Origin: Candidatus Micrarchaeota archaeon
GTDB lineage: Archaea > Micrarchaeota > Micrarchaeia > Anstonellales > Bilamarchaeaceae
Length of the DNA: 64,000 nt
Direction of reading: 5' to 3'
Assembly (NCBI GenBank): GCA_038046765.1
Contig: JBBSVN010000005.1
Coordinates: forward strand, 64,001-128,000
A model generated the notes under the pieces. It was not told where the DNA came from and made no database searches. It worked only from the letters and a program-made list of their open reading frames with translations. This document shows positions 1-64,000 of this stretch, in pieces. The position numbers and the translations under genes were made by a program. How positions within the stretch are numbered: the first letter of the stretch is position 1; each line of letters begins with the position of its first letter.

Positions 1-654
1 CCTATCGATTTCTGTTTTTTTATCTATCTTTTCTAGCTGTAATAATGTTCCCTCCTCCCAGTTCTGCGCATTTTTCAATGTATTTAGAAACGTTTTATAC
101 TTTAGTATCAATAGTTCGCATAAGTAGCCTGAGATTCCTTCGTATCTAATTTGTGCACCGTATAATTCATTGCTTTTTAAGAATTTTTTTAGTAGTAATA
201 CCTCCTCTACCATATCTTTTTTTAGGTTTTTTATAATATACTTTGTATGTAATACACTTCTATCTACTGCGCTTGCCATTTCCGTTGCATTTTTTATTCT
301 ATAAGCTGGAACTACATCTATTTTTTTACCCTTATAATATAGTTTTATGTAAGGATGTTCTGCATAAGATATCTCGTATCTTTCATTGGGAAATGCCTCT
401 TCTACGCAATTTCTAACTACTATTTCAAATTCATTTTTATTCTTCTTCCTATCAAAAAGTAGAAATATGTCTATATCCGTACTTTGCCGAAGGTATGTTC
501 CTTTTGCGATACTTCCTACAAGTACTGCAATAAACTCTTTGGATGTGGCCTGAAGCTTTTTTATACACTTCGCTGCAAGCTTCTTCTCATATCTATCTTC
601 TTCTTTTGTTGGTTTTATACCTTCTAGCACATTCTTTAGAAAATCATCTTTCAT
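1..654 (-). CDS. cca: Archaeal (class I) CCA-adding enzyme, N-terminal part; runs off the window start; absent from the ORF track
   Basis: Manual translation from ATG at 654 gives MKDDFLKNVLEGIKPT...LVGSIAKGTYLRQSTDIDIF (GS...DxD nucleotidyltransferase motif), then YAEHPY, DVVPAY, AVDRS and GISGYLCELL, typical of archaeal CCA enzymes. Confidence 0.93.
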   Translation of the reverse strand, partial: MKDDFLKNVLEGIKPTKEEDRYEKKLAAKCIKKLQATSKEFIAVLVGSIAKGTYLRQSTDIDIFLLFDRKKNKNEFEIVVRNCVEEAFPNERYEISYAEHPYIKLYYKGKKIDVVPAYRIKNATEMASAVDRSVLHTKYIIKNLKKDMVEEVLLLKKFLKSNELYGAQIRYEGISGYLCELLILKYKTFLNTLKNAQNWEEGTLLQLEKIDKKTEIDR

Positions 655-691
655 ACATAAATTTTAAAATGAAAACTATTTAATCAATGCT

Positions 692-2953
692 ATGGCAAGA
701 AATTTAATTTTTATTATGTTAATCTCATTAGTTCTTTTATCTGGTTGCACTTCAAAGAGCCTGGAGTCAGGAACTCAAAAAGAATTACTCATACGTCAAA
801 ATACGTTTGATCTTGATGAAGATCAACTTATTGACTATTCGGTCTTTACTTTTTCTACTATAAATTATCCATCGGTTAAATCCTCTTCAACTCGTCAGTT
901 GTTTGTAACTACTCAGTATGCTCCTGAGTCTATTTTGCTAAACTCAGTTAACTTGAGTACTGCAGTACAATTACAATCTTACTTTAATTCATATATCTCC
1001 CAGAGAACATCTGTAGAATCTTCTTGTAACGCTAAACTTGGCTTAAATGTTGCAGGTTGTTCAAGTTCTAAATCTTGTGCAGACATTTGCTCTTCATCAT
1101 CAGTACAATGCAAATCTTTAGTTAATTCTTACGGCGATTTTATCGGGGACTCCCTTCTACTGTACCAAAGTGATTTTAACGATTTAAAATCAACTGAAGC
1201 CCAAGTTTCATCGTTAATTAATAAGTTGCCATCTATTTCAACAGAACAACAAACAGATCTGTTAAACAAATTATTCTACCTAAAAAATAAGATTATTCAG
1301 ATTAAAACCAATCCGCTTGTTACTTTAAATTCTGTTAAAAGTTGTGACATGGAAAATTTGTCTGAACAAAACCTTCTTTTAGTGACTTCTTCATTAGCTA
1401 ATTACACTCTTTCACCGTCTTCTTATAGATATAATACTCTTTTATTAATTGCATTTAATCAGGCAACAACAGACTCAAACCTAAAGTCAGCCCAAGCTTC
1501 ATTTACAGATATAATCCCTTCAACATTATCTGCAAGTATGAGTTCAATTCTAGTTTCCCCAAGTACGACTTTTACTGCTGGTACCCATGCAGGAAGTAGT
1601 ATTTCGTCTCATGCAATTAAGCCATTACCCCCTAACACCGTGTCATCTTATAGTTTTATTTCAACAGCCGCGCCCGTTGACGCGCTTACCCAAATTCAGT
1701 CCCCCAATATAATATTTACAATTTCCGACCTTGGATTCGCATCTTCTATTGGCGTTGTTTATTCACTATTCTTTTCAATAACCTCTAATTTCTATGTATC
1801 ATTCTCTTTGGCGCTTACGATATGCTTAATTATACTGTGGGTTTTGTTTCAACTTATATACCTAGTTTATAACCTGATTACTGCTTCGCAATCTAATCAA
1901 CCCTTTGGGTCTGCCCTTAGATCTACTTTTGGCAGGATTAAGATTAATTGGAAAGCTGACCTATTTGTTGCGATTGGTGCATTTATATTTGGGCTGCTGG
2001 TAAGTTTTGTCTCCACACCTGCAAACGCTTCCTTGGATTTTTTATCTATTATTGATTTAGCGTTTTCGGATTTTAAAATTCTTGTTTCCTTAGCTTTGTT
2101 TTCTCTTGGGTTTATGTTTGTATATTTTGCATTTGAAAATAAAGTCAAAGTATTTCTCATGGAAAAATATTATGGAAGAGCTATATACGAAGAAAAAAAT
2201 CTCAATATATCGCGAGCAACAGAGTTAAAATCAAGCTCGCGTGAACTTAAGTCTCTTTTGGATGTTATGACTAAAGAAAACTTTGATGTTGGAAATGAGT
2301 ACGAAATATTAACTCCTATTCCAGAAGACCGTATTAATACTTTATCTGCAAAAGCAGATTCATATTCAAGAAAAGTTATTGATGAAGAATTATTTAAAGT
2401 AGAAGATACTTTGCGTAAACTTCAGGAAAGGCGTAAACTTGCAATCGAAAGGTGGCCTTTATGGGAAAAATCCATGTCTGAATTATTTAGTGAAAACGTT
2501 GAAGTTTCATCTTCTTCACTTACCTTTATCCCAAGTCCCCTTCGTGACTGGGCACTTAAAAAATATCTTAGTGCACACTCTAATGAAAACGTTTCCTTGT
2601 CTGGTGAAACTTTAAAAAGAAAAACTATTACTGCAGAAAAAACTGCCGAAACATTCGTTAACAAAGGTTTAGTTCATGGTTGTGTTATAATTCGGGATAA
2701 CAAAATTTCATTTTCCTCCCTAACTGAAGGCAGCTCAACAATGTTTGGTGTACTATCTTTTAAGCTTATCGAGGATCTTAAATCTCTTCCAAAGTATCTT
2801 TCATTCGGAGTAGTACATTCTTCGGTTTCTGTTGGTGAAAAATACGTGTTTGCATTAATTAGGCAAAAGACAATTGACAGCGTACTTATTCTTGAAAAGC
2901 CTAAATTCAAGGAAGCTATTGAAGAATGGAAAACGAAGATGAAAGGCTTCTAG
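692..2953 (+). CDS. Hypothetical membrane protein: lipobox-like signal, Cys-rich extracellular region, several TM helices, cytoplasmic coiled-coil C-terminus
   Basis: 753-aa ORF; LLSGC after a hydrophobic N-terminus; Cys cluster at about residues 110-140; hydrophobic segments at about 350-480. Confidence 0.7.
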   Translation: MARNLIFIMLISLVLLSGCTSKSLESGTQKELLIRQNTFDLDEDQLIDYSVFTFSTINYPSVKSSSTRQLFVTTQYAPESILLNSVNLSTAVQLQSYFNSYISQRTSVESSCNAKLGLNVAGCSSSKSCADICSSSSVQCKSLVNSYGDFIGDSLLLYQSDFNDLKSTEAQVSSLINKLPSISTEQQTDLLNKLFYLKNKIIQIKTNPLVTLNSVKSCDMENLSEQNLLLVTSSLANYTLSPSSYRYNTLLLIAFNQATTDSNLKSAQASFTDIIPSTLSASMSSILVSPSTTFTAGTHAGSSISSHAIKPLPPNTVSSYSFISTAAPVDALTQIQSPNIIFTISDLGFASSIGVVYSLFFSITSNFYVSFSLALTICLIILWVLFQLIYLVYNLITASQSNQPFGSALRSTFGRIKINWKADLFVAIGAFIFGLLVSFVSTPANASLDFLSIIDLAFSDFKILVSLALFSLGFMFVYFAFENKVKVFLMEKYYGRAIYEEKNLNISRATELKSSSRELKSLLDVMTKENFDVGNEYEILTPIPEDRINTLSAKADSYSRKVIDEELFKVEDTLRKLQERRKLAIERWPLWEKSMSELFSENVEVSSSSLTFIPSPLRDWALKKYLSAHSNENVSLSGETLKRKTITAEKTAETFVNKGLVHGCVIIRDNKISFSSLTEGSSTMFGVLSFKLIEDLKSLPKYLSFGVVHSSVSVGEKYVFALIRQKTIDSVLILEKPKFKEAIEEWKTKMKGF

Positions 2954-3054
2954 TTTTGTAGCTTCTTCCCAGTGTTTTCCTTGGGACACTTATTTAAATA
3001 TATTTCTTTACCTTAATATGTTATAAAAAATAAAATCATTTGAGGTGAAAATAC

Positions 3055-3358
3055 ATGGGAAGAAGCGAAAACGTAGCTTGTAAAAATGTAAACGGGTGTT
3101 TAGAAATCCAGTAAAGGAACTGTTAATCTAACAAATAAAAATGAAAATCGAAAGTCTAGTTTTAATAAAAAAGTCGAACTTAAAAAGTCAGTTTCTCTAG
3201 ACGGGGAAAAGTTAAACCAATTATTTAAAGCATATTATTCTAAGCCATACTCTTTGCGGCAGCTTGCAACCATGTTTGGAGTTAGTCGTATGACTGTTTG
3301 GCGAGCTGTGCAAAACTTTGTGCCATCTACTATTGGGGCTAACCCCTCTTTTTTATAG
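3055..3358 (+). pseudogene. Small helix-turn-helix protein, apparently frameshifted
   Basis: Open frame 3104-3358 encodes YYSKPYSLRQLATMFGVSRMTVWRAV (HTH) with no start before the motif. The ATG at 3055 has a GAGGTGA Shine-Dalgarno (SD) but is in another frame that stops at 3114. Confidence 0.55.
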
Positions 3359-3371
3359 AGGTGAATTAAAC

Positions 3372-3818
3372 ATGCGTGTTGCATTTGCAGAGTCTAGACA
3401 ATCTGATCGTTCGCTACCTACAAATAAAATTTCTTTAGGTGATTTAGTTAAGCGTTTTAAAGATGATCCAAGGTTAATGCAAAGTTTAGCATTTCAAAGA
3501 GTTCATGCTGACCTAGATTCTACTTTATGGGATCCAGATAAATTATATCTCGCTTCATTAAGACACGTTCCAACTGACGATGTATCTGAAAAAGTTCGTT
3601 TAGGTGCTTTTGTAGTTAGTTTGTGTCGCCTTAGTTTAAGACCAGATGTTGCTCCTGTTCTTTACCAAGGCCATAGTGATTCGTCTCGGTTTGTCCTAAG
3701 TTCTGGGTTTAAAGAGAATGCTTTAGCTCATTTTGTGTATTTTGTTCCTGTACGTGAGCCAATGAGTGAAGAACTTAGTGCGTATTTTCATGAGCGTGAA
3801 ATGAGGATGCGAACCTAA
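3372..3818 (+). CDS. Hypothetical protein
   Basis: ORF; start moved to ATG 3372, which follows a GAGGTGA SD. Confidence 0.6.
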   Translation: MRVAFAESRQSDRSLPTNKISLGDLVKRFKDDPRLMQSLAFQRVHADLDSTLWDPDKLYLASLRHVPTDDVSEKVRLGAFVVSLCRLSLRPDVAPVLYQGHSDSSRFVLSSGFKENALAHFVYFVPVREPMSEELSAYFHEREMRMRT

Positions 3819-3899
3819 CTCCTTTAATTTTAATTCCATTTATATTTTTTCCTATTCTAATTATACTTATCATAATAAATCAAAACATTAGTGATATCT

Positions 3900-4106
3900 A
3901 TGAAAACAAAAATATTTTTCTTATTTGCAATTTTGATTTTATCCGCTAGTTTAATCTATGCTAATGAAAAAGCAGGAGAAGCTGGCACAGAAAAGACTGT
4001 AGAAAAAGTAGATGTTTGGGAAAAAGTAGGGTTAATGCTTATAGGAGTTGTTGTTTCGGCAATACTTATCCTGCTTTTTGTGTTTTTAACTAAGGGGAAA
4101 TATTAG
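3900..4106 (+). CDS. Small membrane protein (signal peptide plus C-terminal TM helix)
   Basis: Hydrophobic N- and C-terminal segments. Confidence 0.6.
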   Translation: MKTKIFFLFAILILSASLIYANEKAGEAGTEKTVEKVDVWEKVGLMLIGVVVSAILILLFVFLTKGKY

Positions 4107-4119
4107 CTTTTTTATAATT

Positions 4120-4779
4120 TTATATTTGTAATTTTTTCACAGTTTCATATAATGCATCTAACGACTTAAATATATCTTTAGTTGTTATTTCAGATTTTAC
4201 TATAATTAGATTAACCTTAGTAGAACCTATTTCGAATATTATGTCGAAAGGAGTTCGTATCAAAGGTGTTCCTCTATCATAAAGTCTCATATTAGGAGTA
4301 ACATCCGCAAATTTTTCGTAAACATCTTTTAGCCCCACCTCAACAAATTTCTCTTTTGAATCTAAAAAAGCGTATTTTGGCGCGACCCCTAACCTATTCT
4401 CTGTTTCGATTGATAAAATCCAGTAGAAAAAGCTTGATAATTTTCCTTGCATTGTAAAACCGCCGTATGCTGCGTACCTAGAAATCAATATCTTATAAGT
4501 TCTTTTATCATATTCTCCTTGCCACGCCATTCCATCTATTGGTTTTCCAGTTATTTGAAATCCTTTCTTGTTTAGCTCCTTATTTATGTTTTCAAAATAT
4601 CCTAAATCTTTATGACTTTGATACCACATATATCCTAAACCGCCTAAGAAAATTATTGTGAACGCCAATATTCCTGCCGTATTTGCTCTAGGTGTAGCAA
4701 AATAGTAAAGAAATACGAAAAAAATTATGCTAATTATAAGAATAATTAAATAAATCCGATCGATAGGGGTTATTCTCAT
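4120..4779 (-). CDS. Hypothetical membrane protein with 2 N-terminal TM helices
   Basis: 219-aa ORF abutting the gyrA stop codon. Confidence 0.7.
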   Translation of the reverse strand: MRITPIDRIYLIILIISIIFFVFLYYFATPRANTAGILAFTIIFLGGLGYMWYQSHKDLGYFENINKELNKKGFQITGKPIDGMAWQGEYDKRTYKILISRYAAYGGFTMQGKLSSFFYWILSIETENRLGVAPKYAFLDSKEKFVEVGLKDVYEKFADVTPNMRLYDRGTPLIRTPFDIIFEIGSTKVNLIIVKSEITTKDIFKSLDALYETVKKLQI

Positions 4780-7700
4780 TTAGTCCACTTTCTTTTCATG
4801 TGCGTTTGCTGGGGGTTTTTCTTCCTGTGCATTTACTTCTGTTCCATTTGTTTTTTCCTTCGGTACATTTGCTTGGTCGGTTTCTCCTGCATTCACCGTA
4901 TTTACTACGTCTGTTTCTTGCGTCGTATCTGGTTTACTTTCAAATGCGGCAAAGCTAGCGACCTTTTCCCCTTCGTTAAGTTTGATTATCCTAACTCCCA
5001 TCGTGTTCCTGCCGATTATCGAGATTCCATTCGCTCCTACGCGTATTGTCTGGCCTTTGTCAGTTACAACTAAAATCTCATCGTTTTCATTTACGCATTT
5101 AGCTCCGCAGACAAAACCATTTCTTTCTTCGGTTTTTATGTTTATTATTCCGCTTCCGCCTCGCCCTTGTAATCGGTATTCTTCAATCTCGGTTCGTTTT
5201 CCGTATCCGTTTTCAGTTATTGTCAATAATACGGAAGTATTGCAAACAGTCATGCTGACAACTTCGTCATCATCGTCCATCCTAATTCCAATTACCCCTT
5301 GGCCGGTTCGTCCTATTTCGCGTGCATCTTCTTCCATGAATCTTATTGATTGACCTTTTTTAGTTGAAATTAAAACGCTTTGCTTGCCATCGGTTTTAAC
5401 TACATCAACTAGTCCGTCCTTTTCCTTTAATGTAATTGCAATAATTCCGTTTTTTCTTGGATTATTAAAGTTTGCTAGTGAGGTTCTTTTTATTATCCCC
5501 AACTTAGTTGACATCATTAAAAATTCATTTTCATTGAACTTGTCAACAGAAATCCATGAGGTTACCTTTTCATCTTTAAGATCAAGCAAGTTAACTATCG
5601 TTTTTCCTGTTGCATGTCTTGAAACCTCTGGGACTTTATATGATTTCAACCAAAATACTCTTCCTAAATTCGTGAAGCATAACATGTAATTGTGATTTTT
5701 AGTTACAATAACATCGAGTATTGCATCTTCTTCTTTTGTCTCGCCACCAACTCCCTTTCCGCCTCTTCTTTGTACGTGATACTCGTTTAATTTCATTCTT
5801 TTTATGTATCCTCTTCCAGTTATTGCTAGTACAACGTCATCGTTTGGAATAAGCGCTTCGTCATCAATCTCCTCATCGCTATCAAGTATTTCTGTTCTTC
5901 TTGGGTTGTTGTGTTTTTCTTTTATTTCTGCTAATTCTACTTTTATAATTTCTAAAATTTTGTTAATATCTGAAAGAATATCTTTTAATTTTAAAATTTC
6001 TTTCATCAGTTCGCTTAGTTCTTCCTCTATCTTCTTTCTTTCTAATGAAATTAATTTTTGGAGTCTCATATCTAAAATAGCGTTAGCTTGTTTTTCGCTT
6101 AGTTGATAATTATTCATTAATCCAAGTCTTGCTTCCTGAACATCTTTTGATTTTTTTAAGAATGCGACTATTGGTTCAATGTTGTCTAATGCCTTAGTTA
6201 ATCCTTCTAATATGTGTGCTTTATCTGTTGCAACTCTAAGTTCAAATTGGCATCTTCTTGTTACAATTTCTTTTCTAAAATCTACAAATTCACGAATCAT
6301 TTCATATAACGGAAGTACTTTTGGTTGCTTTCCAACAAGTAGTAAATTTATTATTCCAAAACTTGATTGTAAACCCGTATGCGTATAAAGTTGGTTTAGT
6401 GTTACTTCTGGGTTGGCATCTCTTGTTAATTCAACCACTACTTCTATTCCAGTTCGGTCGCTTAAATCATGTACTCCGCGAACTCCTTCGATTACCTTAT
6501 CCCGAACTTTATCTGCAATCGTTTCGATGATACTAGTTTTAGTTACCTGGTATGGAATTTCTTTTATTATTATCGCATTTTTCTTATGGTCTATTTCGCA
6601 TTTTCCTCTTAATTTTATGCTTCCTCTTCCTGTTTTTTGAGCGTTATAAATCCCGTTTCTTCCTAATATTTGTCCGCCAGTTGGAAAATCAGGGCCCAAA
6701 ACATGGCTCATAACCTGTTCTTCATTTGCGCCACTAATGTAAGCCAATATTCCATCAACAATTTCGCCTAGGTTATGCGGTGGCATGTTTGTTGCCATAC
6801 CAACTGCGATTCCAGAACTTCCGTTAATTAATAAGTTTGGAAATTTACTTGGCATTACTGTCGGTTCCTTTAATGTTCCATCAAAATTAGGTACAAAATC
6901 TACTGTTTCTTTTTCTAAATCATTTAGCATTTCTTCAGCAAGTTTTTGTAATCTTACCTCGGTATATCTCATTGAAGCGGGCGGGTCTCCATCAATCGAA
7001 CCAAAATTTCCCTGTCCTTCTACTAAAGTGTATCTCATGCTAAATTCTTGAGCCATTCTTACTAATGACTCGTAAATAGGTGAGTCTCCGTGTGGATGGT
7101 ACTTACCCATACAATTATGAGAAATCATTCCGTTTGCAATAAATTCATGCGAGTTTTCAACTTGAATGTCGTAAGTTTTTTCGATACCCGCGTCCTCTAT
7201 TTTTTCCACTTTTAAGAAATATGTGTCATTGTCTAAAACTTCATTTATGAAATTAGCTAAAGGAGATTTCATTTGATTTAATTTTTCTTGTATCCCCAAA
7301 TCAACAATCTGGGTTCTTCCAAGATTTTTTTCTTTTAAGTCCTTTGAATATCTAATTTTTGTTCCATCAGGGTATTTTATCCCCATTTTGAATTTTTGGT
7401 TATCTGCATCTTGGTACCAGCCACCGCCTAAATGCTTATTACTAAATTCTCCAAATATTATCTTTCCTGCATATGGGATTTGGTCATATTTGCAAACTTT
7501 CATATCTTGTCCTATTTTTTCCTTACCTGCTATTTTTCTTTCATCAAAGAATTCTAACATTTCCGCTAATTCAATTGCAAATCTACTTCTTACTTCAAGT
7601 GAGTGTGCTGGGAAATTTCCCTTAGCCATTCTACCATTTATCATGTGTGCTTCTTTGGGTTCCTGCACATATCTTGTACTAAAAATACCTATATGTTGTA

Positions 7701-8709
7701 AAATAATCTGAATCTGGTCAATCATTTTTTCTGAAACAGAGACATATCTCAAACAGTTTCGTTCGCTATCTATGCTCCCATCTCCATCTATTAATCCGCT
7801 TAATAATGCGTTTATAACTGGTTTTGGTGAAGAAAATATTTGTTTAGGAATAAATTTTGTTTCTGCCAAAGCGTTTTCTAATTCAAATGTTTTTACTAAG
7901 AAGTTGTTTACATCTACTTTATTTACCCTTACTAGATACATCTTATTTAGAAGAATTTGGCCTGTTGTTGTTTCTACCTCATATTCTCTTTCTTCCAATG
8001 TTGCTTCATAATTAAATTCTTCATTTAATATCTCTATTAATTTTTGGATTACTGCAATCGAGTTACTCGAAACCGCGCATCTGTAATCCTTACCGTGATT
8101 ATATCCTTTTTCAACCCAACCATCTGATAATAATTGACCTAAAAGATACGCTATGTTTTCATTTAAGTATACTTTTTTACCTTCAAATTCTCCAAGTAAC
8201 ACATGCTTTTTTATGTTTGGATAAATAGATCTTGAAACGACGTATTGATTTTCTTTTAAATCCTTCGCTTCAATCCAAACAAATTCCATTTTTTCATTCA
8301 ATATCTTGAATTTTTGTGATTTAGTAACTATGTTTGAAATTCCATTTGCAAGTTTGATTTTTATTAATTCTTTTTCAGGCATTTCGTATAGCTCGTTAAC
8401 TTTATTTTCTCCATTTTGAGTGTAAACAATGTCTCCTTTCTCTATTTCTTGTATTGGGATTAATCCCCTTTTAGCTGCAACTAAGGTATCTTTTACAAAA
8501 CATTCCCCAACTACTCTAGCTGATTTTTTAGTTGGTTTACTATGTGTGTTTCCTAGTTCGTGCATTGAAAAAAGTATTCTTCTATGTACTGGTTTTAATC
8601 CATCTCGAATATCGGGAATTGCCCGTCCAACAATTACGCTCATCGAGTAGTTTAAGTAACTTTCTTTTAGGTCTTTTTCAATTGACTGGTTGATGATTAT
8701 TTCGGACAT
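4780..8709 (-). CDS. gyrA: DNA gyrase subunit A, intein-containing
   Basis: [18 protein letters not shown], catalytic SMRYTE, GyrA-box QRRGGKG, C-terminal beta-pinwheel repeats; probable start ATG 8709. Confidence 0.97.
7114..8502 (-). mobile_element. Intein with LAGLIDADG homing endonuclease (463 aa) in GyrA
   Basis: Starts CFVKDTLV after SARVVGE and ends [21 protein letters not shown] followed by +1 Cys ([10 protein letters not shown]); LAGLIDADG-like motifs LLGQLLSDG and [10 protein letters not shown]. Confidence 0.95.
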
Positions 8710-8815
8710 AAATACCACTAAATCTATAGTTTAATCGTGTGTTTTTTTATTTATAAAATTAGGCTGTTTTTGCCTTATATATTTATCGCAAAAACGTATT
8801 AAATACCTGACGGTT

Positions 8816-9889
8816 TTACTTTCTTGCAATTATCGCTTCTCTTGTAGCATTGCGCTCTTCATAAGTTCCTCCAAGTGCTTCATAGTGCGTTGGTTTTCTG
8901 AATGTTTCTGAATAATACTCCGAAGGCAAATACCAAGCTTGTGTATCTCTAAAAAATGCTCCACTTTCATCTACTTCACTTGTTCCAAAAATAGAACTTT
9001 GTTCCAATGTTCCTGCCCACTTCATTCCAGCTAATCTGCAACAGGCTTGTAAAATACTACTATCTGCGCGTGCTTCTGCAAAGACTACTAAATTAGGGCC
9101 GTAGGTATTTCTTGCGATATAAACTGCCTTGTAAGCCATAAACGGAATGATGTCTAAGACAATTTGCCTATCCGCATCAACATTTACAAAATCCAAGAAT
9201 GCTACTTCTTCCTCATCATTGGCTCTTTCGCCTACTCTAAGTTCCCCAGTTTTCCTATTCAAATTTACAATTTCTTTATCTGCCATAAATACTGCTGCAA
9301 TTTTATCACTGCCAATTTTTCTTGCAACTAGTACGATGTGGTCGTTTGGCATTTTCATTACTGCTTCTGGACTAATGTCTGTTGGATAATCATAAAATAT
9401 TCTTGTAAACCTAGCTGAAATTTGCGTAGCAAGTGCTTCGTTCATGTGTGTTATTTGTTCAACCGCATAGCCTTCACAACTTCTAACTAATCCCTTTATT
9501 TCCGGAACAGGATATTCTTCTTCAATGCGCGAAATCTGTTCTAAATATTTTGCTTTAGCTTCTAAGTTACTTCTTCTTGAAGGCGTATTATGTGCCAGAG
9601 TAACTAAATTATATCCTTTGAAAATATGCTCTACAGGAAAATTTGCTTCTATTGAAAAACCATTTAGCGTTTCTCTACTTTTTTTAATTGCATTAACTAA
9701 ACTGGATTCGATAAATGCTCTGATCATTACTCTAGTTGCAGGTGAAGTTTTCGGGTGTCCTATAAGTTTTTTTGCATCATCCATCAAATCTTCAATGTGT
9801 TCTTTGTCTATTAATCTAAAACATAAACCTTTGATTCGATTATTCTTTGGGTCATACCGGGGTAAATGAATTCCTAATCTTGCTGACAT
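8816..9889 (-). CDS. Hypothetical protein, possibly with a GNAT-like C-terminal domain
   Basis: 357-aa ORF; VFAEARA...GMKWAGTL loosely resembles acetyltransferase C-termini (weak). Confidence 0.55.
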   Translation of the reverse strand: MSARLGIHLPRYDPKNNRIKGLCFRLIDKEHIEDLMDDAKKLIGHPKTSPATRVMIRAFIESSLVNAIKKSRETLNGFSIEANFPVEHIFKGYNLVTLAHNTPSRRSNLEAKAKYLEQISRIEEEYPVPEIKGLVRSCEGYAVEQITHMNEALATQISARFTRIFYDYPTDISPEAVMKMPNDHIVLVARKIGSDKIAAVFMADKEIVNLNRKTGELRVGERANDEEEVAFLDFVNVDADRQIVLDIIPFMAYKAVYIARNTYGPNLVVFAEARADSSILQACCRLAGMKWAGTLEQSSIFGTSEVDESGAFFRDTQAWYLPSEYYSETFRKPTHYEALGGTYEERNATREAIIARK

Positions 9890-9987
9890 AAATATTTCAC
9901 CGTTTAAAATTAGTTTAAATTAGTTTTTTATTTTTAGCTACTTTAATATATATTTGGTAACATTAAAAAGGGTTTTGAAAAGCAATC

Positions 9988-10039
9988 GATTCCGTTCTAG
10001 CGAACTTTTAGGCTGTTTTTGATGGTTGGAGCGGAAACG
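9988..10039. repeat. Direct repeat copy 1 (imperfect palindrome) downstream of the AAA ATPase
   Basis: GATTCCGTTCTAGC...GGTTGGAGCGGAAACG; 48/53 identical to 11347-11399. Confidence 0.9.
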
Positions 10040-10047
10040 TTTTATAA

Positions 10048-11316
10048 TTAAACTGATAAGGCAAATAACGGAAGATATAATCTGGTTTTTGTAATTGTTT
10101 TATCAATATCCAACATTATCGTGCCATCTCTCTGTTTTTTACCCTTGCCTACTTCAAATTTTAGTTTTCCTGCAATAAAATCTGCTTCATGGCTGTAAAA
10201 TAAATCTGGTTCACTTTCAACTAAATGCCGAAATACTGAGCCCTCTCTTGAGTTACCAGTTAATTCTGCAATGTTCGCAATTGGGAGGGCAAGGTAATAT
10301 CTAATAGAAGAAGAATAGAAAAACCATTTTTTCGGTTTTTTTAGCATTCGATTTCTTCCTTCAAATGTTATGCCTTTTATAAGAACGCTATTTTCAAGAG
10401 CATCTAGTATTTTAACAACACTTTCCTTTGAAATACCAATAACTTCTGAAAGGCTTGATATTTTTACCCCATCAGAAGGTATTGTAGACAAGTATTTTAT
10501 CATTTTTTCTGCGCTTGATAACATTTCACCACTGAATTTCTCATATTTTGCAAGATCTTCGTAAACCGTTCTTTTGATTAACTCAGTTATCGCTTCTTTA
10601 TACGCAATATCGCTAAGGTTAAGTGAAAATGGCATGTCTTGTTTTACATATTCCTCATAAATTGCAGATAAATTGTAGTTCTTCATAATTACAAGAACTT
10701 TAAGATATTGTGGATTGCAATCTTCTTCCTTTTTGATGTTGTTTCGTATCTCTAAAGTCAACTCTTCAGGAATTACCAAGTCATATTTTAATGCTAAGTA
10801 TTCTCTAAATGAGAACGGCAATGCATGTAATTCAAAAGCTCGTCTTGCCAATTCCTTTGTCTTTTTTATTGGCAATGCTGACGATGACGTGGCTATAATT
10901 ATAATGTTTGGTCTTCGGTCTCTTAGTACTTTTAATTTAAGATCCCAGTTCTCAAGGTAAGTTACTTCGTCGAGTAAAAGCAGGAACTGTTTGCTCATAC
11001 CAATGTTTTGTTTTTGTATGTAATCTAAAGCTTCTATTGCATCTTCTAAACTTATCCCCCTTGAAACTAAGGCATCTGCAGATAAATAAGTGATACTATC
11101 ATTATTTTTACTTTCCATTATCTGATAAAGTGCAGTCGTTTTCCCAGTTCCTCTTAAACCACTTATAAGAATTACTCTCTGACCGCTTTCTTTTATTGCT
11201 TTCTCAAGATTGCTTACAAAAAATCTTCTTTTTGTTATCTTCTTTAGTTCTTCTTGTGCCAAGATAACATTTTCTGCAATTGAGTTTGATATAAAATTTA
11301 CTATTTTGTCATCCAT
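10048..11316 (-). CDS. AAA+ ATPase (AAA_14 plus DUF4143-like architecture)
   Basis: Walker A GLRGTGKT, Walker B LLLLDE, TSSS, wHTH-like segment, KKPKKWFF, EADF...FEVG tail. Confidence 0.85.
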   Translation of the reverse strand: MDDKIVNFISNSIAENVILAQEELKKITKRRFFVSNLEKAIKESGQRVILISGLRGTGKTTALYQIMESKNNDSITYLSADALVSRGISLEDAIEALDYIQKQNIGMSKQFLLLLDEVTYLENWDLKLKVLRDRRPNIIIIATSSSALPIKKTKELARRAFELHALPFSFREYLALKYDLVIPEELTLEIRNNIKKEEDCNPQYLKVLVIMKNYNLSAIYEEYVKQDMPFSLNLSDIAYKEAITELIKRTVYEDLAKYEKFSGEMLSSAEKMIKYLSTIPSDGVKISSLSEVIGISKESVVKILDALENSVLIKGITFEGRNRMLKKPKKWFFYSSSIRYYLALPIANIAELTGNSREGSVFRHLVESEPDLFYSHEADFIAGKLKFEVGKGKKQRDGTIMLDIDKTITKTRLYLPLFALSV

Positions 11317-11346
11317 AAGTCTATTCTATTTAAATAGGTATTTAAA

Positions 11347-11399
11347 GATTCCGTTCTAGCGGAAGTTTTAGGGTGCTTTTGAAGGTTGGAGCGGAAACG
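11347..11399. repeat. Direct repeat copy 2 upstream of the AAA ATPase
   Basis: Same orientation as, and 48/53 identical to, 9988-10039. Confidence 0.9.
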
Positions 11400-11445
11400 C
11401 AAAAGAGCTCTGCATTTTTTAAATTGTTGTATTTATAATAATTTT

Positions 11446-12318
11446 ATGGTTAGAGAGTTTAAACTAGGTAAAGAAATAATTGCTGCAACAAGAAGTTATG
11501 TTCAAGTAGCCTTAAGAGATGCACTTAGAAAACAGGAAATGCTGGAACCAGATGGATTGTCCATGCAGGAAGGTTTACCAAAGAGAAAACACTATGATTG
11601 GACAGAAGAAAAACGAGCTTATCTTATCCAACTTCTAGAAGAACATCCTGATTTTGGTTATCAAGAAATAGCAGATGCAATAAATGAGAAATTTCCAGAT
11701 GGAGTTAAAGTAGACAGATATAAAATTAATGCGAAGCTTTCTTTTGACATTTACAAAGAAAAACCAGAATTAAGAAGGATAGCAGAATACCGACCATCTT
11801 GTGAATGGACAAAAGAAAAAAGATCTTATTTAGTAAAACTTTTAGTCGATTTTCCTGAACTTAGTCATGAAGAATTAGCAGATAAGCTAAATGAAAAATT
11901 TCCGAACGGAGTTCAAGCTGAAAAAGACACCGTTAAGGGTATAATCAGTCGTATTCACCAAGAAAACAAAGAATTAAGATGTGATTCCTTAATCTTTGAA
12001 GAACCTCGCGAACTAGATAATCAAATATTAACTAGAAATTATGCCTCAATTCCAGAAGATATTTTAGGTCTAAGTTTTGGTGAATCTTCACTTCCAAGCG
12101 ATCCAGAAAAGCATTTGTTGCATCTTGAAAAATTAGCTTGGCTTAAAGTAGCTTTAGAAAACTTGTCTGCTCGTGAAAGATATATATTAGAAAAACGTTT
12201 TGGGCTTGGTTGTGAAGAACAAACCTTAGAATCAGTTGCACATGAAATTGGTATTTCAAGGGAAAGAACTAGACAAATAGAAATCAAGGCACTTTCTAAA
12301 TTAAGAAGATCTCTTTAG
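11446..12318 (+). CDS. Protein with two tandem W-T-x-E helical (Myb/GcrA-like HTH) repeats and a C-terminal sigma70 region-4 domain
   Basis: Repeats WTEEKRAYLIQLLEEHPDFGYQEIADAINEKFPDG and WTKEKRSYLVKLLVDFPELSHEELADKLNEKFPNG; C-terminus LSARERYILEKRFGL...TLESVAHEIGISRERTRQIEIKALSKLR. Start moved to ATG 11446. Confidence 0.8.
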   Translation: MVREFKLGKEIIAATRSYVQVALRDALRKQEMLEPDGLSMQEGLPKRKHYDWTEEKRAYLIQLLEEHPDFGYQEIADAINEKFPDGVKVDRYKINAKLSFDIYKEKPELRRIAEYRPSCEWTKEKRSYLVKLLVDFPELSHEELADKLNEKFPNGVQAEKDTVKGIISRIHQENKELRCDSLIFEEPRELDNQILTRNYASIPEDILGLSFGESSLPSDPEKHLLHLEKLAWLKVALENLSARERYILEKRFGLGCEEQTLESVAHEIGISRERTRQIEIKALSKLRRSL

Positions 12319-12330
12319 TGCATGGACTTA

Positions 12331-12894
12331 CTAGATTAGTTCCAAAACCCGTTCATACTTAATAAATCCGCTTTCTTTATTCATGTGCCCTGCATTGTGT
12401 TCAACAATAAATTCTGTGTTTGGTTTATTTAGTAAGCTTCTTAGCTTCTCGCTTTCTTTCATCGGAATGTACGGATCATTATCGCTTGCGATTATTATGA
12501 ATTTTTCACAACTTTGTTTTATCTTTTCCCAATTAAAAGGAGTTTTAAAAAAGTCCGAAATTGCCTTTATGTGTCCAGCTCGTTCGTTCTTATTTGTCGT
12601 GAATCCGCCAACAAGAATCGCGCATTTTATCTTCTTCCCTTCTTCAAGAGTTTCTAAAAATCTAAGTATCGCAACCGCACCCATACTATGCCCGACAATA
12701 ACTAGTTCTTCTATCTGCTCGTCCTTAATCGTTTCATTTATTTTAGTTAACCATTCTTTTTGCTTTGGAAAATCAGAATTAGGTAAATCTGGAGCATAAA
12801 CTGTTTCCTCAAGTTTTTCTAGTTCCGTTTTTAACCAAGGAAACCAGTTTCCAGAAGAATTGTTTTCCCAACCATGAAGGATAAGAATTGACAT
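12331..12894 (-). CDS. RBBP9/YdeN-family alpha/beta hydrolase
   Basis: ILHGW...NWFPWL, GHSMG nucleophile elbow, SDNDPY, AGHM. Confidence 0.9.
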   Translation of the reverse strand: MSILILHGWENNSSGNWFPWLKTELEKLEETVYAPDLPNSDFPKQKEWLTKINETIKDEQIEELVIVGHSMGAVAILRFLETLEEGKKIKCAILVGGFTTNKNERAGHIKAISDFFKTPFNWEKIKQSCEKFIIIASDNDPYIPMKESEKLRSLLNKPNTEFIVEHNAGHMNKESGFIKYERVLELI

Positions 12895-12985
12895 GAACTT
12901 TATTGCACCTCAAATCAGATATCTTGTTCTAATTAATCTATTTAAAGATTCTAGTATATAAAATTCTCTATTATTGGGTCATTTT

Positions 12986-15900
12986 ATGTTCAAAGAACCT
13001 GAATCAGCAAAACCTAAATTTTCACAGGAAGAATTGGCAGTTCAAAAAACATTAACTGACCTTCGTACACTCCGGGTGAAAGTTCCCGAGCCTGCAAAAG
13101 CAGTTCTGTCTAATCTTGATTATGCAATAAAAAGTTACGAAGCAGCCGCAGAAAGCTGGAAAAAAGGCGATAAAAAAGAGGCATTAATTTTTCAGCAAAA
13201 TGGTGCACAAAGTTATACTTTTGCAATTTCTAAAATACCTGAGTATGAACGAGACATGGCCGGAATGGCAGCAGTAAAAGGAACAATTCAATCTGCATCT
13301 AGTTTAAGGGACGAAATAAGAAAAAGTACTCAAGCTGCATTAAATGATGAATCAACGCCCGCAGATGTACGTAAATCTGTTATGCAACAAGGAATTGCAA
13401 ATGTCGCTCTTTTAAACCAGATCATTGAAGATGCTCAAAAACAAATGAAAATCGTTGAAAAAGATGGGGTTGAAGGTGCTAAAGATTTACAAAAAATTTC
13501 TCCTTCTTGGTCTGTTTCACTTTCAGCAGTTAATAGAAGTTTTCAGTTATCGGAGTTAGCTATGCAAGCTAGATCCTGCGAAAGACTATCTGGTAGCGAA
13601 GCTAAGGCAGTAGAAAAAGAATTAAGAGACGCTGCTGCAGCATTTACTAAAATTGCAGAGAATGCATTTAATTTAAAATCTCCTGAAAAATTAGAATCCG
13701 ATATAAAAACTGCTTTTGATAAAATGGCATCTGCGTTTTCTAATAGGGATAGTTTTCTAAAAAATAGGGTTGAAGGAATTACAAATCAGATGCGCTACTG
13801 GATGGTTGCACAAGTGCGGGGCACCCAACCTGAGTTTACTCCAACTGATGTTGAGGCTGCAGAAAGAAATTACATGCAGATTTCAACAGTTTTTCTAAAC
13901 ATTGAAGGTCAGTCTAAAAGAGAAGGGGCTTATAATTTAGCAATCAGAAATTTTAGGACAGTTAGGGATATGAAAGGGAAAATCGGGGCAGAGCGGGAGC
14001 GTGCAGAAGAATCTGCCATCGCAACAAAACGAATGCTTGAAGATTATATTCCAGCTGAAATTCAGTCTACCAAAAATTTTAATACAATGACAAATCTAAC
14101 AAAATTAGCTACTTCCTTTGCTTTTGCTCCTGTTGGAATTGCACTCGCATTTCATGGAATATACGAACAATACGAACGAACCGGAAGCGTTCGTGGCGTT
14201 GATGTTGGATTAGCTGCTGCTGGTGTAGTTGTTCCTGGTTTAGGAAAATTAGGAAAATCTGGTAAAACTTTGGCTGCTGCAGTCGGGTTAACTGCGTTTG
14301 GGGTCGGGACTGCCGTTGGTGTTAATGATCTTTATAAATCAATTCAAGCATTTAAGCAACAAAATCCGGGGCAAGAACTTGATGCGAACAAATTAATCGA
14401 ACTTAGTGCTCAGGCTGCTTCTGTTCTTTATCCACTAGGTCATCCTGCCCGAGCGGCTATTGGCGGAATAAAAAGCGCAGCACCCAAATTAAAAACAATT
14501 ATACCAAAATTAACAGAAGGTGTGAAAAAAGCAGCCGATCGTTATAAGGAATTGCAAGAAGAAAGAAGAGCAGCAGGTTTTAATCCACAAAGAGGATCAA
14601 TAGAAATGCCTTTATATGGCGCAACTAAGGTGACTCCAAAAGGTTTTGTAAGAACAATCGATAGCGAACCAACAAGTTTTAATCGGGATATTGTTCTTGG
14701 CAAATCCCCTCCAACTAACTATTTTCATGTTGAAACTCTATCTGCTTCCGATGTTTTAAAAGGCATAATAAAAAGTACAGGTATTTCATTATCAGAAGAT
14801 CAACAAGTCTCGCTTTCAGTTCGTATTGCTGGCGCAGTAAGGCAAGCTCAAGTTGCTTTTGGAAAAGAAAAAGTTGGGTTGCCTTTATCACCTAGCGAAC
14901 AAACTTTGGTAGCTACATTTAAACAAGAATTTCATTCTGCTGCCACAAGACCAAGAGGAGTATCTCCATCTGAAGTAGAATCATTCGGAGAGCATACCTT
15001 TGTTGCAAGGCAGATGGTTTTAGATTTCGTTAAGTATGGGAGAAAAGACAAATTAGAACCTTTAGGGGTAGTGCTTCCCGAACCTATGGTTAAAAAAATA
15101 AGAGCTGATATAGACGCACAAAAAAAAGTAAGTCCTGCTACTGATCCTAGGTCAGAAGCTCCATCTGTATCTATTACTGCTCCAACCGTTGAACAAGTTC
15201 TTTCAATACGCGGTCGACTTGTTAATCAACTTGCTTCTAATGAAGGTCTTAGTATTGAAATTAATGCGGGTGAAACTAGAAATGCTCGTGCTTTAGGTGC
15301 TACCAGATTTGCCGAAGCTACTGCAGAATTTAGCATACGTAACGAGCACGGACTAACTGCGGCAAAATGTGCTGAAATCGGAATCAGTGCAGAGACTTCT
15401 TTGGTAAAACTCACTGAAGTTTTGACTAAAGTTGAAAAAGATTACTCTCTTAGTTCATCTGAACAAAAATTATTCGATCGATTTAAATCAGATTATCAAG
15501 CACTTATTAATCGCGATGAATCTTTAAAATCTCTTTCTGTTTCCGATCGAAGTAGTGCAATTGCAAGCGGGTTATTAGAAAAAGCCTTAAAACAAGGAGA
15601 TACTTCTAAACTAGATTCGCTTGGTATTTCGATTCCTGAAAAAGTTCAACCTAAACCAGAAGTTGCACCTAAAGCTCCAGAGAAAGTTGTTAGTGAAGTG
15701 CCGATCGCCGAGTCTGCACCTGTTTCTAAACCGCAGTTAACACCTCAAAATGTTCTTGAGATATATAGTAATAAGACTTTTGGGGATAAAAAACATACTG
15801 CGGAAGAGTATGTTGTGCAGGGTTATTCTAAAAAAGTATTTCGTTCTTGGATGACTACAAAACCAGAAGAAGGGGCTAAAGTTACAATCGAGCTTACTTT

Positions 15901-16177
15901 AAAAACAAAAACACTTTCAGAGGCATTTGTTAAACTTGAAAAAGGACAGGCACTATCAACTGAAGAAAAAAGTTTATTTGATACAGTTATGGGCTCGAGC
16001 AAAACTACCCCCGCTGCATTATTAAGCGAGGCACGTTCTTATGCTAGTGCTGATGGTCATGTTTATGCTGCACAAAAAGCTATAACTCAATTTTTAGGTG
16101 CAGAATTAAGCCCTAACCCACGTGTCATGATTCCAAAACTCCAGCAGATCGGAATTACCTTAGCTAGATGGCAATGA
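12986..16177 (+). CDS. Large hypothetical protein: helical N-terminus, central Gly/Ala-rich hydrophobic segments, repetitive C-terminal region
   Basis: About 1063-aa ORF; probable start ATG 12986. Confidence 0.7.
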   Translation: MFKEPESAKPKFSQEELAVQKTLTDLRTLRVKVPEPAKAVLSNLDYAIKSYEAAAESWKKGDKKEALIFQQNGAQSYTFAISKIPEYERDMAGMAAVKGTIQSASSLRDEIRKSTQAALNDESTPADVRKSVMQQGIANVALLNQIIEDAQKQMKIVEKDGVEGAKDLQKISPSWSVSLSAVNRSFQLSELAMQARSCERLSGSEAKAVEKELRDAAAAFTKIAENAFNLKSPEKLESDIKTAFDKMASAFSNRDSFLKNRVEGITNQMRYWMVAQVRGTQPEFTPTDVEAAERNYMQISTVFLNIEGQSKREGAYNLAIRNFRTVRDMKGKIGAERERAEESAIATKRMLEDYIPAEIQSTKNFNTMTNLTKLATSFAFAPVGIALAFHGIYEQYERTGSVRGVDVGLAAAGVVVPGLGKLGKSGKTLAAAVGLTAFGVGTAVGVNDLYKSIQAFKQQNPGQELDANKLIELSAQAASVLYPLGHPARAAIGGIKSAAPKLKTIIPKLTEGVKKAADRYKELQEERRAAGFNPQRGSIEMPLYGATKVTPKGFVRTIDSEPTSFNRDIVLGKSPPTNYFHVETLSASDVLKGIIKSTGISLSEDQQVSLSVRIAGAVRQAQVAFGKEKVGLPLSPSEQTLVATFKQEFHSAATRPRGVSPSEVESFGEHTFVARQMVLDFVKYGRKDKLEPLGVVLPEPMVKKIRADIDAQKKVSPATDPRSEAPSVSITAPTVEQVLSIRGRLVNQLASNEGLSIEINAGETRNARALGATRFAEATAEFSIRNEHGLTAAKCAEIGISAETSLVKLTEVLTKVEKDYSLSSSEQKLFDRFKSDYQALINRDESLKSLSVSDRSSAIASGLLEKALKQGDTSKLDSLGISIPEKVQPKPEVAPKAPEKVVSEVPIAESAPVSKPQLTPQNVLEIYSNKTFGDKKHTAEEYVVQGYSKKVFRSWMTTKPEEGAKVTIELTLKTKTLSEAFVKLEKGQALSTEEKSLFDTVMGSSKTTPAALLSEARSYASADGHVYAAQKAITQFLGAELSPNPRVMIPKLQQIGITLARWQ

Positions 16178-16193
16178 AATTAATTTTTGACAT

Positions 16194-16592
16194 TTATCTT
16201 ACTTTTAGAATTATTGCCGAGTTTTCTCTATTCATTGCGATTATTCTACTTTCCCCATTTTCTGCTTGCGAAGGACAACCGTAAAGCATTATATTCTCTC
16301 CAATCCATTTCTTACCTGGTCCAATTTCCCTTCTAACTATTCTTCTTCTAGGGATTGTTATATTCATTTTATCTTCTTTTATCCGGTCAAGTATTACTGC
16401 AATCTTCCCGTCAACTAGTACGTGGAATTTCTCGCCCCGATTAATTTCAACCCCTGTTTTTGCACATTCTTCAAGAGCTGGTTTAATTGATATAAAATCA
16501 TTTTCAGTTCTTATCTGGTTTCTAAGTAATGGGGTTCTTGAACAAGACAATAATACTGCTGCTCCTAATAATAATTTTTTATGATTTATCAT
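16194..16592 (-). CDS. Hypothetical protein with signal/lipobox-like N-terminus
   Basis: KKLLLGAAVLLSC N-terminus; lies directly downstream of gyrB. Confidence 0.6.
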   Translation of the reverse strand: MINHKKLLLGAAVLLSCSRTPLLRNQIRTENDFISIKPALEECAKTGVEINRGEKFHVLVDGKIAVILDRIKEDKMNITIPRRRIVRREIGPGKKWIGENIMLYGCPSQAENGESRIIAMNRENSAIILKVR

Positions 16593-16615
16593 GCGTTTCT
16601 ACCCTTTTAATCAAA

Positions 16616-18517
16616 TTAGATATCCAAATTCTTAACTTCTTTAGCATACGCTTCGATAAATGCCCTTCGTGGTTCAACTTCTTCGCCCATTAGGACGGTA
16701 AATAACTTATCAGCACCCATCGCATCATCAACAGTTACTTTCTTTAGTGTTCTTCTTTCTGGGTCCATTGTTGTTTCCCATAGCTGATCTGGGTTCATTT
16801 CACCTAAACCTTTGTATCGTTGTATTTCGCCTTCGCCATTTGTAGCAAATAGTTTTTGCAATTCTTCATCGCTATAAACATACTGCTCGGTTTTTCCTTT
16901 TTTGTACCTATAAAGCGGAGGGGTTGCAATGTATATATATCCTTTTTCAACTACCTCTTTAAAGTAACGATAAAATAATGTCAAAAGTAACGTCCGTATA
17001 TGTGCCCCATCAATATCAGCATCTGTCATAATGACAATTTTGTGGTATCTTAATTTTGCCATGTTAAAATCTTCCTTAAACCCAGCTCCAAGTGCCAATA
17101 TAACATTTCTGATTTCTTCACTTGCAAATATCTTATTTATTGGCGCTTTTTCAACGTTTAATATTTTTCCACGAAGCGGTAATATTGCCTGGAATTTACG
17201 GTCACGGGCGCCTTTACTACTTCCGCCGGCGGAGTCTCCCTCGACAAGGAACACTTCAGCTTTTGTCGGGTCTTCTTCAATGCAATCAGCTAGTTTACCT
17301 GGCAAAACTGAACTTTCTAAAACATTTTTCCTTCTAATTAATTCCCGCGCTTTTTGGGCGGCTTCCCGTGCTTCCATTGAACTTACAATCTTTAATGAAA
17401 TTTTCTTTGATGCATCGGGATTTTCTTCAAAATATGTCTTTAATGCTTCATAAGCAATACTGTCTACGATTCCCTTTACTTCGCTATTTCCTAGTTTAGT
17501 TTTCGTTTGTCCTTCAAATTGTGGTTCAGGAATTTTTGCGCTTAAAACTATTGTGACGCCTTCAAGAACATCGTCCCCGGATATTTTTCTTTCATCTTTG
17601 ATTATTTTATTTGACCTTAAATAATCATTTATTGCACGCGTTAGTGCTGTTTTTAAACCAGCTAAATGTGTTCCTCCTTCAACGGTTTTTATGTTATTTA
17701 CAAATGAGTAAATACTTTCGCTATATGCGTCCGTATACTGGAGTGCAAACTCTACTTCTACTGATTCTGCTCTTTTAGAACTATAAATCGGAGGATGCAA
17801 TTTCACTCTAGCTTGGTTTAAATATTCAACAAACTCTGCAACCCCGCCTTCAAAATGAAATACTTCATTTTTTTCTTTTCCTTCTCGTGTGTCAGTTAAG
17901 ATTATTTTAATTCCTTTATTTAGGAAAGCTAATTCCATTATCCTGTCTCTTATTAATTCGTAATCGAATTCGTTTACTTGGAAAATTGTTGAGTCTGCTT
18001 TAAATGTTACTTTTGTTCCGTGTTTATCTGTTGTTCCTTCTACAGTTAATTCTGTTTTGGGATCTCCCCTAGCATAAAGTTGTCTATGAATTTTTCCATC
18101 TTTATAAACTTCAATTTCCATTTTTTCGCTTAATGCGTTTACTACGCTTAAACCAACTCCGTGCAATCCGCCGCTAACTTGGTATGCTTTTTTTTCGAAT
18201 TTACCTCCTGCGTGTAATACTGTGGCTACTGTTTCTACTGCGGATTTTCCGGTTTGAGCCTGGATATCTACAGGAATACCTCTACCATCATCAAGTACGC
18301 TCGCGCTGTTATCTTTTAGTATTGTTATTTCAATATTGCTGCAGTGTCCGGCTAGTGCTTCGTCAATTGAATTAGCTACTATTTCTTCTAATAAATGGTG
18401 AAATCCTCGTTTTCCAATGTCACCAATGTACATTGCCGGTCTTTTTCTTACTCCTTCTAAACCTGTTAAAACTTGAATTTCACTTGCAGTATACTGTGTA
18501 TTGTTTTGTTCTGTCAT
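16616..18517 (-). CDS. gyrB: DNA gyrase subunit B
   Basis: VRKRPAMYIG, NSIDE, DDGRGIP, SGGLHGVG, EGDSAGG, PLRGKILN, MTDADIDG, RYKGLGEM. Confidence 0.98.
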   Translation of the reverse strand: MTEQNNTQYTASEIQVLTGLEGVRKRPAMYIGDIGKRGFHHLLEEIVANSIDEALAGHCSNIEITILKDNSASVLDDGRGIPVDIQAQTGKSAVETVATVLHAGGKFEKKAYQVSGGLHGVGLSVVNALSEKMEIEVYKDGKIHRQLYARGDPKTELTVEGTTDKHGTKVTFKADSTIFQVNEFDYELIRDRIMELAFLNKGIKIILTDTREGKEKNEVFHFEGGVAEFVEYLNQARVKLHPPIYSSKRAESVEVEFALQYTDAYSESIYSFVNNIKTVEGGTHLAGLKTALTRAINDYLRSNKIIKDERKISGDDVLEGVTIVLSAKIPEPQFEGQTKTKLGNSEVKGIVDSIAYEALKTYFEENPDASKKISLKIVSSMEAREAAQKARELIRRKNVLESSVLPGKLADCIEEDPTKAEVFLVEGDSAGGSSKGARDRKFQAILPLRGKILNVEKAPINKIFASEEIRNVILALGAGFKEDFNMAKLRYHKIVIMTDADIDGAHIRTLLLTLFYRYFKEVVEKGYIYIATPPLYRYKKGKTEQYVYSDEELQKLFATNGEGEIQRYKGLGEMNPDQLWETTMDPERRTLKKVTVDDAMGADKLFTVLMGEEVEPRRAFIEAYAKEVKNLDI

Positions 18518-18741
18518 AATCTTTACCTGTGTGCATTTTGTAGCTTATAATTCATTCTAATTAGCATATAATTTATCGTCGTAATCTAATATGCCCAAAA
18601 GGGTTTAAATTGGTTTGTTTTTGGGTAATCTTGCAGAACCGATTATCTTAAAATAACTTGCTTGAATTTATTAGTCTACTAGTTCTTTCTAGAAGAGAAA
18701 TCCTTTTCTCTTAAATAAGCTAGTCGATAATTGATAATAAT

Positions 18742-18826
18742 CGACTGGCACTGCCATATGGATGTATTTGTGCAGTGCCCTACAGGTCTGTAATTAGAAA
18801 ATACACTGTTTTCTAAGCATGCCTGT
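18742..18826 (+). repeat. tRNA-upstream double-hairpin element, copy 1 (before tRNA-Gly)
   Basis: CGACT-GGCACTGC..GCAGTGCC-CTACAGGTCTGTAA-TTAGAAAA..TTTTCTAA-GCATGCCTGT; matches 27237-27327 and 61008-61150. Confidence 0.85.
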
Positions 18827-18847
18827 TGATAATAAGCTAATACAAAT

Positions 18848-18940
18848 GCGCCTGTAGTCTAGTGGTAATCGCAAGTTGTGATCACTAAAGGATCGTAGCC
18901 TTCCAAGCTACTGACCCGGGTTCGAATCCCGGCGGGCGCA
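18848..18940 (+). tRNA. tRNA-Gly(TCC) with a 22-nt D-loop intron (about position 20/21; 18867-18888)
   Basis: Acceptor GCGCCTG/CGGGCGC, anticodon arm GTAGC-CTTCCAA-GCTAC, T arm CCGGG-TTCGAAT-CCCGG; strict BHB with AGTG/CACT helix and GTA and AAA bulges. Confidence 0.95.
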
Positions 18941-19062
18941 AATTTTGATCACAAAATTTGTCGAACTTTAGAAGGCTTTACTGCCATTCTAATGGGCGCA
19001 AATTTATTCTAATTTTTCTAATCAAAAATCATTTTAAAAACTGTTGCTTAAAATATATTTTT

Positions 19063-20097
19063 ATGAAAAATTCGATACTTGAGGATCGAACTGCTTATCG
19101 CAAAAATGCCTCGAATTTACCTACAAATGGTTTTAAGTCACCCGCCCCTTTATTTAGTGCAATTCTTCCGGATGATAATAATCTAGCTGAAGCCAAAGCA
19201 TTTTTTCGAGGAAAATATTTAAGTGTTTCATCTGATGTAGTTAAATTCGATAAACCTTATGATGGTCGCTGCGTTCTCTGCCAGGATAGTTCTATGGTAC
19301 TTGTTGAACCAAATTTTACCGTAACTGGTGTTTTTGATGGGTTTGGGGACTCCGGAGAAGTACTTTCGAGATTTTTTATAGATGAATTATTTCGTGAATT
19401 TCATGCTAAGCGTTCTATTTCTTTTAAGGAAGAAGACTTTAAATCATCTATAAATTTAGCGATCGAATTTTCCTCTCTTAATGCACAGGGTTTTATTAAA
19501 AAAATTGAAGGAGGCACTACTGCAATAGTTGCTCTTATTCTAAATGATGGCACTTACTTTTTAGCTTGCATTGGTGATTCTGCAATTTATAAATTTAGTA
19601 AAACTGGATTGCAAAGATTATCGGATAATTCTATGGTCGGATGCATGAAAAACGAGTCTGGTGTACTTGGTTATTCTGTTTTACCTTATACTCAAATCGA
19701 TCTTAAGCAATACCTAGATAATCGGCATCTTGTTTTAGAATTTTTATCTTCAATTGGTTTAAGTGGCAGCAATCCTAAAATAAATTTTTTATCCGGACAC
19801 CTTGAAAAATCAGAAAAATTAATCCTTGTAACTGATGGTATAACAAAAAATTTATCCATTATTATTGGTCTTTTAGATTTGGTGAAAGATGCGAGCGGGG
19901 TATCGGATTTACAAGAGATTATAAAAACAAAAGCATCCGATCGTTTCATTGGTCGCGCGGTATTAAAAGCAGTAAGAGAAAGGATAGCATCTTCAAGAGA
20001 AACATCTCTTAATGATATCTTAAAATCAAGAACAGATGGCACGGTTCTAGTTCCACAAGATGATGATCGCACGGTCGTAGTTGTTAAAAAATTCTAA
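19063..20097 (+). CDS. PP2C/PPM-family phosphatase-like protein
   Basis: CQDS, GVFDGFG, GGTTA, IGDS, LVTDGI, DDDRT motifs; start moved to ATG 19063. Confidence 0.8.
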   Translation: MKNSILEDRTAYRKNASNLPTNGFKSPAPLFSAILPDDNNLAEAKAFFRGKYLSVSSDVVKFDKPYDGRCVLCQDSSMVLVEPNFTVTGVFDGFGDSGEVLSRFFIDELFREFHAKRSISFKEEDFKSSINLAIEFSSLNAQGFIKKIEGGTTAIVALILNDGTYFLACIGDSAIYKFSKTGLQRLSDNSMVGCMKNESGVLGYSVLPYTQIDLKQYLDNRHLVLEFLSSIGLSGSNPKINFLSGHLEKSEKLILVTDGITKNLSIIIGLLDLVKDASGVSDLQEIIKTKASDRFIGRAVLKAVRERIASSRETSLNDILKSRTDGTVLVPQDDDRTVVVVKKF

Positions 20098-20099
20098 TT

Positions 20100-20765
20100 T
20101 TAAAATACGCTAGCTAATCCTCTTAAAAATTCTTTAGGATCCTTCGCATTTACATACGCGCTAGCTAACAAGACTCCTCTGCTGCCCAGTGCTAATGCTT
20201 TTGCAACATCCTGCTTAGTACTTACTCCTGCGCCACAAAGTGGGATAATTTTATCATTAACTAGTTCTATCGTTCGTACGCTTTCCTTTACTACTTCTGG
20301 TTTAGCCGTACTTACGCTTATTCCGCTTCCTATTAATTCTGGTGGTTCGATCGCGATATAAGTTGGCAGAAATTCCGCAACCTTTTTCGTTTCTTTTAAA
20401 TCTGCTGTGCAAGCGATGCTTTCTAATGAATTAATGTGCAATCTTTCAATTGTATTCTTTACTGCTTCTAAAGGAAGTTTTTTCTCGGAATGATTAACTA
20501 ATGAACCTCTTACTTTTATTCGTTTTAATGCCTCTGGAGGTAGTGAACCTGTATGCGCTCCTGGTTGCATATAATCAGTATGCTGCGCAAATATGTCGCT
20601 AAAGCGCTCTGCTGATTCTTTTAAATGTATTATTGGAGGACAAACGATGATTCTAACTCCTGTTTCTTCTACTACTTCGCTTGCTACATCTACATAGTAT
20701 AGTGCTTTCTCTAAGCTTTTCTCGTATGTTTTAAGGTTAAGAACTATCATACTTTCACTCTTCAC
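20100..20765 (-). CDS. tpiA: Triosephosphate isomerase, archaeal type
   Basis: NLKTY, AQH, NHSEK, AIEPPELIGSG, CGAGV, GVLLASA. Confidence 0.96.
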   Translation of the reverse strand: MKSESMIVLNLKTYEKSLEKALYYVDVASEVVEETGVRIIVCPPIIHLKESAERFSDIFAQHTDYMQPGAHTGSLPPEALKRIKVRGSLVNHSEKKLPLEAVKNTIERLHINSLESIACTADLKETKKVAEFLPTYIAIEPPELIGSGISVSTAKPEVVKESVRTIELVNDKIIPLCGAGVSTKQDVAKALALGSRGVLLASAYVNAKDPKEFLRGLASVF

Positions 20766-20822
20766 AAGAAAGGAATAAATATGTGCTGATAATTATTACA
20801 AAAAAAGAAAAAAATATTTTAT

Positions 20823-21140
20823 CTACTTTGCAAATTTATTCAATTCAATTTGAGTTAAGTATTGCGCGGCTGGGAACAAGACTAACCACAATACGAATAA
20901 TAATACTTTACTCTGCGAACCTTTTGATACTTTTTCAACATCTTGGGCATATCTCCAGAGAACATAGAATCCTACTATTGGGAGAAGTCCAAGAATTAAC
21001 CAAACTATTGCGCTTGTTTTTCCTCCAGTTAATTCATTTAGTTCGGTTCTTGTTTGATAAAACCAATATAAGTAATATATTCCTAAAGTAAGTATACTAA
21101 ATATAATTACCTTTATCGGATCTCTTTTTTTAATTGCCAT
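20823..21140 (-). CDS. DUF4234-like small membrane protein
   Basis: LTLGIYYLYWFYQ...ELN pattern with 3 TM segments. Confidence 0.75.
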   Translation of the reverse strand: MAIKKRDPIKVIIFSILTLGIYYLYWFYQTRTELNELTGGKTSAIVWLILGLLPIVGFYVLWRYAQDVEKVSKGSQSKVLLFVLWLVLFPAAQYLTQIELNKFAK

Positions 21141-21252
21141 TATCTTTCACCTTATTATAATTAATAAATTGAATGTCAAAGTAAGGTTTAAATTTGTTAG
21201 TTTAGCTCTGTCTGCCTGTTTTTTAACTATTTTTATTTAATTAACCTATACT

Positions 21253-21443
21253 GCCAGGATGACAGAATCCGGTTATCGTGCTTGTCTCGAAACCAAACCT
21301 TTTACATTGGTTTTTCTAAGAAATTTATTCTTAGAATGCGAGTTAACAAGTTCCCTTGCGGGATTGTAGGTTCAAAAGTTTTCGGATTGTTTTTCAAAAC
21401 GCTAGACGCGTAACTGAAAACTGAACATATCCTGCTCCTGGCG
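21253..21443 (+). tRNA. tRNA-Ser(CGA) with two introns: 37/38 (21292-21344) and T-loop (about 21377-21429)
   Basis: Acceptor GCCAGGA/TCCTGGC+G, anticodon stem CTTGT/ACAAG, long variable arm, T stem GTAGG/CCTGC; central helices CTCG/CGAG and TTCA/TGAA. The 3' bulge of intron 2 is 5 nt, so that boundary is uncertain. Confidence 0.92.
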
Positions 21444-21498
21444 TATAATAATAAAAATTGAACATAGAATATAATATATAAAATATCAAATATAAAAT

Positions 21499-21652
21499 GG
21501 GCCTGTAGCTCAGTCTGGATCAGAGCGGCACCGTCCTAAGAGTTCTGTGTCATGTGTTTTACGTTTTGTTCGTTATTCGTTCAAGACGCTAAACTGAAAA
21601 CACAAAACTCGCATGTAGGTGTAGGCCATGAGTTCAAATCTCATCTGGCTCG
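21499..21652 (+). tRNA. tRNA-Arg(CCT) with a 78-nt intron at 37/38 (21539-21616)
   Basis: Acceptor GGGCCTG/CTGGCTC (one T-T mismatch), D stem GCTC/GAGC, anticodon stem GCACC/GGTGT, T arm ATGAG-TTCAAAT-CTCAT; spliced loop GTCCTAA. Confidence 0.85.
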
Positions 21653-21722
21653 TATATTTTTCTTTTTTCTTTTTTTAGTTCTAGCCACAGCTTTATAATC
21701 CTTATTTTCTTTCTTATTAAGC

Positions 21723-22283
21723 ATGACAAAGAAATTCGTTCTTGATACTTCGCTTTTTGTAAACCCTCACGCACGCGGACACTTTGGAAAAACTCCTGAC
21801 TTGGCTGTTAAAGGATTCTTGAAAGCTGCAAAGAAGAAGAATGCAGAATTTTACATGCCACCAAGTGTATTTAAGGAATTAAAAAATTTTCTTAAATCTA
21901 AAACTGCCGATGAATTAGAATTGTTTTTGAAGAATAAAGCACCTAATATTTATGCTACTTACTTGCCAGCTGCAGTACTTTATGATTTTATCGAAGATAT
22001 GCGAAATCGACTGAACAAAGGATTAAGATTAGCCGAAGACTATGCTCAAGATAATCACCCAGATAATGCTGCAAAACTTGGGAAATTAAGGGAAAAATAC
22101 AGAGAAGCAGTTCGTGCTGGCTTAGTTGATAGCAAGGAAGACTTTGAACTTATTCTCTTATCAAAAGAAATAGATGCTCTTTTAGTTTCTAGTGATGAAG
22201 GCGTAATAAAATTTGCAACTAATATTGGGTGCGAATGTTTGAATGCAAGCAAATTAAGCGCGATGTTAAAGAAGTTAAGATAA
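21723..22283 (+). CDS. HARP, protein-only RNase P (Aq_880 homolog; 'RNA ligase partner' PIN family)
   Basis: FVLDTSLF, FYMPPSVFKEL, RLNKGLRLAE, LREKYREAVRAGLVDSKEDFELILL, SSDEG. Confidence 0.92.
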   Translation: MTKKFVLDTSLFVNPHARGHFGKTPDLAVKGFLKAAKKKNAEFYMPPSVFKELKNFLKSKTADELELFLKNKAPNIYATYLPAAVLYDFIEDMRNRLNKGLRLAEDYAQDNHPDNAAKLGKLREKYREAVRAGLVDSKEDFELILLSKEIDALLVSSDEGVIKFATNIGCECLNASKLSAMLKKLR

Positions 22284-22304
22284 AATAAACTGTGATTCAA
22301 ACAT

Positions 22305-23063
22305 ATGTCTAGAAAAACCAAAATCGCACAAAGTTTTGACAAAATCAGCCGAACTTACGAAGATGTTCGGCCTACTTATCCTGATGTTGTTATCAAAAAG
22401 ATTCTCTCTTTTTCAAAGATCCCAAAAAATGGTAAAATTGTTGAAGTTGGCTGCGGACCAGGTATAGCTACAATTCCATTTGCAAAAAAAGGATACAATA
22501 TCTCTGCCATAGATCCTGGTAAAAATCTCCTTTCTATTGCTAAAGAAAAAACCCGTAAATTTTCAAATGTTTCTTATATTTTAAGTTCATTTGAAGATGC
22601 TAAACTTCCAATTAATACTTTCGATCTTTTAATTTCTGGTACTGCCTTTCATTGGGTTAATCAGAAAACAGGATATAAAAAAGCTGGCGAATTGCTAAAG
22701 AAAGGCGGAACAATCGCGCTTTTCTGGCTTGCTAATAACTATAAACGAACTGACTTTATTCCTGGTTTATCCGCAGTTTTTAAGAAATACTCTAAAAATA
22801 AAAAAATCAAGCAAAAACCCTATGAAAAAGAATTTAAACGCATAGCGCGGTCAGGTCTTTTCGGAAAAGTTCACCGGTTCATTTATAATCAAAGAATCAA
22901 ATACTCTAAGGAAGATTACATTAAACTTGTAAGTACTTTTGGCTGGATAAATGTACATCCTAAAAAACCAGAATTTCTTAAAGACCTTAGTAATTTACTT
23001 GGAAAGAGAAAGTATATTTTAGTTCCGTATTCTACTATTCTTTTTATTGCGAGAAGAAAATAA
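22305..23063 (+). CDS. Class I SAM-dependent methyltransferase
   Basis: YEDVRPTYP, EVGCGPG, AFHWV. Confidence 0.9.
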   Translation: MSRKTKIAQSFDKISRTYEDVRPTYPDVVIKKILSFSKIPKNGKIVEVGCGPGIATIPFAKKGYNISAIDPGKNLLSIAKEKTRKFSNVSYILSSFEDAKLPINTFDLLISGTAFHWVNQKTGYKKAGELLKKGGTIALFWLANNYKRTDFIPGLSAVFKKYSKNKKIKQKPYEKEFKRIARSGLFGKVHRFIYNQRIKYSKEDYIKLVSTFGWINVHPKKPEFLKDLSNLLGKRKYILVPYSTILFIARRK

Positions 23064-23064
23064 A

Positions 23065-24147
23065 TTAATCCTCAATCCCCTTCCCGCTTAAAGCCTCCTT
23101 TATTTTATGGGTGCTTTTCTTGTAGATTTTTCTAAACTTAATTTTTGTTTTTCCATTTTCTGCTTTGGTTCGGCTCACTTCATCAATTTTTATTTCCTTG
23201 CTCATGTGCCTATGGATCCAGTCCCATATTTTTAAGTCTTTAATGATGATTTCATAATCGTCGTAAATTTGTTTGTCGTTTTCGACTTCCGTTATTGCCT
23301 TTGTCAATTTCTCATAAAAAGCTATCCCAAGTTCTTTTGCAAATTTTTCTTTATTTAGTTCAAACTCCCGAATAAATATCGCACTTCTAAGAACTCTTTG
23401 AACATAAAACCCAAGCGGCATATCAAATAAGCTATGCGATGACCCTGCAATATCTTCTATATCTGCAAAAGGATTGACATATTTTACGGCTTCCTTACGA
23501 TCTTCGCTCTTAAATATTATCCCCTCCTTTCTCTGTTTCATTATTGATAGTGCGATTTCTCTTATTTTCTTTAAATCAGAAATAGCAAACTTGCCAAAAC
23601 TAGGTGCCTCTTCTATTTTATATTTTTTTAGTAACGATTGCCTTTCTTCCGGAGAAATATAATTGCCGTTTCCAGTATCAACATCAAAAACAAATATCTT
23701 AACATCAAATCCCTTAGTCGGTCTAGTATATGGGGTGTTTCCAACCATTTCCGCGCATAATACATAATCTGGAAAATCAGAAAAGAATTTAGGAGTTATT
23801 AATTCGCGCGCTTTCTCACTTGCAAAGTAATCAAGGAATCCGCCACGAGAAAATGCGTAAACATTACCATTAATCTTTGCGATTCGAAGATTATATCCGT
23901 CTATCTTCTCTTCAATGTAAAAATAAGACGCAGTTATGTTCCTTTCTAATCCCTTCTTTAGTGTAAATATCCTTTTAATGTGGGGAAAACCAAAAATAAT
24001 TCGCTCGTTAATAACAATTGTCCCACGTGGAATTCCTCTAAAACCTTCCCGAAAACCAGAATAAATTAGTTCTTCTTTTCGATCAATTAGTTTGCCTCTT
24101 TTACGGGCTTCGGATAGTAATTGATCTGTCATTTCTAGTTTTGGCAT
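23065..24147 (-). CDS. rnl: ATP-dependent RNA ligase, archaeal Rnl3 (Pab1020/MthRnl) family
   Basis: GFPHIKRI, motif I EEKIDGYNLR, SRGG, CAEMVG, FVFD, KEGIIFK, VKY, C-terminal dimerisation domain. Confidence 0.92.
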   Translation of the reverse strand: MPKLEMTDQLLSEARKRGKLIDRKEELIYSGFREGFRGIPRGTIVINERIIFGFPHIKRIFTLKKGLERNITASYFYIEEKIDGYNLRIAKINGNVYAFSRGGFLDYFASEKARELITPKFFSDFPDYVLCAEMVGNTPYTRPTKGFDVKIFVFDVDTGNGNYISPEERQSLLKKYKIEEAPSFGKFAISDLKKIREIALSIMKQRKEGIIFKSEDRKEAVKYVNPFADIEDIAGSSHSLFDMPLGFYVQRVLRSAIFIREFELNKEKFAKELGIAFYEKLTKAITEVENDKQIYDDYEIIIKDLKIWDWIHRHMSKEIKIDEVSRTKAENGKTKIKFRKIYKKSTHKIKEALSGKGIED

Positions 24148-24191
24148 AAAATAAACAAGTAAATGAATATTATAAATATACTCTAAGTACG

Positions 24192-25973
24192 CTAAGCCAC
24201 CTTAGCTTCCTTATTCTCATTAAGCATTTCCTTTACAATTATTGCATAAGCTGGTCTTGATAATAAGAATCCTAAAACAGCTCCTAGAATTGTCGACGTA
24301 GCAAAACCGATTAATTCAGTTATTCCAGAGAATAATAATGGCATCATCGCAACAATCGCAACAACTATATTTGTTTTAATTATCTCAAAAGCTGAAGCTA
24401 TTTTAGATTCAATCGATCCTCCATCTTTTTTCCTTATTTCATCAGTAATTACAATCTGCGCGTCAACACCAACACCAATAGCAGCTATAATTCCAGCTAC
24501 TCCTGCTAAATCGATGTTAAATGGCGAACCTCCTAAAATAGATAATAAAATTATAAGTTCGCTAATACTTACTCCAACTATTGGTAAAATCATTTTAAGG
24601 CTTCTATACCTAAGCGAAATAAAAATTCCGATTGCGATTAATGAAGCTGCGATACCAAGTATACTTATTTGTAAGAATTCTGCACCTAGTGTTGCAGGTA
24701 TTGTTGTTTTACTTCCAAGAGATATTTGAACTGGTAATGAACCTCCTTTTAATATACTTTCAATAAAACGTGCCTGCTCAAGAGCCAGATTTGCCTTATT
24801 TGTATTTGCACTTAACTGTGTTGTTGGGACGCTTCCGCTGATACCTACTGAATTTCCTGATGGTGGTAATCCCTTTGTTAGTTCTTCTCCTAAAACTGGC
24901 GATGTTAACAACCCTACGGCGGACCATTTTTCTATAGATATGCTTTTATCAATTGGATTATAATTAAACGTCGGTGTTATGTTTTCCTCTGCAATTTCTT
25001 TAACAATAAATCCTTTTTGTTTTAGGTAATCCTTTACTTGTAAGGACGCTTCTGAAGAAATGTATGCTTTTGTTGCGTTGGTTTTTTGAGTTATATTTGT
25101 TTTATTTTGTAAAATTGTTTCTTCAAAATAAAGTTCTATGTTGTCACTATCTGTTTTAAGTGTATTCTTAGCTGCATTTATTGATTCGTAATCATTTAAC
25201 TGGCTATTTGTACCCGTTGAAGAAATTGCATTTGCTGCCGCCTCTGCTGCGCTTGTAAGTTTGTCTCTGTTTATAACAATTATTGCATCTGTTGGTCTAT
25301 CTAAAAACATGTATACTGGGAATTTTGGTTTATTTTTAGCAGTACTGGCAAATTTCTTTGCGCCTTCGTTGGTCATTGTAAAACCAACTTCCCAATCTCT
25401 GCCGGGGGAACTTCCTGGTACTTTTATCCTGATTGTCTGTGTGTATATATCTTCTGAAGTTAAAGCTGTTTTACCATCTATTACTGCAAGAAAAACTCCT
25501 TGTTGTGAAATCGCTTTTTCTATTGCACTTATTTGTTCATCGTTTGTATTTGCCAGTTCTACGTTTATTTCTGTATCTCCTATTGATTTGACTTTTACTT
25601 CGCTTAATCCAAGAACCGATGCTCTGCTTTTTATCGTGTCTATCATTTTATTCATTGTTTCTGCATCAACTTTCTTTTCCAGTATAATTGGTATTTTGGT
25701 ACCACCGCTAAAATCAATTCCAAAATGAAGTCCGTTAAATGCGAGGTTAAACATTGCCAGTAAAACAATCGCAGCCATTCCGAACATTCGTAGTTTAGTG
25801 TCCTTGTAAATTATTGCCATTCCTCCAAAAAGTATGAGTGCCGCAGCAAGTGTCATTCCTGCGAATTTTGAATAACCTGCGATTAAGAATATAAATATTA
25901 AAAATAATGCCCCTAAGAAAGCCATGCTTCGGTCTAGTTTTAACTGGAATTTTGGTCCTTGTTGTTCGTTCAT
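24192..25973 (-). CDS. secD: Protein translocase subunit SecD
   Basis: GIDFSGGT, LKGGSLP, IPATLG, GVGVDAQIVITDE. Confidence 0.92.
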   Translation of the reverse strand: MNEQQGPKFQLKLDRSMAFLGALFLIFIFLIAGYSKFAGMTLAAALILFGGMAIIYKDTKLRMFGMAAIVLLAMFNLAFNGLHFGIDFSGGTKIPIILEKKVDAETMNKMIDTIKSRASVLGLSEVKVKSIGDTEINVELANTNDEQISAIEKAISQQGVFLAVIDGKTALTSEDIYTQTIRIKVPGSSPGRDWEVGFTMTNEGAKKFASTAKNKPKFPVYMFLDRPTDAIIVINRDKLTSAAEAAANAISSTGTNSQLNDYESINAAKNTLKTDSDNIELYFEETILQNKTNITQKTNATKAYISSEASLQVKDYLKQKGFIVKEIAEENITPTFNYNPIDKSISIEKWSAVGLLTSPVLGEELTKGLPPSGNSVGISGSVPTTQLSANTNKANLALEQARFIESILKGGSLPVQISLGSKTTIPATLGAEFLQISILGIAASLIAIGIFISLRYRSLKMILPIVGVSISELIILLSILGGSPFNIDLAGVAGIIAAIGVGVDAQIVITDEIRKKDGGSIESKIASAFEIIKTNIVVAIVAMMPLLFSGITELIGFATSTILGAVLGFLLSRPAYAIIVKEMLNENKEAKVA

Positions 25974-27061
25974 TTTTCCACCGGAGTTTTCTTTGGTTCT
26001 TTTGATTCCACATACATTAAAAGGATTACCGCGTTAATACCCCACGTAGCAAACAAATCTCCAACTAACCCTACTAATGCAACTGCAGATATTTCGTAAT
26101 ATGTTGATATTCTGGTATAAAGCGAAATTATGAAAAGTACTGCAAATGCAATTATTGCAGCGATACTCATTGTTGCTCCTGTCTTAAACGCATCAAACGC
26201 CTTTTCTCTTGGGTCTCCTTGTCTTTTTAACATACGCATTGTAAGTAAAATGTCTGTGTCTAAAGAGAATCCTGCTAGCATTAATAATGCAGCTAAGGTT
26301 GGAAGAGTAAATGGTATTCCTAATAATCCCATTCCGCCTAGCGCAAAAGTTACATCTGCTGCTGCTCCGATTATTACTGCGAGACTCGGGACAAATGTCC
26401 TAAAGAATATGAATACGAAAATTATGCTTACTATTGCTGAATACAATACTGTCTGTTCTGCTTTTTCTACAAATTTTCCCCGTAATAATGGAGAAACTGT
26501 ATGTACGCTGATTGAAGTGTATTTTACGTATTTTTGTATTGGACCAGATATTGACTGCTGGTAGTTATCATAAACTTTAGTATATGCTGCACTTACCTGT
26601 TTATCGATGCTGTTTAATCCTTCATCTTCTGTTATCGTTTTTTGGATTCTCGCAAGCGTTAACATCTGATTGGCTAGTTTTATCATTTCTGGTTTATCTG
26701 TTGTTGCGTTACTTAAATTACCAAAACTTTCTTTTTGAACCTGTGCATCAAGAAGTTTTGTAAAATTTGTTTTTATGCTTTCAGCATTAACTAAGTCCAT
26801 ACTCTGGCCTAATTCTATTTCAACGGCATATCCGGTTGGTAAAGCGTATGTAATAACTGTTCCTTGCAAACCTTCTTTTTCTAAATTTGCTTGTAACTGC
26901 TTAGAGTCAAGGTTTTGGTCTACAGTTAATTTAATTAACGTACCTCCCCGAAAATCAACTCCCGGTTTAATACTTTGCGCAAAGTATAAACTTAAGATTA
27001 GTAAAATTATTGGTATTATTACCAATAATTTATAGTTGCCCTTGTATATATTAGGAATCAT
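25970..27061 (-). CDS. secF: Protein translocase subunit SecF
   Basis: GVDFRGGT, GFSLDTDILLT; overlaps the secD start. Confidence 0.92.
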   Translation of the reverse strand: MIPNIYKGNYKLLVIIPIILLILSLYFAQSIKPGVDFRGGTLIKLTVDQNLDSKQLQANLEKEGLQGTVITYALPTGYAVEIELGQSMDLVNAESIKTNFTKLLDAQVQKESFGNLSNATTDKPEMIKLANQMLTLARIQKTITEDEGLNSIDKQVSAAYTKVYDNYQQSISGPIQKYVKYTSISVHTVSPLLRGKFVEKAEQTVLYSAIVSIIFVFIFFRTFVPSLAVIIGAAADVTFALGGMGLLGIPFTLPTLAALLMLAGFSLDTDILLTMRMLKRQGDPREKAFDAFKTGATMSIAAIIAFAVLFIISLYTRISTYYEISAVALVGLVGDLFATWGINAVILLMYVESKEPKKTPVEK

Positions 27062-27236
27062 AAAATCAAATACTTCTCTAAGTAGATATTTTTGTTGTCA
27101 AATAATATAATAGCTATTATTTTTAATTGTTAGGTCTAAATATATTATACTGGCAGGTAGCTAGTGGCTCTTAGCTAGTAGCTTTATAATTAAATTGATT
27201 TGTTAACCTTATAATAATGGGTTTATAAAAAAATAA

Positions 27237-27327
27237 CGACTGACGCGACCGTTATTTTATACTAAGTGTCGCGTCCTACAAGTCTGTAATAAGAAGAGCC
27301 TCTTTTTTCTTAGTAAAGAGTATGTAG
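27237..27327 (+). repeat. tRNA-upstream double-hairpin element, copy 2 (before tRNA-Cys)
   Basis: CGACT-GACGCGAC..GTCGCGTC-CTACAAGTCTGTAA-TAAGAA..TTCTTA..TGTAG; TTTATAAA box at 27222-27229. Confidence 0.8.
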
Positions 27328-27342
27328 TAAGTTTATACTAAC

Positions 27343-27544
27343 GCCGGGTTGGCAGATCGGCTATGCCGCCGCCTGCAAACTCCTTTAATTGCTTAGGGTC
27401 AAACCTAGCTTCTAAAGTTGATGTTTTAAAGGCACTTATGTGATACTTTGTATTACCGTAAGATTCCGCTTTTATGAGGTAAGCGCAAGTTTACCAATGA
27501 TATTTAGAAAGCGGCTTAGACAGGTTCAACTCCTGTACCCGGCT
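27343..27544 (+). tRNA. tRNA-Cys(GCA) with a 131-nt intron at 37/38 (27379-27509)
   Basis: Acceptor GCCGGGT/ACCCGGC with T discriminator, anticodon stem GCCGC/GCGGC, T arm ACAGG-TTCAACT-CCTGT; relaxed BHB. Confidence 0.92.
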
Positions 27545-27690
27545 TAATTTATTTTTATAATTGATCGTTTAGCGTTTTCAAGTTTCGAGTTTTGTGTTTA
27601 GTATTTTGTTGATTAATCTAGATACCGGGTAGAATTAAAAGCTTTTGCACACTAATTTTAATTATTAACAACTACTTAAGAGCTGATTTT

Positions 27691-28466
27691 ATGTCAAGAA
27701 AATTACGCGTAGCGATATTAGGATGCGAACCAAAAGAGCAACTCTACTTCCTCATAGGGGAAAACAATGTTTTTCAATGGCGATTCTAGCAGATAACCTT
27801 AGCGAAATGTCTTCTAAAGTTGGTTTTAAAATTCAGCCAACAATTTACTGGGTCGCAAACGGAGCACAATTTCCTAGAATAATTTCAAATACATTTGATG
27901 CAGTTGTAACTACGGGTTCACAGTTAAACTTAGATAAAGAAAGCATACCTCTAAATCCATGGTATCAAAACCTCTTTGAGTTTATTCGTTCAGTAAGGCA
28001 TCAAAGAATTCCAATGCTCGGAATATGTTTTGGACATCAGGCAATTGCAGCCGCATTTGGAGTTGAAGTAATTACCAATCCGATTAAACCACAAACAGAA
28101 ATCGGCTTTGCACCAGTTACTTTGACTATAGAAGGAAGAGGAAGCGGATTACTCTCTGGTCTGCCAAGAGATCATTTTGATGCGCTTTTCTCACATTCTT
28201 ATTGTATTACAACTGTTCCACACGGAGCACAAACTTTAGCCATAGGACATGGCAAAATGATTCATGCTTTTAGTTTAGATCTTTTGTATGGAGTTCAGTT
28301 CCATCCGGAAATTTCACCTGATGTCATAAAACATATTGCAGAATTGCGGGCAGAAAAACTTGCGAAACAGGGAATAAAACGAGTAAAAACTGAAATCGAA
28401 AGAAGAGTAGATCATACTGTTCTAGAAAACTTTGTTAAGATGGCTGCGAGAATGCGGGAATTATAA
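27691..28466 (+). CDS. Class I glutamine amidotransferase-like protein, probably frameshifted near the 5' end
   Basis: GICFGHQ and GVQFHPE in frame 27723-28466; a typical N-terminus MSRKLRVAILGCEP starts at ATG 27691 in another frame that stops at 27789. Confidence 0.75.
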
Positions 28467-28470
28467 TTTT

Positions 28471-29097
28471 TCATTTCTTCCAAACCCAAAAGTGTCCTTT
28501 GTGATGCAAACGTTTTCCTAAGGTAGTTTCGCTATAATGTAGTAACTTTAAGTTCGCGTAGTTCGTTTCTATTTCTTCTTTATTTCGATAATACATAATA
28601 TTTCCAAACTTTCCAGTTGCACTAGATTTGCTCTGTGAATGTTCGTCCTTATCAGAATAGCAAACGAGTGCAAGAATTCCGTCCTTATCTAAAAGAGAAA
28701 TTTCTTTTTTTGTGTAATGTAAAATATCATCTGGAGTAATATGGTGCATAATTGAATAATCAAAAATAAAATCAAACTTCTTTTCTTCAAACGAATATTC
28801 TAAGAAATCTCCAGTAATAAAATTTATTTTTACTTCCGCAACCTTCGCTTTCTCTTTTGCAATTTTAATTGCTTTTTCTGAAATATCTATCGCAGTAACA
28901 TCAAAACCAAGCTTTGCTAAATAAATAGAATAATTACCTGAACCGCATGCAATATCCAAAATTCGCGAACCGGTTACAAACTTATTTTTTAAAATAAAAT
29001 CTAATTCTACGGGGTGTTTTTCTATTTCCCAAGGAATATCTTCAAGTTTTTTAGAATACATTTTTTGCCAATAATCTGCTTTATCTGCATTAACCAT
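28471..29097 (-). CDS. Class I SAM-dependent methyltransferase (TPMT/TehB-like)
   Basis: IPWE, LDIACGSG, AIDIS, FDFIFD. Confidence 0.88.
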   Translation of the reverse strand: MVNADKADYWQKMYSKKLEDIPWEIEKHPVELDFILKNKFVTGSRILDIACGSGNYSIYLAKLGFDVTAIDISEKAIKIAKEKAKVAEVKINFITGDFLEYSFEEKKFDFIFDYSIMHHITPDDILHYTKKEISLLDKDGILALVCYSDKDEHSQSKSSATGKFGNIMYYRNKEEIETNYANLKLLHYSETTLGKRLHHKGHFWVWKK

Positions 29098-29150
29098 AAA
29101 TAATAATTAAATACTAACGTTTATTAAGAAGTTCCGTTATATACTATATT

Positions 29151-29465
29151 ATGTCAAGAAGAAGTCTAAACAAGGAATTAGCAAGCGAAAAAGTGGAAAT
29201 ACATTTTTATCTGGTTAGTATAAAAGATGGACAAAAAATCTTAAAACCCCTTAAATTTACAACAAAAATTTCACTAGGTTTAGTTCGAGCGATATCAGCA
29301 GATACTGTAATTCCTACTTTTTATGATACACTATCAGATAATCTAAGAGAGCGTGGCGTAAAGGATGGTTCAACCGTTCAATTACGTGCAAAGTTTAGTC
29401 CAGGGCACGAAATGTTTGACCCATCTTTAAAAGGAACAAAAGTAATCTGCGAAGCTAAAGTTTAA
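29151..29465 (+). CDS. Hypothetical protein
   Basis: 104-aa ORF filling the gap between opposite-strand genes. Confidence 0.55.
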   Translation: MSRRSLNKELASEKVEIHFYLVSIKDGQKILKPLKFTTKISLGLVRAISADTVIPTFYDTLSDNLRERGVKDGSTVQLRAKFSPGHEMFDPSLKGTKVICEAKV

Positions 29466-29466
29466 T

Positions 29467-30120
29467 TTATTCTTTTTCTATAATTTGAATTAATTGAGCT
29501 ATTCCTAAATTTGTTGGAGCGTGCAGTCTTATTGTCTCTCTTAACATGCTGGTAATATCCGAAGTCGGAGATCCGAATTGACTAGGTTCATCTATTGCTA
29601 ACATTCCTAAAACATGTAAAACTGATCCTTCTAAATCTGCAATTATTCTTCCTTCAACTACTGCTTCAGTACATAAATAATTTAACATTCTTCTTACATA
29701 CATTTCAGAAAGCACAGTCATCCCATTTGCGCTAATATGCGGTTGTTCGATCTGTAGTTTGGCAGAATAAATTCCATTTCCTGCATCTTCTGCATATTCG
29801 TGTGTATGCTCGTATTGGGCAAATGCCCGGACGTAGTTGTATACTAAGTGCCATTTTGCAAAAGAAAAAGGCACGGTTAGTGAAAGTTCTGCAGTTATTT
29901 CTGTTATGTCTTCTTGTGCAGATTTTCCTTCAATGTAGACATCTAGAATTATTTTGGCACTTCCAAAACCATTTAGTTTGTTACTATTAATTAAAATTAT
30001 GCCTTCACTTGTTTCTTCTTTTCTAAACCCTTTTTGTAATAATCCTTTCTCGAAAGTTGCGAGTGCTTCTTTTGGCAATCTCATTTTTTTCCTATCTGTC
30101 GTTGATTGATTTATAATCAT
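29467..30120 (-). CDS. Hypothetical protein
   Basis: 217-aa ORF with upstream GGTGA SD. Confidence 0.65.
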   Translation of the reverse strand: MIINQSTTDRKKMRLPKEALATFEKGLLQKGFRKEETSEGIILINSNKLNGFGSAKIILDVYIEGKSAQEDITEITAELSLTVPFSFAKWHLVYNYVRAFAQYEHTHEYAEDAGNGIYSAKLQIEQPHISANGMTVLSEMYVRRMLNYLCTEAVVEGRIIADLEGSVLHVLGMLAIDEPSQFGSPTSDITSMLRETIRLHAPTNLGIAQLIQIIEKE

Positions 30121-30137
30121 AATAATTCACCTTCAAT

Positions 30138-30791
30138 TTAATCTTTATGTTCATGCTGGTATAAACTAACTAATCTTGAAATTAATATTGCAACATACAA
30201 AACTCCGGTTACTGATTCTAAAATCGCTGCTGCCCGTCCGATCGAATTAGTTGATACAATATCGCCATATCCAGTAGTTGTAAGGGTTGTATAACTAAAA
30301 TAAATTAAATCTGAACGCGCGGTTAAGCTTTCTTTATACGAAAATATAAATGTTCCAGGTATAAATTGTTCAATTGTCAGATAGACCGTTGACCAGGCTA
30401 CACCAATAAGTATGTAAACGCAAATTGCAGCGTAAATTACATTGTTATCTACTTTATCTGCGTGAGTTATGTATTTTAGAAGTCTAGTTATTGTGAATGC
30501 ATAAAATAACATTGAAAATATATAATTTAAAAGATGAAACAGTTGATCGCGTTGAAATATTATTACTGCAATCACACTAAGAAAAGCTGGGACACCTAGT
30601 GCAATTGAAATGATTAAATCTCGTTTTGATGTACTAACTGCATATACTCCGCTTATTAAAATGAATGCGAAAACTGCCTGAATTATTACTTCTTGTATTC
30701 CTCCTCCTTCAAGGAAAGGGTAAAGTATCATGGAGGCGATTAGCGAAATTAATAGAAATAACATTTTATCTTCTAAATGTAGAAATGACAT
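30138..30791 (-). CDS. Potassium channel family protein (Ion_trans_2)
   Basis: YFSYTTLTTTGYGD pore signature, multiple TMs. Confidence 0.92.
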   Translation of the reverse strand: MSFLHLEDKMLFLLISLIASMILYPFLEGGGIQEVIIQAVFAFILISGVYAVSTSKRDLIISIALGVPAFLSVIAVIIFQRDQLFHLLNYIFSMLFYAFTITRLLKYITHADKVDNNVIYAAICVYILIGVAWSTVYLTIEQFIPGTFIFSYKESLTARSDLIYFSYTTLTTTGYGDIVSTNSIGRAAAILESVTGVLYVAILISRLVSLYQHEHKD

Positions 30792-30899
30792 AAACTAATT
30801 ACAATTTCTAAATTTTAAAAATGTTTCTACAGTTTGAAACACTTTTCTAAACATTTAAAAATCGTATTAGGCATTAAATATTCCTGTTATGGTGAACAA

Positions 30900-31646
30900 A
30901 TGAAAGTTAAAGAACTAGTCAAAAGATGTTTTCTTACTTGCGATCAAAAATCTTATGCTCAATTTATGCGAAGATTAAAACTCTTAGAAAAAGAACCCGC
31001 ACTAACCGCAACAGATGGAGCAATAAAATTTTCTGGTTGGTTAAATTCGCTAATCGGTAAACGCTTAGGCGTTCTAATTGCAAGTAAGCTTACTGATCGA
31101 AGTGATAAAATTGCCCGTCAAATTTCGCCATACATTCCTAGTTGGAGTAATGTTTTAGATTTTGGTTGCGGAGACGGAATTGTAGGCCAAAAAATCAGCG
31201 GATTTGCGCGCGTAAGTTTAGCTGATGTAGTAAACTATAATCGAACTAATTTACCATTTTCTTTATTTGATGGAAAATCCTTGTCACTTAAAGATGAGTC
31301 GTTTGATCGCGTGTTGCTTTTAACTGTTTTACATCATGCAAAAGATCCATTAGCTACCCTTAGGGAAGCGACAAGAGTGTGTAAAATTGGCGGGAAATTA
31401 ATTGTGATCGAATCCATTTATTTTAACCAACCTCATAAAATATTCAATCGATTTGCAGATTGGCTTTATAATAATGTTTTTAATGACCCAAGAATCCCCG
31501 TTCCCTGGAATTTTATGACTGCAGGAGGATGGGAAATATTATTTAAAGAATTTGGGTTAAAAACTGTAGAAATGGTTCACTTGGGAATAGATCAACCTAT
31601 TGTTCCTGAATGGCATGTTTTATTTGTACTGGAGAAGACGAGCTAA
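30900..31646 (+). CDS. Class I SAM-dependent methyltransferase
   Basis: LDFGCGDG, FDRVLLLTVLHH; start ATG 30900 after GGTGA. Confidence 0.88.
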   Translation: MKVKELVKRCFLTCDQKSYAQFMRRLKLLEKEPALTATDGAIKFSGWLNSLIGKRLGVLIASKLTDRSDKIARQISPYIPSWSNVLDFGCGDGIVGQKISGFARVSLADVVNYNRTNLPFSLFDGKSLSLKDESFDRVLLLTVLHHAKDPLATLREATRVCKIGGKLIVIESIYFNQPHKIFNRFADWLYNNVFNDPRIPVPWNFMTAGGWEILFKEFGLKTVEMVHLGIDQPIVPEWHVLFVLEKTS

Positions 31647-31711
31647 GTTTGCCGGTACATTTTTACCATAAAAAATAACTTTATTAATCATTTCCTATAT
31701 AAAATAATGTT

Positions 31712-32659
31712 ATGAAACTGTCAGTTGCAGATGGGCGTCACACTATTGCGAGGTGGCGGCCTAATGGTTCTTCTATATCTGGTTTTATTTTACCAATAGA
31801 AAATGCAGCAATATGCTCTAGAGGGTATTTGCCATTGCCTTTATTTGAGCGTAGTAGCGCAATAATGGCGGGTTGCTCCTCAAAATCTGGTCTAATGCCC
31901 GTTACTCTATCTGAAAATGCTCAAAATAGAAGGGTAATATTCGAAGCTAAAGAAAGCTCGGATTTTTTTATTGAACTGACTAAGGGTGGTATAAAAATAT
32001 TTAGTACTACTGGCATAGTTCCTCCAACTTCTGAAGTTTATTATATGCTTGACATGCGATTTCTTTCATCTAAAAGAATAAAACAAATTTCTGATTGCGC
32101 TACTAAAGACGCTTCGCACTACCGTGCATTTTACATTAGTGCAAATAAAGTTGGTAGTACAATCTCAAAGCTCGTTAATTTTGGAATTCTTAGCCCATTT
32201 GAAAATCCATCTTCAATAGCCAATAGGGGAAAAAATTTATTTGCTGTTTTAACTACTGAAAAATCTTTTGATACTTATCTAAAACTTATACTTGCTGGTG
32301 GATCTAATATTGTTATTCATCATCCAAGACAAATCGTATATAAAGATAGATTTTCTATTGAACATGTAAAAGATGAATTGCATTACGATCATCCAATTAT
32401 GCTAAAAAGCTCATTTGAAGTAAATGGGCATACTGTATTTGTTTTATCCTCATATGTTAGTTTCGGTTCAAATGTTTATCCTTATGAAGCTTCAGTATTC
32501 TTAGACGCAAATGGAACTAAAAAAGTCCTTCCTGCATTTTGTGAAAGATTAGCTACAAGAGAACAAGCAGAAGCCAAGCACTGGGAATTTTATGATAACA
32601 TAATATCTGGGAAATTTAGGTTTTTAGCTGCAATAAGAAGGGCTATTTCTGAGATTTAA
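31712..32659 (+). CDS. Hypothetical protein
   Basis: 315-aa ORF. Confidence 0.6.
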   Translation: MKLSVADGRHTIARWRPNGSSISGFILPIENAAICSRGYLPLPLFERSSAIMAGCSSKSGLMPVTLSENAQNRRVIFEAKESSDFFIELTKGGIKIFSTTGIVPPTSEVYYMLDMRFLSSKRIKQISDCATKDASHYRAFYISANKVGSTISKLVNFGILSPFENPSSIANRGKNLFAVLTTEKSFDTYLKLILAGGSNIVIHHPRQIVYKDRFSIEHVKDELHYDHPIMLKSSFEVNGHTVFVLSSYVSFGSNVYPYEASVFLDANGTKKVLPAFCERLATREQAEAKHWEFYDNIISGKFRFLAAIRRAISEI

Positions 32660-32665
32660 CTGAAA

Positions 32666-33505
32666 TTATTTTAAATAAATAACGCTTATTTCTGGGTTTG
32701 TTAGGAATCTTACCTTTCCGGTCGTTACTCCGCATGTTACGTATATTTCTCCATCCCCATATTTGGCTCTACCGCCACTAATCTTTCCAAAACCGCTTTG
32801 CTCAAGTAAAAAATCAGTTAGAAATGGAATCTGAATCTGCCCGCAGTGCGTGTGCCCCGCTAGAACTAGTGTTTTGCTATCTGTATCATTCGTGGAGAAA
32901 GAAACCTGGTTGTGCGTAAATACTATCTTTACTGTGCTAGCGTCTAAATTTCGTAAAGCATTGGAATAATTATTTTTACATAACCATGCATCATCAATTC
33001 CAAATACTGCAAATCGTTTATTATTACTTTCAATTATTTCAAGTTCGTTTCTTAAAACAGAAATCCCTAAATCGTTAAGCCTTTTTTCAGTTTGTTTATC
33101 TATTTTTGGAATAGGATTATTGCAACCCCAAATTCCATAATCGTGATTTCCTAAGGCAGCGAATTTACCCAAAGGTGCGTTAAGTTTTTTTAAAGGTTCA
33201 AGCTCCTGTAGTTCGCTTTCAAAATAATCGATGCTGTCCCCTGCGATTAGGATTAAATCTGGTTCGAGTTCATTTATCTTATTTACTACCTCTGTCAAAT
33301 ATCCCTTCTCTTGGCTTGCAATATGAATGTCGCTTATTAGAACGACCTTTATTGGTTCTCCCGTCTGATTAAACAAGTTAAAAGTATTCTCGGTTATCTT
33401 TAGGTTATATGGTTCAATAAAAACAGAATCAACAAAAACTATTAAACATATTATAGAAAGAATAATCAGAAGAACTACAAACATATTTTTTTGTTTATAA
33501 AACAT
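32666..33505 (-). CDS. Membrane-anchored metallophosphoesterase (YkuE-like)
   Basis: SDIH, AGD, GNHD, GHTHCGQ. Confidence 0.92.
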   Translation of the reverse strand: MFYKQKNMFVVLLIILSIICLIVFVDSVFIEPYNLKITENTFNLFNQTGEPIKVVLISDIHIASQEKGYLTEVVNKINELEPDLILIAGDSIDYFESELQELEPLKKLNAPLGKFAALGNHDYGIWGCNNPIPKIDKQTEKRLNDLGISVLRNELEIIESNNKRFAVFGIDDAWLCKNNYSNALRNLDASTVKIVFTHNQVSFSTNDTDSKTLVLAGHTHCGQIQIPFLTDFLLEQSGFGKISGGRAKYGDGEIYVTCGVTTGKVRFLTNPEISVIYLK

Positions 33506-33569
33506 GTTTTTGCCTTTTTCTTAATTGATCGTAAAAATAAAAACCTAACAAAAATAAATAAAAATAATA

Positions 33570-33608
33570 AAAAATCCAGAGAAGAGCAGAAAGCCTTCTC
33601 TAGCTTTT
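33570..33608 (-). repeat. Hairpin of the AAAAGCTAG...CTGGATTTTT family; possible terminator after rps7
   Basis: Minus strand AAAAGCTAGAGAAGGC-TTTCT-GCTCTTCTCTGGATTTTTT; same ends as the hairpins near 44900 and 58000. Confidence 0.6.
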
Positions 33609-33708
33609 CAAAAACTTCGTTTTATGAAAATAAAATAAAAAAATTAAAATTATCTCGCACTTCTCGCCATCTTCATAAATTAACAAATTTTGAAGATAAG
33701 AGAAGCCC

Positions 33709-34314
33709 TTACCTGGCGCTTCTCGCCATACGTTCAGTTTCGTCTCTCTTTTTCATGGCATAGCTTGTTTGGATATCTCCTTTAGCGGTGTTAATTATTT
33801 CATTAGCTAAACTTTGTTGAAGTTTTTTGCCTTTATTAAAACTTCCCAAAATAGCTGCCAAAGTAATATTTCTTAAAGCCATGTCTAACCTTCTTGTAGC
33901 AGATACATCAACTGCGATCTGGTAGCTAACTCCACCATATGATACTCTTGTTGTATCCTCTCTTGGAGCTGAGTTTTCTAAAGCACGAATTAAAACCTGT
34001 ACTGGATTTTCTTTTGTCTGCTTTGCAACTTCATCAAGTGCATGTTCTACAATTCCAAGTGCTTTAAGTTTTTTACCCTGCATCTTACCATGAGTTCGGA
34101 TTACTTTTCCTGATGTTTTTTCACCAGTTCCTCCTCTCATTAATTTGTTAGCAAGCCTTTCAACAATGTTGACATTTTGCTTTCCAAATGGTTTAGCTGC
34201 ATTTCTTCCAAAGCTATGTGGTATGTAAATAGGTTTAAGACTGACTACTTGGGCAAGACTTTTGTCCTTTATTTCAATCTTTTCTACTTCATACTTTCCA
34301 AATAATTTTTCCAT
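33709..34314 (-). CDS. rps7: 30S ribosomal protein S7 (uS7)
   Basis: IVERLANKLMR, ENPVQVLIRALENSAPRED, ERMARSAR. Confidence 0.97.
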   Translation of the reverse strand: MEKLFGKYEVEKIEIKDKSLAQVVSLKPIYIPHSFGRNAAKPFGKQNVNIVERLANKLMRGGTGEKTSGKVIRTHGKMQGKKLKALGIVEHALDEVAKQTKENPVQVLIRALENSAPREDTTRVSYGGVSYQIAVDVSATRRLDMALRNITLAAILGSFNKGKKLQQSLANEIINTAKGDIQTSYAMKKRDETERMARSAR

Positions 34315-34334
34315 AAACGTCCCTCTAGTTAAAT

Positions 34335-34763
34335 TTACCTCTTAGGCTTCTCTTTCTTTCCTCTTCGAAGCATCTGTAAGTCTGCGCCATTTACTGAAAC
34401 TACCTTGTATCTAACCCCAGGAATAGAACCCATTTGTCCACGTTGTGAACCTCCTAATCCTGCGATTATTACTTCGTCGTGTTCATCGATTTGATTGATC
34501 GATTTTTCTCTTATTGCAAATGCACTGACTATTTTACCGTTCTTAATAAGTTGTACCTTTACACACTTGATTAAACCAGAGTGAGGCTGCTTTTGTTCTA
34601 AGACGATCTTTTCTAGTACGATTGCTTTTGCTTGTGGTGCTCCTTCTAATGGGTCGAACTTATCCTTTAACTTAAGGGTTCTTCTCTTCCATTTTTTACT
34701 TAACCATCTGTGTTTTTGTCTTTTTCGTAAAAGATTTCGTCCTGCATACTCTCCGTTAGCCAA
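34335..34763 (-). CDS. rps12: 30S ribosomal protein S12 (uS12), TTG start
   Basis: [37 protein letters not shown]. Confidence 0.97.
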
Positions 34764-35015
34764 TTTATCACCTAAAATTATAAAATTACTTATCGAATTA
34801 CTTATTTATTTTAATAATACGTTAAGTAGTACTTAAATACAGTAAACTTTTGTTTTACAGTAAACATATATTTCTCTATTTAGTATTTAAATAAGTTTCG
34901 GTTTTATCCGTTTCTTACACTCTTTATAAACTTAACTACTTTACTTGTTTACTATTATCTACTGTATGCCCATCTATTTTTAATCCAAGCCTAAGGCAGA
35001 CTTTAGCAATAATTC

Positions 35016-35648
35016 TCATTTAAGTTGCGGTGCGGCTATCAAAATAAGAACTAAAAACATCAGACCTATGCTAAAACTTCCCATTACTGATACAATTTTT
35101 AGTGCAAGAAAGAAATTTCCTAAACTCGCTTTCATCTCTATTATCTTGTCCTCTTCGCTACTTAATGTAGATTTGATCGTATTAATATCCTCTGCGATTG
35201 TTTTTACTGATTGTTTATTGTTTTCAACCGAACTCTCAAGTTTTTTTATACTATTTGATGTTTCAGACATTTGCGACCCCGCCGCCTTTAAATCGCTTGC
35301 CGCATTTGCAAATGATCCCAAGGGTAAACTGGAAAGTGTATCTGCTAAACCCGTAAATGCACTTCCCATACTTTTTGTTGCATTTCTCATCAGAGAAAGT
35401 GTTCCTTGTGCCGAATCAAAAGATTTGGTTGCATTGTTTAGACTATCACTCGTATTAGTTAATAAATTCTGCATATCTTGTGTTAAATCAATTGCCGTAT
35501 CTAATTGTTTTTGGGTTAAATTCTCTACTTCGGATATTGCAAAAAGCATAATCAGAAGAGAAACTACTGCCAGTAGCATTCCAATTGCGCTTATTCCTAT
35601 TGCAGAATAATAAAAAATTTTCTTATATTTTGAAAGTATCTCTAACAT
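35016..35648 (-). CDS. Hypothetical membrane protein (TM - coiled coil - TM)
   Basis: Hydrophobic termini flanking a helical core. Confidence 0.7.
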   Translation of the reverse strand: MLEILSKYKKIFYYSAIGISAIGMLLAVVSLLIMLFAISEVENLTQKQLDTAIDLTQDMQNLLTNTSDSLNNATKSFDSAQGTLSLMRNATKSMGSAFTGLADTLSSLPLGSFANAASDLKAAGSQMSETSNSIKKLESSVENNKQSVKTIAEDINTIKSTLSSEEDKIIEMKASLGNFFLALKIVSVMGSFSIGLMFLVLILIAAPQLK

Positions 35649-35890
35649 AATCCATCCTTGTTACAGTAAATCGCAAAATAAATAAAAATCAATCGCTTTC
35701 GAAATTCGCTTTTAAGAAAATCAAAAACAAACAAACAAAAATCTGAGGAAGAAAATTAGAAACTTTAACGTTTTATCGTCCCGAGGCGCCCGGGTTATAA
35801 ACGAGGTTATGGTTTACGATGTTACTATCAAACTGCTTAGTATTAAAATATTTGCTCGTTGTTATCTATATTATCTTTCTAGTTGATTTT

Positions 35891-36715
35891 ATGGATTATA
35901 CCTATTATGTTGTTCTAGTGGCAATAGCCGCAATTTTGTATTCGCTGCTTTTGCGTTTTATCAATGATAAATTTGGTAACAAACAAGAAATGCAAAAATT
36001 CCAAGAAGAATCTAAGCGGTTAAGTGATGAATATTCTAAGGCTTCCAAGGCAAATGACAAAATAAAAATGGATCAGGTAATGAAAGAGCAGATGGAAACT
36101 TTGCCTAAAATGAATGGTATGATGCTTAATCAGTTTAAGCTCATGATTCCGATTCTTATTGTATTTTTTGTTTTTACGTGGAGCATAAATAATTTTGATC
36201 CAACTTTGAAAAATCATTTTACAGTTTCATTAAATGATCTTGCAAAAGATTGTGATAAGATTGCAAACGATGGTGTCTTTACTGGTTGTACTTACCTAAA
36301 TAGTTCCAATATCGACACTACCTGGGCCGTAATTGCAAAAGGATACGATTCATCTGGAGGTGAAATATCCGAAAATTTTACTTTATTTTCTTATGGGCAG
36401 GCACCATTTGATCAAAACGCTTACTATAAACAACAAAAAGGTACTCTTTCAATTTCTGTTGATAAGAAAATCTATTCTCCTAAAGACAAGATAACTATTC
36501 AGGCAAGTGGTAATGGTCTATATAAAGCAGACGCTATTTTGAATAATGGGGAAAGTTTTTATGTCGATTTGCCATTTACGATTCCATTTTTAAATGTTAA
36601 AAGAATTCACGAACCCTACTGGTGGTTCCTCTTTTTAACTGTTATAATCGGGCTGTTGCTTTCAATTGTTCAGGGTTTAATGACTAAAAAACCAGTAGTT
36701 AAGCAGTTAAGTTAA
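35891..36715 (+). CDS. EMC3/TMCO1 (DUF106) Oxa1-superfamily membrane insertase
   Basis: TM, coiled coil, QFKLM, TM, PYWWF; usual position before L34e-cmk-L14e-cbf5; start ATG 35891. Confidence 0.82.
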   Translation: MDYTYYVVLVAIAAILYSLLLRFINDKFGNKQEMQKFQEESKRLSDEYSKASKANDKIKMDQVMKEQMETLPKMNGMMLNQFKLMIPILIVFFVFTWSINNFDPTLKNHFTVSLNDLAKDCDKIANDGVFTGCTYLNSSNIDTTWAVIAKGYDSSGGEISENFTLFSYGQAPFDQNAYYKQQKGTLSISVDKKIYSPKDKITIQASGNGLYKADAILNNGESFYVDLPFTIPFLNVKRIHEPYWWFLFLTVIIGLLLSIVQGLMTKKPVVKQLS

Positions 36716-36835
36716 ACTTAAAAACTGTTCAATTAACATTATTAATAACAATCCTAGTAATAATTATAATGTTTATAACTAAAATAATGATTTAATGATT
36801 ATAACTAAAAGTTATATCTAAAAGGTGTATTATAT

Positions 36836-37075
36836 ATGAAAAACGGTAAATGTGCTATTTGTCAAGCAATGATAAAAGGATTAGAATCATCAGGAGCAAA
36901 ATCAAAGAAAACTATTTCGCGTACATTCGGTGCAAATTTATGTACTGGTTGTAGCAGGTTTGCACATGTTGAAGCGACAAGGGTAAAAAATAAATCGAAA
37001 AACATGGAATCGGTTGATTTCTCTTATAGAAAATACGTACAAAACATTATAGATTCTAAAAAATTCGCGCAATAG
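36836..37075 (+). CDS. rpl34e: 50S ribosomal protein L34e (short N-terminus)
   Basis: KCAICQ...SRTFGANLCTGC zinc motif; gene context. Confidence 0.85.
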   Translation: MKNGKCAICQAMIKGLESSGAKSKKTISRTFGANLCTGCSRFAHVEATRVKNKSKNMESVDFSYRKYVQNIIDSKKFAQ

Positions 37076-37085
37076 GTGCTAGGTT

Positions 37086-37610
37086 TTGATAATTGCCATA
37101 GCTGGGTTAACTGGTAGCGGTAAAAATACGGTAGGTGAATTCCTTGCCAAAGAGCTTGGAGTTCGCATGGTCTGCCCCACTATGAAGGATCTGGCTAAAA
37201 AAGAAGGCGTATCGCTTATTGAATTTCAAAAAATGGCCCAGAAGGATCCGAATATTGATTTGAAATTTGACCTTCTTCTTAAAGAAGAGTGTGCAAAAGG
37301 CGATGCGGTAGTTACAACCTGGCTTGGTGCATGGATAACTAAACCAGATGTTGCGATCTTTCTTAATGCGTCAGATAATACCCGAGCCGCACGTATCGTG
37401 GGAAGAGATAAAATGTCGCTTGCAATCGCGCTTAAGCATGTTCAGGAACGCGATTCACAAAATATAAAGAGATATAAAAAGTTGTATTCCATTGATATTA
37501 CAGATACATCTATTTTTGATGTTGTAATCAATAGCGATAAATTCACACAGGCGCAGGTAAATGAACTTGCTCTTGCATGTGTAAAAATAAAGCTTAATAA
37601 AAAATCTTAA
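37086..37610 (+). CDS. cmk: Cytidylate kinase, archaeal type
   Basis: GLTGSGKNT P-loop, RYKKLYSIDI; gene context. Confidence 0.92.
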   Translation: MIIAIAGLTGSGKNTVGEFLAKELGVRMVCPTMKDLAKKEGVSLIEFQKMAQKDPNIDLKFDLLLKEECAKGDAVVTTWLGAWITKPDVAIFLNASDNTRAARIVGRDKMSLAIALKHVQERDSQNIKRYKKLYSIDITDTSIFDVVINSDKFTQAQVNELALACVKIKLNKKS

Positions 37611-37693
37611 TAAATAATCGAAAAATAAATCTTAATAAAAAATTTTAATTAAAAATTAGTATTTGAAAATTTCAAATTAAAGGTGAAATTATT

Positions 37694-37864
37694 ATGGCAG
37701 CAATAAATGTAGGAAGCGTTTGCGTAATCATCGCAGGAAGAAGATCTGGAGAACAAGTAACTATTAGCAGTATTGCTGATTCAAATTGCGTTCTAACTAA
37801 GGACAAAAAAGGAAAAGAAAGAAAATATTCGGTATTACACCTTGAACCCGTTTCAAGAAACTAG
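37694..37864 (+). CDS. rpl14e: 50S ribosomal protein L14e (56 aa; absent from the ORF track)
   Basis: MAAINVGSVCVIIAGRRSGEQVTI...HLEP; AGGTGA SD; lies between cmk and cbf5. Confidence 0.88.
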   Translation: MAAINVGSVCVIIAGRRSGEQVTISSIADSNCVLTKDKKGKERKYSVLHLEPVSRN

Positions 37865-37873
37865 ATCTTGGAT

Positions 37874-38746
37874 ATGGCAATTAAGGATTTGCTAAATAAT
37901 TCTGTTGTTATTCTAAACAAACCCCCTAAACTTAGCTCGCATGAAGTTAGTGTAATTACTAAACAAATTCTTGGGGTTTCTAAAAGCGGGCATGCTGGAA
38001 CTTTGGATCCGCAAGTTAGCGGGGTCTTAATTGTAGCTTTAGGCAGGGCTACAAAACTTTTACAGTTTATAACTAAAGCTGATAAAACTTATGTTTGCAT
38101 TATTAAATTCAAGAATATTCTTGCTAAAACGGAAATTCTATCTCTTTTTGAAAAGTTTACTGGAACTATTACCCAGACTCCTCCTAAGGAATCTGCAGTA
38201 AGAAAAGTTGCTCGCAAGCGTCACGTATTTTATATTAAATTTTTAGAACAAAGCAAAGAAAATCCAAGGCTGGTTCTTTTTGAAACAAAAGTTGAAGCTG
38301 GTACATACATTCGAACACTCTGTGATGACATTGGAAAAATTTGCGGTGGTGCAAGGATGGAAGAATTACGCAGAGTAAAATCTGGTTCTGTTGGTGAGAC
38401 TAAGGCTATAACTTTGCAACAACTCAAACATATTTATCAAATGTATTTGCAGACTCAGGAAGACAAACAACTTTTAAAAGTTATAAAACCACCAGAATTT
38501 TACATTGATTTTCCAAAAGTTATGATTAAAAATTCCGCTTTAAAAAGTATTTCAAATGGAGCGCAAATAATGTTTCCCGCAATTAAAGACGCGCAAATGG
38601 GAGTTAAGAAAAATAATCTTGTTTATTTATGCGATGAGCAAAGCAAGTTTTTTGGTGTTGGTACTTCTCTTTTTGACTATGCCGAACTACCAAAAAAACA
38701 AGGTATAAAAGGACTTGCAGTAAATTTAGAGAGGGTTCATATATGA
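37874..38746 (+). CDS. cbf5: Pseudouridine synthase Cbf5/TruB
   Basis: GHAGTLDPQVSGVL, QTPPKESAV, AGTYIRTLC, PUA domain. Confidence 0.95.
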   Translation: MAIKDLLNNSVVILNKPPKLSSHEVSVITKQILGVSKSGHAGTLDPQVSGVLIVALGRATKLLQFITKADKTYVCIIKFKNILAKTEILSLFEKFTGTITQTPPKESAVRKVARKRHVFYIKFLEQSKENPRLVLFETKVEAGTYIRTLCDDIGKICGGARMEELRRVKSGSVGETKAITLQQLKHIYQMYLQTQEDKQLLKVIKPPEFYIDFPKVMIKNSALKSISNGAQIMFPAIKDAQMGVKKNNLVYLCDEQSKFFGVGTSLFDYAELPKKQGIKGLAVNLERVHI

Positions 38747-40353
38747 AATCTAGCGATTTTTTTATAAGATGCCTTGAAAACGAAGATGTCAAATATATAT
38801 TTGGTCTTCCAGGAGAAGAAGTTGAAGATGTTTTGTTTTCAATAAAAAGCTCCAACATTGAATTTGTATTAACACGCCATGAGCAAGGAGCTGCTTTTAT
38901 GGCTGACTTATATGGTCGTCTTACGGGTAAAGCTGGTGTGTGCTTATCTACACTAGGCCCTGGTGCGACTAATCTAATTACAGGGGTAGCTGATGCGAAT
39001 TTAGATCATGCGCCATTAGTTGCGATTACCGGACAAGGTAGTGTAAACCGATTGCATAAAGAATCGCACCAGATTATCGACATTGTTGAAATGTTCAAGC
39101 CAGTTACAAAATGGAACACACGAATAACTAGCGGGCAGGTTGTTGGTGAAATAGTTCGTAAGGCTTTTAAAATTGCGCAAATGGAAAAGCCAGGAGCTAC
39201 GCATATCGAAATTTCAGAGGACATTGCAGCCTCGCAAATTCCGGACAAAGAACCTATTTCAAAAACCACGCTTAGAAGACCTTATCCAGATCATAAGGCA
39301 TTATCCGATGCGGTTACACTCATAAATCAGTGCTCTAATCCAGTAATTTTAGCTGGTAATGGCGCAATTCGAAAACTTGCTTCAAAACAATTATCTATGC
39401 TTGTAGAAAAAACAGGCATTCCTGTAATTTCAACTTTCATGGGAAAAGGCGCAGTATCCGACCTAAGTGCTCATTCGCTTTTTGCATTTGGGTTAGGTAC
39501 AAAAAAATACGTTGCTGATATTTTTGCTCAAAGCGATTTAGTTATTTGTGTTGGGTATGATGTTGCAGAACTAGATCCCTCTAAGTGGAATCCTAAAAAA
39601 GATAAAAAGATAATTCACATTGATTTTACGCCTAGCGAAGTTTATGAAAATTATATTCCTAATGCTGAAATTGTCGCAGATATTTCGAACACTCTCTGGG
39701 CGCTTAATACTCAGATTATTAGAAATTTTGAGTCTGTTGTTGCAAAGAAAATTCGGGCGAATATTTTATCTGATCAGGCCGTTTCTTCAAAATCCAACTT
39801 ATTTCCAATAAGTCCGCAGAAACTTATTAGCGACCTGCGTTCTGTCTTAAAGGAAGATGATATTGTTATTTCCGATGTTGGCGCGCATAAAATGTGGATT
39901 GGAGCTAACTATCCAACATATAAGCCCAATACTGTTATTGTCTCAAATGGTTTTGCTTCAATGGGCATCGCACTTCCAGGTGCAATCGGAGCAAAACTAG
40001 CTAAACCTGATAAAACTGTTGTCGCAGTAACAGGAGATGGTGGATTTATCATGAACTGCCAGGAATTAGAAACAGCTAAACGGCTTAAAATTCCTTTTGT
40101 TTGCGTTGTTTTAAACGATACTAAATATTCGTTAATTGAAGCTAAACAAGTAAGAAATAAGGGAGAAGGATTTGCGATTGATTTTGAAAATGTTGATATA
40201 AGTTTACTTGCAAAAAGTTTTGGGGTTAAATCGATAAAAATTGATAAAACGAACGAACTAAAAGACGCGCTTAAGCAGGCAATCGATATGAATACTGTTT
40301 GCTTAGTCGATGTCCCAACTGATGCGAAGGAGAATTTGAAGTTGTTTGAATGA
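38743..40353 (+). CDS. ilvB: Acetolactate synthase large subunit-like TPP enzyme
   Basis: FGLPGEE, RHEQGAAFMAD, GPGATN, GDGGF. Confidence 0.88.
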   Translation: MKSSDFFIRCLENEDVKYIFGLPGEEVEDVLFSIKSSNIEFVLTRHEQGAAFMADLYGRLTGKAGVCLSTLGPGATNLITGVADANLDHAPLVAITGQGSVNRLHKESHQIIDIVEMFKPVTKWNTRITSGQVVGEIVRKAFKIAQMEKPGATHIEISEDIAASQIPDKEPISKTTLRRPYPDHKALSDAVTLINQCSNPVILAGNGAIRKLASKQLSMLVEKTGIPVISTFMGKGAVSDLSAHSLFAFGLGTKKYVADIFAQSDLVICVGYDVAELDPSKWNPKKDKKIIHIDFTPSEVYENYIPNAEIVADISNTLWALNTQIIRNFESVVAKKIRANILSDQAVSSKSNLFPISPQKLISDLRSVLKEDDIVISDVGAHKMWIGANYPTYKPNTVIVSNGFASMGIALPGAIGAKLAKPDKTVVAVTGDGGFIMNCQELETAKRLKIPFVCVVLNDTKYSLIEAKQVRNKGEGFAIDFENVDISLLAKSFGVKSIKIDKTNELKDALKQAIDMNTVCLVDVPTDAKENLKLFE

Positions 40354-40366
40354 TTAAAAAATCGAA

Positions 40367-41458
40367 TTAGCGATTAAATATCCTAGATAAGAAATTAGGA
40401 ACTTCTTTTATAAGCTCAAATAAAGAAGCCGTTGCAACACCTGCTAAAACAGCCGTAAACCAGTAAACTAACTGCAATTTCCTATTTTTATTATCTATTA
40501 GTTCTTGATTTTCTGAATTTAATTTAAATACAAAAGATTTTTCGTGATCGGGGTCTTGAGCGTATACATTGTAAAAGTTTAGTCCATTATCTGAATAAGA
40601 ATCAAAACGTAAAATGTTTAAGGGGCGGTTCGGATCCCCTAGTTCTGGCACAAAACAACTAAATCTAGAATTGCAATTGTATTTGTTTGTTGCTACGATA
40701 AAATTAAAGTTGTATAATTCTTTTACAGCATCTAATCTAATAATAAATTTGCCGTTTGGAGTTATACTTGTTCTAGTCTGAATCAAAAGAGTTTTTCCTT
40801 CTAATGCTCGTTTAGGACACATTGTTTCAAATTCGACAGACTTATTTGTGATACACTCATTTATTTTCGTATAAACATTATTTTTGTTTACATCACTTTC
40901 AATTAAGAATGCATTTTCTACTATGCTGTTGATATCCTTAGAATTAATTTTAATCGTACCAGTTGAGTTAATTAAATCTGTTATTGTTATATTTGTAATA
41001 TTATCTTCAGGGTATGTAGAAAAAGTTAAATTATTTATATAAAATTCATCACTTCCATTCGTTTTAGGGTATATTGAAATGTCATAAAAAGTATCCTTAT
41101 AATCATCAGTTAATTTCATCTTTTCAATAGCAGAAAGTTCCCCAAACTGATTTAATATCACAAATAAAGATATAGTAAAAATAATGCATAATATTCCAGT
41201 CCATAAAATTCCCTTATGTATGCTACCTTTTCCAGAATTATTTGCTTTGCTGTTATTTTGCTGATTTTCATCTGGTTTAAAATAATAATTATGAAATCTA
41301 CCTGTTTTTTCATAATAAATTTTATTATTTAAAACTAACTCATTCAGGGTCTTTTCTATTTTTTCTGGAGATACCTCCAAACTATTTGCTATCTGATTAC
41401 GACTAACTAGTGGTTTTTGATTTTTCAACAAATTTAGTATTTTATCTTCTAATTCCAC
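40367..41458 (-). CDS. Membrane protein with N-terminal wHTH, TM, Asn-rich extracellular domain and C-terminal TM
   Basis: ILNLLK...SRNQIANSLEVS...LNELV wHTH; two hydrophobic segments. Confidence 0.65.
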   Translation of the reverse strand: MELEDKILNLLKNQKPLVSRNQIANSLEVSPEKIEKTLNELVLNNKIYYEKTGRFHNYYFKPDENQQNNSKANNSGKGSIHKGILWTGILCIIFTISLFVILNQFGELSAIEKMKLTDDYKDTFYDISIYPKTNGSDEFYINNLTFSTYPEDNITNITITDLINSTGTIKINSKDINSIVENAFLIESDVNKNNVYTKINECITNKSVEFETMCPKRALEGKTLLIQTRTSITPNGKFIIRLDAVKELYNFNFIVATNKYNCNSRFSCFVPELGDPNRPLNILRFDSYSDNGLNFYNVYAQDPDHEKSFVFKLNSENQELIDNKNRKLQLVYWFTAVLAGVATASLFELIKEVPNFLSRIFNR

Positions 41459-41570
41459 ATTATCCCTTTCTATTTTTCTTACTTTGATAATGTCTTATTG
41501 AATATAAAAATCTGTCCTTTGCATTGTTGTCAACCCTAACCTTAATTAATCTAATATTCTAGTTTAATCT

Positions 41571-42542
41571 ATGCAACTAAAAAATCCCCTTCTGCTTTAC
41601 CGTGGAGAAGAATTTAATGCTAATTTTTACTATCAAACAGGAGTAGATATTGACCATAGTTTTTTCTTACTTGATGGTAAGACAAAAATACTTCTAACTC
41701 CTAAGATGAACTATGAATTTGCTAAGAAAACCTTTAAAGGCAAAGTAATTATTTATTCAAACCCCATAAAAGAAATAATAGAACTAATAAAATCAAAATC
41801 ACTCTGCTTAGATTTCTCATCCTTATCTGCTTCACTATTTATTAAACTCCAAGAAAATTTCAAACTTGAAAACGTAAGCGAAGAGCTTCTAAAAGAGCGG
41901 ATGGTTAAGCGAGCGGATGAAGTAGCTAAAACAAAAAAAGCAGTACATGCCACCAAAGAAATTCTAAATTCAATCGACTTCTCAAAACATAAAATCGAAC
42001 TAGATATTAAAAAATTCTTACTAAAAGAAACGCTTGAGCAAGGTTTTGAACAAGCATTTAACCCGATTGTTGCGACTGATAAAAACAGTTCTTTTCCTCA
42101 TTACACTCCAGCGAATGTCAAACTCGGTTCAATTATTCTAATTGATTACGGGGTTAAATACGAAAAATATTGCGCTGACCTAACCAGGTGTTTTTTCCTT
42201 GGTAATGGTAAAAAAACAAAAGAAGCCAAGGCTAATTATGAAAAACTTCAAGAAATTCTTCATGATCTAGTTGATAATCTTTCGAATTTCAAAGATGGCA
42301 CAGGTTTAGCTAAGGCAAGTGAATCTTTATTTGAAAAATACAAATTCCCGAAACTAATTCATAGTATCGGTCATGGTGTTGGTTTAGATGTTCATGAGTT
42401 TCCAAGGCTAAGCGAAAAGTTTAATGATAATTTAACTAATTCCATTCTCGCAATCGAGCCAGCAGTTTATTTTAAGGGTAAGTACGGTCTTCGCTTCGAA
42501 GAAACTATTTATTTTGATGGTAAAAAAGCTAAGATTTTGTAA
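41571..42542 (+). CDS. M24 family Xaa-Pro peptidase
   Basis: PHY, IDYG, ADLTR, HSIGHGVGLDVHE, IEPAVY, GLRFEE. Confidence 0.92.
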   Translation: MQLKNPLLLYRGEEFNANFYYQTGVDIDHSFFLLDGKTKILLTPKMNYEFAKKTFKGKVIIYSNPIKEIIELIKSKSLCLDFSSLSASLFIKLQENFKLENVSEELLKERMVKRADEVAKTKKAVHATKEILNSIDFSKHKIELDIKKFLLKETLEQGFEQAFNPIVATDKNSSFPHYTPANVKLGSIILIDYGVKYEKYCADLTRCFFLGNGKKTKEAKANYEKLQEILHDLVDNLSNFKDGTGLAKASESLFEKYKFPKLIHSIGHGVGLDVHEFPRLSEKFNDNLTNSILAIEPAVYFKGKYGLRFEETIYFDGKKAKIL

Positions 42543-42598
42543 ATATTTTTAAGTCGGTTTTACTTAGATATTTAAAATGAATTTACTTAGTCTTAGTT

Positions 42599-44443
42599 AT
42601 GCCTAATTCTTTACATTCTAACCATTCCAGTTCTTCCACTAAAATTGCTTCAAGAACTTATTTTCAGTCTATTGGATATGTCGAACAACGCATTACTATT
42701 AGTGATAAGTATGGTACCGAAAGAACTCTTTATGGGTGGGTTCCAAAAGGCATAAGCCAAACTGAAGCTATAAAACGAGTAATCGAACAAAACGGTGGAA
42801 TGTGCGAAATAAAACGAGGAGGTTATGATCCAATTAATCGAATCGATCTATCTAACTTTACATACATTACCAAAATTGCCTTTGATGATGGTTTTACTGT
42901 TGCTGACTGGTTACAAATTAGAAATCAATATAATGAATTTGCTATTGGTCAAATAGGTAATACTACTTTCTGGGAAAATGGAGATACTTTAAGAGCTCAT
43001 GGAAATAATCAAATTCGTATTACTGAAGATTATGGATTTACAAAAGAATTGCCAGACACATCTGATTTAATCGGCCGTAAAAAAAGAGGTACATGTGGTG
43101 GCTGTGGTGGACCAATTACAAACGAAGCACTTAGCGCATTAGATCTAGCGAGTAAATATGCTCAAAAAAGGGATACTTATAATTTTGACCCAAATACTGG
43201 CGCAATAAGGCTCGTTAGAAATTCTCAAACATCGGAAAATGAAACTGGTTTTCGCCATATTCTTAACGATTTTTTTAATCAAGTAAAAACTTATTTTAAC
43301 GATACACCTAGTAGCGTTAATTTATCTGCTAGTTCTTACATGATCCAGTTATCGACCAATTCTCAGTTTACCTATCTTGGCGCTGGCGATTTTGATTCTT
43401 CATCTGCTTTTGCAATAACTCCCCATGCGTCAACTGTTCATAAAAAATTAGCTTCTACTTATTATGCAACTATTAATGGAAATGACACTTCATCTACTAC
43501 CTATAACGGCGAAAATACGCTCGCTTCTAACATAGCATTAACTCAAAATACTACTTATAATGAAAAATCAGTTATCTCACCCGTTTCTGATAACTCGTTT
43601 ATCTTTTCTTCATTTGTTTCTAAATGTTCTTGTTGTACAATTAATTTAACTTTAGATTATTTATCTACAAAAACAAAAATTTCTCAAGGGTTAAATACCG
43701 TTGCGGTTTTAGCATCTATTCGTAAAGAAGTTGTAAATTCACCTAAAAACGCATTATCTCAAATTTCCTTAGTTCCGTTGCCAAGAATAGATTCATTTAT
43801 TCTATCTAAACCAAATGACCGAGTCTGTAGAGTAAAACCAGTCCTTGTTATTTCTTCTCAAAAAAGAACTGCAAATGATAATTCAACTACTTCAAAATCC
43901 GCTTCTAAAGAAATTCCAAAGATAAAAACTAAACAAATAGAAAAACCAACAACAAAACCAAAACAAGTTACAAAGGAAACTGCCGTTCAAATCGTTAAAC
44001 CGAAACTAATTTCTGTTGATAAATTAAATAAATCTAAAGTACTTGCAGGTAGGAACAAACAAATACCTAGAAAAGTTCTACCTTCAATAGCATACTTAAA
44101 ACCCAATAGTAAACTAGTAAAATCAAATTTAAATTCAAATAAGGTGAAACTTGAAAACGAAAATATTCAAAATATTAAAACAAAAGCTAAGCCTCGAGCG
44201 AGCGCTGTAAAACAAAAAATTCCTTCGATTAATTTACAAGAATCAATTCGTGCTACTAGAAAATCTACGCAAGCTAAAGTTTCAAAAATTAATATTGCAC
44301 CAAAGAAAGAATTAGACACAGATATGTTTGCCCCAGTTTTAGCTAAACAAATTGCATCAATGAACAAATCTTATCTAATCAAATGGATCGCAAACGAACG
44401 AAGTAAAAGAAATAAAACTAGCTCTAGACGGAAAGCTGCTTAA
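42599..44443 (+). CDS. Hypothetical protein with a CGGCGG motif and long Ser/Thr- then Lys-rich low-complexity tail
   Basis: 614-aa ORF. Confidence 0.65.
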   Translation: MPNSLHSNHSSSSTKIASRTYFQSIGYVEQRITISDKYGTERTLYGWVPKGISQTEAIKRVIEQNGGMCEIKRGGYDPINRIDLSNFTYITKIAFDDGFTVADWLQIRNQYNEFAIGQIGNTTFWENGDTLRAHGNNQIRITEDYGFTKELPDTSDLIGRKKRGTCGGCGGPITNEALSALDLASKYAQKRDTYNFDPNTGAIRLVRNSQTSENETGFRHILNDFFNQVKTYFNDTPSSVNLSASSYMIQLSTNSQFTYLGAGDFDSSSAFAITPHASTVHKKLASTYYATINGNDTSSTTYNGENTLASNIALTQNTTYNEKSVISPVSDNSFIFSSFVSKCSCCTINLTLDYLSTKTKISQGLNTVAVLASIRKEVVNSPKNALSQISLVPLPRIDSFILSKPNDRVCRVKPVLVISSQKRTANDNSTTSKSASKEIPKIKTKQIEKPTTKPKQVTKETAVQIVKPKLISVDKLNKSKVLAGRNKQIPRKVLPSIAYLKPNSKLVKSNLNSNKVKLENENIQNIKTKAKPRASAVKQKIPSINLQESIRATRKSTQAKVSKINIAPKKELDTDMFAPVLAKQIASMNKSYLIKWIANERSKRNKTSSRRKAA

Positions 44444-44465
44444 CTAATATACTAAAATAAAAATA

Positions 44466-44620
44466 TGGCGGGCTCAGAGGGAAATTCCGAGTTTTGTGTT
44501 TTCAGTTTAGCGTCTTGAACGAATAACGAACAAAACGTAAAACACATGACACAGAACTCTTTTGAACCCTCGGCGGACGGATTAAGAGTCCGTTACTCTA
44601 CCAAGCTGAGCTATGAGCCC
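44466..44620 (-). tRNA. tRNA-Lys(CTT), CCA encoded, with a 78-nt T-loop (59/60) intron (44483-44560)
   Basis: Acceptor GGGCTCA/TGAGCCC-G-CCA, anticodon arm ACGGA-CTCTTAA-TCCGT, T stem GAGGG/CCCTC; relaxed BHB. Confidence 0.95.
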
Positions 44621-44643
44621 TTTCTAATTCATTGCTAATGTAT

Positions 44644-44694
44644 CGACACTTAGTATATTCATTTACAGGACGCAGTCTTCGACTGCGTCGGTAG
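44644..44694 (-). repeat. Divergent partial copy of the tRNA-upstream element (before tRNA-Lys)
   Basis: TTTATAAA-7 nt-CTACC-GACGCAGTC-GAA-GACTGCGTC-CTGTAA, then TATACTAAGTGTCG, a 14-mer identical to 27258-27271. Confidence 0.6.
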
Positions 44695-44777
44695 TTTATT
44701 CTTTATAAAAACTAAGGCTACAATTAGCATGTTATTAGCATATTCTATCTGTAAACAAGTGTTTTTATTTGCTTGTA

Positions 44778-44952
44778 AATCAAAAGATAGTGACCGCAGT
44801 CGCTAGATTTTTATTTCTGCCGAAATAAAAAGATCGCGAACGTTTCTTGAGCTAGGCTCAAGAGACAGAACAGGCTTATGCACTTCTTTGGATTGCACCG
44901 CAAGCTAGAGGTCGCAACCTCTGGATTTCTGCTGTTCGCTAGATTTTTATTT
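44778..44952. repeat. Nested hairpin cluster (AAAAG(A/C)TAG..CGCA..CT(A/G)GATTT family)
   Basis: 17-bp direct repeat TCGCTAGATTTTTATTT (44800-44816 and 44936-44952); hairpins TAGTGAC-CGCA-GTCGCTA, TAGAGGT-CGCA-ACCTCTG and TCTTGAGC-TAG-GCTCAAGA. Confidence 0.8.
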
Positions 44953-44990
44953 GATTGCAAATTAAGAAAAAAAGTTGGAAAGTAAATAAT

Positions 44991-45620
44991 CTATAAAACG
45001 ATTCGTTCTATTGCCGCTTGAACTACTGGATCTTCCCTAAGTTGCTTTTCGGTTTTATTTGCTTGTTCCCTCAATTTACTTAATGTTTCTTTTAGTAAAC
45101 GTATTTCCTGAGAATCTACTCCTCGATGTTCTGATATTGCTCTATCCATCTGATAGCAGGAATCTCTAATAGGTCTTCTTGGATTTTCAAAAAGAATATC
45201 TAAACCCTTCATAACTTCGTCAAGACGGGCTAAAATCCTTCGAATACATTCATTTGGATCATTAGCTGCTACATCTCTTAGATCAGAAACAAAAAACCTA
45301 AAGTTCCCATCTATTACATATTTTCCGTTAAATAGTTCAACATCGCCACGAGGATAGATCGAATTTACTTCAAGTAACCACATTCGATCCGGCTTTTCAC
45401 GGAAATAAAACTCGGTCGGTGCATAGGGTTCATAAATCGTTGCTGAAAATATCGCTCCATTGGTTCGAGATTCTTTTAGTTCATATCTCTTCCAAACAAG
45501 AGCCTTATTCGATTCACGAATACCGTATGGACAGATCTCATTTTCTCTTGTGATAGAATCTACTTTTGGCAGAGGCAGTTTTATTGCACCGCGTCTTTTG
45601 AGTGCTTCGCCAAATTTCAT
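44991..45620 (-). CDS. Hypothetical protein
   Basis: ORF; probable start ATG 45620. Confidence 0.6.
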   Translation of the reverse strand: MKFGEALKRRGAIKLPLPKVDSITRENEICPYGIRESNKALVWKRYELKESRTNGAIFSATIYEPYAPTEFYFREKPDRMWLLEVNSIYPRGDVELFNGKYVIDGNFRFFVSDLRDVAANDPNECIRRILARLDEVMKGLDILFENPRRPIRDSCYQMDRAISEHRGVDSQEIRLLKETLSKLREQANKTEKQLREDPVVQAAIERIVL

Positions 45621-45939
45621 TAATTCATTTTCTTTAATAAATATTGTTCCAAAAGTATTTATATTTTTTCTACACATAAATAAACCTATGAGTTATAATT
45701 TATAACTATATAAGTATGTTGTAATTTATATATCTTTGTTTTTCAAAATCTGTTAGAAAATGCTTGCTTTTAATTTATTTTCTTTTATTATATCATTAGC
45801 AAAATTCGCAGGTAAGTCATAACAACTGATCTGTGGCTACTTGCTATCTACAAGTGCAAAGCACTTGGAGAGACAGTGAACGGTTAACCTGTTCACTGGA
45901 AAGGATAATAGCTACACGCTAATTTAGAGATGATTTTTC

Positions 45940-48603
45940 ATGGATGTTGATAAAAATGAACTTAGACGACAGTTTGCAAAAGACTGGGAAAAACACTATA
46001 AACTTAATTCTTTAATTGAACGAGGATACATTCGAAGAAAATGCGAAAAATGCGCTAGAAACTTTTGGAGTGTTCCGGATAGAAAAACCTGCGGCGATGC
46101 TAGCTGCGAAGGTTATACATTTATTGGAAATACTCCTGTTAAGAAAAAATTAAGCTATATTGATACCTGGAAAACAATCGAGAAATATTTCACTAAAAAT
46201 GGTCATGGTTACATTAAACCATACCCAACAGTTGCAAGATGGAGAGACGATCTATACTTTACAATCGCGAGTATAAATGATTTCCAGCCATACGTAGTTA
46301 ATGGAGAACTAGAGCCTCCAGCAAATCCTTTAATCGTTCCACAATCATGTATTCGATTTGGTGACATATCCAATGTCGGAGTAACTGGAAGACATTATAC
46401 TAATTTCGTTATGATTGGTCAACATGCATTTAACACACAAAAAACTGGTTTATTCTATTGGAAAGATCAGGCACTTATGCATGATATTAATTATCTAAAT
46501 GAATTAGGAATTCCTGAATCTGAAATTTCATTAATCGAAGATGTTTGGGCAGGAGGCGGAAACTTTGGACCGAGTATGGAATACTTTGTTCGAGGTTTAG
46601 AGTTAGGAAACTGCGTATTTATGCAATATGAAGTAACTCCAACTGGTCCAAGAGAATTAAAAACAAAAGTTATTGATATGGGTGCTGGCTTAGCAAGGCT
46701 AGCCTGGATGACAACTGGGGACGCTACTAGTTATGATGTTGTTTTTGCAGATGTAATAAAAGAAATGAAAAAAGATACTGGAATTAACGTTGATAAAGAT
46801 TTATTTTTAAAATATGCAAAACTCTCTGGTGGGTTAAACGAAGATGAAGTTCCTGATTTAAATGCTGAAAAAGAGCGCATTGCAAAACTTCTAGGAACAA
46901 CAAAAGATGATTTATTTAAATCCTTAGAACCTTTACAAGCGTTATACGCAAGTGCAGATCATTTACTTACCTGCTTCTTTACTATTAACGACGGTATGCT
47001 TCCAAGTAACGTTGGTGGAGGATACAATTTAAGAATGATTTTAAGACGAGTTTATGGTTTTGAAGAACAATACGCTTATACTTTAAACTTAGAAAAAATT
47101 CTAAAAGGTCATGCTGATCATTTGCATTACATGTTTCCAAACCTTAGGGATGGAGTTACTTCAACACTTGCAGTATTAGATGAAGAAAAGAAAAGATATT
47201 TTGCAAGCAAGGAAAAAGCACGCGGACTTGTAAATAATATGGTTAAAAAATCAAAAACAATTTCAACAAAAGAATTAATCACACTTTATCAAAGCAATGG
47301 TATTCCGCCCGAATATGTTTTGGAAGTTGCTAAAGAAAACGATGTAAAAGTTGATATGCCAGGCAATTTCTATAAATTAGTTAAAGGAAAGGAAGAAGAT
47401 GTCGCGGAAGTTGTAAAGGAAAAAACCGATGTTGTAAAATATCCTAAAACCGAAGCATTATATTATAGCCATGCTGGCGAGTTTAAGGCCAAAATACTTG
47501 GTGTCGTTTCCGATAAATTTGTAATTTTAGATAAGACTGCATTCTACCCAGAAGGCGGTGGTCAGGTTGGCGATATTGGTACAATGGAAAGCGAAAAAGT
47601 ACTTAACGTAACTAAAGAAACAGGAGTTGCATTACACGAAGTAACTGATGCCAAAAAATTCAAAGTAGGCCAAACTGTAAACTGTACTGTTGATTTAGCT
47701 CGAAGAAAAGTTATTACAAGACATCATAGTGCAACGCACTTAGTTACTGCGGCTTGTCGAGAAGTTTTAGGAAAGCATTGCTGGCAAGCTGGAAGTCACA
47801 AGGATGCAGAAAAGGCGCACATTGATATTACGCATTACAAGCGAATCACTAACGAAGAGTTAAATGCGATCGAAGCAAAAGTTACCGAATATATATTAGC
47901 TAACATGCCGATCGTTATTGAAATTCTTCCACGAACTGCTGCAGAACAAAAATATGGATTTACTTTATACCAAGGAGGCGCAGTTCCAGGAAAGGAATTA
48001 CGGATTGTAAAAATGGGCGAAATCGATAACGAAGCGTGCGGAGGAACTCATCATATGCTCAAATCCACTAGCGACCTTGGAATGTTTAAGATGGTTGGAC
48101 GAGAAAGCGTAAAAGACGGGGTTGAAAGACTTACGTATAAATGCGGCGATGTTGCGCTTAAATATGTTCAAGATCGTGAAGCGATACTTAATAGCGCATC
48201 AGCAGTTTTCTCTGTTTCACCTAACGAATTACCAAGAACTGCTGAAAGGTTCTTTAAAGAATGGAAAGAACAGCGAAAGAAAATCGAAGACCTTGGGGAT
48301 TTAGTTGTTAAGGAAGAAGCCCATGAAATAATTAAGCATGGCGAAAACAAGGTTGAATTTAGGATTCTTGATCTGGAAATTGACCAGATAAAAAAACTTG
48401 CGACAAAAGTAAGCGAAAGCGAATCTAGTACTGCTATTTTAATGAGTACGCATGGCAACGTAATGATTGCTTGCGGAAAGAATTCTAAGTTTAAGGCAAA
48501 TGAGCTAATGAAAACGCTTTTAGCAAAGCTTGGCGGTTCTGGTGGCGGAAGCGTAATGGTTGCTAGCGGAAAGGTTGCGAAGGTGGAGAAGGTGGAACTA
48601 TAA
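45940..48603 (+). CDS. alaS: Alanine--tRNA ligase, archaeal type
   Basis: PTVARWRDDLYFTIASI, WAGGGNFGP, IDMGAGLAR, editing HHSATH and ACGGTH, C-Ala GGSGGG. Confidence 0.97.
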   Translation: MDVDKNELRRQFAKDWEKHYKLNSLIERGYIRRKCEKCARNFWSVPDRKTCGDASCEGYTFIGNTPVKKKLSYIDTWKTIEKYFTKNGHGYIKPYPTVARWRDDLYFTIASINDFQPYVVNGELEPPANPLIVPQSCIRFGDISNVGVTGRHYTNFVMIGQHAFNTQKTGLFYWKDQALMHDINYLNELGIPESEISLIEDVWAGGGNFGPSMEYFVRGLELGNCVFMQYEVTPTGPRELKTKVIDMGAGLARLAWMTTGDATSYDVVFADVIKEMKKDTGINVDKDLFLKYAKLSGGLNEDEVPDLNAEKERIAKLLGTTKDDLFKSLEPLQALYASADHLLTCFFTINDGMLPSNVGGGYNLRMILRRVYGFEEQYAYTLNLEKILKGHADHLHYMFPNLRDGVTSTLAVLDEEKKRYFASKEKARGLVNNMVKKSKTISTKELITLYQSNGIPPEYVLEVAKENDVKVDMPGNFYKLVKGKEEDVAEVVKEKTDVVKYPKTEALYYSHAGEFKAKILGVVSDKFVILDKTAFYPEGGGQVGDIGTMESEKVLNVTKETGVALHEVTDAKKFKVGQTVNCTVDLARRKVITRHHSATHLVTAACREVLGKHCWQAGSHKDAEKAHIDITHYKRITNEELNAIEAKVTEYILANMPIVIEILPRTAAEQKYGFTLYQGGAVPGKELRIVKMGEIDNEACGGTHHMLKSTSDLGMFKMVGRESVKDGVERLTYKCGDVALKYVQDREAILNSASAVFSVSPNELPRTAERFFKEWKEQRKKIEDLGDLVVKEEAHEIIKHGENKVEFRILDLEIDQIKKLATKVSESESSTAILMSTHGNVMIACGKNSKFKANELMKTLLAKLGGSGGGSVMVASGKVAKVEKVEL

Positions 48604-48977
48604 ATACCTTAACTAACAAGCAATCAGCAACCGACTTTTTACAGTTCATAGTTTCAGGTAAAATCGATGAAGCTTATTCAAAATATGTAAATATGTCCGG
48701 GAAGCACCACAATTTATATTTCCCCGCAGGTTTTGAGTCTTTAAAAAAAGCAATGAAAGAAAATCACGAAAAATTCCCGAATAAAAAAATTCTGATCAAG
48801 AATGTTCTAGCAGACGGAGATTTAGTCACAGTACAGTCACACCTTATTCTAAAAAAAGGAGAAAAGGAAATGAGCGTAGTCCATATATTTCGCTTTGAAA
48901 ACAACAAGATTATTGAAATGTGGGATTGCGGACAAGCTATTACAGTTGACTCTCCTAATGCAGACGGAGCATTTTAA
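48600..48977 (+). CDS. SnoaL/NTF2-like protein; start uncertain (ATA 48600 or ATG 48693)
   Basis: ADGDLV, VHIFRFENNKIIEMWD; the open frame upstream of the ATG encodes the expected first helix TNKQSATDFL. Confidence 0.75.
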   Translation: MNTLTNKQSATDFLQFIVSGKIDEAYSKYVNMSGKHHNLYFPAGFESLKKAMKENHEKFPNKKILIKNVLADGDLVTVQSHLILKKGEKEMSVVHIFRFENNKIIEMWDCGQAITVDSPNADGAF

Positions 48978-49060
48978 CCATGTTCCGCTATAAATACATG
49001 GAATGCTAAAAACGATAACTTTAAAAGACGGTTCAATACTATTACTAATTGTGATGATTT

Positions 49061-49696
49061 ATGTTACATTCAACCAAAGATTCAAAAGGTCGGGTAATTA
49101 TTAGAGAAGCAGATAGAGCAAAATTAATTGACTTGTTAAAAAAATGTGGGTTTAGGAACATTACTGAATCCGGGCCCATATATACTTTCGAAACAATTGA
49201 TCCATTTAGAAGTCAAACTGCTGATGGGAAAAATGTTGAAAATGGCACCATACCAGATACGGGATTGGTTTTAACCGGTCGAAAAACTGAAGGCGGGGAG
49301 AAATTATCTTATTTTAGTAGGTTTTCCTTTAGTCGACCGCATGGAGTAATTGATCCAATCGAAGTTTTAATCTCCATTAATAGGTTACCTTTTAGACTCG
49401 CAAGAGAGTATCAATTAAATGACACGCTATATGTAACATATACTCTTCCATTGACTTTTCATACATCTGTAGAAGATTTAAATCTGTCTAGAGTGCAAGC
49501 ATTACATCTTATTTATTTGCTTGCGACTCTCTCAGCAGGTGTTTTAGACTTAATTTCTACATCGGACCCATCAGATGTGCAGATAAGACGCGCAAACTCA
49601 CTTATGGACCTCTCTTCTCTTAATTGTAAAATTCGTTTTAAGCATAACATTGATGAAGCTATATTATTATCTAATCAACTTGGCCTTCGTACTTAA
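49061..49696 (+). CDS. Hypothetical protein
   Basis: 211-aa ORF. Confidence 0.6.
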   Translation: MLHSTKDSKGRVIIREADRAKLIDLLKKCGFRNITESGPIYTFETIDPFRSQTADGKNVENGTIPDTGLVLTGRKTEGGEKLSYFSRFSFSRPHGVIDPIEVLISINRLPFRLAREYQLNDTLYVTYTLPLTFHTSVEDLNLSRVQALHLIYLLATLSAGVLDLISTSDPSDVQIRRANSLMDLSSLNCKIRFKHNIDEAILLSNQLGLRT

Positions 49697-49706
49697 AACT
49701 TTAAGC

Positions 49707-50483
49707 CTAACTTTCCTCCTGAAATCTTCTTGCTAAAGTTGTAACTACAGATCTTGGCGTAAGTCTTACAGAAAATGCCAAAAGTTTATTTTTAATCCCA
49801 GGTATTACAATCGTTTTCCCCGATATTAAACCCGCGTACCCTGCTTCTGCAACCTCTTTAACATCCATTAGTTCCCGGCTTATTTTTGATTTCTCCATCT
49901 TTGCTGTAGCGGTAAAATTAGACTTAGTCGGACCTGGACAAAGTGCAGTTACAGTAACTCCTGTTCCTTTAAGTTCGTTTGCAATTGCTTCAGAAAAATG
50001 GAGTACGTATGCTTTTGTAGCGTAATACACTGCCATCAAGGGTCCAGGTTGGAATGCTGCGGTTGAGGCGACATTAAGGATCTTCCCACTCTTTCGCTCT
50101 AGCATCGGTGCTAGAAATAATTTTGTTAAATGCGTGAGAGTTCGTATGTTTAAGTCAATCATTTTTAGTTCGACATCTAGCTTTGCATCTGCAAATAATC
50201 CATAAGTACCAAAGCCAGCATTGTTAATTAGAATATCAATATTAATTGACTCTTTAGATAGTTCGTCAAATATTTCTTGCGGTGAGTTATTATCTGATAA
50301 ATCCTTTGCAATTATCTTGACATTTGTTCCATGCGTTCGTAGTTCTGATGCTACTTTTTCAAGTTGATCAGAACTTCTTGCAACTATTACTAAGTCGTAA
50401 CCTTCTTTAGCAAAAATCTTACTTAATTCGTATCCGATTCCGCTTGATGCGCCAGTAATAAGTACGGTCTTCATCGATTTCAC
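49707..50483 (-). CDS. Short-chain dehydrogenase/reductase
   Basis: TGASSGIG, NNAGFG, YYATK. Confidence 0.95.
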   Translation of the reverse strand: MKSMKTVLITGASSGIGYELSKIFAKEGYDLVIVARSSDQLEKVASELRTHGTNVKIIAKDLSDNNSPQEIFDELSKESINIDILINNAGFGTYGLFADAKLDVELKMIDLNIRTLTHLTKLFLAPMLERKSGKILNVASTAAFQPGPLMAVYYATKAYVLHFSEAIANELKGTGVTVTALCPGPTKSNFTATAKMEKSKISRELMDVKEVAEAGYAGLISGKTIVIPGIKNKLLAFSVRLTPRSVVTTLARRFQEES

Positions 50484-51214
50484 TTCTTCTCCAGTAAGCT
50501 CGGGTTTTCCAAATATTCAAACTTCTTAGGATCAGAATAAAGTTCAGAAAGTAGGTCCTTTGAATCAATCCCATATCGTTCGTTTAGTTCTTCGGCAGAT
50601 AACTCCTCGATCCTATTTATTTTATAATTCGGATTTTTTACAATTCCATTTGTAGTGTAATAAATTGCAGCCCCCTTTTTTTGCTTATAAGATGCATAAT
50701 CAGATTGGAATTTGGAAGAAACTAAGTTTGACATAATTAGTTTTTCCTTACCTGTATTCACAGATACATGGCCATAATTAGGTGGCATTAGTATACAGTC
50801 TCCCTTCTTCGCCTTACAAATTATTACATCTACGCTATTTTCTGTGGTTCTTTTCTGTAGTATAAATGCAACTTCGCCTTGCAAAACCTGATATATTTCC
50901 GGATAATCAAATCCTTTTTCAGCTTCCTGGTGGTAGTGCCCATAAGTTTTTACATATTCAATACCGAGCATATTCGGGAGAATTACGGTAATATCAAATC
51001 GTATAGTTTCCTTAGAAGCTGGTGCGCGATACATATAGTATAAAACGGTATCGCTCTTAAGTGTAGTTTCTTTTTTTAAAACAACTTCTTGCATTGCCTC
51101 TACAGTTCTTATACTAGGCTCGATCGTTTTATTATCTGCAAAAAGAATTTTATTCTTTATTTCAAGTTTAACTGGGTTGTCATATAGTTTTTCCAAGTCC
51201 ATTTTCAATCGCAT
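50480..51214 (-). CDS. pgi: Cupin-type glucose-6-phosphate isomerase
   Basis: YYMYR, KTYGHYH, PEIY, PPNYGH; start may be ATG 51202. Confidence 0.88.
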   Translation of the reverse strand: MRLKMDLEKLYDNPVKLEIKNKILFADNKTIEPSIRTVEAMQEVVLKKETTLKSDTVLYYMYRAPASKETIRFDITVILPNMLGIEYVKTYGHYHQEAEKGFDYPEIYQVLQGEVAFILQKRTTENSVDVIICKAKKGDCILMPPNYGHVSVNTGKEKLIMSNLVSSKFQSDYASYKQKKGAAIYYTTNGIVKNPNYKINRIEELSAEELNERYGIDSKDLLSELYSDPKKFEYLENPSLLEKK

Positions 51215-51596
51215 CTTTCATTTTTTTAAATTCGAATTTTCTTTCAAAAGGTTTTTCTATCTTAAGTCTTTCCTTTTTGAGTTTATGTAATACTACCTTG
51301 AGGAAATTTAAAAATTCTCTTTTTTCTATTTTGTTTTTATTAAAATCATCTTCAATTGACTTTATTGCCTTAACCATAGCAACAAATAATCTTGCCTTAT
51401 AAAAAGAACTTGCATTTTCATAGTTCTTTAAATTTTCATGAAGTAAATATCGAATATGTGTAAGTTTTTTCTTAAGTCGTCTGGATTCAAAACCATTTTC
51501 ATGTATATTTATCTTAAATGAAAGGGTTAAATTTGCAAGAGCTACCCAGTTTTCATTCTCTACTATAAGTAAAAATTCATCATTAAACTCTTGCAT
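51180..51596 (-). CDS. Hypothetical protein
   Basis: 138-aa ORF with AGGAG SD. Confidence 0.55.
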   Translation of the reverse strand: MQEFNDEFLLIVENENWVALANLTLSFKINIHENGFESRRLKKKLTHIRYLLHENLKNYENASSFYKARLFVAMVKAIKSIEDDFNKNKIEKREFLNFLKVVLHKLKKERLKIEKPFERKFEFKKMKDAIENGLGKTI

Positions 51597-51664
51597 GGCA
51601 TTTCTCCTTGTTTTATCAGTGTATTCTCTTTCCTTTATTCTATTCTTTTTAGCAATTTTTGTTT

Positions 51665-52588
51665 TTATTTCTTAAAATGCCATGTATGGCAAATTCCGTT
51701 TTTGCATAATATATTTTCTACCTGAAACGTCGTATGAGATATGAATAATTCTTTTTTTAACCTTTCGTTAATTGCTTCGACTAATGTCTTAGTCTTTGAA
51801 ATTCTTATATCTTCCATTACAATGTGTGCCGTTATGTATCGAATATCGCTACAAATGCTCCATATATGTACATCATGGACATCTTTAACCTGTTTAAATC
51901 TTTTAATTATTTTTATTACTTTTTCAGGTTGCAGCTCTTTTGGGGCAGATTCCAAAAGAATACTTAATGAATTTCTTATAATATAGTAAGAACTGCTACC
52001 AATAATAAATGCAATTAAAAGGGAAACTACTCCATCGATAATAGTTAAACCTGTAAAATATATTACTACTGCACTAATTAATACACCAACTGATGAGAGT
52101 GTATCTCCTAATATATGTAGGAATATGCCTTGTATATTGAGATTTTCCTCATTTTTAAGTTGCCATGCCATTATTAGATTTCCAATTAGTCCTAAGCTGG
52201 CTGCCAGAACTATTGGTAATGGACTTATTGGTGCTGGATTTTTTATTCGGTCTATTGCTTCAAAGGCTACAAAAATACCCATTAGTAACAAAAGCAGTCC
52301 ATTAAATAGTGCAGAAAAAACTTCTAGCCTGTGAAAACCGAATGTTCTCCTATCCTCATGTTTTTTTAATGCAAAGTGTAGTGCAATCATGCCTACGATT
52401 ACACTTATTATGTCGCTACTTAAGTGAAATGTATCTCCTAAAAGTGCAAGGCTGTTTGATAAGTAAAATCCAATTGCCTGTATTATTAAAATTACTATAC
52501 TAACCGCAAGTGTTATTCTTAGATGTCTTTGTGTTTCTAGTTCTATATGTTTTTCCTCATCCTTAATTCTTATTGCTTTTTTTGGCAT
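51665..52588 (-). CDS. Cation diffusion facilitator (CzcD/ZitB-like)
   Basis: SLALLGDTFHLSSD, TFGFHRLE, LHILGD, HDVHIW, HTTFQVE. Confidence 0.93.
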   Translation of the reverse strand: MPKKAIRIKDEEKHIELETQRHLRITLAVSIVILIIQAIGFYLSNSLALLGDTFHLSSDIISVIVGMIALHFALKKHEDRRTFGFHRLEVFSALFNGLLLLLMGIFVAFEAIDRIKNPAPISPLPIVLAASLGLIGNLIMAWQLKNEENLNIQGIFLHILGDTLSSVGVLISAVVIYFTGLTIIDGVVSLLIAFIIGSSSYYIIRNSLSILLESAPKELQPEKVIKIIKRFKQVKDVHDVHIWSICSDIRYITAHIVMEDIRISKTKTLVEAINERLKKELFISHTTFQVENILCKNGICHTWHFKK

Positions 52589-52640
52589 ATACTTAGCAAC
52601 TTACTTGATAATTATAAATTTATTCTTACACTATATTATT

Positions 52641-52705
52641 GGATGATCTGAAACTCCGATGATTGGACCAACTTTGCCAAGCGTCTGAGGGGTGGATGGG
52701 ACTGG
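52641..52705 (+). ncRNA. Candidate box C/D-like (kink-turn) small RNA
   Basis: GC-richer island about 23 nt after a TTATAAAT box; ACTCC-GATGA...CTGA-GGGGT geometry. Confidence 0.4.
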
Positions 52706-52753
52706 TAAAATTGCTTAGCTTTTTATTATCTTTTTATCAAATATTTTTATAAT

Positions 52754-52875
52754 AGCCCCATCGTCTAGCGCAATCTTAGAAATAAGCTTGTGGACAACGG
52801 TCAAGGATATCAGGTTCTGGACCTGGGTACACCGGTTCGAAAGATTTTGCAAACTCGAAAATCCGGTTGGGGCTA
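52754..52875 (+). tRNA. tRNA-Gln(CTG) with two introns: D-loop (about 15/16; 52769-52797) and T-loop 59/60 (52842-52861)
   Basis: Acceptor AGCCCCA/TGGGGCT+A, anticodon arm TCAGG-TTCTGGA-CCTGG, T stem ACCGG/CCGGT; central helices GTCT/GGAC and TTCG/CGAA. Confidence 0.93.
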
Positions 52876-53029
52876 TTTTCATTTCCAATTGAACGAAACG
52901 TCGTTCAATGGACTACAAAACGAAAAGTCGTTTTATATGTTCGCAAAAATGAAACGCTAGTAACCCCTTTACTGGTGTTCACTGGATTTTTTTCAATACT
53001 TATAAAAACCCTTATTCTCTAATAATATT

Positions 53030-53218
53030 ATGCAGCTTATCATAAATAACGACAAAAAACAGCTTGAGTTTACTGGTGAAATCCAAAAACTTTTAAAGCA
53101 GGAAAAAATTCGAAGGGAAGAAGTAGTAATAAAAGTGAATGGAAAACTTGCTCCTGAAACTACGATCGTTGGAGATAAAGATACTGTTGAAATCATTAAG
53201 GTCGTATTCGGTGGCTAA
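53030..53218 (+). CDS. ThiS/MoaD-family sulfur carrier (TtuB/SAMP-like)
   Basis: 62 aa, VNG, C-terminal GG; directly upstream of a TtuA/Ncs6 gene. Confidence 0.9.
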   Translation: MQLIINNDKKQLEFTGEIQKLLKQEKIRREEVVIKVNGKLAPETTIVGDKDTVEIIKVVFGG

Positions 53219-53251
53219 TGGCTAAATGCCAAGGGCTAAAAGCTGATTAAT

Positions 53252-54172
53252 ATGCAATGTTCTAAATGCAAATTAGATGCAATAATATACTTACCATACT
53301 GCAAAACCCATTTTTGTGCAACTCATTTCAATAAAATGTTCGAAAAAAGATTTCGAGCTACGATTCGAACATCTAATCTAATTAAAAAAGGAGAGCGAAT
53401 TGCTGTTGCGTTATCTGGAGGTAAGGACAGCGTAGTTTTAATGCACTTGCTTGCTAAATTCCAGAAACTTCTACCTTTTGAATTAGTTGCGGTTACGATT
53501 GATGAAGGGATTGCTAATTATCGGAGTAAAACTTTAGATGTAGCCGAACGAGAAGCAAAAAAATTAGGGATTGAACATAAAGTATTCTCATTCAAAAAAG
53601 AAACTGACCTCACTCTTGATGAAATAATGGTAAAGAAAAAAGAGTCCATTCCATGCAGTTACTGCGGAGTAATCCGAAGATACATGATTAATAAAGCGGC
53701 TAGGGAAGTTCAAGCAGACAAAGTCGCAGTAGGGCATAACCTGGATGATATTGCTCAAACTGTTTTGATGAACGTAATGAGAAACGAACCAATACGCTTA
53801 GCCAGATTAGCTGATCCATTAATTGATGATGAAAAATTAATTCCAAGAATTCGTCCGCTTATGCGTTCACCCGAAAAAGAAATTGCTATATATTCGATCG
53901 TTAACGGAATTGAAATTCATTTTGATGAGTGTCCCTATGCCAGGCATGCTTTTAGGGCGCACATTCGAGATCAATTAAATGAAACCGAAGAAAAGTATCC
54001 TGGGTCAAAGTTTAAAATTCTAAATAGTTTACTTTCACTACATCCAATTCTACAAAAAGGATTGGAAAATCGAACTTTTGAAATGAAACACTGCAAAATT
54101 TGTAAGGAACCTTCTGGACAGGATATTTGCATGTTTTGTAGTATGCTGGAGGATATTAGGAATACGGAATAA
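53252..54172 (+). CDS. tRNA 2-thiolation enzyme, TtuA/Ncs6 family
   Basis: PP-loop SGGKDS, CSYCGV, GHNLDD, CPY, terminal zinc fingers. Confidence 0.92.
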   Translation: MQCSKCKLDAIIYLPYCKTHFCATHFNKMFEKRFRATIRTSNLIKKGERIAVALSGGKDSVVLMHLLAKFQKLLPFELVAVTIDEGIANYRSKTLDVAEREAKKLGIEHKVFSFKKETDLTLDEIMVKKKESIPCSYCGVIRRYMINKAAREVQADKVAVGHNLDDIAQTVLMNVMRNEPIRLARLADPLIDDEKLIPRIRPLMRSPEKEIAIYSIVNGIEIHFDECPYARHAFRAHIRDQLNETEEKYPGSKFKILNSLLSLHPILQKGLENRTFEMKHCKICKEPSGQDICMFCSMLEDIRNTE

Positions 54173-54180
54173 CAGAGTAA

Positions 54181-54591
54181 TTATTTTCTAAGTAAATTAA
54201 GAAGGTCAGTAGTTGTTACAATTTTAACTATATTTTGCTTTTCTTTTAAAGCAGCGTCATAAGTCCATAAACCAGCGCCCAAATACATTGCGAGTGCTAA
54301 AAATGGCCAATCATCAGGATCAGGCGTAAATTTCAAGACTTCTTCTTTGTATTTCATATAATCCTCTTCAGGCACAATTGTGAGTTTAGAAAAAATAATT
54401 GAAAGAATTGTATGAAATTCTTCATCTTTGTACTGCGATTTTTTCATTATTTCATTCTTATGTTTCTCAATTTCATCTCTTACGTACTCTGGAGCATAGC
54501 ATACAAATGCACGATTAAAAAGAACTTCTTGAGTTATCGATCGTTTTAGTGCTGCAGAAATGATTACATTTGTGTCTACTACAAGGAGCAT
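54181..54591 (-). CDS. vapC: PIN-domain toxin (VapC-like)
   Basis: VVDTNVIISA, DPDDWPFLALA, WTYD. Confidence 0.88.
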   Translation of the reverse strand: MLLVVDTNVIISAALKRSITQEVLFNRAFVCYAPEYVRDEIEKHKNEIMKKSQYKDEEFHTILSIIFSKLTIVPEEDYMKYKEEVLKFTPDPDDWPFLALAMYLGAGLWTYDAALKEKQNIVKIVTTTDLLNLLRK

Positions 54592-54593
54592 CC

Positions 54594-54824
54594 TTAAGCC
54601 TCGTGTCTTTTTCTTACGGCTTCTTTAACTTTTTTTGAAATTTCTTCGATATCTCGATCAGTCGCCTTGCTTTTTGAAGTCAGATCTTTAAGTAATTCCA
54701 ATTTATTGATTTGCTCTGCAAATGCTTCTCTAGCTACTTCTGACCAGTTGATTATCTGAAATTCATCCATCTTTGTTTTCATTTCTATTGGTACCGACAC
54801 AGTTATGTTAACCATATTCATCAC
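54594..54824 (-). CDS. Ribbon-helix-helix antitoxin
   Basis: NITVSVP...INWSEVAREA; directly upstream of the PIN gene. Confidence 0.82.
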   Translation of the reverse strand: MMNMVNITVSVPIEMKTKMDEFQIINWSEVAREAFAEQINKLELLKDLTSKSKATDRDIEEISKKVKEAVRKRHEA

Positions 54825-54878
54825 ACAGTATTTATGTGTAAAGAATATTTATAATGTTTTGCCTAGAATAAGTAAATT

Positions 54879-55088
54879 TGGACTCGCAGGGATTTTCAAG
54901 CACCGCCCTTTTCAACACCTCGGTTCTACAAGTATCAAAAAGGGCTGTTGTCACCCCAAAACAAGCTATTCCAAGAATCGTTTCTTAGTAAAACCTGCAA
55001 TGGTTGACCTTCTAAAAAGAAAAGATGGTCTTTGAACCCTGAGTCTCTGCAATGCGAATGCAGCGCCTTACCGTTTGGCCACGAGCCC
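54879..55088 (-). tRNA. tRNA-Ala(CGC) with a 138-nt T-loop (59/60) intron (54893-55030)
   Basis: Acceptor GGGCTCG/CGAGTCC+A with G3-U70, anticodon arm CTGCA-TTCGCAT-TGCAG, T stem CAGGG/CCCTG; central helix TTCA/TGAA. Confidence 0.93.
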
Positions 55089-55145
55089 TATTGTATAAGT
55101 ACTTTGTTGCCAAATCTTTTTAATTCACAGTCTCTAAGTCTAATC

Positions 55146-55670
55146 ATGCAATTTCATTACATTCACGGTACTAATTCGCTTGTTTTCAAAGAAATTTGGC
55201 AAATTTATGAAGAATCTTTTCCGCCTGATGAACGAAGAACTTTGGCACAGCAGGAGGAACTTTTTAATCGGAAAAACTATGTTTTACTTGCAGTCTACAA
55301 AGAAAACAAGCTCGTTGGTTTCATTTCAAACTGGGTCTTAGATAGCTTTTGTTTCGTTGAACATGCTGCAATAAAAAAATCGCACCAGGGCAAAGGATTT
55401 GGAACTAAGAGCTTGGCGCTTTACTTAAAGAAAGTAAATAAAACCTTTATTTTGGAAGTAGAGTTGCCCACCAGTCAAATTGCAAGAAAGCGAATTGATT
55501 TCTACAAGAAGCTTGGGTTTAAGTTAAACGATTTCGATTACGTTCAGCCTTCTTATTCTAAATCTAAAAAGAGCGTTCACCTAATGATTATGAGTTATCC
55601 TAAGGAATTAAAAGGAGATGAATTTGAAGAAATAAAAAAAGAGATTTATAAGAAGATTTATGGGATTTAA
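55146..55670 (+). CDS. GNAT-family N-acetyltransferase
   Basis: YEESFPPDERR, QGKGFG, RIDFYKKLGF; start ATG 55146 because the longer call overlaps tRNA-Ala. Confidence 0.88.
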   Translation: MQFHYIHGTNSLVFKEIWQIYEESFPPDERRTLAQQEELFNRKNYVLLAVYKENKLVGFISNWVLDSFCFVEHAAIKKSHQGKGFGTKSLALYLKKVNKTFILEVELPTSQIARKRIDFYKKLGFKLNDFDYVQPSYSKSKKSVHLMIMSYPKELKGDEFEEIKKEIYKKIYGI

Positions 55671-55697
55671 TAATGCAATGTTAAATGAGGTAAAACT

Positions 55698-56203
55698 ATG
55701 GAATATGCCAAAAAGGATATACTGGATTTAACTTTATAAGAATCTTTATTATTGCACTATCCTTATTTCTAATTGGCTTTGGAACCGTAATGGCTTATTT
55801 TGCTATTCTCACATTAATTGATGTTAATGCACCTCAATTTTTCTCGATTATACTTTTTTCAATTTCTGGATTTTGTATCTGGTGTGGATCTCAATTTTTA
55901 GGGGGAATAAGTAGAATAATAATAAATGGTAGCGAATTTGAAATAGTCGATCTCATCGGAAGAAAACAGAAAATCTATCTTATATCAAAAGCTAAGCTTG
56001 AGTTATTATCTTCTGGTGGTGATTCTAATTATGTTTATCTCTCTCTACAAATATTTCATTCTAAAGGAGTACTTAAATCAATTTCGATCAAGAAGTTCGA
56101 TAACTTTATGAAATTGTTAAAAGATTTAGAACGCATTTCGGGAAAAGAAGTTGAAGGGATTAAATTACTAGATGCAAAAACTGATGAGGATTATCTTTTG
56201 TGA
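55698..56203 (+). CDS. Hypothetical membrane protein, probably frameshifted near the 5' end
   Basis: GAGGT SD plus ATG 55698; one extra A in the A-run near 55710 would join it to the 55790-56203 frame and add a TM helix. Confidence 0.5.
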
Positions 56204-56272
56204 TTACGGAAATTTTATATATTTCCGCTAATTTCCGCTATTTATCCTCTGTAAAATACAATTGCGGAAAAG

Positions 56273-56902
56273 TTAATCACCATGTCTTCTCCCTTCAAAC
56301 CAATCAAACATATCCTGCCTGAGTTTACTTTTTCTTCCATCCGGGTGAGTAAAAACAACACCTTCGACAAAGTGCTTGAATTCTTTGTTTTCCCTTCCGT
56401 TTATCCTATAAGAATAAAGTGGCATAAGTTCCTTGAACCAGTTTGAAATAGTTTCAAAATCTTTTTTGTACTTGCCACTGCTCCAGGATTTATACTGTAA
56501 ATGGTCTTTGCAGTAGGTTTCAAACGGCAACCATAAATGCCCTTTAATGTTGTATGGATTTCCATTTATCTTCTCTCCAATAAGTTCTCCAAAATGCTGG
56601 CCATCTGCAAAGTTTTCCATGTAACCTTTATCATAACTTTCAATTACACCTTTAACTAAATGCATCTGAGTTTTATTAAAAAATGGTACAGGGTTTATTC
56701 TATTCCATATCGAAGTTACTATTCCGTTTTCCATTACAACACTTACATTTGTTCCATGAATTTTTTCTATTGCCATTACGCTTGGATCATTAAATACCCA
56801 TTCATAACCGGAAGTAACTTCGGGGGTAACTAAATATTCTTCCTTTTCATTCATTTTTCGAACGAACGGGGATTCTAGTTTAGGGAAATCGCGTATTTGC
56901 AT
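56273..56902 (-). CDS. Compact ATP-dependent RNA ligase-like nucleotidyltransferase (RLIG1/DUF5565-like)
   Basis: Motif I EKIHGTN, motif III GELIGEKINGNPY, motif IV EGVVF, motif V SKLR. Confidence 0.78.
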   Translation of the reverse strand: MQIRDFPKLESPFVRKMNEKEEYLVTPEVTSGYEWVFNDPSVMAIEKIHGTNVSVVMENGIVTSIWNRINPVPFFNKTQMHLVKGVIESYDKGYMENFADGQHFGELIGEKINGNPYNIKGHLWLPFETYCKDHLQYKSWSSGKYKKDFETISNWFKELMPLYSYRINGRENKEFKHFVEGVVFTHPDGRKSKLRQDMFDWFEGRRHGD

Positions 56903-56924
56903 AAAGTCAGCTCGTTACTTTGTA

Positions 56925-57980
56925 TTAATAAATATAAGATTTTCCAAGCATTTTATTAAACCCAAATTTTTTCCTATTCCTCCAGTTCCCTTTATGGTAA
57001 ACGTAACTCGCGATTAATGGCAATACGCTTCCTGCTTCAGCATAAACCATCTGCTCGTAAGTAGTATCTACCTTACCCCAGGAACTGGCTTCTTTTAAAG
57101 TAGAACTAGAACACGCTCCATCTCGAACATCAGCTACCGTAATCTGTACTGCATATTTATGCATAGGTACATCTTTTCCTAATATTTCAGCACAAATAAC
57201 GGTATCTTGGGCAAAGTTCTTTGGTACCCCTCCACCAATCATGAATAATCCAGAATTTTTAGTTGCCATCTTTACTTTAGTTAACTCGTGAAAATCTCTA
57301 ACTGAATCAATTGAAACATACTTTTCTTTTTTCTCCATTCTTCTAACTTGATGAGACACCAGGCCAAATCCAGCGCTTGAATCAGAAAATGCAGGACAAA
57401 ATATCGGGACATTATGTTCGTACGCAGCTTGAACAAGTGAGTTTTTCTTTTTTGCGTGCTTAGTGCACCATTTTCCCATCTCGTAAATAAATTCACGGGA
57501 TGAATATGGCCTTGGTTCAAGCGTATCAGCTATTTCACCAATCGTTTTATCACAGTGTTGCAACTCTTCCTCGTCAATATATGTATCATAAATTCGATCG
57601 ATATAATTATCTCTTAAATGGCGATCATCGATAGCAGGTATTCCCTTATAATGGTTAAAACCCAGTGCTTCAAAAAAATCCATATCGACTATTGAAGCTC
57701 CTGTAGACACAATTGCATCGATCATATTATTTTTTACTAAATCATGGTAAATTTGCATGCAACCTCCAGCACTGGTACTTCCAGCTAAAGTTAGCATAAT
57801 CGCGCAGTCATCTTCCTTTACCATCATGTCTAAAATGTCTGCAGCACGGGCAGTATCTCGAGAAGTAAAAGACATATCTCTGTAACTGTTAATTATCTTT
57901 GTAGAATCAAATGAAGTAATATCTACATGTTTTACTTTTTCCTTTAATAAATCCTGTTTTTTACTGGTGTTATTTTCCAT
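56925..57980 (-). CDS. Deoxyhypusine synthase family protein
   Basis: IVSTGA, IDRIYD, PIFCPAFSDSS, GGGVPKN, EASSWGK. Confidence 0.9.
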   Translation of the reverse strand: MENNTSKKQDLLKEKVKHVDITSFDSTKIINSYRDMSFTSRDTARAADILDMMVKEDDCAIMLTLAGSTSAGGCMQIYHDLVKNNMIDAIVSTGASIVDMDFFEALGFNHYKGIPAIDDRHLRDNYIDRIYDTYIDEEELQHCDKTIGEIADTLEPRPYSSREFIYEMGKWCTKHAKKKNSLVQAAYEHNVPIFCPAFSDSSAGFGLVSHQVRRMEKKEKYVSIDSVRDFHELTKVKMATKNSGLFMIGGGVPKNFAQDTVICAEILGKDVPMHKYAVQITVADVRDGACSSSTLKEASSWGKVDTTYEQMVYAEAGSVLPLIASYVYHKGNWRNRKKFGFNKMLGKSYIY

Positions 57981-58000
57981 AGCTAAGATATTTGTAAGAA

Positions 58001-58064
58001 AAAAATAAAAATCCAGTAGCTGCGGCTACTAGCTTTTTATTTCAACAAAAATAAAAATCCAGTA
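58001..58064. repeat. Hairpin with 18-bp direct repeat (AAAAGCTAG..CGCA..CTGGATTTTT family)
   Basis: AAAAATAAAAATCCAGTA at 58001-58018 and 58047-58064, with an inverted copy between. Confidence 0.75.
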
Positions 58065-58068
58065 CAAA

Positions 58069-58869
58069 TTATTGTGCATCCTTAACTCTAACTTCTAAGT
58101 TTTCATTTCCAGTTCGTTCTACTTCGAAAATAGTTCTATTATACCCAGCGAATACAAATGTAGCTCGATGACTGTAAGTATTTAAACCATATCTCCAACC
58201 TAAATGATCGCTTATAGCTCTAGATAGGGGTCGTACTTCTATTTTGTCGTTTGTAGTAAATGTTTGCATACCCATATCTATTGCACTTATTCCATCTTTC
58301 TTATCTATTTTTGCACTTTCTTCTGCTGTTAGAATCCTCGGAAGGCAATCTCCATTTGGATCAATTATCTTTCCTACCTGTCTGTCCCTTGTTTTTAATC
58401 CCCAATACCTAGCTACGTTAGTGGCAACTATAACTTTTTTAGGGACTATTATATCTCGTTCGCCTTCCTTTGCAAATTCTTTAAATTCACTTATAAGCAG
58501 TACGGTATTTTTATGCGCTCTTCCAGTAAATTCGCTTTGTGCAAGATGTTTATCTAAATCCACGATCGTTAATTCTGTTTCAGGGTCGCTAACGCTGAGC
58601 CTTCCGCGCTTGAAATAACTACCTAATCCCGGGCATATTACAATTGTATTTAACCATATTGGATGTCTCCATTTCAATCCTCCGGGTTGCGTTATCAACC
58701 TAAAAAAAGGTGTATTTCGTATAATTAAATCCCTGTGAAAATCTTTATTCTCGGGTAAACCCCCTTTATCCTGCATCATTTGATGCGCTTGCAACCATGG
58801 CATCTGAACTCCAGTTGAAACGATCTCTTTTCTTTTTGTTCCGCTTAATTCTAGTTTTATCAAAGTCAT
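58069..58869 (-). CDS. Hypothetical protein
   Basis: ORF; probable start ATG 58869 after GGAGA. Confidence 0.6.
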   Translation of the reverse strand: MTLIKLELSGTKRKEIVSTGVQMPWLQAHQMMQDKGGLPENKDFHRDLIIRNTPFFRLITQPGGLKWRHPIWLNTIVICPGLGSYFKRGRLSVSDPETELTIVDLDKHLAQSEFTGRAHKNTVLLISEFKEFAKEGERDIIVPKKVIVATNVARYWGLKTRDRQVGKIIDPNGDCLPRILTAEESAKIDKKDGISAIDMGMQTFTTNDKIEVRPLSRAISDHLGWRYGLNTYSHRATFVFAGYNRTIFEVERTGNENLEVRVKDAQ

Positions 58870-58955
58870 ACTATCTCCAATTAACATTTGCAAAAACTAG
58901 AATATTATTTTAGTCCAATCGTACGCTGGTTCATTTATAATTAGAACTTATATCG

Positions 58956-59669
58956 CTAAATTTTCTTAAGTACTTTAAAAAATAGTGGAATCAGTTTTGA
59001 TTCTGCTTTCCTTAAATGCTCTGATAATGTTGGTGGAGAAATGCCTATCTGAATCGCCAACTCCTCAAGGCTAACTTTTTTTGGAATATCATAATAACCC
59101 TGGTTGCAAGCTAGTTCAAAAACCTCTCTTTGACGTTCACTTAATAAATCTCTCGCAGAGTTTAAATCAAAAAATCCACTCTTACTAAAAACATCCAAAT
59201 TGACTTTATTCGCTTCCAATATTTTCTTTCTTTTTAATTTTATGTTCCAATCCTGCTCTTCCCAGTTTTTTACTAAGTTCTTTAATTGATTATATGAACT
59301 AGCAAGTAATAGTTCCGTGTCTGCACCTTCTTTTGTTACGGGACTTTCAAGTAATGTTACTCCGCTTTCGTGCAATATTTTCAAAGTCATTGCCTTGTAG
59401 CTCGAAGTTATCTTAAGCAGCGCAGTTTTATTTGTTTTAGTTACTACTTCAAGTTTTTTTACTAATTTATGTCCTCTTAAAAAGTCTATATCTTTGTCTA
59501 TTCTTAAGGATTCTATTTTTACTAAGCTGGTTATGTTGTCGTTCTGTATTCCGAGCGTCCTTATGGTATTTCCGTGTGCGTCCTTACTTTTTTCCGTAAG
59601 ATCAACAAGCCAGCACGGGTGGGAGATATTCACTTCAAAAAATATCAATTCCTTTTTACTTGCTGGCAT
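58956..59669 (-). CDS. Transcription regulator with a Bat-like C-terminal HTH (HTH_10)
   Basis: LSERQREVFELACNQGYYDIPKKVSLEELA...LSEHLRKAESKL; N-terminal HPCW. Confidence 0.9.
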   Translation of the reverse strand: MPASKKELIFFEVNISHPCWLVDLTEKSKDAHGNTIRTLGIQNDNITSLVKIESLRIDKDIDFLRGHKLVKKLEVVTKTNKTALLKITSSYKAMTLKILHESGVTLLESPVTKEGADTELLLASSYNQLKNLVKNWEEQDWNIKLKRKKILEANKVNLDVFSKSGFFDLNSARDLLSERQREVFELACNQGYYDIPKKVSLEELAIQIGISPPTLSEHLRKAESKLIPLFFKVLKKI

Positions 59670-59747
59670 CTCTTCAACTCGTTTTTATTATGTCTGCTTA
59701 ATTGTTTCGTAAAAATAAATCTGTCAAGAAATAAAAAGAAATGCTTA

Positions 59748-60809
59748 TTACTTTCTAAATCTTTCTCTTAACCAGTCAGGCTGATAATATTTCGAAGGAT
59801 TACTCATACGATCTAATTGTTCATAAGCTGATTTAGATTTTCCTTCTGGGTCTTTTTCTGCTATACTAATCAATGCTAGTTTGAACTTGTCAATACTAAA
59901 TTCTTTTATCGCGCGTGTAGCATAATAAAAAGATTCATCTTTTTTAAATCCTAAGGACTTTGCCTGATCTATTATTTGTTGCGCATTCGGGTATATTAAA
60001 AATTCGCAGAAAAATTTAAGTTCTTCTAAATCATATAAAATCGGATATTTTTTCGAATCATTAAATGGATATGCGGGGTGAGTACTTCTCGAATATTTCA
60101 TTGCTTTTTTAACTGTTGTTTCATTGTACGTTCTAAGCAGCTCTATCGCTTCCCTGTTTTTTATTGTTTGAAAATCTATTACATTCGGAATTAAACCTAT
60201 TTCTGCTGCTTTTCTGGTTGTGTCTTCACCGTATAATTTGACTGCCCGTGTACAATCAATAATATCTACCTTATATTTATCTGATATGTCTTTTGCAATT
60301 TTGACATTTTCTTCTCCTAAACTAGAAAGTAATTCTGCTTTTTCTAATACTTTTAATACTTCACTTATTACATAACCTGAATGGCCAGGATAGTATGCAA
60401 TTGTCTGATTTGCGCGTTTAAACTGTTTTCGATATCTTTCGCTAGAATCATTACTAATTATCTTCCTTATCTGTGAATCAAAATCTAAATGCTTTTTTGC
60501 TACATCTATAATAAAATTAGTAATTGGTGCATTGGTTGTTGTACCTACCCTAGCATTTCTCAATTTTTCTAGCTGTGCATTTGCATAATCTAAAATCGCC
60601 GTTTCACTAGTAAATCTACTTGGTTCTTTTGTATCTCCATCTTTTAGATAAATCACTTCACTTTGTGTTTGTTCCATTGTTTGTGTTTCTCTAGCTGGAA
60701 TTGGTCGATATTTATCATAAGCGTATATACTTGCAGTTATCGCTAGTGCTGTAATTATCGATACTGTTGTTAGGTTTACTTTTTCGTTAAGTTTTCTTAG
60801 TAATTTCAT
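59748..60809 (-). CDS. Hypothetical protein with an N-terminal membrane anchor
   Basis: 353-aa ORF; AGGAG SD. Confidence 0.65.
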   Translation of the reverse strand: MKLLRKLNEKVNLTTVSIITALAITASIYAYDKYRPIPARETQTMEQTQSEVIYLKDGDTKEPSRFTSETAILDYANAQLEKLRNARVGTTTNAPITNFIIDVAKKHLDFDSQIRKIISNDSSERYRKQFKRANQTIAYYPGHSGYVISEVLKVLEKAELLSSLGEENVKIAKDISDKYKVDIIDCTRAVKLYGEDTTRKAAEIGLIPNVIDFQTIKNREAIELLRTYNETTVKKAMKYSRSTHPAYPFNDSKKYPILYDLEELKFFCEFLIYPNAQQIIDQAKSLGFKKDESFYYATRAIKEFSIDKFKLALISIAEKDPEGKSKSAYEQLDRMSNPSKYYQPDWLRERFRK

Positions 60810-61007
60810 TTTAACTCCTGTTTTTGGGTAATTCGGATAAATGTTATAATAAGTATATACTTGTAAGTATTTTAAATGCTATCGAAAATAAGAAATTTAC
60901 TATGTTTAGCTAATTCTAAAGCATTAAAAACTATTCTAATAACTAATTATTCTACTACTTTTGCCTTAAGTTTATTCTGGGTAAAATGTCCGTTATTTAT
61001 AAGTTAA

Positions 61008-61150
61008 CGACTGGCAATGCCGTTAGAATTATTTTAATGCACTTCAAAAACGACGATTCGTTTTTGAGGATTTGAGAAAGACGATTCATTCTCAAAGTTG
61101 CCCTACAGGTATGTAATTAGAAAAATCACTTTTTTCTAAGTATGCTTGTA
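61008..61150 (+). repeat. tRNA-upstream double-hairpin element, copy 3 (before tRNA-Leu), carrying a 56-nt nested insertion
   Basis: CGACT-GGCAATGC..GCA[61042-61097]TTGCC-CTACAGGTATGTAATTAGAAAA..TTTTCTAAG; the 3' part is about 62/74 identical to the Gly copy up to the tRNA start. Confidence 0.85.
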
Positions 61151-61170
61151 TGTAATAAGTATATACAAAT

Positions 61171-61327
61171 GCAGGGATGACAGAGCCCGGTCAAATGTGC
61201 GGGACTTAAGTGAACAAAATTGTTCAAAGAAATCCCGTGACTTAGTGTCTGCGCAAGTTCAAAGAGCCCTTTTCGGGTTGCCTAAAAGGCAACACCTCAA
61301 AATGGCCTGAAAATCCTGCTCCCTGCA
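61171..61327 (+). tRNA. tRNA-Leu(TAA) with two introns: 37/38 (61211-61231) and T-loop 59/60 (61264-61313)
   Basis: Acceptor GCAGGGA/TCCCTGC+A, anticodon stem CGGGA/TCCCG, long variable arm, T stem GCAAG/CCTGC (one mismatch); TTCA/TGAA helix. Confidence 0.92.
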
Positions 61328-61392
61328 AATTTCTTTTTATAAAATTAGCTAACTATAATTTATAAAAATAAGAATAAAATAAAAAGTAAAAA

Positions 61393-62124
61393 CTATCCAT
61401 ACATACTTCCAGGAGTGCTTTCATCTGCTCGTCTTATTTTTGATTTTATTACTGAGTCTTTAATTGCCTTTGAAATTTCTTTTGCTTCTTTATCTAGCAT
61501 GTTTGTGCTTATACTGACGTTTAACATTTGACTTAATACTCGTAAAACATTTGACGATGCCTTCGGATCTAAACCATCTTCAGCTGCTTCTCCAAGTAAA
61601 GAAACAACGGGGAAATTTTCTATTGCCCCCTTAGCTAAAAGTATTCCAATAACTCCCGTTGTAGCACCTTCTTTTATTGGTTTAACGAGTTTTTTAGCTA
61701 ACAAGTTCTTGCTAATTTTTTTATCACTAGCTACTACATAAACTGCATTTTCGTCGTCTTTAAGTGAAATTCCTCCAAGTGAAACTACGTAACTAGCGTC
61801 AATTGTGTGTGCAAATTCGAATACTTTATCTGCTAAATCTGAAATCGTTGAAGTTGGTATTGACATTTCTGAAAGCAATAAAACAACATTATACTTTGGT
61901 GAATAATGTATTCTTACTGGAGGTAAGGGGATATAATCATGAATCGCAGCTAGTGGAGCGAAAGTTGGGCTTGTAACATAACCTACAAATTCCATGCTTA
62001 AGGCATCAACCATTTGAGAACCGGCTACGCTTCCAACTAAACCTACACCTGGAAAACCTAAAACTAATACTGGATTTTTTCCTTTTATTTCAGAGATTTT
62101 ATGAATTTCAATGTTAGCTACCAT
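61393..62124 (-). CDS. PAC2-family proteasome assembly chaperone
   Basis: GFPGVGLVGS, PPVRIH, VSLGG, DPKAS, C-terminal MYG. Confidence 0.92.
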   Translation of the reverse strand: MVANIEIHKISEIKGKNPVLVLGFPGVGLVGSVAGSQMVDALSMEFVGYVTSPTFAPLAAIHDYIPLPPVRIHYSPKYNVVLLLSEMSIPTSTISDLADKVFEFAHTIDASYVVSLGGISLKDDENAVYVVASDKKISKNLLAKKLVKPIKEGATTGVIGILLAKGAIENFPVVSLLGEAAEDGLDPKASSNVLRVLSQMLNVSISTNMLDKEAKEISKAIKDSVIKSKIRRADESTPGSMYG

Positions 62125-62177
62125 ATAGCTTGTTATTAAGATGAGGTTTATAAATTATTCCTTAGCAATTAATCATT

Positions 62178-62345
62178 ATGGCACAAGATCGAGTAAGTAT
62201 GCCCATGTCATCAGCAGGTATCATGGGTTTTTCATCAGATACTAAACTAGAAGGAATACAATTAGATCCAAAGATGTTCGTGATCGCAGCATTTGTATTT
62301 GTTATCATTGTTAAACTCGCGGATGTTCTTACAAAAACAAGATAA
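62178..62345 (+). CDS. secG: Preprotein translocase subunit Sec61-beta/SecG (55 aa; absent from the ORF track)
   Basis: MAQDRVSMPMSSAGIMGF...IQLDPKMFV followed by a TM helix. Confidence 0.88.
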   Translation: MAQDRVSMPMSSAGIMGFSSDTKLEGIQLDPKMFVIAAFVFVIIVKLADVLTKTR

Positions 62346-62347
62346 AC

Positions 62348-63502
62348 TTACATTAGTTCTTTAGCTGCCTTTGATACTAGTTCGCGGTTTTCTTCTTTAG
62401 CTAATACAAGTATTTTATTTCTCTTTTCTGCATTTTCTTTTAGTGCCTTTACTAATACTGAAAGTTCATCTATTGCAGCTAGTCCGTTATCTGTATTTAC
62501 CTTCATGTCTACTGCTTTTAGTGAATGTGAAAGCGGTCCCGATCTAACCTTGAAGTTTACTGGTTTAAATAATTCGTGAGGGTAGTCTAGGATTACGTCA
62601 ACACCGCAATTTTGTTTTAATTTTTCCTCCAACATATCGATATCCTTTTTATTATACTTTTTTGCATCAAGAGAATATACCTCTTTGTATAATTTCCGAT
62701 TCCAAAGCATGTTCGTGTAACTATTCGCCTTTTTTAGTTTTTTCATTTCCAGTAATGCTTCCTCATCTCCCCAGTTCAAGAATTTTTCAGGCAAACCTGC
62801 TTCTTCTTCTATTGCTAAAGTTAATGCCTGTTTTAAAATCGCAGCTGCAATTCTAACTGTCTTATGAAGATAAACCGTAGAAAACATCATGAATCTGGCA
62901 ATAAGTAATGACTCAGCAGCTACTAATCCATTCTCTTCTATGCAAAGTTCTCCATCTACTAGCCTTAATGTGTGTATTATTCTGTCCACGTCAATTATTC
63001 CGTATGCTACTCCTGTGTTTTGCGCGTCTCTTTGCAAATAATCCATCCTGTCCGCTCCAAGGTCGCTAGTTACTATCTTTCCTAGTTGTTCGTTTTCTAC
63101 ACCAAGTATTTCCTGTGGTTTGTAATTTTCGTTTATTGCATCTGCGATCTCGCCACTAAGTATCTTCTTTCTTCCAACCTCTTCGTGGTCGCCTAAATAT
63201 TTTTTAAGTACGCGCTCGCCTTCATGAGAAAAAGCAACATGCCCAACATCATGCAATAGTGCATATAACCTTATTTTTTCTTTATCTTCTTTTGATACGC
63301 CTAATTTATCGCAAATTGTCGATGCTAAATAAACAGTTCCGATACAATGCTCGAATCTAGAGTGAGTTGCTCCCGGATAAACTAAATAAGTAAAAGCCAT
63401 CTGTTTTATTCTTCTTAATCTTTGAAAATCAGCGCAGTCAATTATCGATTTTTCTAAATCTGTGTACTCTACTGTTCGGTATACTTCATCTTTGATGATC
63501 AT
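62348..63502 (-). CDS. HD-domain phosphohydrolase (SAMHD1/dNTPase-like)
   Basis: FQRLRRIKQ, YPGATHSRFEH, LLHDVGHVAFSH, ADRMDYL, VYLH; start ATG 63502 after GGTGA. Confidence 0.92.
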   Translation of the reverse strand: MIIKDEVYRTVEYTDLEKSIIDCADFQRLRRIKQMAFTYLVYPGATHSRFEHCIGTVYLASTICDKLGVSKEDKEKIRLYALLHDVGHVAFSHEGERVLKKYLGDHEEVGRKKILSGEIADAINENYKPQEILGVENEQLGKIVTSDLGADRMDYLQRDAQNTGVAYGIIDVDRIIHTLRLVDGELCIEENGLVAAESLLIARFMMFSTVYLHKTVRIAAAILKQALTLAIEEEAGLPEKFLNWGDEEALLEMKKLKKANSYTNMLWNRKLYKEVYSLDAKKYNKKDIDMLEEKLKQNCGVDVILDYPHELFKPVNFKVRSGPLSHSLKAVDMKVNTDNGLAAIDELSVLVKALKENAEKRNKILVLAKEENRELVSKAAKELM

Positions 63503-63512
63503 AAGTTTCACC

Positions 63513-63592
63513 AGCAATGAGCCATGAGCAATGCGTTAGTGAGCTACGAGTTTTGTTTGCTCACTGCTCAAGGCACAATGCTCAAAGCTAAT
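63513..63592. repeat. Degenerate 7-mer tandem repeats arranged as an inverted pair
   Basis: AGCAATG AGCCATG AGCAATG ... TGCTCAC TGCTCAA GGCACAA TGCTCAA AGCTAAT. Confidence 0.65.
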
Positions 63593-64000
63593 TTATACAT
63601 TAACATATACTCCTTTTTTCTTTTCCATCGCCTCTCCTTTTTCACACATTACTATCAGCATTGCCTTTGCTAAATCAAGAGATATATTAAGTGTTTTTGA
63701 AATTGCATCTGTACTTGTTGGTTGTTCTATTATTGATTTAATTAGTGGCATATATCTTATGTAAACAAACTTATTTACTACATAAAATTTCCCATCAAAA
63801 CCTTTTATTCCGATTAAGTCTCCTGCCTTAAATTGCTTTCTGTAAATGTCTGAAAATTGTATCGCATCGCGTTCGCCTTCAATTATTTTGACATCTACTG
63901 TATGTGGTGGCGTAGTTTTTTCATTCTGTTCAACTGATTTTGAAGTTGATTTTTGTTCTTCTTGTTTTGTTGTTTGTTTTTGGATAAATTTATCCTCTAA
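63593..64000 (-). CDS. Hypothetical protein, C-terminal part with wHTH-like end; start lies outside the window
   Basis: Open minus-strand frame ...GIKGFDGKFYVV...ISKTLNISLDLAKAMLIVMCEKGEAMEKKKGVYVNV*. Confidence 0.7.
   Translation of the reverse strand, partial: LEDKFIQKQTTKQEEQKSTSKSVEQNEKTTPPHTVDVKIIEGERDAIQFSDIYRKQFKAGDLIGIKGFDGKFYVVNKFVYIRYMPLIKSIIEQPTSTDAISKTLNISLDLAKAMLIVMCEKGEAMEKKKGVYVNV

Follow-up and report, generated by a model that had tools for sequence, protein, structure and literature searches.

A structured repeat directly upstream of several unrelated tRNA genes in a Micrarchaeota genome raises the question of whether it is an RNA element serving those tRNAs or mobile DNA that has come to rest in front of them. 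We analysed a window of 64,000 nt (the whole stretch of DNA under study) in which a first-pass annotation had described a conserved double hairpin before tRNA-Gly, tRNA-Cys and tRNA-Leu together with a divergent copy before tRNA-Lys, and had offered two readings, an undescribed structured tRNA leader RNA or a REP-like element targeting tRNA promoters. On balance the data favour a piece of mobile DNA that has settled in gene leaders over an RNA element dedicated to tRNAs.

The elements before tRNA-Gly and tRNA-Cys have their stems at the places claimed for them, and the conserved unit extends beyond the end points originally given (21, 15 and 20 nt from the Gly, Cys and Leu tRNA starts at 18848, 27343 and 61171) as far as the tRNA start itself (Table 1). 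The Gly copy, a training copy of our repeat model scoring 96 bits, carries the conserved boxes and its tail ends where the tRNA begins. The copy before tRNA-Leu is real, being recovered at 63 bits (E 2e-9) by a model trained without it, but its 3′ arm is not contiguous and is split by a 56-nt insert; at least seven further copies in this genome carry nested inserts of this kind. The Lys candidate has a stem similar to that of the family, a tail about 15 nt short and a score of 18.2 bits (E 0.8) against 17.2 bits for the best background match, and is possibly a degenerate copy. Two of the six tRNA genes in the window clearly lack the element. In a run from a separate study, one contig spans 18591-18979 with zero differences from the window, and no element-free strain was found in low-depth read data for the same organism from other studies. 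Among the pieces listed for the single RNA run none falls on the element, an absence without evidential weight.

Table 1 Copies of the repeat and associated genes in the window
Feature	Position	Strand	Details
End-less copy before tRNA-Gly	18740..18847	+	CGACT at 18742; 8-bp stem 18747-18754/18772-18779; 17-nt loop
tRNA-Gly(TCC)	18848..18940	+	D-arm intron
HARP-type protein-only RNase P (TIGR03875)	21723..22283	+	
End-less copy before tRNA-Cys	27235..27342	+	CGACT at 27237; stem 27242-27249/27268-27275; 18-nt loop; 107 bits (training copy)
tRNA-Cys(GCA)	27343..27544	+	Long anticodon-loop intron
tRNA-Lys(CTT)	44469..44620	-	T-loop intron
Doubtful degenerate copy before tRNA-Lys	44621..44700	-	9-bp stem 44669-44689; 3-nt loop; short tail
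End-less copy before tRNA-Leu	61006..61170	+	5′ arm 61013-61020; 3′ arm split, 61039-61041 and 61098-61102
Double-hairpin insert within 3′ arm of Leu stem 1	61042..61097	+	56 nt
tRNA-Leu(TAA)	61171..61327	+	Two introns; read by eye

We identified 28 (about 30) copies of the repeat in the host genome, the assembly of which is 90 % complete. Fourteen are adjacent to tRNA genes, five abut start codons (including those of the ThrRS, TyrRS and SRP54 genes), four lie in miniature transposons and five are found elsewhere. The repeat is thus strongly enriched at tRNAs without being specific to them as had been supposed, and since half of the copies are away from tRNAs the data do not support an RNA leader dedicated to them. 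Approximately 22 of the roughly 36 tRNA genes located have no full copy, and some copies face gene ends. A search with the structure pattern returned 15 matches genome-wide, all with loops of 17-18 nt, against 1, 1 and 0 in three shuffled genomes, while the plain CGACT..CTACA pattern gave five matches (0.9 expected), only two of them true copies. The tail is not a native tRNA leader, its conserved motif being present at all 14 tRNAs with the element and at 4 of 19 others. One copy follows a diversity-generating retroelement (DGR) reverse transcriptase gene, a position that we regard as incidental; inspection of a second reverse transcriptase locus by eye revealed no copy.

Covariation of stem 1, claimed from the copies in the window, holds across the family and is confined to that stem. 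CGACT and CTACA, described as invariant, vary across the family, and the family does not share the second hairpin, which is absent in G001 and G035 (p 0.83), the two relatives in which the repeat has expanded. Additional helices, between the 5′ flank and the post-stem box or in the form of the A-rich/T-rich stem, were rejected for want of family-wide compensatory change. Pairing of head and tail is marginal in this genome (p 0.044 and 0.066) and was not detected in G001/G035. Scans of element loci (18 and a further 6) with Rfam covariance models returned only tRNAs and sub-threshold chance matches, none of them on the element.

The repeat model matches 8 of 40 family genomes, with 36 copies in G001, none of which has ends. 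Copy sites are not conserved between genera, and only one of the 24 ORF-linked sites of the relatives is occupied in this genome, indicating that the repeat moves. Scans of metagenome contigs gave 0 and 2 matches, both by chance, and searches of viral contigs gave one chance match and none.

The sole signature of transposition comes from the copies in miniature transposons. In this genome three copies form complete MITEs of 143-195 bp, bounded by inverted ends of ISH3 type and flanked by 5-bp target duplications, the latter judged from filled sites; the ISH3 family is defined in PMC2266710, and the definition of a MITE and the 5-bp duplications of ISHsal1 are given in PMC7002104. Among 66 copies tested, CAGT-type ends with an exact 5-bp duplication were present in these three alone, all of subfamily III. 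Terminal inverted repeats beginning CRGT are intact in three of the four subfamily III copies, which lie outside the window, the fourth being decayed at its right end with a duplication matching at four of five bases by eye. A match to a known IS-end family, which the first-pass annotation had named as evidence against novelty, is therefore obtained for three or four copies of the family and not for those at tRNAs: no tRNA-linked copy, those at Gly, Cys and Leu included, has terminal inverted repeats or a target duplication, and the tRNA-adjacent copies are relatives of the MITE, not MITEs themselves. A blind genome scan for inverted ends with a duplication gave four hits against 2-4 in shuffled sequence, which is not significant alone.

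The MITE interiors are homologous to the tRNA copies. A profile built on 11 end-less copies finds the four MITE copies (E 1e-11, 4e-11, 1e-5 and 1e-4), and the MITE interior aligns collinearly with the end-less copies through its final base. Most copies, including the three in the window, have no ISH3 ends and stop at the MITE-end column, directly against a start codon or the 5′ end of a tRNA; in G001/G035 the end-less copies terminate in a conserved AG 62-64 nt past the stem, which is the MITE's terminal column. The copy before 5S rRNA in G025, a candidate intermediate, has retained the left end only. MITE ends resemble IS ends (p ≤ 0.002) in the left part of all four and the right part of two of four. 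The end-less tails compare with IS left ends at p 0.09 and with the MITE ends of this genome at p 0.02, which weakly supports a possible descent of the tails from a transposon end. No trace of the other transposon end was found upstream of end-less copies (p 0.48 and 0.95), and a long repeat of the tail upstream, as a long target duplication would leave, occurs in only 2 of 62 copies.

An ISH3 transposase was not found in this genome (90 % complete), and NF033541, the ISH3-type transposase model, matches 3 of 61 family genomes and 15 of 401 genomes of the phylum. Of 16 ISH3-like loci examined in relatives six have inverted ends with an exact 5-bp duplication, and intact ISH3-like transposons of related Micrarchaeota have ends matching the MITEs. 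Members of the ISH3 family encode a DDE transposase with a Y-2-R-3-E-3-R motif, measure 1225-1500 bp and have CRGT ends and a 5-bp repeat. The candidate partner in G001 is 1370 bp long with a 5-bp repeat, and its transposase has the motif in translation, a PF01609 match (E 1e-11) and an NF033541 score of 158 bits, under the curated cut-off of 225; by these sequence features we assign it to ISH3. None of the autonomous ISH3-like elements inspected (0 of 3 and 0 of 17 loci) has the repeat module close to its ends. ISH3-type ends of the order are inserted with a single orientation, about 20 bp ahead of a TATA box; of the 66 left ends on which this pattern rests 46 conform. A predicted complex of transposase, TFB and TBP, with chains from two hosts and no alignments, was uninformative at a score of 0.00. 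The end-less copies do not follow the 20-bp rule, which together with the 36 end-free copies in G001 argues that ISH3 transposition alone cannot explain their placement.

We consider it somewhat likely, at slightly better than even, that the element is the ~110-nt interior from an archaeal lineage of ISH3-family MITEs, surviving without its ends in 5′ leaders. The end-less copies would have descended from the MITE through loss of its far end, and a second route, perhaps short-homology recombination or conversion between loci, would then have multiplied them and joined their 3′ end to gene starts. They are probably transcribed as a portion of 5′ leaders and may be tolerated because such leaders are trimmed before tRNAs or gain a ribosome-binding site before protein genes. 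Trimming by RNase P RNA or HARP would keep the cost low and allow persistence at tRNAs; the genome has a weak match to RNase P RNA and also HARP, which could remove long leaders. Copies before protein genes would survive once mutation has turned the tail into a ribosome-binding site. The covarying stem may be a cis-signal for the copying of the element itself or a hairpin stabilising the leader, and is probably not a tRNA-specific device. A further-reaching proposal, which we think rather unlikely, is that a promoter-seeking ISH3 MITE was domesticated more than once in Micrarchaeota into an end-less structured leader or promoter module of tRNA, 5S rRNA and translation genes, spreading by a second, undescribed mechanism that reads the hairpin and joins the 3′ end to the first bases of genes.

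Alternatively the mobile unit may in the first place be the end-less module, which a HUH-like single-strand mechanism or a site-specific one would move with one precise end and which ISH3 ends would have captured as cargo once or more; this is unlikely, though to be taken seriously. End-less copies have a precise 3′ junction, a ragged 5′ side and no duplication, with a preference at the junction: of 12 copies away from genes 6 are followed by TG (p 0.01), and among 15 ORF-linked copies 11 meet an ATGG start, against 26 % in this genome. Across 59 stems with 25 arm variants we counted 404 Watson-Crick, 0 G-U and 9 mismatched pairs, as a DNA fold would give. MITE-borne interiors are varied and do not form one clade (AU p 0.006), and the ISH3-type MITEs of the order have many unrelated interiors (model matches at 0 of 28 loci), so that capture of a pre-existing module fits equally well; a single foreign MITE is tied to the family by the model (E 0.011), those of G028 and G003 being joined by alignment only, with no model match. 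Against this, no Y1/RAYT transposase was found in this genome, G001 or G035 (genomes 75-90 % complete) and no Y2/IS91, TnpB or IS110 enzyme in the genomes with expansions, and although 13 of 40 relatives have Y1, the Y1 loci of 10 relatives are without a copy in the vicinity. A primary unit also leaves unaccounted for the coincidence of the gene start with the column of the MITE's last base. The REP-like element first proposed is supported as a multi-copy, strongly tRNA-enriched repeat with lineage-specific sites and no Rfam family, and is not supported in its REP/RAYT mechanism, the GTAG foot not being family-wide and the sole mobility signature being of ISH3-type DDE transposition.

Distinctly improbable is a portable promoter cassette, in which the box 27-38 nt before the gene start would be a TATA box and transcription would begin just a few bases ahead of the tRNA or ATG. 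The distance from stem to gene start is fixed at 63-66 nt in three genera, and the G001/G035 consensus is TATA-like at that box and has an initiator-like step 30 nt further on, although most single copies deviate; a canonical box is present in 4 of 9 RNA-linked and 2 of 18 ORF-linked copies, a contrast that is not significant (p 0.14). However, under this genome's own TATA profile the tail box scores like random DNA, below 0 in 14 of 14 copies (canonical median 8.2), the word it forms shows no enrichment at position -30 of ORFs, and there is only one TBP gene. In G001/G035 a ribosome-binding motif is present in 12 of the 18 copies linked to ORFs and in none of the 9 linked to RNA genes (p 0.001), and its position within the tail implies that transcription starts further upstream. 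The earlier argument that removing the element restores normal TATA spacing does not hold as a pattern: a TATA-like word lies 16-23 nt ahead of the stem in 7 copies out of 21, control windows giving up to 6 out of 21, and no TATA at a fixed offset upstream of the element was found.

A function of the repeat as a structured RNA leader or a ribozyme, active in maturing or regulating tRNAs and translation genes, is very improbable: the strong covariation of stem 1, the tandem G-A/A-G pairs that replace two stem pairs in one subfamily as in a strand-specific fold, the ThrRS, TyrRS and SRP54 targets and the better folding of the downstream 60 nt (-12.5 kcal/mol for 11 tRNA-linked against -8.1 for 9 other copies; p 0.003, overstated as copies are related) favour it, whereas its unconserved sites, its absence from 32 of 40 family genomes, the many tRNA genes without a full copy, the copies facing gene ends, a junction varying by 0-5 nt unlike precise self-cleavage, and the lack of a shared second hairpin, of G-U pairs and of an Rfam family all oppose it.

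A supposed new tRNA RNA motif would thereby acquire a traceable history, as a miniature transposon interior standing before about one third of the tRNA genes in an archaeon of reduced genome, and dozens of end-less copies at gene starts without a known enzyme would point to an unrecognised copying route or to transposon DNA recruited as leaders. The placement of ISH3-type ends about 20 bp before TATA boxes suggests a rule of safe landing such as bacterial Mutator-like elements and yeast retroelements follow; an archaeal instance was not found in the literature searched. Yeast Ty3 is found at tRNA genes. TnGBS, ISLre2 and ISKra4 Mutator-like elements insert upstream of sigma-A promoters, as described in PMC3942029. 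Here the transposase family is another and the promoter is an archaeal TATA promoter, and the comparison applies to the ISH3-type ends, not to the end-less tRNA copies. With GTAG-family REP/BIME repeats, whose cognate Y1 HUH transposase (RAYT) usually has the repeats on either side of it, the repeat under study shares a multi-copy, intergenic, strand-oriented GC-rich hairpin without duplication and, in most of the type I copies here, an opposite-strand GTAG at the hairpin foot (the majority base at all four positions in 14 type I copies, and not in 30 G001/G035 copies or the MITEs). It differs in its 17-18-nt A/T-rich loop, its 65-nt tail, the unconserved foot in relatives, the absence of a detected RAYT and the existence of copies that are DDE-type MITEs. 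Putative mobile promoters, Correia and ERIC elements, as presented in PMC3575422, likewise place related upstream modules, sometimes IS-associated, before unrelated genes; unlike these, any promoter activity of the present repeat is only putative and its box departs from the TATA profile of this genome. The likeness to ISH3 elements and their MITEs comprises CRGT ends, 5-bp duplications, non-coding 143-195-bp derivatives with homologous ends and a candidate partner transposase of 1.3-1.5 kb with the Y-2-R-3-E-3-R motif.

The tRNA-Gly and tRNA-Cys genes of the window are each preceded by a hairpin element of about 110 nt, as described in the first-pass annotation. The copy reported at tRNA-Leu is likewise present but its 3′ arm is not contiguous, being split by a 56-nt double hairpin, and the divergent copy proposed at tRNA-Lys scores at background level (18.2 bits, E 0.8). 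The tRNA-Arg (21499) and tRNA-Ala (55088, minus) genes of the window are without the hairpin. A structure-pattern search identified 15 copies with 17-18-nt loops compared to 0-1 in shuffled sequences. Covariation in the 8-bp stem 1, noted initially from the window, is borne out by both-sided changes at 7 of the 8 pairs in an alignment of 27 copies drawn from four genomes (kinship ignored), in which 97 % of 213 stem cells are paired versus 24-48 % in slid controls. Over 59 stems we counted 404 Watson-Crick pairs, no G-U pairs and 9 mismatches, leaving out by name seven copies with inserts or bad anchors, and stems with fewer than five pairs. The second hairpin of the original description is real in part of the tRNA copies of this genome (G000), but only there. 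The window corresponds to C5:64001-128000 of G000. A second, smaller element, a double-hairpin insert of 48-60 nt to which the one at tRNA-Leu belongs, lies inside at least eight copies at differing positions, and a MITE interior in another archaeal genome (G027) holds a similar hairpin.

The first model returned 28 matches in G000 at E ≤ 0.01, of 33 listed. Fourteen precede tRNAs, as classified by reading of the loci, including the upstream one of two tandem copies and a copy with an internal deletion. Five abut start codons, namely those of three ORFs which, by their N-termini, we take to be ThrRS, TyrRS and SRP54, a PIN-type ORF and an ORF following a DGR reverse transcriptase. The remainder comprise four copies of subfamily III, which are ISH3-type MITEs (three intact, one decayed), three at 30-50 nt before an ORF and two facing gene ends. 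One further tRNA copy with an insert falls below the score line and a few tail-only relics are present. The conserved unit begins about 7 nt upstream of the stem and reaches the start of the gene. ARAGORN and Rfam overlook most G000 tRNA genes because these are intron-rich; about 36 were located by script and by eye, an incomplete list. The element is found at about 14 of these compared to 5 of about 1,300 ORFs of ≥ 120 aa, and is thus strongly tRNA-enriched, yet not the tRNA-specific feature first supposed. Two copies have a direct repeat of their own tail upstream. Runs of 7-base repeats precede some copies and follow many tRNAs, and MITE interiors in G139 and G033 are filled with similar runs. 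Two DGR-like loci carry template and variable repeats, and their reverse transcriptase genes are both broken into two reading frames at the same GA repeat, which suggests slippage control or shared decay.

Within the window, tRNA-Arg and tRNA-Lys contain almost the same intron (about 70 nt) but at different places, meaning that an intron has transposed between tRNA genes. A HARP gene adjoins a tRNA, with a TIGR01209 RNA ligase close by, and the 25 closest relatives of the HARP protein are nearly all labelled Micrarchaeota; a divergent RNase P RNA is encoded elsewhere in the genome. The product of a gene between the gyrase genes combines an HTH at its N-terminus with a sigma-70 region 4 domain at its C-terminus, and gyrase A itself (1312 aa) contains an apparent intein of about 450 aa near its N-terminus.

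Coordinates of inserts, repeats and accompanying features
Feature	Genome or stretch	Position
Double-hairpin insert	window	61042-61097
Double-hairpin insert	G000	C3:129455
Double-hairpin insert	G000	C6:16539
Double-hairpin insert	G000	C9:793
Double-hairpin insert	G000	C5:45194
Double-hairpin insert	G000	C4:93668
Double-hairpin insert	G000	C2:9596
Double-hairpin insert	G000	C5:35581
Direct repeat of tail, 31-44 bp	G000	C7:117150-117300
Direct repeat of tail, 31-44 bp	G000	C15:37611-37770
Tandem pair of copies	G000	C9:614-870
7-base repeat runs (examples)	window	27150-27185, 27575-27600
DGR-like locus L050	G000	C4:10924-14358
DGR-like locus L051	G000	C4:69463-72885
tRNA-Arg with common intron	window	21499-21652
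tRNA-Lys with common intron	window	44469-44620
HARP gene	window	21723-24147 (with the RNA ligase)
RNase P RNA	G000	C5:35937-36199
310-aa HTH/sigma-70 region 4 protein	window	11386-12318 (+)
Gyrase A	window	4780-8718 (-)
Single TFB	G001	L306:907-1797

A wider model, with 82 candidates scored per genome and copy counts that are lower bounds, matched 8 of 40 family genomes, with at least 36 copies in G001 and at least 8 in G035. The first model had no match in 24 genomes from other families. A tblastn search of G000 matched 24 of the 26 foreign copies linked to ORFs, and one of those 24 sites is occupied there (five gene starts extrapolated). By eye, three tRNA sites (Ala, Leu(GAG) and one other) are common between genomes, and those at Pro, Glu and 5S are not. 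As sites differ between relatives and G000, the element moves. The open-access articles searched contained no account of the repeat, nor of archaeal insertion directed to TATA boxes. The repeat is real and previously undescribed.

In G001 and G035, 12 of 18 ORF-linked copies have a ribosome-binding motif and none of 9 RNA-linked copies does (five without anchor, one ORF misclassed), for which reason transcription of the tail is probable. The box at -27 to -38 does not match the G000 TATA profile, for which 191 of 599 ORF starts were used. Given this motif and a box unlike TATA, we read the copies as leader passengers that would be trimmed off by RNase P RNA or HARP. In those at tRNAs, mild selection may favour folding apart from the tRNA.

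Three subfamily III copies have inverted CAGT-type ends at both sides and exact 5-bp duplications, a combination seen in 0 of 63 other copies tested (four mis-anchored; four weak A/T-rich matches). Most copies, including all tRNA copies of the window, are end-less, and a profile built from 11 of them detects each of the four subfamily III copies. The defining traits of the ISH3 family are CRGT ends, repeats of 4-5 bp, a Y-2-R-3-E-3-R motif and a length of 1225-1500 bp (PMC2266710), and ISHsal1 has 5-bp duplications (PMC7002104). ISH3-like transposases, all scoring under the curated cut-off, are encoded in 3 of the 61 family genomes and 15 of the 401 phylum genomes, with none in G000 (1.5 Mb, 90 % complete); at 6 of 16 such loci, inverted ends are accompanied by exact 5-bp repeats. 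In G025 a 146-bp MITE has the right and left ends of ISH3-like elements around the same interior (model E 0.011), and a copy before 5S rRNA retains one end only. Two G028 MITEs and a partial one in G003 are alike by alignment but give no model match.

End-less copies terminate in the same column as the last base of the MITE. Their tails weakly resemble the IS end (p 0.09 and 0.026) and the MITE ends of G000 (p 0.02), and no remnant of the far MITE end is found at them. Interiors carried by MITEs do not form one clade but split into distinct groups amid the end-less ones (58 rows, 86 columns; AU p 0.006; support rough), and other ISH3 MITEs carry unrelated interiors. Both observations would suit equally well the less favoured possibility that ISH3 ends captured the interior as a module. 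Weighing these observations together, we favour a reading in which end-less copies would descend from a MITE. Under descent or capture alike, a second route must have multiplied them. The 3′ junction is preferentially followed by TG or ATGG and, by eye, tRNAs alike in their first bases carry alike copies, which suggests spread by short-homology recombination. HUH and IS110 enzymes were looked for in the genomes with many copies and none was found.

In 15 genomes of the order (loci L214-L243 and L265-L303), left ends of ISH3-type IS and MITEs keep one orientation and are placed about 20 bp upstream of TATA boxes. A TATA word starts 17-23 nt away in 46 of 66 distinct left-end flanks of at least 70 bases, compared to between 0 and 7 for each of seven shifted windows and to 1 among 14 right ends; 39 further regions of this set were drawn from about 97 end-motif matches, and G077 and G100 contribute 37 of the 66 flanks. 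In the base profile of the left flanks, the TATA signal peaks at +21 to +27, followed by another A/T peak at +40. End-motif matches number 48 in G077 and 16 in G100, a recent burst. The four MITEs of G000 fit the rule poorly (0 of 3 by the strict test), the decayed one fitting by eye. We infer that TBP or TFB would guide insertion. As a separate observation, G001 has one TFB, which in the first cyclin repeat falls about 17 aa short of that of G124, reflecting either a deletion or an assembly error. The placement of ISH3-type left ends before TATA boxes resembles the insertion rule described for TnGBS/ISLre2 (PMC3942029).

What the first reader, a model, noticed from the sequence alone, without database searches (positions are those of the whole stretch)
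21539..44560. The same 78-nt intron sits in two different tRNAs at two different positions, with only its exon-pairing end changed
Seen: the tRNA-Arg(CCT) intron (21539-21616, +, position 37/38) and the tRNA-Lys(CTT) intron (44483-44560, -, T-loop 59/60) are both 78 nt. They are identical over the first 73 nt (AGAGTTCTGTG...AAAACTCG) and differ at 3 of the last 5 (CATGT vs GAATT). Those bases form the BHB central helix and 3' bulge, and each version pairs 3 of 4 with its own exon (GTCC:GCAT; TTCA:GGAA). The exons are unrelated, so this is not a gene duplication. Known: tRNA intron transposition has been inferred in Thermoproteales, and DPANN ARMAN lineages carry non-canonical introns, but the mechanism is unresolved. 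Inference: a very recent jump of a non-coding intron, with the junction either templated by the target or quickly selected.
Basis: partly seen in the sequence, partly recalled or inferred. Interest (0 to 1): 0.9.

Follow-up and report, generated by a model that had tools for sequence, protein, structure and literature searches.

The report
Shared hairpin intron in two tRNAs
Two unrelated tRNA genes of a tiny groundwater archaeon carry the same 73-base intron core at two different positions, the freshest copy of a hairpin intron family that fills most tRNA genes of this lineage, a phenomenon known so far mainly from another archaeal order.

Summary
The introns of tRNA-Arg(CCT) (21539-21616, +, 37/38) and tRNA-Lys(CTT) (44483-44560, -, 59/60) are both 78 nt, identical over 73 nt and different at 3 of the last 5. 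Independent contigs support the assembly.

They are bulge-helix-bulge introns. Each is a long hairpin set in a 7x7 internal loop on the exon stem. The genome encodes an epsilon2-type splicing endonuclease and RtcB.

The pair is not isolated:
- At least 31 of 37 tRNA genes found are interrupted, 20 of them in the T-loop.
- A covariance model of this hairpin hits 32 of 61 related genomes, at T-loop, anticodon-loop and D-arm sites.
- Arg(CCT) carries a 37/38 intron of different sequence in four related genera.
- Lys(CTT) is uninterrupted in two related genera.

The "selected junction" idea holds in one direction only. The Lys tail would also fit the Arg exon (3/4), but the Arg tail fits Lys 1/4.

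The best reading is a very recent DNA-level copy of the hairpin core. It probably overwrote the interior of a resident intron and left the locus-specific 3' adaptor in place. Direction and mechanism remain open. This is a new member of the kind described for Thermoproteales intron transposition.

The parts
21499..21538 (+). tRNA-Arg(CCT) exon 1 (positions 1-37; the last 4+2 bases GTCC+TA are the BHB central-helix strand and 5' bulge)
21539..21616 (+). 78-nt BHB intron at 37/38. Bases 21539-21611 are the 73-nt hairpin core shared with Lys(CTT)
   Evidence: BHB 5/3/5 of 5/4/5; hairpin -24.4 kcal/mol, z -4.2
21612..21616 (+). locus-specific 3' adaptor CATGT. With the preceding G it gives GCAT, which pairs with GTCC, plus bulge GT
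21617..21652 (+). tRNA-Arg(CCT) exon 2 (38-73)
44561..44620 (-). tRNA-Lys(CTT) exon 1 (positions 1-59; TTCA+AA are the BHB central-helix strand and 5' bulge)
44483..44560 (-). 78-nt BHB intron in the T-loop at 59/60. Bases 44560-44488 are the shared 73-nt core; 44487-44483 are the adaptor GAATT
44466..44482 (-). tRNA-Lys(CTT) exon 2 (60-73, 44482-44469) followed by a genomically encoded CCA (44468-44466)
   Evidence: CCA encoded in 2 of 35 genes
21253..21443 (+). tRNA-Ser(CGA) just upstream of Arg(CCT). It has a 53-nt 37/38 intron and a 53-nt T-loop insert (about 21377-21429) that is a weaker relative of the same family

Best explanation
Both elements are archaeal bulge-helix-bulge (BHB) tRNA introns. 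Each has two parts: a 73-nt hairpin core and a 5-6-nt locus-specific 3' adaptor that pairs with four loop bases of the host exon.

Splicing (inferred). The pre-tRNA folds as a cloverleaf with the hairpin projecting from the anticodon loop (Arg) or the T-loop (Lys). The 7x7 internal loop between exon stem and hairpin forms the bulge(3)-helix(4)-bulge(3). The epsilon2-type endonuclease encoded in the genome cuts both bulges, and RtcB joins the exons.

Family. The core belongs to a hairpin-intron family that has colonised tRNA genes across this family of small (DPANN-like, Micrarchaeota-like) archaea. It sits mostly in the T-loop at 59/60, but also at 37/38 and in D-arms.

Origin of the identity. 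The exact 74-nt identity between Arg(CCT) and Lys(CTT) records a very recent DNA-level copy between the two genes.

Most likely route (inferred, not shown). The core was pasted over the interior of an intron already resident at the recipient site. This would be patch-wise gene conversion or template switching that used the conserved hairpin ends AGAGTT...CTCG as homology. Each locus then kept its own exon-matched adaptor, and no point mutations were needed.
For: Shown:
- Identity and boundaries.
- BHB geometry ranks first at both loci.
- Both precursors fold as a cloverleaf plus hairpin with a 7x7 loop.
- The hairpin is stable. It is 92.7% paired across 6 family members from 3 genera, against 28-49% when the partner is slid.
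- A 407-aa EndA matches the solved epsilon2 enzyme 4fz2 end to end, E 2.4e-129. RtcB is present.
- In print, the epsilon2 enzyme cut a 37/38 and a 59/60 intron in vitro (PMC3239211, passages read).

Family:
- Own-genome relatives sit in the T-loops of Arg(TCT) (77%), Pro(GGG) and a three-intron tRNA on C4.
- Census: 35 parsed tRNA genes with 50 inserts, 20 of them T-loop inserts.
- 22 insert pairs scored 28 or more, above the best (24) of 1000 shuffles.
- Nearly all of those pairs are T-loop with T-loop. Arg(CCT) is the only strong cross-position member.
- The covariance model hits 32 of 61 genomes and 19 of 23 genera.
- By eye, the 27 best loci divide into about 8 T-loop, 5 at 37/38, 4 D-arm, 2 before the T-stem and 8 non-tRNA or unclear.

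Adaptors: 16 of 20 T-loop inserts pair at least 3/4 with their own exon, against 13% for internal 4-mers.

For an overwrite:
- Arg(CCT) has a 37/38 intron of other sequence in G009, G004, G013 and G027. G004's intron begins AGAGTT and contains CTCG, and the adaptors there are GGAT and GGAC against GCAT here.
- The Lys tail would have worked in Arg, so mutation from it is unexplained.
- Other intron pairs in this genome are mosaics of blocks of roughly 90% identity next to diverged or inserted parts.
Against: - No allele was seen that shows the earlier state of either locus. All contigs laid were the same population at 99% or more. No closer relative was found in species genomes or metagenome contigs; all 11 pattern hits were chance.
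- Lys(CTT) is uninterrupted in its orthologs in G009 (syntenic) and G016. A resident family intron in Lys before the event is therefore assumed, not shown. If Lys was empty, the event was a true insertion from Arg, and the tail had to change.
- Gene conversion normally leaves pre-existing differences near tract ends, yet identity here runs to the very first intron base.
- G004's Arg intron is not itself a hit of the family model.
- Splicing was not observed. No RNA run was laid, and the one RNA run listed held 0.07 of the words.
Confidence: 0.55

Rival explanations
1. True transposition into an empty site. The whole intron of Arg(CCT) was copied into the previously uninterrupted T-loop of Lys(CTT), and two or three tail substitutions were then fixed quickly because the Arg tail cannot form the BHB there.
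For: - Lys(CTT) orthologs in G009 and G016 have no T-loop intron, and G009 is syntenic.
- The Arg(CCT) 37/38 slot is old.
- The Arg tail pairs 1/4 with TTCA, and forcing the BHB costs 9.0 against 2.9 kcal/mol, so change was needed.
- tRNA-Lys(TTT) is intact. By wobble (inference) it could cover AAG while splicing was poor.
Against: - It needs three substitutions in 5 nt and none in 73 nt. One of them (the bulge G to T) is not needed for pairing.
- All other own-genome relatives of the core are T-loop residents.
- The nearest relative, the Arg(TCT) T-loop intron, already has the tail TGAATT against Lys GGAATT. The Lys tail therefore looks inherited rather than newly evolved.
Confidence: 0.25
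2. Whole-intron insertion or replacement from the Lys(CTT) T-loop into Arg(CCT) 37/38, followed by drift or selection of the tail from GGAATT to GCATGT.
For: - The family lives in T-loops in this genome.
- GGAA pairs with U33-C34-C35 of Arg(CCT) and would place the cut exactly at 37/38.
- In silico, the Lys tail in Arg opens a competing 5-bp helix CCUAA/UUAGG that lowers the anticodon-stem probability from 0.84 to 0.56. That gives a possible reason to change it.
Against: - The real Arg tail forms the BHB less well than the Lys tail would (5.8 versus 1.9 kcal/mol).
- Three changes in the tail with none in the core are unlikely.
- The Arg tail resembles the adaptors of orthologous Arg(CCT) introns (GGAT, GGAC), which suggests it is native to the locus.
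Confidence: 0.08
3. RNA-level mobility. The excised intron is re-ligated into another tRNA at a site chosen by adaptor-loop pairing, a reversal of EndA/RtcB splicing. The product is reverse-transcribed and recombined into the gene.
For: - RtcB and EndA are present.
- Two reverse transcriptases exist in the genome.
- The GGAA:UCC pairing predicts the 37/38 site.
Against: - Both RTs sit in diversity-generating retroelement cassettes with their own template and variable repeats, which is a specialised use.
- A reverse-spliced intron would carry its whole tail, which is not what is seen.
- The tail differences are not adenine-specific.
- No such reaction is known (my knowledge).
Confidence: 0.05
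4. The identity is not recent. Two old copies are kept identical by purifying selection on a functional intron RNA, or the identity is an assembly artefact.
For: The hairpin structure is conserved across genera.
Against: - Other family members are 77% identical or less.
- No Rfam family matches, including at E up to 5.
- A double-depth 74-nt unitig and independent bridging contigs rule out a collapse artefact.
Confidence: 0.04

Closest known systems
[quoted passage not shown] 2010, Mol Biol Evol). I could not read the paper; it is known to me through the reviews PMC4090602 and PMC4033280 (passages) and a 2026 preprint (section 2.5).
   Same: [quoted passage not shown]
- A BHB is required at the new junction.
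- The mechanism is unknown and thought to act at the DNA level.
   Different: - The lineage differs: a small-genome DPANN-like archaeon with an epsilon2 endonuclease, not (alpha-beta)2.
- The pair here is 100% identical over the core, against families defined at more than 70-80% identity.
- The architecture is explicitly modular (hairpin core plus locus-specific adaptor).
- One recipient slot was demonstrably already occupied in relatives.
Disrupted tRNA genes of ARMAN-2 (Micrarchaeum) and its epsilon2 EndA (PMC3239211, passages read; structure paper PMC3488258, abstract in search listing)
   Same: - The endonuclease type is the same (4fz2 match).
- Introns occur at 59/60 and 37/38.
[quoted passage not shown]
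- Standard tRNA finders miss genes.
   Different: The passages I read describe intron positions and enzyme specificity. They do not describe shared intron sequences between genes. They mention transposition only for Thermoproteales.
[quoted passage not shown]
   Same: - Many introns per gene.
- tRNA annotators miss them.
- Introns sit at BHB-competent sites.
   Different: There, copying between tRNA genes was tested and found rare: 1.5% of sequences fell in families of 80% identity or more that cross tRNA types. Here cross-gene families are common and one pair is identical.
Palindromic mobile repeats (MITE/PATE-like elements moved by IS200/IS605 Y1 transposases)
   Same: A short hairpin-forming repeat in many copies, some of them apparently outside tRNA genes in relatives.
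   Different: - No Y1 transposase was found in this roughly 90% complete genome.
- There is no target-site duplication.
- The strong copies in this genome are all inside tRNA genes at splice-competent sites.

Membership tests
Archaeal BHB (protein-spliced) tRNA intron | Bulge(3)-helix(4)-bulge(3) flanked by helices at the exon-intron junctions, in the one valid handedness | tested here: met
   Pairs found in the three helices A/B/C: 5/3/5 of a possible 5/4/5 at both loci, ranked first among all intervals. Both folds show a 7x7 internal loop between the exon stem and the intron hairpin. The central helix has one mismatch in each and is not in the MFE structure.
Archaeal BHB (protein-spliced) tRNA intron | Removing the intron yields a canonical cloverleaf tRNA | tested here: met
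   aragorn, my own parser and Rfam tRNA for Arg.
Archaeal BHB (protein-spliced) tRNA intron | A cognate endonuclease able to cut non-canonical positions, and an RNA ligase | tested here: met
   An epsilon2-type EndA, E 2.4e-129 to 4fz2 over residues 19-407. RtcB at 553 bits.
Archaeal BHB (protein-spliced) tRNA intron | The intron is actually excised at the predicted sites | not testable with these tools
   Only DNA contigs were laid. It needs RT-PCR, small-RNA sequencing or an in vitro cleavage assay.
Transposed tRNA intron family (Thermoproteales type) | More than 70% similar introns in evolutionarily distinct tRNA genes | tested here: met
   100% over 73 nt between Arg(CCT) and Lys(CTT), and 77% to Arg(TCT). 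22 pairs scored above the shuffle maximum.
Transposed tRNA intron family (Thermoproteales type) | Members occupy different nucleotide positions of the tRNA | tested here: met
   37/38 and 59/60 in this genome. T-loop, 37/38 and D-arm in relatives (contexts read by eye).
Transposed tRNA intron family (Thermoproteales type) | Gain at a previously intron-free site | tested here: inconclusive
   Lys(CTT) is intron-free in G009 and G016. Arg(CCT) is already interrupted in 4 related genera and intron-free only in G040. No same-genus genome is available.
IS200/IS605-type palindromic element (PATE/MITE) | A Y1 transposase in the genome and insertion next to a fixed target motif | tested here: not met
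   PF01797 was not found (genome 89.7% complete). The 5' flanks GTCCTA and GTTCAA are only loosely alike.
Known structured RNA carried in an intron (C/D box sRNA, group I/II intron) | Match to a curated RNA family | tested here: not met
   Rfam at gathering score and at E up to 5 gives only tRNA, plus one chance hit of 14.7 bits.

The most novel reading that the evidence does not exclude
The hairpin core is a self-contained mobile module whose landing site is chosen by base pairing between its 4-nt adaptor and a tRNA loop. The Lys-type adaptor GGAA pairs with U33-C34-C35 of tRNA-Arg(CCU) and would set the cut exactly at 37/38. tRNA introns in epsilon2-EndA archaea would then spread by an RNA-guided, splice-machinery-dependent route (reverse splicing plus a cellular RT), or by core swapping between resident introns. 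The identical Arg/Lys pair would be a natural before-and-after snapshot of that process.
Probability: 0.08. Interest if true: 0.9.

Novelty: new member of a known kind. Interest (0 to 1): 0.5.

Why it matters
How archaeal tRNA introns are gained is an open question. Reviews call the mechanism unknown (PMC4090602), and a 2026 Asgard study found no general route.

This genome offers an unusually clean case. The core is letter-for-letter identical at two different tRNA positions. The two adaptors differ only where they touch the exon. The broad-specificity endonuclease type is known and already solved. Dozens of related copies in sister genera show the same core-plus-adaptor design.

That makes two things directly testable. 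One is whether the adaptor alone decides spliceability, using tail-swap cleavage assays with the epsilon2 enzyme. The other is whether spread is by insertion or by overwriting, using population alleles.

It also shows that standard tRNA finders see only 12-20 of at least 37 tRNA genes here.

Tried and rejected
- Wider collections. The pattern TTCAAGACNNNAAACTGAAAACA gave 4 hits in species genomes and 7 in metagenome contigs. All were chance hits in non-tRNA contexts, so they provide no closer relative and no empty allele.\n- Phage and plasmid collections gave no match to the intron.\n- Runs X4-X6 looked like relatives at about 95% by word share, but proved to be the same population at low depth. 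No ancestral state came from them.\n- No joints or alternative alleles were seen at the Arg locus in the contigs laid. Contigs drop rare variants, so this is not evidence of absence.\n- Tail-motif hits in relatives were partly oligo-T terminators on the opposite strand next to tRNA 3' ends. I did not count them.\n- A heptad or tandem-repeat nature of the hairpin arms: Tandem Repeats Finder found nothing at score 30.\n- Encoded CCA as a retro-copy mark: 2 of 35 genes, not informative.\n- Synteny of the Arg locus with relatives: no shared ORF within the 3-kb loci.\n- BHB-only intron prediction was too noisy for the relaxed introns, so I replaced it with T-arm and acceptor-stem anchors plus a cloverleaf parser. 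Several parses (scores 18-21) and anticodon calls remain uncertain.\n- About 9 expected tRNA species were not found.\n- Fujishima 2010 is not held.\n- I opened no supplements. Supplementary Table S2 and Figure S4 of PMC3239211 may list ARMAN-2 intron positions and sequences that bear on the claim that shared intron sequences were not reported there.
Full report
**Observation**

Reading both strands and aligning the loci confirms the finding. tRNA-Arg(CCT) at 21499-21652 (+) carries a 78-nt insert at 21539-21616 between positions 37 and 38. tRNA-Lys(CTT) at 44469-44620 (-) carries a 78-nt insert at 44483-44560 between T-loop positions 59 and 60.

The first 73 bases are identical. The last five are CATGT and GAATT. 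The exon base before each insert is A in both, so the identical run is 74 nt. A global alignment of the two mature tRNAs (76 and 74 nt) has 52 identical bases, with different anticodon and acceptor stems. That is ordinary tRNA likeness, not a duplicated gene.

A BLAST search of the whole 1.515-Mb, 20-contig genome finds only these two exact copies.

**Assembly**

One read-laying run was available, so I laid the Arg locus.
- In the probable source run the 74-nt unit forms its own unitig at depth 26.3, against about 11 for the flanks.
- Contigs on either side carry Arg-type or Lys-type flanks. This is what two exact copies per genome should give.
- A 157-nt contig from another study (X5, record 16) spans 21488-21644 with no difference, bridging Arg exon, intron and exon.
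- A contig from a third study (X6) holds the core plus the Lys 3' flank.
- X4 shows one strain difference (C>T at 21511).

**What the elements are**

Only one handedness of the bulge-helix-bulge is valid:
- exon bases -6..-3 pair with intron bases -6..-3;
- intron base 2 onward pairs with intron base -7 backward;
- exon base -7 backward pairs with 3'-exon base 2 onward.

Scored this way, both introns reach 5/3/5 of 5/4/5 pairs and rank first among all intervals at their loci.

Both precursors fold as a cloverleaf plus a long intron hairpin, separated from the exon stem by a symmetric 7x7 internal loop. That loop is exactly the space of bulge 3, helix 4, bulge 3. The Lys precursor has z -5.9 and the Arg precursor z -2.8. 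The core alone folds at -24.4 kcal/mol with z -4.2.

The central helix has one mismatch in each intron and is not part of the minimum-energy fold. The motif is therefore weak in its middle.

Rfam has no family for the intron, even at E up to 5.

The genome encodes a 407-aa endonuclease that matches the solved three-unit epsilon2 enzyme (4fz2) over residues 19-407 at E 2.4e-129. It also encodes a second, 175-aa alpha-like endonuclease homologue and RtcB.

From the enzyme type and the 0.8-1.6-Mb relatives, I infer a DPANN, Micrarchaeota-like archaeon. The runs are labelled groundwater. The organism's name was not available to me.

**The pair is part of a large family**

aragorn with intron search finds 12 tRNA genes. 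Rfam's tRNA model finds 10 above cut-off and 20 at E up to 10.

I anchored on T-arm plus acceptor stem and got 966 anchors. I spliced T-loop inserts and validated with aragorn, which gave 24 genes, 15 of them with a T-loop insert. My own cloverleaf parser, which tolerates introns, added 11 more genes.

| Census item | Count |
|---|---|
| tRNA genes parsed | 35 |
| Inserts in those genes | 50 |
| Genes with a T-loop (59/60) insert | 20 |
| Parsed genes with no insert | 4 |
| Intact genes seen only by aragorn | 2 |
| Total genes, of which interrupted | at least 37, 31 |

Several parses are uncertain, with scores of 18-21.

An all-against-all comparison of the 50 inserts gives 22 pairs scoring 28 or more. 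The best of 1000 shuffles scored 24.
- Arg(CCT)/Lys(CTT) tops the list at 146.
- The other pairs are almost all T-loop with T-loop between unrelated tRNAs. Examples are a Ser gene (anticodon call uncertain) with Ile(TAT) at 87 and Ser(GCT) with Glu(CTC) at 66.
- The Arg(CCT) intron is the only strong member that is not in a T-loop.

The nearest relative of the core is the T-loop intron of tRNA-Arg(TCT), with 58 of 78 alignment columns identical and the tail TGAATT.

An nhmmer profile adds Pro(GGG), a three-intron tRNA on C4, and, more weakly, tRNA-Ser(CGA) directly upstream of Arg(CCT) in the window.

**Relatives**

A covariance model was built from six members in three genera. Its 21 pairs are 92.7% paired, against 28-49% when the partner is slid. 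Compensatory changes are few, at 3 pairs.

The model hits 32 of 61 genomes and 19 of 23 genera of the same family. I read the context of the best hit in each of 27 loci by eye:

| Context | Loci |
|---|---|
| T-loop | about 8 |
| 37/38 (Thr CGT, Phe GAA, Asn GTT, Arg TCT, Ala) | 5 |
| D-arm | 4 |
| Just before the T-stem | 2 |
| No recognisable tRNA | 8 |

T-loop copies end in (T/G/C)GA(A/T)+NN, which is complementary to TTCA or TTCG. The 37/38 copies end in bases that fit their own anticodon loops. The design of core plus locus-specific adaptor is therefore general.

In this genome 16 of 20 T-loop inserts pair at least 3/4 with their exon, against 13% for internal 4-mers.

**State of the two sites in relatives**

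- Arg(CCT) has a 37/38 intron in G009 (about 42 nt, unrelated sequence), G004 (about 43 nt, beginning AGAGTT and containing CTCG), G013 (about 100 nt) and G027. It has none in G040.
- The adaptors there read GGAT (G004) and GGAC (G013). GCAT here looks like the same locus-type adaptor.
- Lys(CTT) in G009 and G016 has an uninterrupted T-loop. The G009 locus shares a neighbouring gene with this one, at 74% identity over 187 aa.
- The Arg slot is therefore old and its content turns over. The Lys insert is lineage-specific.

**The junction**

| Exon | Tail | Central-helix pairs | Cost of forcing the BHB, kcal/mol |
|---|---|---|---|
| Arg (GTCC) | own, GCAT | 3/4 | 5.8 |
| Lys (TTCA) | own, GGAA | 3/4 | 2.9 |
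| Arg (GTCC) | Lys, GGAA | 3/4 (three Watson-Crick pairs) | 1.9 |
| Lys (TTCA) | Arg, GCAT | 1/4 | 9.0 |

In Arg, the Lys tail also opens a competing CCUAA/UUAGG helix that lowers the anticodon-stem probability from 0.84 to 0.56.

'Selected to pair' therefore explains the tail difference only if the move was from Arg to Lys. That route needs three substitutions in 5 nt, one of them in the bulge and not needed for pairing, with none in 73 nt.

The alternative needs no substitution. The core was pasted over the interior of an intron already present, and each locus kept its adaptor. Other intron pairs in this genome are mosaics of blocks at roughly 90% identity next to diverged or inserted parts, which fits patch-wise copying.

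I rank the overwrite first at about 0.55 and true insertion from Arg to Lys second at about 0.25. No allele showing the earlier state was found:
- all 11 pattern hits in species genomes and metagenome contigs were chance;
- phage and plasmid collections had no match;
- runs X4-X6 were the same population.

**Mechanism candidates**

No Y1 hairpin transposase was found (the genome is 89.7% complete). Two reverse transcriptases exist. Both sit in diversity-generating retroelement cassettes whose template and variable repeats differ only at template adenines. The tail differences are not adenine-specific. An RNA route is therefore possible but unsupported.

**Comparison with what is known**

[quoted passage not shown] I could not read Fujishima 2010. 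It is summarised in PMC4090602 and PMC4033280. The review calls the mechanism unknown and probably DNA-level, with the BHB limiting the possible targets.

A 2026 preprint measured 28.3% of Thermoproteales introns in cross-type families of at least 80% identity, against 1.5% in Asgard.

My searches found no description of such families in DPANN or epsilon2-EndA lineages. The searches were 'tRNA intron'+DPANN+non-canonical with 2 papers, Micrarchaeota+tRNA+intron+'splicing endonuclease' with 1 paper, and 'intron transposition'+tRNA with 39 papers, 25 listed. I read listings only, apart from the papers named above.

Earlier unchecked notes of this scan report similar shared T-loop introns in other DPANN genomes, including one cross-position case and one 'overwritten' intron. 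They agree with this reading but are not independent evidence.

**Verdict**

The finding is real, well-formed and clean. It is a new member of a known kind rather than a new kind. Its value lies in the exact identity across two positions, which makes the adaptor rule and the insertion-versus-overwrite question directly testable.

Noticed in passing
window 18848-18940, 21253-21443, 27343-27544, 52754-52875, 54879-55088: Five more interrupted tRNA genes lie in the window, mostly invisible to default tools. They are Gly(TCC) with a 22-nt D-loop intron, Ser(CGA) with 37/38 and T-loop introns, Cys(GCA) with a 131-nt intron, Gln(CTG) with D-arm and 20-nt T-loop introns, and Ala(CGC) with a 138-nt T-loop intron.
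   Followed up: partly
L114 (G000:C4:10500-15000) and L115 (G000:C4:69000-73500): Two diversity-generating-retroelement-like cassettes. In each, the RT is split over two ORFs. An 84-87-nt template repeat and a variable repeat are 83-85% identical and differ only at template adenines. The variable repeat lies inside a 290- or 330-aa ORF with no Pfam hit.
   Followed up: partly
L050:1456-1983 (-) = G000:C10: A second, 175-aa alpha-type tRNA endonuclease homologue sits beside the epsilon2 enzyme (best PDB match 1a79, E 1.4e-9). Its role in a genome that already has a three-unit enzyme is unclear.
   Followed up: partly
L096, L100, L101, L103, L104, L107, L109, L111 (relatives): Hits of the hairpin-intron model with no recognisable tRNA around them. 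Some appear to lie in or next to coding sequence. They could be free copies, introns of other genes, or unrecognised tRNA pieces.
   Followed up: no
window 21616-21649 (records 6, 11, 17): The same groundwater samples hold a second organism. Its tRNA-Arg(CCT) 3' exon matches with 4 differences, and its intron tail is that of relative G013.
   Followed up: no
window 21511: Strain difference C>T in run X4, at position 13 of tRNA-Arg(CCT). It turns the C13:G22 pair into U:G.
   Followed up: no
G000:C2:~9716-9943 (+): A tRNA gene (acceptor GCCGAGA/TCTCGGC) with a 52-nt T-loop insert. A long family-like insert further 5', apparently in the anticodon region, was not resolved by my parser.
   Followed up: partly
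window 44466-44468 (-): tRNA-Lys(CTT) has a genomically encoded CCA. Only 2 of 35 parsed tRNA genes do.
   Followed up: yes

Follow-up and report, generated by a model that had tools for sequence, protein, structure and literature searches.

We asked what the 56 nt are that split the stem of an element upstream of a tRNA-Leu gene in a Micrarchaeota genome, and whether they are related to the introns of the same genome. The DNA analysed, referred to here as the window, is a stretch of 64,000 nt (G000:C5:64001-128000); its source genome, G000, has ~1.5 Mb, 34% GC and a completeness of 89.7%. Coordinates are those of the window unless a contig or locus is named. A sequence-only reading of the window had proposed that one pool of small hairpin units is inserted into leaders, trailers and introns, the introns being its spliceable subset.

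The insertion upstream of tRNA-Leu

The features at this locus, and two uninterrupted copies of the module that carries the insert, are the following.

61042..61097, no strand assigned: element B, a twin-hairpin insertion of 56 nt (unit 1, 61042-61069; unit 2, 61070-61097), target duplication absent
61006..61167, plus strand: upstream module U at tRNA-Leu, 106 model positions plus the 56-nt insert (162 nt matched)
61013..61020, plus strand: 5′ arm of the U stem
61039..61102, plus strand: 3′ arm of the U stem, in two parts (61039-61041 and 61098-61102) separated by B
18740..18844, plus strand: uninterrupted U copy before tRNA-Gly, a model of the empty site
27235..27339, plus strand: uninterrupted U copy before tRNA-Cys, a model of the empty site
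61171..61327, plus strand: tRNA-Leu(UAA), with two introns, one of ~21 nt at the anticodon (~61211-61231) and one of family I4 in the T-loop (~61264-61313); intron ends parsed manually

As had been described, the 56 nt interrupt the 3′ arm between GCA (61039-61041) and TTGCC (61098-61102), which together form the partner of the 8-nt arm at 61013-61020. The insert is indeed made of two hairpins: two 28-nt units in register fold separately (z -4.6; none of 200 shuffles was equally stable). All strings quoted in the sequence-only reading were found in the sequence. An ancestral origin of the 56 nt in all homologous elements is refuted: since the 3′ arm is uninterrupted in 17 of 17 aligned full-length U copies, the insert is the derived state, and we consider it a derived mobile insertion with high confidence.

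Module U is a dispersed family of ~105 nt, matched 27 times in G000. The stem consists of 8 pairs, with a spacer of 17-18 nt; double changes occur in 6 of the 8 pairs, with one G-U cell, so that the covariation is almost all Watson-Crick. Four other U copies carry a twin hairpin of family D, which is different from B. Many U copies end 3-6 nt upstream of a tRNA and some 2-3 nt upstream of a start codon, and a T-rich tract is found at the distance typical of a TATA box. The 3′ half of U is presumably a promoter, and the module as a whole is probably a promoter-associated dispersed module. Because of this B (at -129 to -74) is probably not transcribed as part of a leader, where the insert had been placed; it would lie upstream of the promoter instead. 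We set aside a conserved riboswitch or T-box-like leader: among the relatives, weak matches to U were found in only 4 of 98, the covariation is of the Watson-Crick kind just described, and U ends at the presumed start site. At the tRNA-Leu orthologue loci that were read in relatives, U is absent. Examples of U also include L247 and L252; genes read as ThrRS and TyrRS are among those preceded by U, and direct repeats of up to ~33 nt flank some U copies.

No allele lacking the insert was found in the contigs of four runs, which drop rare variants. A contig from another study's run spans the B insert unchanged, and all four runs also contain another organism with B inside an element of family A. 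One DNA run has a 48-nt joint across the Leu T-loop intron; a paralogous tRNA-Leu is its simplest explanation, and it was not used as evidence. The Leu anticodon intron (61211-61231) is a short hairpin with a stem similar to the units of family D.

B has matches in 11 of the 175 other genomes of the order, and these are strong only in G013, G031 and G019. In total there are 8 distinct complete copies of 51-56 nt in four genomes, at unrelated sites, and the five that were compared share 38-45 of 56 positions. The flanks read (G/A)CA|T in five copies and GCT|TT in three, always at a palindrome centre or in a stem or loop, and the repeat flanking the element is at most 1 nt in 8/8 copies. Four of the 8 copies occupy the centre of a family A element; in G013, G031 and G019 this is the CA|TG centre, and the empty form of those A elements is known. 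None of the 8 complete copies is an intron. B at the Leu locus lies outside the tRNA gene and forms no bulge-helix-bulge: when its two junctions were paired by hand on each strand, at most 1/4 pairs resulted. Taken by itself the B copy is an ordinary neutral insertion, and its interest rests on the family.

The pool of twin-hairpin elements

A second pair of hairpins had been reported 3′ of tRNA-Gln, at 52888-52938. It is present, within a slightly larger element.

52754..52875, plus strand: tRNA-Gln(CUG), with D-loop and T-loop introns
52886..52939, minus strand: element E, a twin hairpin of 54 nt that lies in the trailer of tRNA-Gln and is flanked on each side by a 3-nt repeat

The Gln-trailer pair is a sister family of element B; the paralogue Gln(UUG) lacks the trailer element. 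The shared core motif occurs 3 times in the window versus 0.19 expected (0/100 shuffles reach 3). Its enrichment over the whole genome exists and is modest, with 6 exact occurrences (5 non-coding) against 3 (1 non-coding) in a reversed control. Given these 6 versus 3, a census of twin hairpins that does not use the motif is clearer: it counted 29 twins (overlapping pairs and a few AT-rich pairs included) in 190,774 non-coding nt of G000, and 0 in each of five dinucleotide shuffles. That the hairpins arose by chance, or are ancestral terminator-like hairpins, could draw on the small numbers for the narrow motif and on a tRNA-Ala intron hairpin that scores at chance level (below). This explanation is refuted by the census, by the homologues at unrelated loci in other genera and by the empty U copies, and we give it practically no weight.

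The twins fall into several subfamilies of 45-62 nt. Their insertion sites are palindromes centred on A|T, or the loops of hairpins, and elements are found nested inside each other. G000 has one copy of B, ~20 of A, ~6 of C, ~10 of D and 2-3 of E, and solo hairpin units occur besides the doublets. Filled and empty forms of homologous sites are seen for A and E in leaders of IS200-like elements.

Among the genomes of the family, the shared core hairpin was found at 82 places in 37 of 99 (control, 0). We read 69 of the 80 places in relatives, and 7 of them, by our reading, are in tRNA introns. The remaining places read are intergenic twins, tandem arrays, or single hairpins accompanied by a duplicated and inverted piece of the adjoining tRNA or gene end. 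Tandem arrays of hairpin units with a period of 54-61 nt adjoin tRNA ends or a gene start at L106 (G027), L107 (G008) and L122 (G159). In several genera a single core hairpin lies between a copy of the downstream gene's first codons and an antisense copy of them, an arrangement that is possibly a translational control or an insertion relic; it was seen at these loci.

L080, L100, L123, L124: ahead of a putative dph2 gene
L107: ahead of a putative cdc48 gene
L119: a further locus of this arrangement

Relation of the elements to introns

We parsed ~43 tRNA genes in G000, a set that may be incomplete, by script and by hand, because ARAGORN misses most of them (1 found in the window); Rfam gave only tRNA matches in the window. 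Most of the genes contain introns, at the D-loop, 37/38 or 59/60, and the splicing endonuclease is of the ARMAN-2 epsilon type (match to PDB 4FZ2, E 2e-129). Besides this enzyme, G000 encodes a second EndA-like protein of 175 aa (G000:C10, L024:1456-1983, minus strand). Other genes seen in passing are one for an RNA ligase domain protein of 209 aa between the Ala and Leu tRNA genes (56273-56902, minus strand), a GyrA gene with an intein that contains a LAGLIDADG domain (4780-8718, minus strand), and a gene read as RNase P RNA, which Rfam did not confirm, with a core-type hairpin inside it (G000:C5:35950-36200).

Two intron examples had been cited as members of the hairpin pool.

54973..54986, minus strand: hairpin in the tRNA-Ala T-loop intron, indistinguishable from chance
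21539..21611, plus strand: tRNA-Arg anticodon intron, family I1, identical in 74/74 nt to the T-loop intron of tRNA-Lys (gene 44470-44620, minus strand)

Both strings exist, the first at 54973-54986 and the second at 21575 (plus strand) and 44515 (minus strand), and neither example held. The Ala hairpin matches element units at 9/20 positions (p 0.80 against shuffled hairpins). The Arg/Lys string had been taken for an intron apex; it belongs to a 3′ arm in a heptamer-periodic intron family and is no hairpin apex. When 14 hairpins from introns and tRNA genes were compared with 40 units taken from relatives, where they belong to intergenic or nested elements, only two scored: a His intron of G000 (18/20, p 0.001) and a nested insert (15/20, p 0.025). 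The B and Gln units reach 16-19/20 against the same 40 units, a figure that is not independent because queries derived from B and E had fetched the comparison loci.

Five intron families in G000 are shared across isotypes. The bodies of I3 and I5 each have one intergenic copy in G000, antisense to the flanking gene (E 0.0014 and 0.00019, with 0 matches below 0.01 in a reversed-genome control). The matches of I1 in G000 may be low-complexity sequence, and I2 has no copy outside tRNA genes in this genome. The proposal that the introns are the spliceable subset of a wider insertion process fits I2 well and I3 and I5 in part, and it gains no support for I4, the family of the Leu T-loop and Ala introns, which has 0 matches outside tRNA genes in G000. 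Likewise, the idea of one pool stands insofar as insertions drawn from a common set of small hairpin units are found before tRNA genes, within trailers and inside introns, and as some families of introns have intergenic relatives; it is not supported for the two introns cited. We regard a shared pool that includes some intron families as likely. Elements may have given rise to introns, or introns to elements.

Family I2 (41-55 nt, six copies in G000) is a twin hairpin that ends at the 3′ splice site and whose last arm forms the splicing helix. Its junction pattern was found at 41 places in 23 of the 176 genomes of the order (control, 1): 35 in structural RNA genes, 2 in spacers, and 4 chance matches. 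The latter (L145, L157, L165, L166), and five of the eight new places in the class, are chance matches without the first hairpin and were dropped before the counts that follow. The 34 copies tabulated, which leave out the Met copy of G000, comprise 16 in T-loops, 12 in D-loops, 1 in an anticodon loop, 3 in 16S rRNA, 1 in 23S rRNA and 1 in a probable RNase P gene. Rfam confirmed the rRNA hosts; the RNase P label (L147) is our own reading, unconfirmed by Rfam. The rRNA insertions of ~45 nt (L158, L162 and L194 in 16S, L171 in 23S) are at conserved positions and may affect primer binding.

The second hairpin of I2, whose 3′ arm lay outside the search pattern, covaries: there are 33 double-change cells versus 9.2, a value reached in 0/500 shuffles, although related rows inflate the shuffle tests. 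Between the 3′ arm and the exon, 3.56 of 4 positions pair versus 2.51 (n = 18 copies outside T-loops, 0/5000), while the T-loop copies (n = 16) reach only 2-3/4. The inner arm of 6 bp closes the splice fold completely (6/6) in 31 of 34 copies. In the two spacer copies the hairpin is kept and the outer pair of the inner arm is broken. Comparison of the copies thus shows that I2 junctions form a bulge-helix-bulge, and I2 would be a spliceable class, with removal predicted from sequence. In a class sample (29/401 genomes), an I2 copy of 48 nt lies within a ThiD-ThiN gene and keeps its reading frame; the extra 16-17 residues are absent from 10 of 11 class-mates, and the eleventh has ~2. A stretch of 26 nt is common to an intron of G031 and an F-type twin of G013, the latter itself lying within an intron; other F twins are intergenic. 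At L198 (G053), the trailer of a tRNA gene carries a second copy of the sequence of that gene's T-loop intron, and an intergenic I2 copy follows.

Twins have clearly been inserted into pre-existing introns, as seen in the C2 tRNA by comparison with three paralogous introns and at L105 and L118. This would be expected if the elements were ordinary MITEs of a since-lost DDE transposase that owed their likeness to introns to such later insertions, as would the imperfect terminal inverted repeats of ~10 nt in A, B and E and the exact 3-nt repeat of E (4 of 9 copies in relatives, and the G000 copy). Against this, the flanking repeat is at most 1 nt for B (8/8) and 0-2 nt for A (14/14), and I2 is no passenger in introns, because the end of the element is the splice junction. 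These points weaken the MITE explanation, which we consider very improbable.

A route through RNA would reverse the relationship: excised introns would be circularised and reverse-splice, or be copied by a reverse transcriptase of the DGR type, and the cDNA would insert, so that introns would be the source of the pool and the intergenic twins their stranded descendants. In favour of this route, reverse transcriptases of this type are present in 5/5 genomes tested, with two in G000; the occurrence of I2 in many structural RNAs with a 3′ arm matched to the target, the identical introns in different tRNAs, and the hairpin cassettes that accompany long duplications of the target at the ends of tRNAs and genes also agree with it. 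However, A, B and E have no splice arms and are nested at DNA palindromes without duplication, the intergenic I3 and I5 copies are antisense to flanking genes, and the reverse transcriptase genes are split into two frames. On balance the RNA route appears unlikely. Among these genes (L260-L264), the two in G000 (G000:C4:12214-13286 and C4:70753-71861, both minus strand) each follow an AAC-rich stretch and are split at a GA-repeat tract; those of G013, G031, G019 and G001 seem to be broken at the same place, possibly as a slippage-controlled switch.

Movement of the elements and comparison with known systems

Can an enzyme be named that moves the elements? A Y1 transposase was not found in G000. 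In the family, Y1 is present in 24 of 99 genomes without association with the core motif (10/24 versus 27/75, p 0.64), and we rejected it as the mobiliser. Among those listed in relatives, the Y1 genes are IS200-like and have end hairpins of their own, with A and E as passengers in their leaders. PF01609, PF12762, PF13358 and PF01548, each of these four families searched for in five genomes, were not found in G000, G013 or G031, and the ends of the PF01609 loci in G019 and G027 differ from those of the elements. DDE enzymes of the IS1595 and IS630 types were each rejected with 0/5 genomes. As for a GIY-YIG partner, the sole match among five genomes is a 527-aa open frame in G000 that we take to be UvrC-sized, and this candidate was also dropped.

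It might be that there is no dedicated mobiliser, and that template switching in replication or repair, together with gene conversion, copies and extends hairpins, the families being recombining lineages of palindromes. The absence of the four DDE/IS110 Pfam families from G000, G013 and G031 agrees with this, as do two chimeras of A and B units (L037, L039), tandem arrays, and cassettes whose second hairpin is an inverted copy of the target flank. So does the mixture of junction types, which vary among subfamilies from none through 2-3 nt to long duplications; because of these differences, a single enzyme would not simply give the mixed outcome. On the other hand, ends and lengths are precise and conserved at unrelated sites across genera, target words are family-specific, and the B insert has no homology to its U target. 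We judge such a process without a mobiliser to be rather improbable, slightly more so than the RNA route.

Insertion is precise, targets are specific to each family, elements nest, and copies survive with three outcomes: in a spacer, in frame, or spliceable by structure. The reading we favour, with some reservation, is that of a mobile twin-hairpin element that moves as folded single-stranded DNA and has I2 as its spliceable class. The 56 nt are a copy of a non-autonomous mobile DNA of two ~28-nt hairpins that landed in the stem of an older U module. Such elements may be cut and pasted in trans as folded single-stranded DNA, a form of movement favoured by the lack of target duplication, the palindromic targets, the antisense copies and the Watson-Crick-only covariation; the last could also arise, without selection, through palindrome correction during replication. 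The mobiliser would be a hairpin-recognising enzyme that follows a REP- or IS200-like logic, and for this part of the proposal, an enzyme that acts at the DNA level, our confidence stops somewhat short of even. Harmless sites (spacers, other elements, existing introns, in-frame positions in a gene) would let copies persist. Copies may also persist where the end of the element and the flanking exon refold as a bulge-helix-bulge that an epsilon-type endonuclease could remove, and subfamily I2 would be this removable class.

More speculatively, and less likely than not, Micrarchaeota may have a class of two-state DNA elements of 45-60 nt that is a prokaryotic counterpart of Introners: twin hairpins that lack their own transposase and depend on an enzyme of the host for movement, in which the variable arm of the second hairpin selects the target or is rewritten to match it and, once transcribed, forms the splice motif by refolding with the exon. 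Insertion would then be coupled to spliceability, and many of the non-canonical introns in tRNA and rRNA genes of the lineage would have such elements as a main source.

A 2014 review, in the part concerned with transposition, calls the mechanism for archaeal tRNA introns unknown (PMC4090602), and the relevant part of a 2026 preprint on Asgard archaea, in which copying, mobile elements and reverse transcription were tested, gives no general intron route (10.64898/2026.10.13.758758). Twin-hairpin elements and their intron relatives offer a testable answer to the origin of archaeal introns. Because one family combines a defined architecture of ~46 nt, relatives that lie outside RNA genes and an arm whose match to the target can be predicted, the arrival of an intron becomes directly testable by sequencing populations and with the endonuclease in purified form. 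Hidden introns of 45 nt in 16S rRNA are, in addition, of consequence for primers and for annotation. We found no description of a twin-hairpin element family in the literature searched, which consisted of main texts, mostly non-subscription.

The closest likeness is to the REPINs (REP-BIMEs) of bacteria, doublets of short palindromes with RAYT transposases as described in the part of Bertels and Rainey (2011, PMC3116915) cited here. The elements B, A and E share with them the short-palindrome doublet as recurring unit, the extragenic position, higher-order clusters, hairpin ends and the lack of an encoded protein. They differ in that each unit folds as its own hairpin (in RNA and DNA folds) and not as part of one long hairpin, in having 1-20 copies per family and not hundreds, and in that no RAYT (Y1) gene is flanked by element units (0 in G000; other ends in the Y1 genes listed in relatives). 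REPINs are, to our knowledge, not known to become introns. The archaea covered in the relevant section of one survey have only IS200-type Y1 proteins, and the same source sets out the hairpin and guide logic of IS200 (PMC6006769). Like elements derived from IS200/IS605, B and A have no duplication and have hairpins at both ends; unlike them, they have no TnpA element with the same ends among those found, their junction type varies by subfamily, and they nest at palindromes. With respect to the guide logic, left flanks are biased and the centre of the element resembles the target in A, B and E, and the targets are mostly copies of a few host elements. MITEs are short, non-coding and have inverted ends. 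The terminal inverted repeats of B, A and E recall a MITE of the DDE type, whereas their target duplication is not of fixed length.

Eukaryotic Introners are spliceosomal introns derived from transposons, and Rickettsia palindromic elements are small mobile DNAs that survive in genes in frame. The elements described here resemble both as small mobile DNA that survives in genes, spliceable or in frame; they differ from Introners in the protein endonuclease at a bulge-helix-bulge, in their much smaller size and in the archaeal host. In ARMAN-2, intron-rich tRNAs, an epsilon-2 EndA, introns at 59/60 and in the D-loop and relaxed motifs are described (PMC3239211; PDB 4FZ2). G000 has the same endonuclease type, intron positions and relaxed motifs; unlike here, that account, in the part cited, treats the origin of introns only generally and has no intergenic hairpin family (PMC3239211). 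Mobile DNA has been linked to intron gain in Caldiarchaeum, where a passage reports a tRNA disrupted by an integrating mobile element (a 1.8-kb recombinase element; PMC3293823), and the 16S rRNA of Thermoproteales has hairpin introns <50 nt, with homing endonucleases involved according to the part cited (PMC4496867). Both features recur here, with the difference that the element of 45-56 nt is the intron itself.

For the tRNA introns of Thermoproteales, near-identical introns across isotypes and positions led to a proposal of gain at the DNA level (Fujishima et al. 2010, as summarised in PMC4090602). G000 likewise has highly similar introns in different isotypes (Arg/Lys, 74/74; five families). 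Unlike in Thermoproteales, an intron family here has relatives outside RNA genes (in spacers, in antisense orientation, and in frame within a protein-coding gene) and is built internally as a twin hairpin. The elements thus work like REPINs, and they stand apart from REPINs in RAYT, single-hairpin fold and copy number and from MITEs in target duplication. What is new, in our analysis, is that they would extend intron transposition of the Thermoproteales type to donors outside RNA genes.
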